A stretch of 64,000 bases of DNA from the NCBI RefSeq assembly GCF_039654945.1, contig NW_027361688.1:16368001-16432000 (forward strand), given 5' to 3'. Positions 1 through 64,000 of the stretch are shown piece after piece. Within the stretch, counting starts at the first letter, position 1. Every line of letters starts with the position of its first letter. The notes beneath the pieces are model-generated. The model did not search any database and was not told the origin of the DNA. It was given only the letters and a program-made list of their open reading frames with translations. The position numbers and the translations under genes were made by a program. Origin of the DNA: Dendrobates tinctorius. Its lineage: Eukaryota.

Positions 1-287
1 TCATAATGGCGGGTCAGTTTTAGCCTTTAGTGAACCTAGCAAAACAGCCAAACAAAAAACAAGTGTTTTTTTTGCAATGTCACCGAACTTGGAATTTTTT
101 TTCCCCGTTTTCTATTGCACGACATGGTAAAACCAATGGTGTCGTTCAAAAGTACAACTCGTCCCGCAAAAAAAATAAGCCCTCACACGGCCATAGTGAG
201 GGAAAAAAAAAAAAAAAAAAAAAAAAGTTATGGCTCTCGGAAAGAGGGGCGCGAAAAACGAAAAAAGCTCTGGGGGTTACGGGGTTA
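1..287. mobile_element. Terminal fragment of a non-autonomous TTAA (piggyBac-like) element
   Basis: Ends in ggggTTAA. It shares caactcgtcccgca / aagccctcacacggccata / aaaagttatggctct with the element end at ~49360-49497. Confidence 0.55.
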
Positions 288-1394
288 AACATGTTATTGA
301 TTAATTTTACGATATACAGCAATACCAAGTCTCCTATGAAGCTGAGGAGGAAGAGCAGGATGACAGCCATGGAAGTCTTCAGCAGACCCCAGGCTGCCAT
401 CACAACCCATCGCTTCATCAATGTGGGCCTACAGTCAAGTTCATATGCTCCAAAGGGTTAAGGGTACCAGACATTTTTTTCCACTTGACACCAGATTACT
501 TCATTTTTTTTTTTTCCCCCACAAAAGTTATGAGTCTCAGAAAATGACATTATTTTATTTAAAGCTGTTAAAATAAAACCAAATATAAAGTTAAAAAAAT
601 AAAATTATATATATATATATATATATATATTTATTAATGATAAAATAAAGTCAAATAAAATATTAAAACCAAAAATAAAAACACTAAAGAAAAACAAAAA
701 AAATATAAAATAAAATATTACTAATAAAAAAAAAAAAAAAGACAAGACAGGGAAACAATAAAAAAAATTATAAAAATATAACAAAGATGTAAAAAAAAAA
801 AACAGGTATAAAACAAGCAAAAACACCACTAGACAGGTTTAATATCGCCGTATTCGTACTGATCCAGAGATTCGTGTTTCTGGGTCACTTTTATGCCACA
901 ACGGCAAAGTTGTCATTTTATTTTTCATAATACCGCCTCATTTTTTGGTAAAGCAAAGGCGGAGGTGCGAATTATGTTTGTCTGTTTTTTTTTTTTGTTT
1001 TTTTTTACAAAAGTTACAAGTCTCAGAAAATGACTTTTTATATACAGTTTTTAAATGATTTAAAACATGTTAAAATAAAATAAAAATGTAAAAAATACAA
1101 TATTAAATTATAATAAAAATGTAAAAAAAAAAATAAAAATCTAGTATTTAAAAAAACAAATGTTAAAAAAATATACAAGTTTAATATCGCCGATTCCCGC
1201 CTCATTTTTCTGTACATTATTATCTTCGTCCTAGAACGCTACACAATATTTGCCGGAATAAAACGAGCCGACATTCAATGATTGTGGAGGGAATAAGTAT
1301 AAAAAAAAAAAAAATTAAAAAAAAAACAAAAAACACTGACATGTGCAAAGGGTTAAATAATGGCTCCAAGCTGCAGTCATTGGTCTCTCTGCGC

Positions 1395-1800
1395 TGGAAC
1401 TACAAGTCCCAGCGTGGAGGCAGCAGGGTCACGTGACGCACAGAGAGGCTCCGGGTTAGTTTTTTTTTATTGCGTCACAGACTTGATACGTCATTCCCTT
1501 TAACTTGGGAGACATGCTGGGACCTGTAGTTCCACACCTAGCAGCGAGTGACAGCTATAACCCAGGATACGTACAACGGCCGCCATGGCCTCCATCTCCT
1601 GACTCTCTGCCCCTGCAGCTCCCTTCCTTCAGTATGACTTACGTGACATTGCCCGGGCACCGGCCGCCCTGCAGAGGATAATCACCGCCATCTTGACCGC
1701 GGTCCGACAAGTCTGCGCGTGCGCGAACTACGGAAGCCGCGACGAACGCGTTATTAGTGTTTTGACAACAGCGCAACATCGCCATCTAGCGGCCGCAGCG
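1395..1800 (-). promoter_or_regulatory. CpG-rich housekeeping promoter of the putative NDUFA9
   Basis: Two ZNF143/THAP11-type motifs (actacaagtcccagc ~1399; catgctgggacctgtagt ~1513), E-box gtcacgtgac ~1428, YY1 motif (aagatggcgg on -) over the ATG, NRF1-like tgcgcgtgcgc ~1714, ETS cggaag ~1731, CTCF-like gccatctagcggc ~1781. Confidence 0.65.
1643..1691 (-). CDS. NDUFA9: Probable NDUFA9 (complex I subunit) first coding exon; the gene continues off the left edge
   Basis: Minus strand reads caagATGGCGGTG...GCAATGTCAC|gtaagt = MAVIILCRAAGARAMS(R), a 49-nt exon resembling a mitochondrial presequence. As I recall, human NDUFA9 exon 1 is also 49 nt and ends ATG TCA C (MAAAAQSRVVRVLSMS-R). It lies in a CpG-rich promoter, and RAD51AP1, a human neighbour of NDUFA9, is in the same window. 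Only one short exon is visible. Confidence 0.68.
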
Positions 1801-2344
1801 TGCAATGTCAGCGCTCCCGGATTTGTGCCTCTTCCTGTTGTCCGCCATCATTTCTTCCCCCCTAATATCTGATAAATTGCTTCTTCTATAACTTTTGTGG
1901 GGTTTGGTGACATTTTTAATAGTTAAAGCCAAATTCCAAGCAATTTCGCCATCGGTTAATAATATTGGGTTTTATTTTCACTTGTTTCTCCCATTTTCCG
2001 AGATTTTTTTCTTACTTTTTGTTCTTTTTCCGGTGACGGCTTTTTCCTTTATGTGATTTTGTAATTTGCTGCTTATTAAAATTTTCAGCCGTTTTTGAGA
2101 TATTAGCGACTTTCTTTTATTGATACTGCGTTGCCTCGGAGACCGACCGCCGCTGCTACACAGCGGAACGCGCGGAGCACTTACTAGCTCTTCTCTAAGT
2201 GGGTGCACAGCAGCGATCGGAGCGGAGTCGGGTCGCTGCTGTCAGCACCAACTGTATTCTTCTCTTCTCCATAACTTTTTGACTTTTCAGACATTACCAT
2301 ATAACAGCCAGCACCCACCGTGCGGCTCATGATCCTGCGTCTTA

Positions 2345-3240
2345 CAGGAAGAGGAGGTGAGCTGTGACATCACCTATTGTGAATGGTGGATCCTGTGTTG
2401 TCTCCTGTATATAGAGGTGTTATCAGTCATTGTACAGGAGGGGGAGGAGGTGAGCTGTGACATCACCTATTGTGAATGGTGGATCCTGTGTTGTCTCCTG
2501 TATATAGAGGTGTTATCAGTCATTGTACAGGAGGAGGTGAGCTGTGACATCACCTATTGTGAATGGTGGATCCTGTGTTATCTACTGTATATAGAGGTGT
2601 TTTCAGTCATTGTACAGGAGGAGGTGAGCTGTGACATCACCTATTGTGAATGGTGGATCCTGTGTTCTCTACTATATATAGAGGTGTTATCATTCATTGT
2701 ACAGGGGGAGGAGGTGAGATGTGACATCCCCTATTGTGAATCCTGTTATCTCCTGTATATAGAGGTGTTATCAGTCATTGTACAGGGGGAGGAGGTGAGA
2801 TGTGACATCCCCTATTGTGAATCCTGCGTTATCTCCTGTATATAGAGGTGTTATCAGTCATTGTACAGGAGGGGGAGGAGGTGTGCTGTGACATCACCTA
2901 TTGTGAATGGTGGATCCTGTGTTATCTCCTTTATATAGAGGTGTTATCAGTCATTGTACAGGAGGAGAAGGTGAGCTGTGACATCACCTATGGTGAATGG
3001 TGGATCCTGTGTTATCTCCTGTATATAAAGGTGTTATCAGACATTGTACAGGAGGAGGAGGAGAGCTGTGACATTGCCTATTGTGAATGGTGGGTCCTGT
3101 GTTATCTACTGTATATAGAGGTGTTATCAGTCATTGTACAGGAGGAGGAGGTGAGCTGTGATATCCCCTATTTTGAATGGTGGATCCTGTGTTATCTACT
3201 GTATATAGAGGTGTTATCAGTCATTGTACAGGAGGGGGGA
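2345..3240. repeat. ~83-89 bp tandem repeat (~10 copies)
   Basis: Unit gtacaggaggaggtgagctgtgacatcacctattgtgaatggtggatcctgtgttatctactgtatatagaggtgttatcagtcatt. The same family occurs inverted at ~38340-38580. Confidence 0.92.
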
Positions 3241-5355
3241 GGACTATTGAGAAAGGGGTACAGGATAAATATTGTGACATGGAAAAAGGAAACATTGCCA
3301 CATTTTATTAAAAATACATTTAAACAGCCTCTAGGAATGCCGGAGGGATCTGAACTCTGATATTGTTTGCTTGTCAACTGCTTTAAATTGACCAGGACTT
3401 TTTCAAGTTCAATCTGGCAAATTAGAGGCTTCGCAGGCTGAAAAGGAGGAGCGGCGTTTAAATGGGCGTTCATAGGCGGATCGGGAAAACCCTCGGTGGG
3501 GCTTAACATCCCTTGACACCCCCCCCCCCCTTAACACAATTGCCACAGACAATCATGCAGAAAGAGCGGAACCATCGCTGCATTTAAAGATGAACTGTTT
3601 GACCTTTTACAAAGCACCGTGACAATTATGTACAGATTGCGGAGAAAGGAGAAAGCCACTAGAGGGAGCCATTGAGGTCAAACTTCAGACAAAAGCTACA
3701 GAGCAGGAAGTGATGTCAGAGAAGGAGGCGGCCAGAACCAGAAGTCCATGAGGTCTTCAGCCAATAGCTGCAGAGCTTGAAGTGACGCACACAAACCAGT
3801 AGCGGGATGAACCCAATGAATAAGGCATGGCACACGGTTCGATAGTCAAAAATATATATTTTCAGGCTAATATGTAGTCTGCATATAAGAAGAAAATGGA
3901 TCTGACTGTATCACACGTTCGCTGTGAGCCCCGTCAGCGGTGACATTCGGGGTGTACACCCCCATTCGTGCACTGCGGGATGCGCACTACCTGACCGCGA
4001 ATATCTGCAAAAAGCATGATAAACCAGAATGTTGGTCACATGATCGATGACTAAAGATCAGCGAGCCCATCGGGAGAAAAAAAAAAATAAAAATACACAT
4101 CAGCTGAAACTCTGTATAGTATAGATTTAAAGGGTTTGTCACATGGCGTCCACACCCCTATAGAGAAAACGTATTGGCGGAATTATGTCTGGACACCATA
4201 TATATTCAATATAAAAGGCATCCGTATAAAAATAGTCATGCAAAAACTTTCAAGGTGTGAACAATCCCTTAAAGTGGTCAATATCATTTCAAAGTTTTAC
4301 ATAAATCAATAGTACAAGCGAATATAAGAAACGTTGTAATGCGTCTTATCAGAGAAATCCGCTTCTTTTTCTACCTACACGCCTTTATTTTCTCTCTCGC
4401 CGCCTCCTCAACTCATTATCCACTCTGCCAAAATACATGTAGATGGAAACCAAGGACTAATCGGCTCACTGAGGGATCAGGTTACAGCACTTAAACGGGT
4501 CAACGGCAACAAATCGGCGCCGACTGCTGCCGTTAGAGGCAGATGCGGCCTGTGCAACACAGCGGGCATCTGATTGTTAGATCTCTTGCTCAGTGTTTCA
4601 ATATTTTTTTTTTATATATATTATGAAAAAAGGACAGTCTCCTATGAAGCCTGGGCTGTGGCTGGGCTTCACGAGAGTAGCAAGATGGCAGCTATGGGTG
4701 GGTGGTTTAGAAGGAAACCGGCTCTTACGGTGACCCGTCGGCACTCTGTGTCAGGGCTGATGGGTGCTGCGTCAAATATGGATATGTAAATGCTTAAACT
4801 GCAGCGATCAGAGCCAGCTCCGGCTGCTGCTCTTAGTGCTAGGTGCCCACTGTATAACAAAGCCGGCAGCCGCCATGTATGAAGCTGGACACTTCAAAGG
4901 TGTTGTTGCGTCGATAAACACAGATCGGTTAGACCTGTTTTGGTGGCACATGGGGGATTTTTGCAGAAAAGAGAACTGATATAATAAGGGGATTGTCCAA
5001 TACTGGAATAAAATTTTTCTAGGCAGGAATGGTTTAAGAAAATAAAATAAACAGAGACATTCTAAGACGTCAAAAGATCGCTTGGGAGGTCTGCACCAGC
5101 TGTGGAAGCAATGTCTGCTCCCTTCGGAAGGTACCGGGACCGCTGCATTCAATCCCAGTGCTCCTGTCGTTACCTATGATTGGCTGCAGCGGTTCTGCTT
5201 CTGAAGAATCGATAGGACTCCGTTTATTAGTGTAAAACCATTCCGGCTTAAAAAAAGACTTATTCAAGTGTCGGAAAACCCTTTTAATAATCAAAGCCTT
5301 ATAACGATTGTCCACTTTTAATCTGAAGGGTGAGACAGATGTAAACTGTAGTTAA

Positions 5356-5704
5356 AGGGATATTCCCATCTCCAAGATCAAATCCCAATATGTAGTAGGT
5401 GTAATAATAACAAAGCCAAGTAGCTCCAATTAGAAATGCAGTATAGTTCTTCTAATTAGCTATGTCGCTTACCCCATGTGCAGGGCATTGCAGTAGGTAT
5501 CTATGGTTATGCCCACTAGTATAACTGTCGCTGTGTGAGTGGTTGTAACCATGGATACCTAAGCTACTACAATGCCCTGCACATGGGGTAAGGGACATGG
5601 CTAATCAGGATAACTATACTAGATTTCTAATTGGAGGTATTTGCTAATATTATTATTACACCTACTACATATTGGGATAGGATCTTGGAGATGTGAATAC
5701 CCCT
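5356..5704. mobile_element. Palindromic T2/Kolobok-type MITE in the ARMT1 3' region
   Basis: TTAA at 5352-5355 and 5705-5708, AGGG...CCCT termini, arms complementary over ~160 bp. Same family as 18426-20384. Confidence 0.85.
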
Positions 5705-5779
5705 TTAAAGCTCAGTTAACCCTTCGTTAGTAAAGTGCTGCACGCCGCGCTAAAACACACAAAAAAGGAGTCCAACGCT

Positions 5780-8700
5780 TCAAACGACAGGACTGAACTG
5801 GATGACTCCATATTTGCCCGATGTCATCCAGTCCACCTCCGCCGCTGTCAGCTGCTCTCCGACCCCCACTTGCAGCCCGACCTGCACATCGGCCTTCAGG
5901 GTTCTGATGCTGCACAATGGAGCCGGGTGAAAGGATCGGAGCGCCTGAGAGAAGGGCGCGGTGAAGTCCCACTTGCGGTCCCCCGTCAGTTTCCTGTAGT
6001 TTAAGTCTCCTTTAAATAAGACTAAATCGGACTTCTGCAGCTCCGTGTACAAGTCCGGAGCCACTTCCGCCATGGTGCAGAACTCGTGGGGCAGAGTCCA
6101 GAAGAGATGCTGGTGATAGACCCAGCGCCCCTTCTTCAGGTTTTCCTTCCAGCTTTGGCCACACTTTGACATCCACTTGTTGTTGACGGCCGTGCATTGC
6201 TGAACTGTCCAGTCGAAGTCGTGCTTCGTGGTGTCAGAGACGAACCACGGCATGACCTTCCCGTGGAAATGAACCTCCGTGGCCAGGTTCAGTGACAGCA
6301 CGGCGTCCGCCATGACCAAATCCGTGACCAACTCGAAGCCGGCGTTATCCAGGACGATGTCCACTCTGGTTCTCGACTCTGCGTTCCCGTCTCTGTTCTT
6401 CGTCAGGATGCTCCAGAGAGGATCCATATCATCCACCAGGATAAATTCCCGAAAGTCGTCCAGGGATGACAGCACGCTGCTCCTCTGGGAGTTGTCCTGA
6501 CCCCCCGATATAGAGAGGTCGCACTTGTTTCCCCACAGAGACACCTACAAGTGATGGACAGCGAAGTATTACAAGAGGGCGAGTCTCTAATAAGGACAGA
6601 AACGGGGGACCTTCTTCACCACTAATATGCCTGCTTCAAGGGCCCTATGCTAGGCAGCGGTGTCCTCCACTTCAAGAGGTGCATGCTGGGACAAAGGGAG
6701 AGGGGGCAGAGGGCGCAACAGGCCACAAGAGAGGGCAGAGGGCGCAAGAGAGGGCGCGACAGGGCAGAGGGCGCGACAGGGCACAAGAGAGGGCAGAGGG
6801 CGCGACAGGCCGCAAAGAGAGGGCATCACCCACCTGCAGCAGTTTGTAGATCTCACCCCGGATGTCATTGCTACTTAGACTATTCGTCTTCCCTTTAAGC
6901 TCCTGGAGATGAGCGCACAGCGCCACCACTGCTTGCTGGGACTGAAAGAAGCTTTCATTCTTCACATCCCTGAAGACGTCATATTCAGATATCGGGGGGC
7001 TGTGTCAAAAAAACAAATAAATAAGGGTCAGGTCATCATCTTTACAGCAATTGGGGATTTGTGGTCTGTCATGCTGCTCCAAATCCTCTGCATAGACACA
7101 ATGATAAGATTCTGGCGGACTGATGCCACCACTAGGGGGAGCCGGCTGTACAATTTTACATGCTCAGAGCTCCCTCTAGTGGAGACTGCCGGCAGCCAGA
7201 ATTTTATCTGGGCCAGTTCTCACCTCAATAACATGCCTTCCTGAATTCTGCGATACAGATAACACTCCACGTACAGCCAGGGGGATCTGAACCAGCTCGG
7301 CTCTTCGTCGCTGCCCACCAGAGTCTTCTGGTAGTCCAGGTACTGATTCCAGATCTGGGTGTCCGGCTGCTCGTCGGTCAGCGGCAGGATGGGCTTGTCC
7401 GTTTGCAATTCGTTCCGTAGTTTAGAAAAGAAAGACAAAGCCTTTTTCTCTGCCTCTATGCCTTCCTGAAAAAAAGGAGCAGCATCTGAATGGCTGTTCT
7501 ATACCCTCCCCCAGAAAAATCAGCTGATCGCCCCAGCCAGGGGTCAAATTCTGAAAAGGGGGTGTCTCTGATGATCAGAGGAGCCCGGTACAACACGTTG
7601 AGGATGATGCTACTGTGCCATTACCAGAAAGCAATACATTAAAGGGGCTCAAATTACAGTGGCACACTATATGGGGTTGTCCGGTTACACCCAGGCCTGC
7701 ACAACATATGGCCTACCGGAATTCACGGCTTTCAGAACCCCGCCCTGAGGTGTAGCAGCGTGATGAGGTCATCACGCCACTCTGTGACCTCATCATACTG
7801 CTGTTGCTGCCAGTGGAACAGCGCAGAAGAGGCAAGGATGCGGTTATTATGAGGCCACATTATGGGGCAACACAATAATGTTAGGAGGCACAATATGCAA
7901 GATGGGGTAATATTACGGAGGGGAGCCGTGTATGGGGACGTCGCGGAGGGGAGCCGTGTATGGGGTCATCACAGAGAGGAGCCGTGTATGGGGACGTCGC
8001 GGAGGGGAGCCGTGTATGGGGACGTCGCGGAGGGGAGCCGTGTATGGGGACGTCGCGGAGGGGAGCCGTGTATGGGGACGTCGCGGAGGGGAGCCGTGTA
8101 TGGGGACGTCGCGGAGGGGAGCCGTGTATGGGGACGTCGCGGAGGGGAGCCGTGTATGGGGACGTCGCGGAGGGGAGCCGTGTATGGGGACGTCGCGGAG
8201 GGGAGCCGTGTATGGGGACGTCGCGGAGGGGAGCCGTGTATGGGGACGTCGCGGAGAGGAGCTGTGTATGGGGACGTCGCGGAGAGGAGCTGTGTATGGG
8301 GACGTCGCGGAGAGGAGCTGTCACCTCGAATCCTCTACTAAATGTGATTTACGGCGCAGTCACTCACCTCCCCGTGAGCTTCCAAGAACTTATTTTTATT
8401 CCGATGTACAGTGTCTATCACCTTCGTTAGAATCTGCGGCATTCGGTCTTTAACTGTGTAATAAGCAAAAGACCTGAAAAATAAAATAATATACCATGTA
8501 TTAAAAATCGGAGTATTATGTGCATTGACCATTTATTATCCCGACGTGCTGGATAAAGAAGCTCACGCCGGAGGAACCGGCTGGTCCACATTGTAAATGG
8601 AGTGCCCACTGATTTTGGAATTCTATATCTGTGACTGCAGACTTGTGAATCCTCACAGTGCACAGTGTGCGCTGTCAGGATTCCCCGCTATGTGATTTGC

Positions 8701-9297
8701 ATGCTTCCAGCCACATTCTGACTAGACGTGTTCGGCCGTGCACGTCTAGTTGGCATGTGACTGCATATATGCCCCATCACCGGAGAATCTAGACAGCGCA
8801 AACTGTGCACGCTGTGAGGATTCACAAGTCTGCAGTCACAGACATAGAAGCCCAAGCCTGGACAACCCCTTTAATTTTTGCTGTGATGGCCCTGCAGGGA
8901 AATTGAACACTTGACAGGTTCCCCCAGAGCTGATCACTAGTGGTTCCTACAGAACAGAGCCTTGTGATCGTCTCGATTGCAAAGACAAGAGCGCAAAATT
9001 CCCCGACTGTAAGCACATGGCTGTAATTCTTTCTCCTTACAACCAATTAAGGGGTATTTTTATATTTTTACATGGCTGCCAATAATAGTTTAACTGCTCC
9101 TTTAATAAAAAGTTGCAATATTTCTGAAATTGTGGTTACAGGATCAGTCAGATGGGTCGAGGGATTTTGCAATTTCCTCAAAGCTGATGACAGGGAACAA
9201 CGTGCCCCGACACACCACGGATTGTGCAAGTTGTACACAGGATCGCTGAGGACACACACCCTTCAAATTTGGCGGAGAGCGAGCAGGGAGTCTCCAT
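5780..9297 (-). CDS. ARMT1: ARMT1 / DCPH1 (DUF89 damage-control phosphatase), 438 aa
   Basis: Coding exons (-): 9297-9260 (METPCSLSAKFEG), 8473-8368 (SFAYYTVKDRMPQILTKVID), 7465-7224 (KLRNELQTDKP..WLYVECYLYRRI), 6999-6834, 6544-5780 (SLWGNKCDLS, VLDNAGFELVTD, KGDLNYRKL, RTLKAD). All introns are GT-AG with consistent phase; total 1317 nt. Confidence 0.96.
6695..6825. repeat. Short purine-rich tandem repeat in the last ARMT1 intron
   Basis: Repeated agagggcagagggcgc(g/a)acagg blocks. Confidence 0.7.
7916..8322. repeat. 28-bp CpG-rich minisatellite (~14 copies) in an ARMT1 intron
   Basis: Unit cggaggggagccgtgtatggggacgtcg, nearly homogeneous, ending ~45 bp from the donor at 8367. Confidence 0.95.
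8630..8873. mobile_element. Palindromic MITE remnant (T2-like right end); second copy at ~25615-25914
   Basis: gtgactgcagacttgtgaatcctcacag ... ctgtgaggattcacaagtctgcagtcac inverted pair, ending ggacaacccctTTAA. Confidence 0.7.
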
Positions 9298-9734
9298 CTT
9301 GTTGGTTTACTGGGCGTGTCGTCTGGGCGAGAAGAAACATGAAGTTACCAGAACGTTTGTGAGGTTGTGATCTGGAAGAGAAACTTTACATTACTACATG
9401 CACAACACGAGAAGGAAAAATGGTGGAATTCTGGAAGTCACAGGATGGAGACGTTACTGATCTACACGTGACGGAAAAGTGGAAACATTTCCAAAATATC
9501 TCGATTTATTCAGGTTGCAGGATTAGCCTCTGTGCAGAAATCCACACACCCCTCGGCATGTCTCCATCCTGTGAGGACTGTGTGTATATATCTAGGGGAG
9601 ATCATATATACTGTGAGCACAACCATACACAGCCCCATAAGCGGTGCCAATCCCCCGCGCACAGTGCTCGTCAGAGTATCCCTACACCTTGTGCTAAACT
9701 GGGGATTTGTATACACTGCCAGAGAATGGGCTCA

Positions 9735-12460
9735 TATACAGTCCTGCCGCAGACTGCCCCTATACACAGCCCGGCCACAGTGCCCCCGTACACAGCCCAG
9801 CCACAGAGCCCCCCCATACAGTCCTGCCGCAGAGTGCCCTCATACACAGCCCGGCCACAGTGTCCCCCCCATACACAGCTCGGCCATAGAGCCCCCCGCA
9901 TACAGACTTGCCGCAGAGTGCCCCTATACACAGCCCAGCCACAGAGCCCCCCCCCATACAGTCCAGCCGCAGAGTGCCCCCATACACAGTCCGGCCACAG
10001 TGCCCCCCCCGCATTCAGTCCTGCCGCAGAGTGCTCTCATACACAGGCCAGCCACAGAGTGCCCCCATACAGTCCAGCCACAGAGTGCCCCCATACAGTC
10101 CAGCCACAGAGTGCCCCCATACACAGTCCAGCCACAGAGCCCCCACATACAGTCCTGCCGCAGAGTGCTCTCATACACAGTCCAGCCGCAGAGTGCCCCC
10201 ATACACAGTCCGGCCACAGATTCCCCCCCCCCCTCCCACATACAGTCCTGCCGCAGAGTGCACCCATACACAGTCCGGCCACAGATCCCCCCCCCCGCAT
10301 ACAGTTCTGCCGCAGAGTGCCCCCATACACAGTCCGGCCACAGATCCCCCCCCCCACATACAGTCCTGCCGCAGAGTGCACCCATACACAGTCCGGCCAC
10401 AGTGCCCCCCCCCCCCCCCGCATTCAGTCCTGCCGCAGAGTTGCCCCATACACAGTCCTGCCGCAGAGTGCCCCCATACACAGTCCGGCCACAGATCCCC
10501 CCCCCCACATACAGTCCTGCCGCTGAGTGACCCCCATACACAGTCCAGCCGCAGAGTGCCCCCATACACAGTCCTTACACACAGAGCCCCCCCGCATACA
10601 GTCCTGCCGCAGAGTGCCCCCATACACAGTCCTTACACACAGAGCCCCCCGCATACAGTCCTGCCGCAGAGTGCCCCCATACAGTCCTTACACACAGTGC
10701 CCCCCGCATACAGTCCTGCCGCAGAGTGCCCCCTTACACACAGTCCTGACACACAGCGCCCCCATACACACAGTCCTGACACAGAGTGCCCCCATACACA
10801 CAGTCCTGACACACAGCGCCCCCATACACACAGTCCTGACACAGAGCGCCCCCATACACACAGTCCTGACACAGAGCGCCCCCATACACACAGTCCTGCC
10901 GCAGAGCGCCCCCATACACACAGTCCTGACGCAGAGCGCCCCCATACACAGTCCTGACGCAGAGCGCCCCCATACACAGTCCTGACGCAGAGCGCCCCCA
11001 TACACACAGTCCTGACACAGAGCGCCCCCATACACACAGTGCTGACACAGAGCGCCCCCATACACACAGTGCTGACACAGAGCGCCCCCATACACACAGT
11101 CCTGACACAGAGCGCCCCCATACACACAGTCCTGACACACAGCGCCCCCATACACACAGTCCTGACACACAGCGCCCCCATACACACAGTCCTGACACAG
11201 AGCGCCCCCATACACACAGTCCTGACACACAGCGCCCCCATACACACAGTCCTGACACACAGCGCCCCCATACACACAGTCCTGACACACAGCGCCCCCA
11301 TACACACAGTCCTGACACAGAGCGCCCCCATACACAGTCCTGACACACAGCGCCCCCATACACACAGTCCTGACACAGAGCGCCCCCATACACACAGTCC
11401 TGACACAGAGTGCCCCCATACACACAGTCCTGACACAGAGTGCCCCCATACACACAGTCCTGACACAGAGTGCCCCCATACACACAGTCCTGACACAGAG
11501 TGCCCCCATACACACAGTCCTGACACACAGCGCCCCCATACACACAGTCCTGACACAGAGTGCCCCCATACACACAGTCCTGACACAGAGTGCCCCCATA
11601 CACACAGTCCTGACACAGAGCGCCCCCATACACACAGTCCTGACACAGAGCGCCCCCATACACACAGTGCTGACACAGAGCGCCCCCATACACACAGTGC
11701 TGACACAGAGTGCCCCCATACACACAGTCCTGACACAGAGCGCCCCCATACACACAGTCCTGACACAGAGCGCCCCCATACACACAGTCCTGACACAGAG
11801 CGCCCCCATACACACAGTCCTGACACAGAGCGCCCCCATACACACAGTCCTGACACAGAGTGCCCCCATACACACAGTCCTGACACAGAGTGCCCCCATA
11901 CACACAGTCCTGACACAGAGTGCCCCCATACACACAGTCCTGACACAGAGTGCCCCCATACACACAGTCCTGACACAGAGTGCCCCCATACACACAGTCC
12001 TGACACACAGCGCCCCCATACACACAGTCCTGACACACAGCGCCCCCATACACACAGTCCTGACACAGAGTGCCCCCATACACACAGTCCTGACACACAG
12101 CGCCCCCATACACACAGTCCTGACACACAGCGCCCCCATACACACAGTCCTGACACAGAGCGCCCCCATACACACAGTGCTGACACAGAGTGCCCCCATA
12201 CACACAGTCCTGACACACAGCGCCCCCATACACACAGTCCTGACACAGAGCGCCCCCATACACACAGTCCTGACACAGAGCGCCCCCATACACACAGTCC
12301 TGACACAGAGTGCCCCCATACACACAGTCCTGACACAGAGTGCCCCCATACACACAGTCCTGACACAGAGTGCCCCCATACACACAGTCCTGACACACAG
12401 CGCCCCCATACACACAGTCCTGACACAGAGTGCCCCCATACACACAGTGCCCCCACATAC
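9735..12460. repeat. 28-30 bp minisatellite, ~2.7 kb, between the ARMT1 start codon and the shared promoter
   Basis: Unit cagtcctgacacagagcgcccccatacaca; degenerate on the left, homogeneous 30-mer from ~10740. Confidence 0.97.
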
Positions 12461-12529
12461 AGTGCAGTGCACTGCAGGCTTCCACACACACGGGCACACG
12501 GATAACGCCCCCAGTGTACACAGTAGAAG

Positions 12530-12990
12530 TGAGGCGCCGCCATACATATCCCTCCGCGGGCTCAGACTCCTCTCTCCTCCGGCTCAGCAGACACTACAGC
12601 AGCTGCAGGTGCCGGCGCTCAGACCTAGCCTCCTCTCCTCTCCCGCACATTCGCGGATCTCACTGCTGTCATGTTTACACCTCTCCGGACCCTCAAAAAA
12701 TATAGAGCAAAATAAAATTGTATTCAATCACTTTCCTTTATAAAATTTGAAGTGAAGGTTGTACTCAGTATCTGCAGTCATCGAATCTGCCTCTGCCAAT
12801 AACAAGACTCGACAACTAGAGGGAGGCAGCCATAGCCAACAGGAGTGAACGCTGAGGGCGGGGCTTTATGTCAGTCAGTGGGCGGGGTCTCCCTCGTGCA
12901 GGTAAGTGCTGCGTCTCGGGCGGTGAAGGTCGCAGGTTCGATCCCTTGCTGCGCGGCATTAGGGGCGCGATCCTTTACCTCTGCCCTTAC
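12530..12990. promoter_or_regulatory. Putative bidirectional ARMT1/RMND1 promoter with RMND1 non-coding exon 1 (donor CAG|gtaagt at 12901/12902)
   Basis: GC/CpG-rich patch, GC boxes gggcgggg at ~12857 and ~12880, strong + strand donor. The head-to-head arrangement is also known in human. Confidence 0.65.
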
Positions 12991-13529
12991 AGCCTGCAAA
13001 TGAAGAAGATAAAGAATTTATGGTGGAATTTCATTGGTCTTGAGCCCATAGGAGCGCACGGTCATTTAACCGTGAAATTATTAACCGAGATGACACCCCC
13101 TCGAAGAGTTAAAAATGTGGGTTTTTTAAGCTCTTTTCTTCCATGCAATTTTTTTTTAGGGACCTCCAATGAGTTACTGTCCTCTATTAACCCTAAACAC
13201 TGAGAATAAGCCACGGAAACCACCGTAACATGTCAGGTATGCCCATATTCCCCCCCGGAGAAGGGGTCCTGTCATAGACCGACGTGTATAATAATCTATG
13301 TAAGCACCTAAACCATCGTATTTTGGAATATTCTGCAACGTTTTGGGACCTGGGACGATGGAGGGATGGCAAAAAGCAAATGACATCACTGTCGGATCCG
13401 ACATCAATGTCGCCGGAGTGATGCCCTGGGCAATTGCCCACTTTTCCTCCCCCTAACGCCAGCCCTGGTGTCTCACCTTGTTAAAGTGAGAAAAAAATTG
13501 CAAAGAGTTTGTAAAACTGAGAAATTCAC

Positions 13530-13762
13530 ATTTGAGTTAATATGCAAATGAGGCTTAAGAGCTATGGTAGATCTGAAGCCACTGTCACTCCAGCTCTATT
13601 CCCTCTTACGCTTGACTGGCAGCCTCTGTGTTGTATGACTTCAGGCAAAGAAACTCTAAGTGAAGCAGGAGAAGGCAGCACAGGGTAGGGAATAGAGCTG
13701 GAGTGACGGAGGCTTCAGATCTACCATAGCTCTTCAGCCTCATTTGCATATTAACTTAAACA
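13530..13762. mobile_element. Palindromic MITE core
   Basis: gttaatatgcaaatgaggct..agagctatggtagatctgaagcc..gtcactccagctctattccct is mirrored at 13688-13756. Confidence 0.75.
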
Positions 13763-14056
13763 TGGATGCCCAGGCCCCTCTATATTAACATTACTGAATA
13801 GTGGCTTTAGCACATGAAAAGTTTTTTTAAAAACTTTGGTTATGGATTAAAGTTTTATTCCAGGTATTACTCATCACCTATCCACGAGGTAGACCTGTGG
13901 CGGTCCAACCAATAATTATCTACCCCCCCCCCATCCTTCACGTCACTGGTTGCTGTTGCTCCAGTAGACTTTCATGGAATGACGGCATCATTAAGGCTCA
14001 TGAGGTTCCAGCTTTATCCCCTACTCTTTTTTTTTTTTTCAGATCAGAGGCATATC

Positions 14057-26840
<12,784 letters not shown>

Positions 26841-27181
26841 CCAACAGTCTGTGACAATGAAATCAAAGGGCGACCATGTGATGCACATTATGTCAGGGTC
26901 CCTAAAACTGCATCCCGTTAAACAGGAGCTGCTGCCCCTTTAAGAGCGCTGTGACAGCGACTGAATATCTAACTACTGACTGACAGATGTAATTTTGTCC
27001 GGCAGTCTAATGAAATCTGTTGTTCCCTGTTATCAGCCCATTTTCCGTTGGGACCACAAACTACCTCGCGTAAAGCTGCTTACCGTAATATACGGATGAT
27101 CGGATTTTCCAGTATCGAAAAAAGTGATTAATATCGATGTGGTTGGGTTTATACTCTCCTAGTTAAAGCATATGGATTTAA

Positions 27182-28863
27182 AGTGTGACCGTCATTTTTC
27201 ATATTTATTTCATAAATCAATAGTACACGTAAGAATAAGTAACTTTGTAATATATCTTATCAGAGAAATCTGCTTCTTTATCTGCCAGGACTGAGCTTTC
27301 ATTTTCAAAATTCTCAATTTACAAGTAAAATCTGTATTCGGTGAAGACATATTGTTTTATTACTGACAGTTGGTGCTGATAATATTCTATGTATAGGGGA
27401 GGAGCTAAAGGCTGAACTCTTTACCCTCCTGCCTACATTGGGAGGAGCTAAAGGCTGAACTCTTCCCACTCCTGCCCCTATGGGGAGGAGGTAAAGGCTG
27501 AACTCTTTTCCCCCATGCCTACATGAGGAGGAGCACTCTTTCACCTCCTGTCTGCATTGGGAAGAGCTAAAGCTGAACTCTTTCCCTTCCTGTCTACTTG
27601 GGGAGGAGCTAAAGGCTGAACTCTTCCCCCTCTTGTCTACATGGGGAAGAGCTAAAGATGAACCCCTTCCTATCCTGTCTACATGGGGAAGAGCTAAAGG
27701 CTGAACTCTTCCCCTCCTGTCTACATGGGGAAGAGCTAAAGATAAACTCTTCCCCCTCCTGTCTACATGGGGAAGAGCTAAAGGCTGAACTCTTCCCCCT
27801 CCTGTATACATGGGGAAGAGCTAAAGATGAACCCCTTCCTCTCCTGTCTACATGGGGAAGAGCTAAAGATGAACCCCTTCCTATCCTGTCTACATGGGGA
27901 AGAGCTAAAGTCTGAACTCTTCCCCCTCCTGTCTACATGGGGAAGAGCTAAAGGCTGAATTCTTCCCCTCCTGTCTACATGGGGAAGAGCTAAAGATGAA
28001 CCCCTTCCTCTCCTGTCTACATGGGGAGGAGCTAAAGAATGAACTCTTTCCCTCCTGTTTACTTGGGGAAGAGCTAAAGGCAGAACTCTTCCCCTCCTGT
28101 CTACATGGGGAAGAGCTAAATGCTGAACTTTTCCCCTCTTGTCTACATGGGGAAGAGCTAAAGATGAACTCTTCCCCCTCCTGTCTACATGGGGAGGAGC
28201 TAAAGAATGAACTCTTCCCCCTCCTGTCTACATGGGGAAGAGCTAAAGATGAACCCCTTCCTCTCCTGTCTACATGGGGAGGAGCTAAAGAATGAACTCT
28301 TTCCCCTCCTGTCTACATGGGGAGGAGCTAAAGATGAACTCTTCCCCCTCCTGTCTACATGGGGAGGAGCTAAAGAATGAACTCTTCCCCCTCCTGTCTA
28401 CATGGGGAAGAGCTAAAGATGAACCCCTTCCTCTCCTGTCTACATGGGGAAGAGCTAAAGAATGAACTCTTTCCCTCCTGTCAACATGGGGAAGAGCTAA
28501 AGATGAACCCCTTCCTCTCCTGTCTACATGGGGAGGAGCTAAAGAATTAACTCTTTCCCTCCTGTTTACATGGGGAGGAGCTAAAGGCTGAACTCTTCCC
28601 CCTCCTGTCTACATGGGGAGGAGCAGCAGGTTGAACCCCTCCTTTCTACATAGAATTTTATAAGCACCAACTGTTATCTCTTATCTCAGTAATGTAACAG
28701 TCTGTCTTCACTGAACACTTATTTTACATGGTGAATTTTGAAAATGAAAGATCAGTCCAGGAGCCGGAAGAAGCAGATTTCTCTGATAAGATCTATTACA
28801 GAGTTGGTCATTTTCACGCGTGCTATTGATTTATGAAATAAAAATTAAAATGACAGTTACACT
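27182..28863. mobile_element. T2-type MITE with an internal ~42-bp tandem array (27395-28620), in the RMND1 3' region
   Basis: TTAA flanks; ~200-bp inverted arms (cataaatcaatag..cttatcagagaaatctgcttc); internal unit ggggaagagctaaagatgaactcttccccctcctgtctacat, ~29 copies. Confidence 0.88.
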
Positions 28864-30532
28864 TTAACGTTCCGTTCACTGACCGCAGCAGTTTTTCCAT
28901 TCACTGACCGCAAGCAGGAATCATGAAGATGAGAAGGAATTAGGACGTTTTATTTAAAAATGTGAATTTCTTCTAATTACCGTATCTGTCTGTATAAATA
29001 TATATGGTATAATTTGTGAGGTGATGGCCCGCGCCTGTTTTCTGTACAGAAAGCCTATAATCGTGTTATAATTTATTGTCAGAAGTGATCGACGCTTGAA
29101 TTTTGTGCAAATTTTTCCAATAATATGTCCTGGATCAGCGGCCGAATAAAGAACAATCTGTGTTATGGAGCACGGATCCTTCTCTGGGTTATTTTGGATG
29201 ATTGGTCTATTGGGAAAGAAATAAAAGGCGAGGCCTCTCAGTCTCCCAAAAGAGTCGGCGCATCTCCTGAAACATGGTGAAACCTTACGGAAATTGTCGA
29301 TTTGGGAAAAATTTCCTGTTCCCGATTTCTCAAGGAGGTGGAGAATAGACAACCAATCAGAGCGCAGCTTTCATTTCTTCCATTGCTCTGGCAAAATGAA
29401 AGCTGTTGTGTGATTGGTTGTTATAGGCCTTTCCCAGATTAGCCATGACGGCTCTTATACGCCGAGTACAGCCAGGGGCGTAACTTTAATTCATGGGTCC
29501 CAATGCCGAATCTACAAAATGGTCCCCAACTAGAACGAGTCTTTAACTTCTTCCTGACACATACGTCAATTCAGGTGAGGTGCCCATCACTTTTCTCCTG
29601 CTGTGGAAATATTGGGTTGCCATAGCATAGTAGTAAAAAAAATTTTAAAAAAATATTTTAGTCTCGCGACGTCTGTAAATGTGCAATCTATGAAAATATA
29701 AAAATCAAGCACATGGAATTTTTTTCAGGAGGTTAAAAAACAAAGGATTTCTAATGAAAACCACTTATTTTTTGGATAGCTTTTGGAGGAGTTTGGGGTT
29801 TCCTGAAACCGTTTTTCGGGTACAATCACACAATGTCTTTAAGAAGACAACGGTGCACCGCCAATGTTTTTATCTAGGTGAAACTTTTTTTTTTTTTTTT
29901 TTTTAATGAAGCGACTTTGCTCGAGGTTTCGCCGTCGCTTTTTCAAGTGCTCAACAGCTGGTGTCTTTTTTTTTTTTTTTTCTCTCTATAATTTATGCTA
30001 GGGGCTGTCTGAAATATGACGATGCTGCTTCTCTTATCCACTTCGCAGTTTCTGATGCAGCTAAAAGAAGTAACAAAGGACTGAACATACGCCCGGAAAT
30101 TTAGTTTTTTGCATTGCTGTGCGCTATGCTCGTTTTCTTTGCGGTGCTTTTTCAGGTGTAATCCGCCTGAAAAAGACGTCACGTATAAATACCCCTTCAA
30201 GTGTTTTTTGGAGGGTTTTTTTTTTTTAAAGGGTTTTTTCTTTGTAGCTTTTTGATTGGACGTTGCCTAATTTGGAGCATTTTTGCAACAGAAAGTGGTT
30301 TTTTGTTTTTTTTGTAATAGAAATGAATAGGACCCGCTCCCAACGACTCCTTAAAAAAACTCCACGTGCGCAGACCCTTATGGGGCGGATGTGCAGTACA
30401 TGGACATGACCTATAAAGTTGACAGAGCTGGCTGTACAACTTGGCAACTGAGGACTTCTAGTCAGTACCGGGAACAGCTGATCAGCGGGGGGCGCCGGAT
30501 CCCACCCATCAGACATTGATGACCTAGCCTTA

Positions 30533-30693
30533 GGGAAGAGTCATATAAATCGAGACCGGATTCAGTGCCAGGACCGGCCGGCAGCTCGAAGACCCGAGCG
30601 TCACAGCTTGATGTATTTCTATGCAGTGGGTCCGAAAGCCGCCGGACAGTCCAGGCACTGGGTTCCGATTTTTATGGCCCCCTGACTCTTCCC
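30533..30693. mobile_element. Small Harbinger-like MITE nested in a T2-type MITE end
   Basis: TIR gggaagagtca / tgactcttccc with TWA flanks; it interrupts the gacctatcc..ggataggtca motif seen intact at ~36120. Confidence 0.6.
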
Positions 30694-31439
30694 TAAGGAT
30701 AGGCCAGCAATGTAAAAGGCCCAGACATCTCCTTTAAGACTTTATCAGGGTCTCCCCCTTGCGAAGGAAATGGAATCTGTGGGTCCGCATTGCATCAAGT
30801 AGGAGGCTAATTAACCATATACGACCTATACCGGTATTTATAAGTATCTACGTCTATTGTTGGCTGTAGACTGAGTTAACTGAGGATCCGTCAGTGAGCT
30901 CGGTCTGATGGTCTGACAGGAGAGTTTATGAGAACTCTTTTATCTGTCTTTTTCTGATTTATGACTACAAATCACATTAAGTTTGATTTCCTAGGATAAT
31001 AAAAAGCCAAACGTTGCAACATTTTTTATTGAAACCCAATAATAAAAATTAGTTTGGGGCCATGGGCCATTACTTTGCTGAAATTCTACCGGTAGCCGGT
31101 AGGTGTCTCACTCCTTGTTGCAAGCTTTGGCCACATCAGCACACAAAACTATCAGACCTCTCTAGACAGGTGAGAGTCTATGGTAAGGTCATGTGGTAAG
31201 GTCATGTGATCAGCTCCATCGGTTACCAAGGATACGAGAATAAGCGGAAAAACTTAGAAGCATCTGTATCACGTGATCACCCAGCGTAAGTTCCTTCCGG
31301 GCACATTCGTCATTATACCTCTTTCATGGACAAGTCGGTGTTTTTAATTAATATTTGCGTTGTTTACTTACCGTGACTGACTTATCGGGCTCCAAATTGT
31401 AGTGTAAAGATTAAGTAAGAGGAAGATATGTTTTTTAAT

Positions 31440-31640
31440 AGCATTTTGTGACGAATGTGCGAGCGGGAATGGTCAGAAGCGAAATTTGCGCGGGATGTTT
31501 GAGCTCATTCGGGGGCTGGGACGGACAGTGTGAGACAGAGAGAGGGTGTGCGGGGCGCCGGGGGCGGCCAGAGCCGGGGATGAGCGCTCATAGAGGGGGC
31601 TACTAAGAAGAAAGCTGCCTGCTATCCAGCTCCGCACAAT
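31440..31640 (+). promoter_or_regulatory. RAD51AP1 promoter / 5' UTR
   Basis: CpG-rich, with E2F-like gcgggaa and tttgcgcggg immediately upstream of the ATG exon. Confidence 0.55.
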
Positions 31641-34600
31641 GGACAGGCCGGCCAGGTGAGCGATTAACCCCTCCAGGTAGCTTTTTTTTTTTAACTGTTT
31701 CCTAATTGGTTACATTTTATATTTTGATTTTTCCCAGAGGCAGCGACATCAAATATAAGTTTTTTTTCCCCTATAATGTTGTTTTATGCCCCCCATGATC
31801 ATCTGATCACTTCTACCCCATACTGTAATGTGTCAGTACTGCCGCAGGCAGGAGCCACTAAATGCGGTCAGTGATTGGCCGCCGCGTGCGCCCTGCGGTC
31901 AGTGATTGGCAGCCGCGTACGCCCTGCGGTCAGTGATTGGCAGCCGCGTACGCCCTGCGGTCAGTGATTGGCAGCCGCGTACGCCCTGCGGTCAGTGATT
32001 GGCAGCCGTGTACGCCCTGCGGTCAGTGATTGGCAGCCGCGTACGCCCTGCGGTCAGTGATTGGCAGCCGCGTGCGCCCTGCGGTCAGTGATTGGCAGCC
32101 GCGTACGCCCTGCGGTCAGTGATTGGCCGCCGAGTACGCCCTGCGGTCAGTGATTGGCCGCCGTGTACGCCCTGCGGTCAGTGATTGGCTGCCGCGTACG
32201 CGCCGCGGTCAGTGATTGGCAGCCGCGTACGCCCTGCGGTCAGTGATTGGCCGCCGCGTGCGCCCTGCGGTCAGTGATTGGCCGCCGCGTACGCCCTGCG
32301 GTCAGTGATTGGCAGCCGCGTACGCCCTGCGGTCAGTGATTGGCCGCCGTGTACGCCCTGCGGTCAGTGATTGGCCGCCGCGTACGCGCCGCGGTCAGTG
32401 ATTGGCAGCCGCGTACGCCCTGCGGTCAGTGATTGGCAGCCACGTACGCGCCGCGGTCAGTAATTGGCAGCCACGTACGCGCCGCGGTCAGTGATTGGCA
32501 GCCGCGTGCGCCCTGTGGTCAGTGACTGGCAGCCGCGTGCGCCCTGTGGTCAGTGACTGGCAGCCGCGTGCGCCCTGCGGTCAGTGACTGGCAGCCGCGC
32601 CGCGGTCAGTGATTGGCAGCCGCGTACGCCCTGCGGTCATTTATTGGCAGCCGCGTGCGCCCTGCGGTCAGTGATTGGCAGCCGTGTGCGCCCTGCGGTC
32701 AGTGATTGGGGTTATTTAGTTCCGGTTGTTGCCGCCAGAAGCAAAGATATACATCATGGAGCACGAAGGGGTTAATGCAGAGTCGGCTGGTATGTCTGCT
32801 ATTTGTAGTCCCCTTTTCCTGCCTCCAGTCACCTCCATGTTGATGTCGGGCCACTATAGACACCAGGTGTAAGGCCACTCTTGTGCTGGTGACGGGTTCT
32901 CTGGTCTTACTCTATCATGTCATTAACTCTGAGCCTGAATGATATTTTTCAGGAATAAAAAATCAGTGGATTATTCCCAGTTTTTGGACCTGGAAGATGA
33001 CGGTAAGTGAAAAATAGAACGTAATGTTTGTGATTTGCCATATTGGGGTCGGTCCTCACGGGTCAGCTCGCTTGTAGCTGCCTTTTGAGATAATCTGCTA
33101 ATAAAGCGTACCTGTAGTTTCAGGTAAACTGTTCAGTATAAGCGTTCCTACGTGTGCATGAAGATGATGTTTCTGGCCATTACAGACTCTGAATCCTGCA
33201 TTTTTCAACGATTTTCCGCTCTGCAGGCTTTCTCATAATATTCATATTGTCTCTGAGCTGGTGGAGTGAGACCAGCTGCTATGATCTCTCCCATACACAG
33301 CACACACAGATATGTGCGATTCCAGCTCTCCTGTCTATTGTTGCACATGTTCAGCATCAACAGAAGAACGAAGGACATTATACAGCAGTTCCGAGCAGTG
33401 TAGATGTGAATCCAGCTCTGGGTTGAGATAAACACTAGAAAGCGGCAGTACTGTCTTTGTGTCTATCTCTCCTCTATAGACTTGATAAGCAGGTGTAATC
33501 TGATCCCTCAGTCTTTCTGTGAATAAGAAGGATTTGATCTGTTTTTTTTTTCTTCTGAAGTAGATGATGATTTCAATGAGAGGGAAAGAAGCGGCTTATA
33601 AGTGGAGAAAGAAGCTGATTTGTCTGATCAGATGTATTACAAAGTTTCTCCTATTCGCTATTCCTATTAATTTACGTAACATTTTGTTGAAATGTCACCA
33701 ACCATATTTATATATTTTTCTATTTTCCATACACTCTCTCTCTTTTTTTTTTTCGTAGACGAGGATTTCGCTTCATCGGCACCTGTAAGTAAGAAAGCGC
33801 GTGTAGAGACGAAGAAGGAGAAAAAAGATAAACCAATAAAGAAAAATAATAAAGAAGAGACCATAGCGACGAATTCCCAGAAAAAGAGGTGAGTGAGGTG
33901 CACATGTCACAAAATGGGATATTGTGTCCCCTGAGCAGACCCCCAAGGATCGGACCCCTGTTGTTTATTGTGACCACAGCTTGGAGTGATGCTAGTGCAC
34001 GCGGGGGAGAACAGATACTGAAGTGACTGCAACTCGCTGGACAGCAGATTATTGTTTGGGCAGCTGTATCACCCAGGGTGCACTAGCTCCTCAACATGGG
34101 AAGAAGAGTATTGCTGCACTGCCCCTTTAGTTTGACAACCACTTCTCCAATATACTTCAATTATTTATCTTTTATACTTTCCATGACTTTTCATTTGAGA
34201 ATCCCCAGTGCATGCTGGTATACTCGAACGAGACGTCATCAGGGGACCAGGGCTTCAATCACTGCTGCAGCTGCTATGCCTAACCCGAAACAAAGCGTCA
34301 TCAGTGACGTCCCTTTCAGGGACTGCTTAATTAAGCATCTGCCGATTGTCAATTCCAACGCATCATCAGTATGTATCTTTGAATGCATAGTGACAGTACG
34401 TTCCCTCGCTGTCTCTAAAGTGAAGTGACGAGCCAACGAGAGAGCGCACTGTCAATGCAAATTGTAAACGAAAGAATACGGCAATGCGGGAGATCAGAGA
34501 CCAGTCCCTGAAATAGAGGTCACTGATGATGCTTTGTTTCAGGGTGGGGAAAGCAGCTGAGGCAGTGATCGAAGCCACGGCCCCCCGATCACGTCCTTTT

Positions 34601-37600
34601 TGAGCAACCCAGCATGCACTGGAGATTCTCAAGCAAAAAGTCATTTGATGTTACAGTAGAGAGGGAACAGTGCATAATTTCTAATTGAAGTATATTGGAG
34701 AAGTGATTACAGTATTGAATTAAATGAAAAGGCATTTAGTCTGAAATTCACCTTTTGGTTTCAGGCCTCCCCTTTAAGGCGGTACAATGAGGTTAGCACT
34801 GTGCAGATTACAACGATTTGTCACATTTCGGGTATAGTCAGGTTTCCAGTTTCATCGGTGCCTTTTTTTTCGCCTTTTACCCAGGCTGCCTCTAGAAGAC
34901 AAGCTGTATCAGCGAGATTTAGAAGTGGCTTTGGCGCTGTCGGCGAAGGAGACGTCCGTCATTATAGAGAATGATGAGAATATTCCCAGAAATGGTATAT
35001 ATTTGTTATTATCGATTCATGTTCGGGGCCTGCAAGAAAGTATTGAAGAAAACTCCTCATTAAAGGGTTTGACCGGTGAAAATAAACAGCACTTAATGAT
35101 CGGTGGAGGTCTGACCCCTGGGATCTGTACTGATCTACATCACCGGGGAGGGCACTTTTATACCTGTGGTGGAGCCCATGCTTTTCCTGCAGCCCAGGTC
35201 GGACCCCCACCGGTCAGCAAGTGATCACCTATACTGCTGACAGTTTATAATTGATTGCGTAGTGAGCGCACCGTGACACACGGCTCCTTGAAGGCGATCA
35301 CGCTGGCACTACTGTTGCGCCCATACGATCGCCAGCAGGATGATGGGAGTGATCACCGCCTCGATCCGGACAGTTAACCCCCTCCCCCCGCACCGCCTTT
35401 GTTTGGCCTTTCACTTACTTTGTGCATTGTGAATCTCGCTGTCTTATCCAGAAGCTCCAGAAGACGCCTGTAGGTTTATTAAAGATCCTGACGTGTGCGA
35501 AGCATCCTTCTCAAATTGCAGCGTTGACAGCAGCACACTAGGTAATTGATGTTTTTTGGAGGGGGGCTTTAAACATTGAATCCTACTAGTCTCTGGAAAA
35601 AAAAACTTTTAATTTTATCTTAAACACTTTCTGCTTTATTTTTTTTATATTTTTCCTGATGTCAGCTGATGTCCATCTATTGAATCCCGGGCTGATGGTG
35701 GAGATTTACTTTCTGTTTTTTTTTCCCCACAGGTCTGGACGAGATCACAGACGAAAATGAAGACCCCAGTAGAGGCAGAAGTCGCAGACAAGCTGCTTGT
35801 AAAGCCATTACTGAGCAGAGGAAACTCCTGACGGAAGAAAGCGGGGATGAAGAGGATGCCGAGGAGTTTAAGCCAGACACAATGGCGGGTATGTACACAG
35901 TAGGAGTAATAGGGAAATCATCCTGTCCTGACATGTTCATGTTCACACCTGCAGATGACAGGACTATATAATGCGCAGTGGGGCTGCACAGGATGCAAAG
36001 TAGTTAGATGACCGCTACTTGTATAGTCTGGGAGTACAGGCATCATTATTATATAAGAATCTGACGCCCACCCTCCCATCATCTGACTTAAAGGGGTTCT
36101 CTAGGTTTCTTTATGTTGATGGTCTATCCTTAGGATAGGTCATCAGCCTCAGATTGGTGAAGGTCTGACATCTGCACCACCACCGATCAGCTGCCACAGG
36201 ATGTACGGTGCCGGTACACCAAAGCTCCATAAGCTACGCTGTGGCAGTTTTCAGGAACTGCAGCTCAGCTTAATTGGGGTGTGAGACCTGAGGTGTTGGG
36301 ACCTGGTGACAGCTGATCCTCGGGGTGCGGGATCTGGTGACGACTGATCCTTGGGGTGTGGGATCTGGTAACAGCTAATCCTTGGGGTGCGGGATCTGGT
36401 GACTGCTGATCCTTGGGGTGCGGGATCTGGTGACTGCTGATCCTTGGGGTGCGGGATCTGGTGACTGCTGATCCTTGGGGTGTGGGATCTGGTGACGGCT
36501 GATCCTTGGGGTGTGGGATCTGGTAACAGCTAATCCTTGGGGTGTGGGATCTTGTGACGGCTGATCCTTGGGGTGTGGGATCTGATAACAGCTAATCCTT
36601 GGGGTGCGGGATCTGGTGGCGACTGATCCTTGGGGTGCGGGATCTGGTGGCGACTGATCCTTGGGGTGCGGGATCTGGTGGCGACTGATCCTTGGGGTGC
36701 GGGATCTGGTGGCGACTGATCCTTGGGGTGCGGGATCTGGTGGCGACTGATCCTTGGGGTGCGGGATCTGGTGACGACTGATCCTTGGGGTGCGGGATCT
36801 GGTGACGACTGATACTTGGGGTGTGGGATCTGGTAATGGCTGATCCTTGGGGTGTGGGACCTGGTAATGCAGGGTTCCCCAAATCCGGTCCTCAAGGCCC
36901 ACCAACAGGTCATGTTTTCAGGATTTCCCCTGTATTGTACGGGTGATGCAATTATCACCTGGGCAATACTAAGGAAATCCTGAAAACATGACCTGTTGGT
37001 GGGCCTTGAGGACTGGAGTTGGGGAACCCTGCGGTAATGGCTGATCCTTGGGGTGCGGGATCTGGTGACAGCTGATCCTTGGGGTGTGGGACCTGGTAAC
37101 AGCTGATCCTTGAGATGTTGAGCTCCCACTGATCTAATACCGATGACCTGTCCACAGCTCAGGCAACCAATATCAAATTCTCAATTTTTTTTCTAATTTG
37201 ATTTCTTGTATTTTTTACCAACAGGGATTTATTCATTTTTAACCGAATATCTTCTATGTGTCACAGTACACAGCAGAATGAGTTACAGGTGGATCTGTCA
37301 GAGAGCTGCGACTATTATCTTCTGACCTGGTAAAAGGGGATCTTTGATGAAACCATAATTTTCGGCCTTAGAGACCCTGACTGACTCACTGGTAACTCTG
37401 CTGTCCTCTGAGTACTATGAAACATAGAGGATATAGAAGCCAAACGGTTCACCATTTTTAGGGTATGTGCACACGCTGCGGATTCTGCTGTGGATCCGCA
37501 GCGGATTGGCCTCTGCGGATCCACTGCAGAACCGATAGCAATATACAGTACAATATTATCCAATGGGTTTTAGAAATCGCAGTGCACATGCTGCGGATTT

Positions 37601-40600
37601 TTCTGCGGTTTTAAATCCGCAGCATGTCAATTCTTTGTGTGGATTCCGCAGCGGTTTGACACCTCTTCCATTGTCCAGGTCTCAAACCGCAGGGGAAAAC
37701 CGCTGGTAAATCCGCAGTGGAATCCACACTGTGTGTACTCACCCTTAATGACACACTATTGCAAAAAATGCTTTTTAGCCCCCCCCCCCTAAAAGAAACA
37801 CCTGCATCCAATTAAACAAGAAGCTTCAGCTAAACCCGTCCACCCGCCTTCTCTTTTATGCAGTCGGGGACTCTGAGAGCGACGTGAGTTTTAGCGACGA
37901 AGAGGAAGAATTTGAAGTTAAAAAGTCTAAGAAAGCGTCAACCACAAAAGTCACTAAGCAAAAGGCAAACAGCGGAAAAAAGGAGAAGACTGTGACAAAG
38001 GCACCGAAAGCGGGTGAGGAGCGGAGAGCGCCCCGGTCTGCATCATGGGAGCCGTCAGAGCTATACAACAGTATAGTAACAGTCTAAGGGTCCGGCGGGG
38101 AGGGCTGCACTCTGCCTGGCATCCGACTGAATTGGACATAATAGGAAGCGCCCTGAGTCTGTCGCTCTCAGCCCTCAATTTGCTGAAAGGAACTGACAAG
38201 GTTTCGCTCCTCAGTCATTCACTCACTTGTCCTTATTTGATTCTAAGGCAGTCACAGTTTGTATACCATACAAAATGAGTATTTTGGTAAATGCGTGTGT
38301 GTATTCTAGTATGTAGTCTCAATGTCACCACAGGCAGGATTATAACACCTCTATATACAGTAGATAACACAGGATCCACCATTCACAATAGGTGATGTCA
38401 CAGCTCACCTCCTCCCCCTCCTGTACCATGCCTGATAACACAGGATCCATCATTCGCAATAGGTGATGTCACAGCTCACCTCCTCCTGTACAATGACTGA
38501 TAACACCTCTATACACATTAGATTATTCATGATCCACCGTTCCCCATACCATAAGTGATGTCACAGCTCACCTCCTCTGTATAGATGAACACCTTGCCCA
38601 TAGAGCACAGACCTCTCCTAAAGGGGAATATAGCCAGTTCGGCTGCCGGTAATCAGTAATATGGCTCCTATAAACTCTGCTTTTCCTGTTGCAGATGACA
38701 ATCTTGAATTATTTTACCTTTTATGCCACAGTGACTGTGAAAATAAAACCGATGCCAGCAGAGAAGCCCCCCGCCAGTGCACCTGCTACTTTTAAGTCGG
38801 CGTTACCCTGTAGTCCTCCGGTGGGCGTGAAGAGACCGGCATGGACGCCTCCAGGTAAGCTCCGACAGCCATGCCAGGTATGTCCAGTGGCTCCACCATC
38901 GCAGATCCTCCTTCCATCTCTGCTTTCACCATCTTGATAATAAGCATTCGGCGGCAGAAGACTCCTGATCACGTCCTGTTTTCCATTTTTCGTTTTTTTC
39001 CTCGCAGAGCCATAACTTTTTTATTTTTCCTCCAATATTGGCCATGTGAGGGCTTGTTTTTTGCGGGTCCAACATGTAGTTTTGAACGACACCATTGATT
39101 TTACCATATCGTGTACCAGAAAACTGTTTAATAGTCCCCTTAGCGGACTTGAAGCTGCGATCATCCGATCGCCTGTGCTATACATACACTGCATCAGCCC
39201 TACTATGTATAGCAGAAATCACGATCTTCTATGAACGCCGGCCACAAGCCAGCGTTCATAGGAAGATCGTGATGGCCGGCACGGGAGTCTTCAGCAGACC
39301 CTCTGCTGTCATGGCAGCCCATCAGCGCCTGCAGTCACTTGATGGGTGGGATGAATGACGCATTTCCTGTCTGCGTGTGCTAAATGCTGCACTCACCATA
39401 TATTTTACATGCTCTTTGTTTCCTGGCACATTCAACTTTGATGTGGTCTGTAGTCCTAAATTAGCAGAGAAGAGCTGAGAAAAAGACAGATAAAAGAGTT
39501 ACAGCCTCTAGTCACAGTGTAAGAATGAGCTCACTGCTGGATCCTCAGTTAGCTCATTCTGCAGCCAGCAACATAGAGATTATGGAAGGCAAACAGTGCA
39601 ACATTTTTTTAATGAAACCCAATTACAAAAATGATTTTTAGCACCAATAAAAACACAGTGGGGCAAAAAAGTATTTAGTCAGTCAGCAATAGTGCAAGTT
39701 CCACCACTTAAAAAGATGAGAGGCGTCTGTAATTTACATCATAGGTAGACCTCAACTATGGGAGACAAACTGAGAAAAAAAAATCCAGAAAATCACATTG
39801 TCTGTTTTTTTTTCATTTTATTTGCATATTATGGTGGAAAATAAGTATTTGGTCAGAAGCAAAATTTCATCTCAATACTTTGTGATATATCCTTTGTTGG
39901 CAATGACAGAGGTCAAACGTTTTCTGTAAGTCTTCACAAGGTTGCCACACACTGTCGTTGGTATGTTGGCCCATTCCTCCATGCAGATCTCCTCTAGAGC
40001 AGTGATGTTTTTGGCTTTTCGCTTGGCAACACGGACTTTCAACTCCCTCCAAAGGTTTTCTATAGGGTTGAGATCTGGAGACTGGCTAGGACACTCCAGG
40101 ACCTTGAAATGCTTCTTACGAAGCCACTCCTTCGTTGCCCTGGCGGTGTGCTTTGGATCATTGTCATGTTGAAAGACCCAGCCACGTTTCATCTTCAATG
40201 CCCTTGCTGATGGAAGGAGGTTTTCACTCAAAATCTCACGATACATGGCCCCATTCATTCTTTCATGTACCCGGATCAGTCGTCCTGGCCCCTTTGCAGA
40301 GAAACAGCCCCAAAGCATGATGTTTCCACCACCATGCTTTACAGTAGGTATGGTGTTTGATGGATGCAACTCAGTATTCTTTTTCCTCCAAACACGACAA
40401 GTTGTGTTTCTACCAAACAGTTCCAGTTTGGTTTCATCAGACCATATGACATTCTCCCAAAACTCCTCTGGATCATCCAAATGCTCTCTAGCAAACTTCA
40501 GACGGGCCCGGACATGTACAGGCTTAAGCAGTGGGACACGTCTGGCACTGCAGGATCTGAGTCCATGGTGGCGTAGTGTGTTACTTATGGTAGGCCTTGT

Positions 40601-41441
40601 TACATTGGTCCCAGCTCTCTGCAGTTCATTCACTAGGTCCCCCCCGCGTGGTTCTGGGATTTTTGCTCACCGTTCTTGTGATCATTCTGACCCCACGGGG
40701 TGGGATTTTGCGTGGAGCACCAGATCGAGGGAGATTATCAGTGGTCTTGTATGTCTTCCATTTTCTAATTATTGCTCCCACAGTTGATTTCTTCACTCCA
40801 AGCTGGTTGGCTATTGCAGATTCAGTCTTCCCAGCCTGGTGCAGGGCTACAATTTTGTTTCTGGTGTCCTTTGACAGCTCTTTGGTCTTCACCATAGTGG
40901 AGTTTGGAGTCAGACTGTTTGAGGGTGTGCACAGGTGTCTTTTTATACTGATAACAAGTTTAAACAGGTGTCATTACTACAGGTAATGAGTGGAGGAAAG
41001 AGGAGACTCTTAAAGAAGTAGTTACAGGTCTGTGAGAGCCAGAAATCTTGATTGCTTGTTTCTGACCAAATACTTATTTTCCACCATAATATGCAAATAA
41101 AATGAAATAAAAAACAGACAATGTGATTTTCTGGATTTTTTTTTCTCAGTTTGTCTCCCATAGTTGAGGTCTACCTATGATGTAAATTACAGACACCTCT
41201 CATCTTTTTAAGTGGTGGAACTTGCACTATTGCTGACTGACTAAATACTTTTTTGCCCCACTGTATGTAAAAAAAAAATTGTGGATATCCTTTAAACTTG
41301 TTTCTCTCCGCAGCTTCCTCTGGAGCAGCGCGGAGTCCGCTGGCTGGGGTAACCGTGAAGTCTCCTAATCAGGGTCTGCGTCTCGGCCTGTCAAGACTGG
41401 CGAGGGTGAAACCATTACATCCAACGACTGTCCTGCACTGA
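31639..41441 (+). CDS. RAD51AP1: RAD51AP1 (RAD51-associated protein 1), 317 aa
   Basis: Exons: 31639-31655 (MDRPAR), 32953-33002 ([10 protein letters not shown]), 33759-33888, 34885-34994 ([17 protein letters not shown]), 35452-35541 (SNCSV), 35733-35888 (LDEIT..RQAACKA..QRKLL), 37864-38013, 38732-38854 (KRPAWTPP), 41314-41441 ([23 protein letters not shown], the RAD51-binding motif). Introns are GT-AG with consistent phase; total 954 nt. Confidence 0.95.
31863..32710. repeat. 31-bp CpG-rich minisatellite (~27 copies) in RAD51AP1 intron 1, most units with a CCAAT box
   Basis: Unit gcggtcagtgattggcagccgcgtacgccct; the reverse strand reads gccaatcac. Confidence 0.96.
34135..34755. mobile_element. 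Older palindromic MITE
   Basis: cacttctccaatatacttcaatta / taattgaagtatattggagaagtg and gaaacaaagcgtcatcagtgac / gtcactgatgatgctttgtttc inverted pairs. Confidence 0.65.
36275..37112. repeat. 31-bp minisatellite interrupted by a hAT MITE
   Basis: Unit ctgatccttggggtgcgggatctggtggcga. Confidence 0.92.
36870..37031. mobile_element. 162-bp palindromic hAT-type MITE
   Basis: CAGGGTTCCCCAA..TTGGGGAACCCTG termini, ~58-bp inverted arms, 8-bp TSD tggtaatg / cggtaatg. Confidence 0.85.
37461..37744. mobile_element. PIF/Harbinger-type MITE related to 16733-17060
   Basis: TTA flanks, gggtatgtgcacacg..gtgtgtactcaccc, tgcggat-rich interior. Confidence 0.72.
38340..38582. repeat. ~3 inverted copies of the 83-89 bp repeat seen at 2345-3240
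   Basis: ggatccaccattcacaataggtgatgtcacagctcacctcctc. Confidence 0.85.
39656..41263 (-). mobile_element. Second full-length Tc1 copy, 1608 bp, in the last RAD51AP1 intron
   Basis: Same TIRs and near-identical sequence to 18592-20201. Left flank CA, right flank TA. Confidence 0.97.
39872..40895 (-). pseudogene. Tc1 transposase with a single +1 frameshift
   Basis: The ORF is split into 40626-40895 and 39872-40633. The C run at 40639-40645 has 7 C versus 6 in copy 1. Confidence 0.88.
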
Positions 41442-42632
41442 ACGCGAGACCCGATGTATAGACTGAGCGCCGTACCCAGCGCCGATGCCGTCACACAGCG
41501 CAGACGTGTGCGCAGGGCGAGGACTCGTACGTCTCTGACTGCCTCCGACTGACGGACTCCTTTACTATAGGAACAATCCCCCTGCTGACCGTGACCCCAA
41601 TATTCAGGGCAGGTTTCCTGATATATCCGGACATTTGGATCATCGGTCTATAAACGTCGGCCATTTCTTGCTTTATATTTAGAGACGATATTTTAGGAAC
41701 CAAATCCTGGACCTAGGGGGGATTCAGACACGTCGCGCCCCTCATGTTACACATCAGATGTATAAGGGGGAACAAGGACGATCCTATGTGATCACATTTT
41801 AGCTGCCATTTCAAGCCTAACTACAGGTTAACGAAACCCATTTGCAAAAATTTACTTTTTTAGTCCAGAATACATTAATTTACTCCCTGGAAGGTGGATG
41901 TTCCAATAGATGTACAGATTCATATAAGCCCATGATGCAGCCATGGAATGGACGCTAAGCTGTAGTCACCTGATTTATCCCCGAGGGGGAGTCCACAAGG
42001 GGTGGCCAGAAAACTCCGCCGGCATTTCGGCAGCATATAGCCGGCCGCCCCATTCCGTCTCACCCTTAGAGGACGTGGGAGGCTGCACGTTGAGGAGTTC
42101 TTAGCTCCTCAGAATTTACAAATCTGGGCTGCAATGTTCGGACCGGTTGTGGGGCTCCTCGCTGGCCACGGGGGGATTGTCTCTGGTCATGGGGCTCCTT
42201 GCTGGCCGTGGGGGATTCTCACAGGCCGAGGGGCTCCTCAATGGCTGCAGGGGAGTCTCAGAGGCCGAGGGGCTCCTCCCTGGCTGCAGGGCTACCCCAC
42301 AGGCTGTGGGGTTCCTCACTGGTCGCGAGGCTCCTCCCTAGTCTCGGGCCTACTCACAGGCCATGGGCCTCCTCACCTGAACTCTGCATCCTCATAGACT
42401 GATACCAGGCTGGTGAGTTATGAGACCCCCGGCCGGTCCGGACCATTATACCCTCATGAATAAAACCCGGCTTTGAAGCCACAGTGTCGTCTCCTCCTGT
42501 TCCCCGTTTTCTTTGTGCTCCTTGCCCCCATCTCTTCTCTCTTTTATTGTCTATAAATGTCTGTTTTTGGCCCAGATCTCTGCTGTGACCCAGAAAGGAG
42601 AATCCCACTGTAATATAATCTGTCCATAAAGG

Positions 42633-42638
42633 AATAAA
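42633..42638 (+). terminator. Candidate RAD51AP1 poly(A) signal AATAAA (alternative at ~42459)
   Basis: AATAAA followed by a T/GT-rich downstream tract (tttgcctctttgccttttt). Confidence 0.45.
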
Positions 42639-44264
42639 AGTAAAGATTTTAGCGTTTGCCTCTTTGCCTTTTTTATTAATGTGCAGCGCTACAGACTAGG
42701 TTTGCGCTAGCTAAGCAGTGGGTTGAGAATCACCAGTGCGCCCCCTGCTGGTGAGGCAGTAAATCCTAGCTAAGGTCATGTTGCAGGAGGGAAAGACCAT
42801 CGGCACATGTAGTATTACCCCCACATGGCAGCCAGGTGCCCCATATATCACGGATTCATACACCCCCCCCCCCACCTCCATCAGTGGCCTTGTTTCAGTG
42901 CGTCATTCCACAACTTTATATTTACCCCTTCGCAACCGAGGACGTACATGTAAGTCATGGTGAAAATCACCCCCCTTTTGCCCCATTAAAAATTAAACAA
43001 AAAAAATGCTCCTATTTGGTATCGCCGCGTTCAGAATCGTCCGATCTCTCAATATATAAAGTAAATTAATCCGATCAGTAAACGAAAAAAAACAACACGC
43101 AAAAATTACGTTTTTCTCTAATCCACGACAGGACACAGGAGGTTGCCTCCCCATCCTAATTAGGGACAGGAAAGAATAGGTTAAATAGCCCTCCCCTTTC
43201 CCCTAATCCCCAGTGTTTTCCTGTCCCTAATTGGGATGAAGAGGTTCTGTGTGCTCCGCGGATGGGCCGGCGAAATCCCGGGATTTACCTTGAGCCGGGC
43301 AGCCGGGTCGATCGTCCTGGACCTTCCTCCCCGGGCGCTGCTCCTACCGCTGGCGAGACCCGCACCATCCTCGGGTCTCGCCAGCTTCGGCAATGCTGGA
43401 TGGTGAGAGTTGGGCTGGGGGCCTCCCGTAGCTCCCCAGCCCAAGAATCGATCCCCTCTCGCGCCGCAGGTGATCGTACAGCTGGATGGCATGCACAGGA
43501 AGTGACGTACACCGCCAGGTCAGAAGGCGCGATGTCACTTCTGCCTTGCGTTCCACGGTGGAACGCACCGCCATCTTGGCAGGAAATTTAAAAAAAAAAA
43601 AAAAAGCTTCAGGAATGGCGCCATGAAGCTTCTTACTGAGGGGGCATAATCTCTTCCGATTGAAGAGGGAAAGAAACGCTGGATCTCGGTTCCTATATAA
43701 GGACCCTGATGGAAGACTCCATAAGGTAGGACCAAGGTCTGCATGATGGATGCGTCTTCCTTGAGAGCTGCTTCTGCAGAGCCCAGCGCAGACCCTGGCC
43801 CAGTGAGTACACTTGGAGACGGGTATATCGTCTTTGGTTCAGGACCCATTCTTATGGGATCCCCCATTCTTCTCCCTTTCAGGGAGACAAGGATCCTGCA
43901 CCAAAAACAAAGGAAAAGTTACAAGCCGCAGATGCGCCATCTGTATTAAAAAAAAAAAAAACTCCCCTCCAATTCCAAAAAACCCTGTGCCAGTGGTGCA
44001 CAGAAAAAAATGTCCGGGAGGAGCAACCATCCCTGATGGATGAAGTAAGAGGGATGGTGCGACAGGAGATTCAGTCGTCCCTGGCTACCTTCTCCCAGTC
44101 ATTCACAGGAGGGCCCTCAGCCTCAAAGAAGAGGAAATATGGCCCTGAGGACATCTCAGACTCAGAACCCGAATCATCGGTTTCTGGGGATTGGAGGGAA
44201 GAGGGTGAACTAACCCCAAACCAGAAAGAGGACGATAGGAAATGTTTTTTTTTCCTCAGAAGAC

Positions 44265-44927
44265 ATGGAAGAGCTACTATCGGCAGTCAGGAACACAATG
44301 GGAGTTGAGGAAGAGAGGCCATCCTGCTCAGTCCAGGATGATCTATTTGGCGGCCTGAAATCTAGGAAGAAAATGGTTTTCCCTATCCATGATAATGTCC
44401 GGAATCTAATCCTGGAGGAATGGGAGTTCCCGGAAAGGAAGTTGAGTATCCCAGGCGAGATGAAAGATCGGTTTCCGCTGGATGAAGAGACCGCAAAGTG
44501 TTGGACTGAGGTCCCTAAAGTAGATATCCGGGTGGCCAAAAAAAAAACTACACTACCTTTTGAAGATTCCTCTCAACTCAAGGACCCTCTTGACCGCAAA
44601 ATGGATAGTTTACTGAGGAAGTCCTGGGAAGCTTCAGCGGCCTCCTTAAAAATAAATGTTGCATCCGCCTGCGTAACACGAACCCTGTACCTCTGGCTTC
44701 AGCAGTTAGAGGACCGTATCAGAAGTGGAACTCCGAGAGAAGATCTTCTATCCTCTTTACCACTTCTTCAGAAGGCAGCAGACTTTTTGGCGGACTCCTC
44801 GGCGGAGTTGGTCCACATAGCGGCAAGAACATCAGCACTCTCCAACACTACCCGAAGGGCTCTGTGGCTGAAAATGTGGAGCGGGGATACTCTATCAAAA
44901 TCCAAATCATGGTCTATTCCATTCTAA
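44265..44927 (+). pseudogene. DIRS ORF1 (gag-like) fragment
   Basis: VPKVD, LKDPLDRKMDSLLRKSW and RRALWLKMW motifs typical of vertebrate DIRS ORF1; frameshifted on both sides. Confidence 0.75.
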
Positions 44928-45504
44928 GGCGAATACGTATGTGGCCCGGCACTGGACGAATTACTAGAGAAGGTGGCCAACAAGAAGAAAAATTTCCCGA
45001 ACCAAAACCGCCCAAGAAGAAGCCCTTTCACCCATCCCAGGCTCAGACCACTCAATACAGGGGAAAAGGGAAAACGGGGCGATGGAGTTACCCAAAAGGG
45101 GGAAAAGGCAGAACTATTCTTCACAGCTCTCGTTCAGACAGAGACAGGAAATGACACCAGGCAGGTAGGGGGCAGGATTGCAAACTACTTCCCAAGCTGG
45201 CAGGAGATAACTTCGGATCGGAGAATCCTAGACTCAGCCACATGGGGAGTAAAAATAGAATTTTCCTCCTCCCCCCCTCTCAAAGTCTGGAAGTAACACG
45301 TCTCCCTTCAGCAAAGCTTCAAAAAATTCTGCATTCAGAACTCCAACAGATGCCATCATCGGCAGTAATCTCACCAGTTCCAGAACCGGAGCAGAGTGAG
45401 GGCCATTACTCTCGGCTGTTCCTAGTAAAAAAGCCAAGTGGGAAATACCGGGTCATCATCAACCTAAAGAAGCTAACCAGCATATCCGGTACCAATGCTT
45501 CAAG

Positions 45505-46020
45505 ATGGAGTCAATAAAGACCACAATACCATTGATCGGGAAAAATTTTGCCATGGCCACTATAGATCTCCAAGAGGCCTGTTACCATGTACCCATCCAT
45601 CCGTCCTATCAGCGGTATCTGAGGATCGCAGTCGCTCTAGACGAAGAAGTGCACCACTTCCAGTTCAAGGTTCTGCCCTTTGGAATATCATCAGCACCCC
45701 AAACATTTACAAAAATAATGGCAGAAGTGGTAGCATTCTTCAGGAAACAGGACATAGGTGTCGTTCCTTACCTGGACGACCTTCTGGTCATGGCTCCCTC
45801 CAACACCATTCTAAGAGAGCACCTTCGATCAGTTCTGCAGACCCTGGCATCCTTAGGCTGGATGGTAAATTGGGAAAAATCAGTCCTGAATCCCTCAACC
45901 AGGAAGGTCTTTCTAGGGATCCTCCTAGATTCCCAGAGCCAGATATTGTTTCTTCCGCCCACCGGGCAGGTAGGCGTAAGATCAAAAGTTTGGATGCTAA
46001 AAAAAATCATAAAAGGGTGA
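45505..46020 (+). pseudogene. DIRS reverse transcriptase fragment
   Basis: IDLQEACYHVPIHP, QFKVLPFGISSAPQTFTK, PYLDDLLV, GWMVNWEKS, FLGILLDS. Confidence 0.92.
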
Positions 46021-46981
46021 CTATAAGATCGCCATGTCAACGATAGGGTCAATGACGTATTACATCCAGGCGGTCCCCTGTGCCCAGGCTCACTCAAGAA
46101 TACTTCAAAAGTTTATTCTATCCCGCTGGAACAGAGACCCTCAATATGAGAATCTCTCAACCTCAACATGTAAAGCTGTCCCTCAACTGATGGCTCAACC
46201 AGGGAAACCTAGCAAAAGGGACGCCCTGGATACAATATCCTATGACGTCAATTACAACAGATGCCAGCAAGTGCGGTTGGGGAGCAGTATCATCTCAAGG
46301 AGTCTATCAGGGACTCTGACCCAAAAACATGGAGAATCAGTCTTCCAATTACAGAGAATTGAGAGCAGTAGAAGAAGTCCTAAGGGCGGCGGAGCCATTA
46401 ATCCAGGGAACCCATGTCTGAGTTTACTCCAAAAACATGACCACCGTAGCCCATCTATGTCATCGGGGCAGCACAAAATACAACAGAAAATGCAACAGAT
46501 CTCGGCAAGAATATTTGATTGGGCAGAAGGTCATCTCCAGTCCCTATCGGCTCTCCACCTGAAGGGATCTGACAACTTTGAGGAAGACTTCCTGAGCAGG
46601 ACAGACAGACCCGGGAGAATGGAATCTGGGTCAGAACTATCCAGATTGCCCCTCTCTGGCCAATAAGGAGCTGGTTCGGAGCCCTAAGGCTAATGAACTC
46701 AGAGGGTCCTCTGATCCTACCTCTGGACTACGACCTACTACATCAAGGTCCCATCTTCCACCCGGCCCTCCGCAGCTTAAGCTTGGCAGCCTGCCTTCTG
46801 AAACCACAATCATAAAAGCCAGTAGGCCTCTCAGATGCGGTGATATCCACCTTACAAAGGAGTAGGAAGCCGATCACAAGCCCTATATATTCCAAAGTAT
46901 GGAAAACCTTCTCGGCATGGTATGGATCCACTCCCATTGATCCCTTCCACCCAGATTGGGCAAGGATCTTAGACTTCCTAC

Positions 46982-47495
46982 CAGGGCTGTGGAGTCGGTA
47001 AGCCAAACCTGCGACTCCGACTCCTCAATTTCCCTTACACCGACTCCAACTCCGACTCCCACATATATTGCTTATATTTAAGTGAAAAATGTATTGTAGT
47101 ACAATGTGAACATCAGACATTTAATCATTTTTATGATACAATAATCAAGATATTTAGATAGAACATAATATCTATTTATCTATTTGGAATCTATTGACAG
47201 ATTTGCAGTGCAGTGTTTCTTTATTCAACCATTAAAGGTCACATAATAAAGGACGGGCAGATAACATGAGGCATGTGGGGAAAAAAGACGGACGACAGCC
47301 TGGACCTGTTGAAGCGTCTGTGTACGCGAAATGGCTGTGGTCCGTCTTTTTCCCTGCATGCCTCATGTTATCTGCCCGTCCTTTATTGTGTGACCTTTAA
47401 TGGTTGAATAAAGAAACATTGCACTGCAAATCTGGGTGCGTGCCGCATCTTTTTCCTTCTGTTACAAATATATATATATTATACAGTATATATAC

Positions 47496-47567
<72 letters not shown>

Positions 47568-48343
47568 GACTTATCTCGGCTAAGATAAAGCCTAGATCCT
47601 CAGGCTACAGTCACACTATGAGCGTAGCCAGGATCAAACCTGGGGGGGGGGGGCAGAACTTCATACTATTCTGCAGAATTTCATACTGCACACCTCAGCT
47701 GCTGCAGAACCTCATACTGCACACCCCTACACTTGAAATAAAAAGCCTGCACCTTAACATGTGAATGTAGTCTATTTATTCCAACTATCAATTGATGTTG
47801 ATGTGTTACTGAAGACGAGCAATGCCTGACCTGGGCGTCCTTTTGGGCAGCTATGAGGTGTACCTGACTGGTGCTAAAAAAAGGAGTGTTAGTCTGTGTG
47901 CTACCCGGCTTTCATTCTTTTTGGTACAGATACGATATGGATAGACAGATATGGATAAATGGATAGATAGAGCAGATTTCTAATCTGCTTTTGCTATTGA
48001 AAACATTATCTATGAGCTCAAAAACCTTTCAGGTGATGCGGTTTTTGAAAAAGCTGATCTGCTTTTGCAACTGAAAAACGTATCCTCAAAAAACGCAGGA
48101 AAAACGCTGTGTGTGAATGTAGCCTTAGATCAGGAATAGAACAGTCATTTATAGGACATTTCATAACTTTCCCAAATTCCTATGAAAAAATATTCAGCAC
48201 ATTCTGCATTGAACTACTGTACCCAATTTATGATATATTTTAGGAGTCGGAGTCGGTCTATTTTATACTGACTCCAACTCCGACTCCGACTCCACCAAAA
48301 TGAGCACCGACTCCACGACTCCGACTCCGACTCCACAGCCCTG
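46982..48343. mobile_element. Non-autonomous hAT element inserted into the DIRS recombinase ORF
   Basis: TIR CAGGGCTGTGGAGTCGG / CCGACTCCACAGCCCTG, perfect 8-bp TSD CTTCCTAC (46974-46981, 48344-48351), subterminal ccgact repeats. Confidence 0.93.
47302..47343 (+). ncRNA. Degenerate minimal type I hammerhead ribozyme (Penelope-like) at the centre of a ~235-bp palindrome
   Basis: GGAC-CTGTTGA-A-GCGT-ctgtgt-ACGC-GAAAT-GGCT-GTG-GTCC fits stem I / CUGANGA / stem II / GAAA / short stem III / stem I with three core mismatches. The mirrored arm preserves GTC at the cleavage triplet. Confidence 0.45.
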
Positions 48344-50110
48344 CTTCCTACAGGAGGACGGCTTATCCAAGGGACTAAGACCAAGTACCTTGAAAGTCCA
48401 GGTATCAGCCCGGAGTTCCTACTTCGACCAGAATCTAGCAAGACCATCGATGGATAAGGAGATTCATGTTAGCCGCCTCCAGAATCTGTCCAAACAAATC
48501 CAGTATGGTCCCAGCTTGGGACTTGAATGTAGTACTAAAGGGTCTAACGATCCCTCCATTTGAACCTATCGACCAGATCAGATAGATAAACTATCCTGGA
48601 AAACAGCGCTTCTCGTAGCCATTACAACGGCAAGATGGATGGGCGAGAGTCAGGCTCTATCCATCAGAGAGCCTTATCTAAGAATTCTGGAATTACACTT
48701 ACCGGTAATTGAGTTTCTAAGACCTTCCACGGGCAATTTCCCACCGTAACGATGATGTTCATACTTGATTCGTGTAAATAAATAATAAATCAAGCATTCA
48801 CTCCATGTGGTCCTTGGAAAACACTGGGGATTAGGGGAGGGCTATTTAACCTCTTGTTTCCTGTCCCTAACCTCCTGTGTGCTGTCGTCAAAGGTCTTAG
48901 AAACCCAGTTACCGGTAAGTGTAATTCTGTTTTTTAGGTCACTGCAACATTGTAATAAAATGCAATAACAGGCGATCAAAAGATTGTATCTGCACCAAAA
49001 TGGTATCGATAAAACAGTCAGCTCAGCGCACAAAAAATAAGCCCTCAACCAATCCCAGGTCACGAAAAAGGGAGACGATACAGGTCTCGGAAAAGGACGA
49101 CAAAATCAAAAAATGTTTAAAAATCTAAATAAAATCACTTAAATAAAAAAAAAAAACGTCAAACCTAAACATGTTTGGTATCTAGGAACTCGCACTGACC
49201 TGGGGAAACACAATACCAGGTCCATTTTACCATGTAATGAGCGTATGGTGAACATCGTGGAATTGCACTTTATTTATTTTTTTTTGCAATTTCACTGCAC
49301 TTAAAAAATGTTTCCAGCACATTATACAGGAAAATCAATGCTGATTGTTAAAAAAAAATACAACTCGTCCCGCATACAACAAGCCCTCACACGGCCATAT
49401 GGACGGAAAAATAATAAAAAAAAAGTTATGGCTCTGGGAAGAAGGGGAACGAAAAAAAAACCGAAAATGGAAAATTGCCTGGAGTTTAAGGGGTTAAATG
49501 CAATGAAGGTGCAAAGTCTACCCTTTATTATGAAAAAAAAAATATGACACCCTTCTTGGATTAGTTTTTTTTTTTTTATAATAAATATTTATCACAGCAT
49601 TGACATAGATTTTTTGCAGCCTGAAAGTCAGCTCTGGGTTCCAAAAATCTGCTGCCTGTAATAACTGATGCGAACACTAGATGGTGACCAAGAGCTGATC
49701 TACTGATGATGCGTTCCAGTCCACCGGCCTTGTTTGGTCTCACTGGCCACCCGTAGTCTGCTCAGGTTCATCCGGAAACAATGAAACATGGCTCCTGTCA
49801 GCTGTTCCTGGGAAGATGCTGCGGATGTGAAATAGCCGCGGACCGGGAGGAGACGGCGCCGTATTGTAAACACTGAGGAAAGCCGGAGTCTGTGAAGCAG
49901 GTACTGGGTGTAGTAAGTGAGGGCGGACGCCAGCTGGCGCTGTAATGCTGCGGGGGATTCGTGTTAGTGACGCAAACCAGGAACTGTCAATCAAAAATGG
50001 CGATTTACCAATGGTGGACGCTGTCCACAGCCAGAGGGCAGTACTGAGCCGCTTATACAGCCCTGCTGACAGTGCTGAGCAACTCCCTGCAGGTGGCGGC
50101 CATGAGCTGC

Positions 50111-53100
50111 AGTTACCTCCTGTATTATACCCCAGAGCTGCACTCACTACTCTGCTGGTGCAGTCACTGTGTACATACATTACATTACTGATCCTGAGTT
50201 ACATCCTGTATTATACCCCAGAGCTGCACTCACTATTCTGCTGGTGCAGTCACTGTGTACATACATTACATTACTGATCCTGAGTTACATCCTGTATTAT
50301 ACTCCAGAGCTGCACTCACTATTCTGCTGGTGCAGTCACTATATACATACATTACATTACTGATCCTGAGTTACCTCCTGTATTATACCCCAGAGCTGCA
50401 CTCACTATTCTGCTGGTGCAGTCACTGTGTACATACATTACATTACTGATCCTGAGTTACATCCTGTATTATACCCCAGAGCTGCACTCACTATTCTGCT
50501 GGTGCAGTCACTGTGTACATACATTACATTACTGATCCTGAGTTACCTCCTGTATTATACCCCAGAGCTGCACTCACTATTCTGCTGCTGCAGTCGCTGT
50601 GTACATACATTACATTACTGATCCTGAGTTACATCCTGCATTATACTCCAGAGCTGCACTCACTATTCTGCTGGTGCAGTCACTGTGTACATACATTACA
50701 TTACTGATCCTGAGTTACATCCTGTATTATACTCCAGAGCTGCACTCACTATTCTGCTGGTGCAGTCACTGTGTACATACAATACATTACTGATCCTGAG
50801 TTACATCCTGTATTATACTCCAGAGCTGCGCTCACTATTCTGCTGGTGCAGTCACTGTGTACATACATTACTGATCCTGAGTTACCTCCTGTATTATACC
50901 CCAGAGCTGCACTCACTATTCTGCTGGTGCAGTCACTGTGTACATACATTACATTACTGATCCTGAGTTACCTCCTGTATTATACCCCAGAGCTGCACTC
51001 ACTATTCTGCTGCTGCAGTCGCTGTGTACATACATTACATTACTGATCCTGAGTTACATCCTGCATTATACTCCAGAGCTGCACTCACTATTCTGCTGGT
51101 GCAGTCACTGTGTACATACATTACTGAACCTGAGTTACATCCTGCATTATACTCCAGAGCTGCACTCACTATTCTGCTGGGGCAGTCACTGTGTACATAC
51201 ATTACATTACTGATCCTGAGTTACATCCTGTATTATACCCCAGAGCTGCACTCACTATTCTGCTGGTGTAGTCACTGTGTACATACATTACTGATCCTGA
51301 GTTACATCCTGTATTATACCCCAGAGCTGCACTCACTATTCTGCTGGTGCAGTCGCTGTGTACATACATTACATTACTGATCCTGAGTTACATCCTGTAT
51401 TATACCCCAGAGCTGCACTCACTATTCTGCTGGTGTAGTCACTGTGTACATACATTACTGATCCTGAGTTACATCCTGTATTATACTCCAGAGCTGCACT
51501 CACTATTCTGCTGGTCCAGTCACTGTGTACATACATTACATTACTGATCCTGAGTTACATCCTGTATTAGTCTCCAGAGCTGCACTCACTATTCTGCTGG
51601 TGCAGTCACTGTGTACATACATTACATTACTGATCCTGAGTTACATCCTGTATTATACCCCAGAGCTGCACTCACTATTCTGCTGGTGCAGTCACTGTGT
51701 ACATACATTACATTACTGATCCTGAGTTACATCCTGTATTATACTCCAGAGCTGCACTCACTATTCTGCTGGTGTAGTCACTGTGTACATACATTACTGA
51801 TCCTGAGTTACATCCTGTATTATACTCCAGAGCTGCACTCACTATTCTGCTGGTGTAGTCACTGTGTACATACATTACTGATCCTGAATTACATCCTGTA
51901 TTATACTCCAGAGCTGCACTCACTATTCTGCTGGTGCAGTCACTGTGTATATACATTACATTACTGATCCTGAGTTACATCCTGTATTATACCCCAGAGC
52001 TGCACTCACTATTCTGCTGGTGTAGTCACTGTGTACATACATTACTGATCCTGAGTTACATCCTGTATTATACCCCAGAGCTGCACTCACTATTCTGCTG
52101 GTGTAGTCACTGTGTACATACATTACTGATCCTGAGTTACATCCTGTATTATACCCCAGAGCTGCACTCACTATTCTGCTGGTGCAGTCGCTGTGTACAT
52201 ACATTACATTACTGATCCTGAGTTACATCCTGTATTATACCCCAGAGCTGCACTCACTATTCTGCTGGTGCAGTCACTGTGTACATACATTACATTACTG
52301 ATCCTGAGTTACATCCTGTATTATACTCCAGAGCTGCACTCACTATTCTGCTGGTGCAGTCACTGTGTACATACATTACATTACTGATCCTGAGTTACAT
52401 CCTGTATTATACCCCAGAGCTGCACTCACTATTCTGCTGGTGCAGTCACTGTGTACATACATTACATTACTGATCCTGAGTTACATCCTGTATTATACTC
52501 CAGAGCTGCACTCACTATTCTGCTGGTGTAGTCACTGTGTACATACATTACTGATCCTGAATTACATCCTGTATTATACTCCAGAGCTGCACTCACTATT
52601 CTGCTGGTGCAGTCACTGTGTATATACATTACATTACTGATCCTGAGTTACATCCTGTATTATACCCCAGAGCTGCACTCACTATTCTGCTGGTGCAGTC
52701 ACTGTGTACATATATTACATTACTGATCCTGAGTTACCTCCTGTATTATACTCCAGAGCTGCACTCACTATTCTGCTGGTGTAGTCACTGTGTACATACA
52801 TTACTGATCCTGAATTACATCCTGTATTATACTCCAGAGCTGCACTCACTATTCTGCTGGTGCAGTCACTGTGTATATACATTACATTACTGATCCTGAG
52901 TTACATCCTGTATTATACCCCAGAGCTGCACTCACTATTCTGCTGGTGCAGTCACTGTGTACATACATTACATTACTGATCCTGAGTTACCTCCTGTATT
53001 ATACTCCAGAGCTGCACTCACTATTCTGCTGGTGCAGTCACAGTGTACATACATTACATTACTGATCCTGAGTTACATCCTGTATTATACCCCAGAGCTG

Positions 53101-54857
53101 CACTCACTATTCTGCTGGTGCAGTCACTGTGCACATACATTACATTACTGATCCTGAGTTACATCCTGTATTATACCCCAGAGCTGCACTCACTATTCTG
53201 CTGGTGCAGTCACTGTGTACATATATTACATTACTGATCCTGAGTTACCTCCTGTATTATACTCCAGAGCTGCACTCACTATTCTGCTGGTGTAGTCACT
53301 GTGTACATACATTACTGATCCTGAATTACATCCTGTATTATACTCCAGAGCTGCACTCACTATTCTGCTGGTGCAGTCACTGTGTATATACATTACATTA
53401 CTGATCCTGAGTTACATCCTGTATTATACCCCAGAGCTGCACTCACTATTCTGCTGGTGCAGTCACTGTGTACATACATTACATTACTGATCCTGAGTTA
53501 CCTCCTGTATTATACTCCAGAGCTGCACTCACTATTCTGCTGGTGCAGTCACAGTGTACATACATTACATTACTGATCCTGAGTTACATCCTGTATTATA
53601 CCCCAGAGCTGCACTCACTATTCTGCTGGTGCAGTCACTGTGCACATACATTACATTACTGATCCTGAGTTACATCCTGTATTATACCCCAGAGCTGCAC
53701 TCACTATTCTGCTGGTGCAGTCACTGTGCACATACATTACATTACTGATACTGAGTTACATCCTGTATTATACCTCAGAGCTGCACTCACTATTCTGCTG
53801 GTGCAGTCACTGTGTACATACATTACATTACTGATACTGAGTTACATCCTGTATTATACCTCAGAGCTGCACTCACTATTCTGCTGCTGCAGTCGCTGTG
53901 TACATACATTACATTACTGATCCTGCGTTACATCCTGTATTATGCTCCAGAGCTGCACTCACTATTCTGCTGGTGCAGTCACTGTGTACATACATTACAT
54001 TACTGATCCTAAATTACATCCTGTATTATACCCCAGAGCTGCACTCACTATTCTGCTGGTGCAGTCGCTGTGTACATACATTACATTACTGATCCTGAGT
54101 TACATCCTGTATTATGCTCCAGAGCTGCACTCACTATTCTGCTGGTGCAGTCACTGTGTACATACATTACATTACTGATCCTGAGTTACATCCTGTATTA
54201 TACCCCAGAGCTGCACTCACTATTCTGCTGGTGCAGTCGCTGTGTACATACATTACATTACTGATCCTGCGTTACATCCTGTATTATGCTCCAGAACTGC
54301 ACTCACTATTCTGCTGGTGCAGTCACTGTGTACATACATTACATTACTGATCCTGAGTTACATCCTGTATTATACCCCAGAGCTGCACTCACTATTCTGC
54401 TGGTGCAGTCACTGTGTACATACATTACTGATCCTGAGTTACATCCTGTATTATACCCCAGAGCTGCACTCACTATTCTGCTGGTGCAGTCGCTGTGTAC
54501 ATACATTACATTACTGATCCTGAGTTACATCCTGTATTATGCTCCAGAGCTGCACTCACTATTCTGCTGGTGCAGTCACTGTGTACATACATTACATTAC
54601 TGATCCTGAGTTACATCCTGTATTATACCCCAGAGCTGCACTCACTATTCTGCTGGTGCAGTCACTGTGTACATACATTACTGATCCTGAGTTACATCCT
54701 GTATTATACCCCAGAGCTGCACTCACTATTCTGCTGGTGCAGTCACTGTGTACATACATTACTGATCCTGAGTTACATCCTGTATTATACCCCAGAGCTG
54801 CACTCACTATTCTGCTGGTGCAGTCACTGTGTACATACATTACTGATCCTGAGTTAC
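50111..54857. repeat. 86-bp (81-bp variant) satellite, ~55 copies
   Basis: Unit gagttacatcctgtattataccccagagctgcactcactattctgctggtgcagtcactgtgtacatacattacattactgatcct; the 81-mer lacks one catta. Confidence 0.98.
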
Positions 54858-55400
54858 ACTGGCGTAACTACCGGGGTAGCGGCCGAAGCGGTTGCTTTGG
54901 GGCCCGGCCCATATAGGGGCCCGGGTCCCCGGCTCCGATTGGCGCTACCCGGTAGTGCAATTTAATTAAGTACATTACTGCGGCGCTCCGGCGGGTGCTG
55001 TGGGTGGCCAACGCTGTCTTGGGGTGCCCGCCGGCCCAGTGCGTGTAGTGTAGGGCAGGGGTCCCCAACCACCGGGCCGTTGCAGTGCCTTTGCCGGTCT
55101 GCGGACACAAGGGGAGTCGGCGGCGGTGCAGCAGCTGATACTCATCGGTCCCTGTCGGCGCGGCGGCTTCATCCAGCGCTGAGCGGTCAAGTGTACCGCT
55201 CATTTAAGGTCCTGAATATGGACGCCACTCATCTCCCATAGTCGTGGCATCCATATTCATAGACCTTAATGAGCGGTAGCATGTGACCGCTCCGCACAGG
55301 AGCTGAAGCGCCGCGAGATGCAGGGAGGGAAGTTCAGCGACGGGAAGGAAGGTCAACGATGTGAGGGTAAGTATGATGGGGGAGCCGAGCGGAGCCATAT
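54857..55400. mobile_element. Left end of a probable hAT-like non-autonomous element that truncates the satellite
   Basis: Abrupt switch to CACTGGCGTAACTA followed by ggggcccg subterminal motifs. The right end is not seen in the window. Confidence 0.5.
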
Positions 55401-55477
55401 ATACAAGGGAGGGAGAGTGGGAGCGGAGCCATATATACAGGGGAGGGAGGGTGAGAGTGGAGCCATATATATATATA

Positions 55478-58144
55478 TTAGCTGAAGAGCCCGACACTGC
55501 CCGGGCATAGAAACTAACTGTGGTTAGTTATAACAAATTATAATTATCCTCAATCCCATTGTCCCGTGCCCATATACCCATCATACATATCCACGATCCC
55601 ATAGGCCCGTGCCCATATACCCTTCATACATATCCTCCATCCCATAGTCCTGTGCCTATATACCCATCATACATATCCTCCATCCCATAGTCCCGTGCCC
55701 ATAAACCCATCACACATCCTCCATCCCATAGTCCTGTGCCTATATACCCATCATACATATCCACGATCCCATAGGCCCGTGCCCATATACCCTTCATACA
55801 TATCCTCCATCCCATAGTCCTGTGCCTATATACCCATCATACATATCCACCATCCCATAGGCCCGTGCCCATATACCCATCATACATATCCTCCATCTCA
55901 TAGTCCCGTGCCCATATACCCATCACACATCCTCCATCCCATAGTTCCGTGCCCATATACCCATCATACATATCCACCATCCCATAGGCCCGTGCCCATA
56001 TACCCATCATACATATCCTCCATCTCATAGTCCCGTGCCCATATACCCATCACACATCCTCCATCCCATAGTTCCGTGCCCATATACCCATCATACATAT
56101 CCTCCATCCCATAGTCCCATGCCCATATACCCATCATACATCCTCCATCCCATAGTTCCGTGCCCATATACCCATCATACATATCCTCCATCCCATAGTC
56201 GAGTGCCCATATACTCATCACACATCCTCCATCCCATAGTCCCATGCCCATATACCCGTCACACATTCTCCATCCCATAGTCGAGTGCCCATGTACCCAT
56301 CATACATATCCTCCATCCCATAGTCCCGTGCCCATATACCCATCACACATCCTCCATCCCATAGTCCCGTGCCCATATACCCGTCATACATATCCTCCAT
56401 CCCATAGTCCCGTGCCCATATACCCATCACACATCCTCCATCCCATAGTCCCGTGCCCATATACCCATCATACATATCCTCCATCCCATAGTCCCGTGCC
56501 CATATACCCGTCATACATATCCTCCATCCCATAGTCCAGTGCCCATATACCCGTCATACATATCCTCCATCCCATAGTCCCGTGCCCATATACCCATCAC
56601 ACATCCTCCATCCCATAGTCCCGTGCCCATATACCCGTCATACATATCCTCCATCCCATAGTCCCGGGCCCATATACCCATCACACATCCTCCATCCCAT
56701 AGTCCCGTGCCCATATACCCATCATACATATCCTCCATCCCATAGTCCCGTGCCCATATACCCGTCATACATATCCTCCATCCCATAGTCCCGTGCCCAT
56801 ATTCCCGTCATACATATCCTCCATCCCATAGTCCAGTGCCCATATACCCGTCATACATATCCTCCATCCCATAGTCCAGTGCCCATATACCCGTCATACA
56901 TATCCTCCATCCCATAGTCCAGTGCCCATATACCCATCACACATCCTCCATCCCATAGTCCAGTGCCCATATACCCGTCATACATATCCTCCATCCCATA
57001 GTCCCGTGCCCATATACCCGTCATACATATCCTCCATCCCATAGTCCAGTGCCCATATACCCATCATACATATCCTCCATCCCATAGTCCAGTGCCCATA
57101 TACCCGTCATACATATCCTCCATCCCATAGTCCAGTGCCCATATACCCATCACACATCCTCCATCCCATAGTCCAGTGCCCATATACCCGTCATACATAT
57201 CCTCCATCCCATAGTCCAGTGCCCATATACCCATCATACACATCCTCCATCCCATAGTCCCGTGCCCATATACCCATCATACGCATCCTCCATCCCATAG
57301 TCCCATGCCCATATACCCGTCACACATTCTCCATCCCATAGTCGAGTGCCCATATACCCGTCATACATATCCTCCATCCCATAGTCCCGTGCCCATATAC
57401 CCATCATACATATCCTCCATCCCATAGTCCCGTGCCCATATACCCGTCATACATATCCTCCATCCCATAGTCCAGTGCCCATATACCCATCACACATCCT
57501 CCATCCCATAGTCCCGTGCCCATATACCCATCATACATATCCTCCATCCCATAGTCCCGTGCCCATATACCCATCATACATATCCTCCATCCCATAGTCC
57601 CTTGCCCATATACCCATCACACATCCTCCATCCCATAGTCCCGTGCCCATATACCCATCATACATATCCTCCATCCCATAGTCCCGTGCCCATATACCCA
57701 TCATACATCCTCCATCCCATAGTCCCGTGCCCATATACTCATCACACATCCTCCATCCCATAGTCCCGGGCCCATATACCCATCCTCCATCCCATAGTCC
57801 CATGTCCATATACCCATCACACATCCTCCATCCCATAGTCAACCATTATGACATCATAATGAGGGGCGGGGCTTGCAACCTATGATGACATCAGCGTCGC
57901 CATGGCAACCATTATGACATCATAATGAGGGGCGGGGTTTGACACGCACACAGTTTCCCCAGTATATAGATAGGGGCAAAATTGTTTGGTGAATTGGAAC
58001 GCGCGGGGTTAAAATTTCGCCTCACAACATAGCCTAGGACACTCTCCGGGTCCAGATGTGTGACGGTGCCAAATTTTGTGGCTGTAGCTGCGACGGTGCG
58101 GATGCCAATCCCGGACATACACACTTTGAGCTTTATATATTAGA
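55478..58144 (-). mobile_element. Non-autonomous Helitron carrying a minisatellite
   Basis: Minus strand starts a|TCTAATATATAAAG and ends gcccgggcagtgtcgggc (hairpin) tcttcagCTAA|t. Inserted between A and T of an (AT)n run, no TSD. Confidence 0.85.
55555..57840. repeat. 41/43-bp minisatellite (~53 copies) inside the Helitron
   Basis: Unit cccatatacccatcatacatatcctccatcccatagtcccgtg. Confidence 0.96.
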
Positions 58145-60432
58145 TATATATATATATATAAGGGAGGGAGGGTGGGAGCGGAGCCATATATATATATAAG
58201 GGAGGGAGAGTGGGAGCGGAGCCATATATATATATATATATATATATAAGGGAGGGAGAGTGGGAGAGGAGCCATATATATATATATAAGGGAGGGAGAG
58301 TGGGAGCGGAGCCATATATATATATAAGGGAGGGAGAGTGGGAGCGGAGCCATATATATATATATAAGGGAGGGAGAGTGGGAGCGGAGCCATATATATA
58401 TATAAGGGAGGGAGAGTGGGAGCGGAGCCATATATATATATAAGGGAGGGAGAGTGGGAGAGGAGCCATATATATATAAGGGAGGGAGAGTGGGAGCGGA
58501 GCCATATATATATATAAGGGAGGGAGAGTGGGAGCGGAGCCATATATATATATATAAGGGAGGGAGAGTGGGAGCGGAGCCATATATATATAAGGGAGGG
58601 AGAGTGGGAGCGGAGCCATATATATATATAAGGGAGGAAGAGTGGGAGAGGAGCCATATATATATATAAGGGAGGGAGAGTGGGAGCGGAGCCATATATA
58701 TATAAGGGAGGGAGAGTGGGAGCGGAGCCATATATATATATAAGGGAGGGAGAGTGGGAGAGGAGCCATATATATATATAAGGGAGGGAGAGTGGGAGCG
58801 GAGCCATATATATATATATAAGGGAGGGAGAGTGGGAGAGGAGCCATATATATATATAAGGGAGGGAGAGTGGGAGCGGAGCCATATATATATATATAAG
58901 GGAGGGAGAGTGGGAGCGGAGCCATATATATATATAAGGGAGGGAGAGTGGGAGCGGAGCCATATATATATAAGGGAGGGAGAGTGGGAGCGGAGCCATA
59001 TATATATATAAGGGAGGGAGAGTGGGAGAGGAGCCATATATATATATAAGGGAGGGAGAGTGGGAGCGGAGCCATATATATATATAAGGGAGGGAGAGTG
59101 GGAGAGGAGCCATATATATATAAGGGAGGGAGAGTGGGAGCGGAGCCATATATATATATAAGGGAGGGAGAGTGGGAGAGGAGCCATATATATATATAAG
59201 GGAGGGAGAGTGGGAGCGGAGCCATATATATATATATAAGGGAGGGAGAGTGGGAGAGGAGCCATATATATATAAGGGAGGGAGAGTGGGAGAGGAGCCA
59301 TATATATATAAGGGAGGGAGAGTGGGAGCGGAGCCATATATATATATAAGGGAGGGAGAGTGGGAGAGGAGCCATATATATATATAAGGGAGGGAGAGTG
59401 GGAGCGGAGCCATATATATATATAAGGGAGGGAGAGTGGGAGAGGAGCCATATATATATAAGGGAGGGAGAGTGGGAGCGGAGCCATATATATATATAAG
59501 GGAGGGAGAGTGGGAGAGGAGCCATATATATATAAGGGAGGGAGAGTGGGAGCGGAGCCATATATATATATAAGGGAGGGAGAGTGGGAGCGGAGCCATA
59601 TATATATATAAGGGAGGGAGAGTGGGAGAGGAGCCATATATATATATAAGGGAGGGAGAGTGGGAGAGGAGCCATATATATATATAAGGGAGGGAGAGTG
59701 GGAGCGGAGCCATATATATATATAAGGGAGGGAGAGTGGGAGCGGAGCCATATATATATATAAGGGAGGGAGAGTGGGAGAGGAGCCATATATATATATA
59801 TAAGGGAGGGAGAGTGGGAGAGGAGCCATATATATATAAGGGAGGGAGAGTGGGAGCGGAGCCATATATATATATAAGGGAGGGAGAGTGGGAGCGGAGC
59901 CATATATATATATAAGGGAGGGAGAGTGGGAGCAGAGCCATATATATATATAAGGGAGGGAGAGTGGGAGAGGAGCCATATATATATATAAGGGAGGGAG
60001 AGTGGGAGCGGAGCCATATATATATATAAGGGAGGGAGAGTGGGAGCGGAGCCATATATATATAAGGGAGGGAGAGTGGGAGCGGAGCCATATATATATA
60101 TAAGGGAGGGAGAGTGGGAGAGGAGCCATATATATATAAGGGAGGGAGAGTGGGAGCGGAGCCATATATATATATAAGGGAGGGAGAGTGGGAGCGGAGC
60201 CATATATATATATATAAGGGAGGGAGAGTGGGAGCGGAGCCATATATATATATAAGGGAGGGAGAGTGGGAGAGGAGCCATATATATATAAGGGAGGGAG
60301 AGTGGGAGCGGAGCCATATATATATATATATAAGGGAGGGAGAGTGGGAGCGGAGCCATATATATATATATATAAGGGAGGGAGAGTGGGAGAGGAGCCA
60401 TATATATATAAGGGAGGGAGAGTGGGAGCGGA

Positions 60433-60467
<35 letters not shown>

Positions 60468-60738
60468 GAGGGAGAGTGGGAGCGGAGCCATATATATATA
60501 AGGGAGGGAGAGTGGGAGCGGAGCCATATATACAGGGGAGGGAGAGTGGGAGCGGAGCCATATATATATAAGGGAGGGAGAGTGGGAGCGGAGCCATATA
60601 TATATATATACAAGGGTGGGAGAGGAGCCATATATATATATAAGGGAGGGAGAGTGGGAGCGGAGCCATATATATATATAAGGGAGGGAGAGTGGGAGAG
60701 GAGCCATATATATATAAGGGAGGGAGAGTGGGAGCGGA

Positions 60739-60779
<41 letters not shown>

Positions 60780-60872
60780 GAGGGAGAGTGGGAGCGGAGC
60801 CATATATATATATAAGGGAGGGAGAGTGGGAGAGGAGCCATATATATATAAGGGAGGGAGAGTGGGAGCGGA

Positions 60873-60922
<50 letters not shown>

Positions 60923-61090
60923 AGGGAGAGTGGGAGCGGAGCCATATATATATATAAGGGAGGGAGAGTGGGAGAGGAGCCATATATATATATATATAAG
61001 GGAGGGAGAGTGGGAGCGGAGCCATATATACAAGGGAGGGAGAGTGGGAGCGGAGCCATATATATATAAGGGAGGGAGAGTGGGAGCGGA

Positions 61091-61127
<37 letters not shown>

Positions 61128-61180
61128 GAGGGAGAGTGGGAGCGGAGCCATATACACAGGGGAGGGAGAGTGGGAGCGGA

Positions 61181-61215
<35 letters not shown>

Positions 61216-61306
61216 GAGGGAGAGTGGGAGCGGAGCCATATATATATATATATGAGGGAGAGTGGGAGCGGAGCCATATATATAAGGGAGGGAGAGTGGG
61301 AGCGGA

Positions 61307-61343
<37 letters not shown>

Positions 61344-61620
61344 GAGGGAGAGTGGGAGCGGAGCCATATACACAGGGGAGGGAGAGTGGGAGCGGAGCCA
61401 TATATATATATATATATATATAAGGGAGGGAGAGTGGGTGTGGAGCCATATATATATAAGGGAGGGAGAGTGGGAGCGGAGCCATATATATATAAGGGAG
61501 GGAGAGTGGGAGCGGAGCCATATATATATGAGGGAGGGAGAGTGGGAGAGGAGCCATATATACAAGGGAGGGAGAGTGGGAGAGGAGCCATATATACAAG
61601 GGAGGGAGAGTGGGAGAGGA

Positions 61621-61655
<35 letters not shown>

Positions 61656-61828
61656 GAGGGAGAGTGGGAGCGGAGCCATATATACAAGGGAGGGAGAGTG
61701 GGAGCGGAGCCATATATATATAAGGGAGGGAGAGTGGGAGCGGAGCCATATATATATATATATATATATATAAGGGAGGGAGAGTGGGAGCGGAGCCATA
61801 TACACAGGGGAGGGAGAGTGGGAGCGGA

Positions 61829-61865
<37 letters not shown>

Positions 61866-62094
61866 GAGGGAGAGTGGGAGTGGAGCCATATATATATAAG
61901 GGAGGGAGAGTGGGAGCGGAGCCATATATATAAGGGAGGGAGAGTGGGAGCGGAGCCATATATATATAAGGGAGGGAGAGTGGGAGCGGAGCCATATATA
62001 TATAAGGGAGGGAGAGTGGGAGAGGAGCCATATATACAAGGGAGGGAGAGTGGGAGAGGAGCCATATATACAAGGGAGGGAGAGTGGGAGAGGA

Positions 62095-62129
<35 letters not shown>

Positions 62130-63405
62130 GAGGGAGAGTGGGAGAGGAGCCATATATACAAGGGAGGGAGAGTGGGAGCGGAGCCATATATATATAAGGG
62201 AGGGAGAGTGGGAGCGGAGCCATATATATATATAAGGGAGGGAGAGTGGGTGAGGAGCCATATATATATATATATAAGGGAGGGAGAGTGGGAGAGGAGC
62301 CATATATATATATATATATATATAAGGGAGGGAGAGTGGGAGCGGAGCCATATATATATAAGGGAGGGAGAGTGGGAGCGGAGCCATATATATATAAGGG
62401 AGGGAGAGTGGGAGCGGAGCCATATATATATATAAGGGAGGGAGAGTGGGAGCGGAGCCATATATACAAGGGAGGGAGAGTGGGAGCGGAGCCATATATA
62501 TATAAGGGAGGGAGAGTGGGAGCGGAGCCATATATATATAAGGGAGGGAGAGTGGGAGCGGAGCCATATATATATATAAGGGAGGGAGAGTGGGAGCGGA
62601 GCCATATATATATAAGGGAGGGAGAGTGGGAGCGGAGCCATATATATACAAGGGAGGGAGAGTGGGAGCGGAGCCATATATATACAAGGGAGGGAGAGTG
62701 GGAGCGGAGCCATATATATACAAGGGAGGGAGAGTGGGAGCGGAGCCATATATATACAAGGGAGGGAGAGTGGGAGCGGAGCCATATATATACAAGGGAG
62801 GGAGAGTGGGAGCGGAGCCATATATATACAAGGGAGGGAGAGTGGGAGCGGAGCCATATATATACAAGGGAGGGAGAGTGGGAGCGGAGCCATATATATA
62901 CAAGGGAGGGAGAGTGGGAGCGGAGCCATATATATACAAGGGAGGGAGAGTGGGAGCGGAGCCATATATATATAAGGGAGGGAGAGTGGGAGCGGAGCCA
63001 TATATATACAAGGGAGGGAGAGTGGGAGCGGAGCCATATATATACAAGGGAGGGAGAGTGGGAGCGGAGCCATATATATACAAGGGAGGGAGAGTGGGAG
63101 CGGAGCCATATTTATATAAGGGAGGGAGAGTGGGAGCGGAGCCATATATATATAAGGGAGGGAGAGTGGGAGCGGAGCCATATATATATATATAAGGGAG
63201 GGAGAGTGGGAGCGGAGCCATATATATACAAGGGAGGGAGAGTGGGAGCGGAGCCATATATATACAAGGGAGGGAGAGTGGGAGCGGAGCCATATATATA
63301 CAAGGGAGGGAGAGTGGGAGCGGAGCCATATATATACAAGGGAGGGAGAGTGGGAGCGGAGCCATATATATACAAGGGAGGGAGAGTGGGAGCGGAGCCA
63401 TGTAT
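58145..63405. repeat. Composite minisatellite: constant G-rich core plus variable (AT)n, ~5.3 kb
   Basis: Unit agggagggagagtgggagcggagcc(at)n a. The first units lie at 55380-55477, left of the Helitron. Confidence 0.98.
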
Positions 63406-63699
63406 ACAGGATGGGACAGGAGAGCCATGCATACAACAGGGGGAGCCACACAGAGCTGGACAGGACGGGGGGAACCACACATACATTTTCTGATGATTAG
63501 AAAATAATCAGCATGTACAGAACTCCAGTACAATTTTCTTAAGTGCTCAATGCTCCATTTCCTTGTAGGTTCCAATCATCATTAGCAGTGACGGTCATCA
63601 GTAGAACTAGCCCAGTGCTCCCACTGAAACAGAGAAACAAGCCAGATGCTCCCACTCATAGAAAACCTATGGTGAGTTGAGTCACATTATAAATGTTAT

Positions 63700-63866
63700 A
63701 ATTAAATGATAAGTATGCACTGCTAAACTACAACCACGTCCATAGCCCCACCCCCTTATGACCAAAGCCCCGCCCCTGTCACACCTCCATCCCCACCCTG
63801 CCGGGCCATGGAAGAATGGTCTTGCTGGAAGCCGGTCCCTGGTGCAAAAAAGGTTGGGGGCCACTG
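63700..63866. mobile_element. Terminal fragment of a hAT-Charlie-like element
   Basis: Ends ccggtccctggtgcaaaaaaggttgggggccactg, the reverse complement of a CAGTGG(T/C)CCCCAACCTTTTT-type TIR. Confidence 0.55.
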
Positions 63867-64000
63867 GTGTAGGGGATCCGGGGCCCCGGTGGAAAAAAAT
63901 GTACACTATGATTTCGCAGCCTACACTGCATTTCTGCGCCTGCTGTGCGGAGCGAAGCACATATTGGGCCCGCCTCCCTGCCTGCAGCCAGTCACAGAGT

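Follow-up and report, generated by a model that had tools for sequence, protein, structure and literature searches.

The window analyzed here, a whole stretch of 64,000 nucleotides from Dendrobates tinctorius, raises the question of how two genes, ARMT1 and RMND1, came to lie between NDUFA9 and RAD51AP1, and whether this order belongs to one genome or to frogs at large. We take the human order at 6q25.1 to be ZBTB2, RMND1 head-to-head with ARMT1, CCDC170, ESR1, and SYNE1, and that at 12p13.32 to be C12orf4 head-to-head with RAD51AP1, followed by DYRK4, AKAP3, and NDUFA9, with RAD51AP1 and NDUFA9 on the same strand. C6orf96, C6orf97, and C6orf211 lie immediately upstream of ESR1 in human (PMC3084198). 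A sequence-only reading of the window had proposed a single transplant of the ARMT1-RMND1 pair, accompanied by one inversion, which would uncouple the pair from ESR1 co-regulation.

Four genes and the intervals between them

The window holds NDUFA9 exon 1 (minus strand), ARMT1 (minus), RMND1 (plus), and RAD51AP1 (plus), in the order and on the strands that the sequence-only reading had given, and contains no runs of N. ARMT1 and RMND1 are divergently transcribed, ARMT1 running tail-to-head into NDUFA9 and RMND1 tail-to-head into RAD51AP1. In the following list, the exons of ARMT1 were mapped by tblastn with the ATG and donor read directly, and the exon boundaries of RMND1 are approximate except those read directly.

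1450 to 1900, CpG-rich NDUFA9 promoter region (CpG observed/expected 1.0-1.2, GC 0.55), also conserved at the 5' end of NDUFA9 in Engystomops
1643 to 1691, minus strand, first coding exon of NDUFA9, 49 nt (ATG 1691-1689, donor gtaagt 1642-1637)
1750 to 3500, left junction interval, from the NDUFA9 promoter to the ARMT1 transcript end, mostly a tandem array of 10 copies of 90 bp (2343-3235)
3520 to 9297, minus strand, ARMT1 gene (PF01937 match, frog ARMT1 identity, tblastn exon map, spliced contigs)
9297-9260, 8481-8368, 7467-7224, 6999-6831, and 6541-5783, minus strand, ARMT1 coding exons (stop 5782-5780)
9733 to 12455, minisatellite of 30-bp (and 28-bp) units between the ARMT1 and RMND1 5' ends (TRF, ~85 copies, 2.7 kb)
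12536 to 13115, conserved CpG-enriched noncoding block (CpG observed/expected 0.72-0.85), a candidate promoter or enhancer
14057 to 26840, plus strand, RMND1 gene, 11 coding exons (ATG 14057, stop 26838-26840)
~14057-14455, 17126-17236, 17712-17798, 21746-21800, 22009-22110, and 22173-22292, plus strand, RMND1 exons 1 to 6 (tblastn)
22992-23066, ~23150-23221, 24411-24539, 25371-~25490, and 26805-26837, plus strand, RMND1 exons 7 to 11 (tblastn)
18.6 to 20.2 kb, Tc1 transposon in an RMND1 intron
26841 to 31638, right junction interval, from the RMND1 stop to the RAD51AP1 start, with a 42-bp tandem array at 27535-28624
31639 to 41441, plus strand, RAD51AP1 gene (ATG 31639, stop 41439-41441)
31639-31655 (MDRPAR), ~32950-33007, ~33.77, 34.9, 35.75, 37.9, and 38.75 kb, and ~41313-41438 (last), plus strand, RAD51AP1 exons
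39.65 to 41.1 kb, second, degraded Tc1 copy in the last RAD51AP1 intron

The rest of NDUFA9 lies past the left edge of the window, and its 16-codon first exon is the sole part inside. This exon and its gtaagtca donor are identical to exon 1 of an annotated gene that follows ARMT1 in Engystomops; that gene encodes 377 aa with Epimerase/NAD_binding_10 domains, and its exon 2 matches NDUFA9 chains in PDB (E 3.6e-19). The exon and promoter have ~75-82% DNA identity with Engystomops and Xenopus laevis. X. laevis likewise has an annotated NDUFA9 gene in the corresponding position, which supports the orthology of exon 1. The identity with the Engystomops exon answers the concern that the 49-nt exon might belong to another gene, and with it all of the proposed gene identities hold, including this risky one.

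We identify the minus-strand gene, from profile and protein matches, as an ARMT1 of the damage-control phosphatase family (PF01937), orthologous to vertebrate ARMT1. Its last exon (5783-6544) alone matches the Pfam profile PF01937 at E 1.3e-67 and is 87% identical to Engystomops ARMT1; exons 2 to 4 give weaker collinear matches to profile positions 1-99, and identity with hyloid frog ARMT1 is 84-87%. Each frog species had one ARMT1 entry among the best 120 matches, which is indirect evidence for a move rather than a duplication. Exons 3 to 5, and thus two introns, are confirmed by spliced transcript-like contigs from three runs of three studies, with the joint 6541>6831 in contigs X5, X9, and X11 and the joint 6999>7224 in X5 and X9. 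These RNA-type contigs extend to ~3840 (X9, X11) or ~3520 (X5), giving a 3' UTR of roughly 2 kb that reaches down to ~3.5-3.85 kb. The left breakpoint, placed earlier at 1.8-5 kb, can therefore be confined to ~1.75-3.5 kb; the right-hand part of the earlier range falls within the transcript. A very high-copy repeat lies at ~5390-5735, inside the 3' UTR.

The plus-strand neighbor of ARMT1 is assigned to RMND1 by orthology, its exons being collinear with annotated RMND1 proteins. In tblastn the full set of 11 aligns, in the expected order, with RMND1 of Phyllobates, Bufo, Hyla, and Engystomops, best with that of Phyllobates terribilis; exon 9 has 100% identity with its RMND1 counterpart in several frogs, and the exons match the DUF155 genes that adjoin ARMT1 in the Engystomops and X. 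laevis annotations. The best single-exon match to DUF155 itself (PF02582) has an E value of 0.063, single exons being too short. As the sequence-only reading had noted, introns are kept in both ARMT1 and RMND1, so the pair is not a retrocopy.

The shared promoter that had been proposed for the pair fared less well. The start codons, which are not mapped transcription start sites, are 4.76 kb apart (ARMT1 ATG 9297, RMND1 ATG 14057), with the minisatellite between them, and by the criterion of divergent 5' ends within ~1 kb the two genes are without a tight bidirectional promoter here. The ATG-to-ATG distance is 2.9-6.6 kb in other frogs versus 1.0 kb in eel. A shorter homologous minisatellite occupies the same place in Engystomops, and the block at 12536 to 13115 aligns with Engystomops L001:7688-8290 over 624 bp at 68% identity.

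On the right, the last exon of RAD51AP1 matches PF15696 at E 1.4e-19 (profile positions 1-38 of 39), and PDB chain 9qn8_B is matched collinearly by two exons, an internal one at residues 89-123 and another at residues 313-351 (E 3.2e-11). In the annotated Discoglossus gene, exon 1 corresponds to the start and exon 2 has a match as well. RAD51AP2, a protein of roughly 1100 aa, has the same RAD51-interacting motif; this identity is ruled out by the internal exon's match to residues 89-123 and by the Discoglossus counterpart, which is 316 aa long and has exons 1 and 2 in common with the gene in the window. The 22 kb to the right of RAD51AP1 holds a retroelement and satellites, and no DYRK4 or AKAP3 exon was seen there.

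The same junctions in distantly related frogs

Flanks of up to 10 kb were read in other species, a range too short to show the chromosome-scale host block. In Engystomops pustulosus (CM082086.1), RMND1 (453 aa, DUF155) stands divergent from ARMT1, and the 377-aa NDUFA9-type gene follows ARMT1 2 kb downstream; X. laevis (CM004470.1) has RMND1, ARMT1, and NDUFA9 arranged in the same way. In Discoglossus pictus (CM050167.1), the divergent pair is followed on the RMND1 side by a 316-aa RAD51_interact gene, RAD51AP1, 6.7 kb downstream. ARMT1 and RMND1 locus tags are adjacent in X. tropicalis and Hymenochirus. The X. laevis, Engystomops, and Discoglossus loci share genes, order, strands, and comparable spacing with the window, and differ from it only at the species level, in intron sizes, tandem arrays, and transposon insertions.

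Because distantly related frogs have the same junctions, the order is neither an event private to this genome nor an assembly error. Since Engystomops and X. laevis have the NDUFA9 junction and Discoglossus the RAD51AP1 junction, the junctions are older than the split of these lineages and the order is a fixed, frog-wide state. The position of ARMT1-RMND1 between NDUFA9 and RAD51AP1 is an old, ordinary synteny break.

A chimeric join at repeats might be suspected from the window alone, where tandem arrays occupy both junction intervals (2343-3235, 27535-28624), contigs from DNA runs stop at the high-copy repeat at 5390-5680, and the best DNA run probably comes from the assembly's own sample. 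Genomes of other frog families, assembled and annotated independently, contain the NDUFA9 junction (two species) and the RAD51AP1 junction (one species). This recurrence, together with conservation of the NDUFA9 promoter and exon 1 at the matching place, effectively refutes such an artifact and leaves its probability negligible.

The junction intervals themselves carry tandem arrays and lineage-specific sequence, and no breakpoint signature was found in them. Conservation of the left interval (1750 to 3500) with other frogs was looked for and not found. In the right interval, tblastx against the Discoglossus RMND1-RAD51AP1 spacer gave no conserved coding sequence, and tblastn gave no remnants of ZBTB2 or C12orf4.

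Direction of change and number of events

The replacement of the usual 6q25 flanks, which the sequence-only reading had claimed, is borne out by outgroups. In the eel Anguilla rostrata, the divergent ARMT1-RMND1 pair is followed, beyond RMND1, by a 512-aa BTB zinc-finger gene, zbtb2b by the names of its relatives, and RMND1 and ZBTB2 locus tags are adjacent in the elopomorph fishes Gymnothorax and Aldrovandia. In the teleost Aplochiton, SYNE1 follows ARMT1; RMND1 was not seen within 10 kb of ARMT1 there. The fish outgroups read are teleosts, which have an extra genome duplication. The bird Apus apus keeps the ARMT1-RMND1 pairing. The neighbors in eel and Aplochiton are those of the human 6q25 block, which makes the frog order derived.

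The opposite polarity, with the frog order ancestral for vertebrates and the human and teleost order beside ZBTB2 and ESR1/SYNE1 derived, is very improbable. Cartilaginous fish, lungfish, and coelacanth lie outside the loci compared, and the caecilian ARMT1 likewise adjoins a gene of the 12p13 block; against this polarity, 6q25-block neighbors are found in eel, two further elopomorphs (by locus tags), Aplochiton, and human (for the latter also by the ESR1-upstream genes of PMC3084198), and ray-finned fishes and amniotes would each have had to acquire this derived join on their own.

We conclude, at a probability of about 0.8, that the window shows the normal, fixed frog order, produced by one or more old chromosomal rearrangements that parted the pair from ZBTB2 and SYNE1/ESR1. 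The human 6q25.1 block has the same two orthologues, divergent and both with introns, and differs in its surroundings: frogs have no 6q25 gene on either flank, NDUFA9 follows ARMT1, and RAD51AP1 follows RMND1; the separated 5' ends in the window also depart from a compact shared promoter. With the human 12p13.32 block frogs share the proximity of RAD51AP1 and NDUFA9, and C12orf4 is involved in amphibians too, as the caecilian shows; in frogs, however, NDUFA9 and RAD51AP1 point apart with the pair between them, and RAD51AP1 is without a head-to-head C12orf4.

The caecilian complicates a simple history. In Rhinatrema, Fy-3, which is C12orf4 (10.1101/2021.06.21.449265), is head-to-head with ARMT1, and no RMND1 exon was found within 10 kb of ARMT1; in the salamander Pleurodeles, RMND1 spans 190 kb with no called neighbor. 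One insertion alone would not produce this caecilian arrangement, and the history would therefore be older and have more steps than the one transplant and one inversion that had been proposed. The move into a 12p13-type block may predate the frog-caecilian split.

The order arose before alytid, pipid, and hyloid frogs diverged, through one or more events in which ARMT1 and RMND1 lost the neighbors, ZBTB2 and SYNE1/ESR1, that they keep in teleosts and human. What moved was probably the ARMT1-RMND1 pair, as a single unit; the host block would have undergone at least one extra inversion, and the move may date back to the ancestor that frogs and caecilians share. It is unlikely, though less so than an ancestral frog order, that the pair instead stayed in place while NDUFA9 and RAD51AP1 (and C12orf4 in caecilians) joined it by separate rearrangements and ZBTB2 and the CCDC170/ESR1/SYNE1 block were carried away. 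Flanks of 10 kb per species do not tell host from inserted block, and NDUFA9 and RAD51AP1 point apart here, unlike the same-strand human arrangement, so that more than one event is needed in any case. Such a history, however, requires that genes of one distant block joined the small pair on its two sides in no fewer than two separate events. In amphibians the pair is touched by three different 12p13-block genes and by none from 6q25, a pattern that is simpler if the small pair entered that block.

A probably relocated pair in a stable gene order

Relocated ("rebel") genes have been described against an otherwise very stable frog gene order in comparisons among frogs (10.1101/2024.10.27.620512; PMC10794172). 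ARMT1 and RMND1 resemble them as a small gene unit outside its ancestral vertebrate neighborhood, but their move is older than the frog lineages sampled and is for that reason invisible in frog-frog comparisons. The preprint (10.1101/2024.10.27.620512) mentions none of NDUFA9, ARMT1, RMND1, and RAD51AP1, and we found no published description of this relocation in the literature, although the synteny break is visible in public annotations.

A tentative extension, which we hold to be possible but somewhat doubtful, is that ARMT1, with RMND1, entered the C12orf4-RAD51AP1-NDUFA9 block a single time, on the stem lineage of living amphibians, and that the later reshuffling differed between frogs and caecilians. 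If so, the entry would mark Lissamphibia as a rare genomic change, and it would constitute a natural experiment in which ARMT1 and RMND1 have been outside the ESR1 regulatory neighborhood for roughly 300 million years.

Gene content of the window

Genes were identified by six-frame reading and targeted searches in which exons were queried singly. NDUFA9, ARMT1, RMND1 and RAD51AP1 stand in the order that an earlier, sequence-only reading had given, in DNA without N runs, and that observation is correct. The 49-nt exon at 1691..1643 (minus strand, gtaagt donor) that it had assigned to NDUFA9 is real: together with its donor, it matches without a difference the first coding exon of a 377-aa Epimerase/NAD_binding_10 gene that lies, by annotation, 2 kb downstream of Engystomops ARMT1, and it is clearly homologous to the Xenopus laevis exon. 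Mammalian complex I NDUFA9 chains are matched by exon 2 of the Engystomops gene (E 3.6e-19). Neither six-frame reading nor tblastn with the frog exon 2 found NDUFA9 exon 2 in the window, so the remaining gene lies beyond its left edge.

For ARMT1, a 254-aa stop-to-stop piece (5783-6544, minus strand) matched the ARMT1-like domain PF01937 in Pfam (E 1.3e-67), and three upstream pieces matched earlier parts of the profile collinearly. A word search found vertebrate ARMT1 proteins as its relatives, with a top identity of 87% to a transcript-derived protein and to Engystomops pustulosus, 85% to Dendropsophus and 84% to Hyla sarda. Direct reading places exon 1 at 9297-9260 (ATG GAG ACT CCC ... GAA GG, followed by gtgtgt).

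Coding exons of ARMT1 located by tblastn
9297-9259, minus strand, coding exon 1
8481-8368, minus strand, coding exon 2
7467-7224, minus strand, coding exon 3
6999-6831, minus strand, coding exon 4
6541-5783, minus strand, coding exon 5

Sequencing runs of this organism that cover 3240-7900 come from several studies. Three small runs from three studies (X5, X9 and X11), whose recorded kind is a guess, have assembled contigs that skip 6541>6831, and 6999>7224 is left out as well in those of X5 and X9. The two omitted pieces are bounded by CT..AC on the plus strand, hence by GT..AG on the minus strand, and beyond 7467 the skipping contigs continue into the reverse complement of ARMT1 exon 2; these contigs are therefore spliced ARMT1 transcripts. 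Contigs of similar depth span 5411 down to ~3840 (X9, X11) or ~3520 (X5), and thus the ARMT1 3' UTR is ~2 kb long. Within it, a very high-copy repeat at ~5390-5735 interrupts the contigs of all runs and has a summed contig depth of ~61,700 in a DNA run, versus ~4 alongside. Contigs of DNA runs tile the rest of the 3240-7900 stretch; they are probably from the assembly's own sample and not independent support.

The RMND1 gene runs from a start at 14057 (plus strand; protein beginning MSWLLRK) to a stop codon at 26838-26840 (plus strand), and all 11 of its 11 exons are collinear with annotated frog RMND1 proteins, the nearest being that of the dendrobatid Phyllobates terribilis. Exon 9 (24411-24539) is 100% identical to the RMND1 of several frogs. 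Single RMND1 exons gave one Pfam match, DUF155 (E 0.063), such single-exon queries being nearly blind. RAD51AP1 begins with exon 1, ATGGACAGGCCGGCCAG|gt (31639-31655, plus strand), and exon 2 (~32950-33007, KKSVDYSQF), both in agreement with the start of the annotated Discoglossus gene. Its last exon (plus strand) carries the RAD51-interacting motif PF15696 (Pfam, E 1.4e-19) and matches residues 313-351 of the RAD51AP1 chain 9qn8_B in the PDB, while an internal exon matches residues 89-123. The stop codon ends at 41441, precisely the right boundary named by the sequence-only reading.

A derived gene order shared by frogs

Neighbors were taken from annotated assemblies, the flanks of Apus apus and Rhinatrema being inspected to 10 kb.

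Gene order around ARMT1 and RMND1 in compared assemblies
Engystomops pustulosus (hyloid frog): RMND1 head-to-head with ARMT1, then NDUFA9
Xenopus laevis CM004470.1 (pipid frog): RMND1 head-to-head with ARMT1, then NDUFA9
Discoglossus pictus (alytid frog): ARMT1 head-to-head with RMND1, then a 316-aa RAD51_interact gene
Anguilla rostrata (eel): ARMT1 head-to-head with RMND1, then a 512-aa BTB zinc-finger gene (its relatives carry the name zbtb2b)
Aplochiton taeniatus (teleost): ARMT1, then a convergent 5898-aa SYNE1 gene
Apus apus (bird): ARMT1 head-to-head with RMND1; no other gene within 10 kb
Rhinatrema bivittatum (caecilian): Fy-3/C12orf4 head-to-head with ARMT1

Locus tags also place ARMT1 beside RMND1 in X. 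tropicalis and Hymenochirus and RMND1 beside ZBTB2 in Gymnothorax and Aldrovandia. Exons in the window match those of the frog loci, where the promoter and first exon of NDUFA9 are also conserved in the corresponding position. The RMND1 gene of Pleurodeles is 190 kb long. In Apus apus (L006:1-6945), the gene model upstream of RMND1 has an ARMT1 domain but is 1131 aa long, and may represent read-through or a fusion with the next gene.

In the comparison of gene orders proposed in the earlier reading, Engystomops and X. laevis share the NDUFA9 junction and Discoglossus the RAD51AP1 junction, and the fishes keep neighbors of the human 6q25 type. The human order at 6q25 is ZBTB2–RMND1/ARMT1 (head-to-head)–CCDC170–ESR1–SYNE1, with which RMND1 followed by ZBTB2b in the eel and ARMT1 followed by SYNE1 in Aplochiton agree. 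From the fish loci and the human order together it follows that bony vertebrates ancestrally had the 6q25-type neighborhood and that the frog order is derived, as had been proposed. As the earlier reading had also stated, both ARMT1 and RMND1 contain introns and the pair lies outside the ESR1 block, a position that might, as suggested there, uncouple it from ESR1 co-regulation. In human, the three open reading frames C6orf96, C6orf97 and C6orf211 lie immediately upstream of ESR1 (PMC3084198).

The change is not peculiar to this genome, for both junctions are old and found across distant frog families, which excludes misassembly and a species-specific event. Junctions of this age fit reports that gene order in frogs changes very slowly (PMC10794172; 10.1101/2024.10.27.620512). 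The order in the window is the normal frog state, already visible in public annotations, and nothing new in this genome. We found no paper describing relocation of ARMT1-RMND1, none joining RMND1, ARMT1 and synteny, and none on ESR1 synteny in Xenopus with RMND1.

Junctions, promoter region and repeats

The left breakpoint had been placed at ~1.8-5 kb. The NDUFA9/ARMT1 junction does lie in that area, but the ~2-kb 3' UTR of ARMT1 reduces it to ~1.75-3.5 kb, most of which is a 90-bp array. Neither junction held coding remnants of ZBTB2, C12orf4 or other genes: tblastn of the window with eel ZBTB2b and caecilian C12orf4 exon 1 gave no match, and in a tblastx comparison with Discoglossus the RMND1–RAD51AP1 spacer matched only RAD51AP1 exon 2.

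For the promoter that the pair was earlier supposed to share, the window shows no compact bidirectional form: the ARMT1 and RMND1 start codons are 4.76 kb apart with a minisatellite and a conserved block between them. Other frogs have distances of 2.9 kb (Engystomops), 6.6 kb (X. laevis) and 6.5 kb (Discoglossus), the eel one of 1.0 kb. The two genes may have in common an upstream region of non-coding exons. A CpG-enriched non-coding block of 0.6 kb (12536-13115), 68% conserved with Engystomops (L001:7688-8290), may be a promoter or enhancer of ARMT1, RMND1 or both. Beside ARMT1 exon 1 lies a 30-bp minisatellite of 2.7 kb (9733-12455); a shorter homologous array occupies the same position in Engystomops (L001:9482-9894), and the minisatellite is therefore old and was expanded in the lineage of the window.

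The window is rich in tandem arrays. A Tc1-type transposon is present in two copies, one in an intron of RMND1 (18592-20201) with an intact 340-aa open reading frame (18811-19833, minus strand; domains HTH_SB, HTH_Tnp_Tc3_2 and DDE_3), the other in an intron of RAD51AP1 (~39650-41100) with a frame shortened to 253 aa. The 22 kb to the right of RAD51AP1 contain no further gene; a retroelement is followed there by three satellite arrays. The retroelement (~43700-47000, plus strand) has a LAP2alpha-like frame (44214-44924, E 2.9e-14) and then a reverse transcriptase (45400-46017, E 8.9e-20), a layout that recalls DIRS-type elements. The arrays adjoin one another over the last 13 kb (50111-63406).

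Satellite arrays
50111-54843, 86-bp unit
55545-57840, 43-bp unit
58148-63406, 36-bp AT/GGGAG unit

Steps, age and significance of the rearrangement

In Rhinatrema (L002:1-10000), ARMT1 stands head-to-head, at 1.6 kb, with a 566-aa PF10154 "Fy-3" gene. Because its first coding exon had no Pfam or PDB match, the C12orf4 call rests on the precomputed PF10154 match of the full product and on a presumed likeness to the human N-terminus. Fy-3 has been equated with C12orf4 (10.1101/2021.06.21.449265). An RMND1 exon was not found within 10 kb of Rhinatrema ARMT1, and the caecilian pair seems to be split or rearranged.

A single transplant with a local inversion, as first proposed, is insufficient, since one insertion does not account for both the frog and the caecilian states. 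In human, C12orf4 is the head-to-head partner of RAD51AP1, and NDUFA9 and RAD51AP1 lie on one strand; the latter two diverge here, which calls for at least one more inversion. Across the amphibians compared, three different genes from the 12p13 block adjoin the pair, and this suggests that the pair entered the block once, early, before differing reshuffling in frogs and caecilians. We infer that the pair was the insert, rather than that the flanks were brought to it.

For annotation of this genome, to find these four ordinary housekeeping genes in their usual frog order is a routine result. The junctions could serve as markers for dating amphibian genome rearrangements. In human breast tumors, the expression of ARMT1 (C6orf211), RMND1 (C6orf96) and CCDC170 (C6orf97) goes together with that of ESR1, which lies next to them (PMC3084198). 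A shared chromatin neighborhood may be the cause, and frogs, in which the pair and ESR1 parted long ago, bear on whether the co-expression depends on position.
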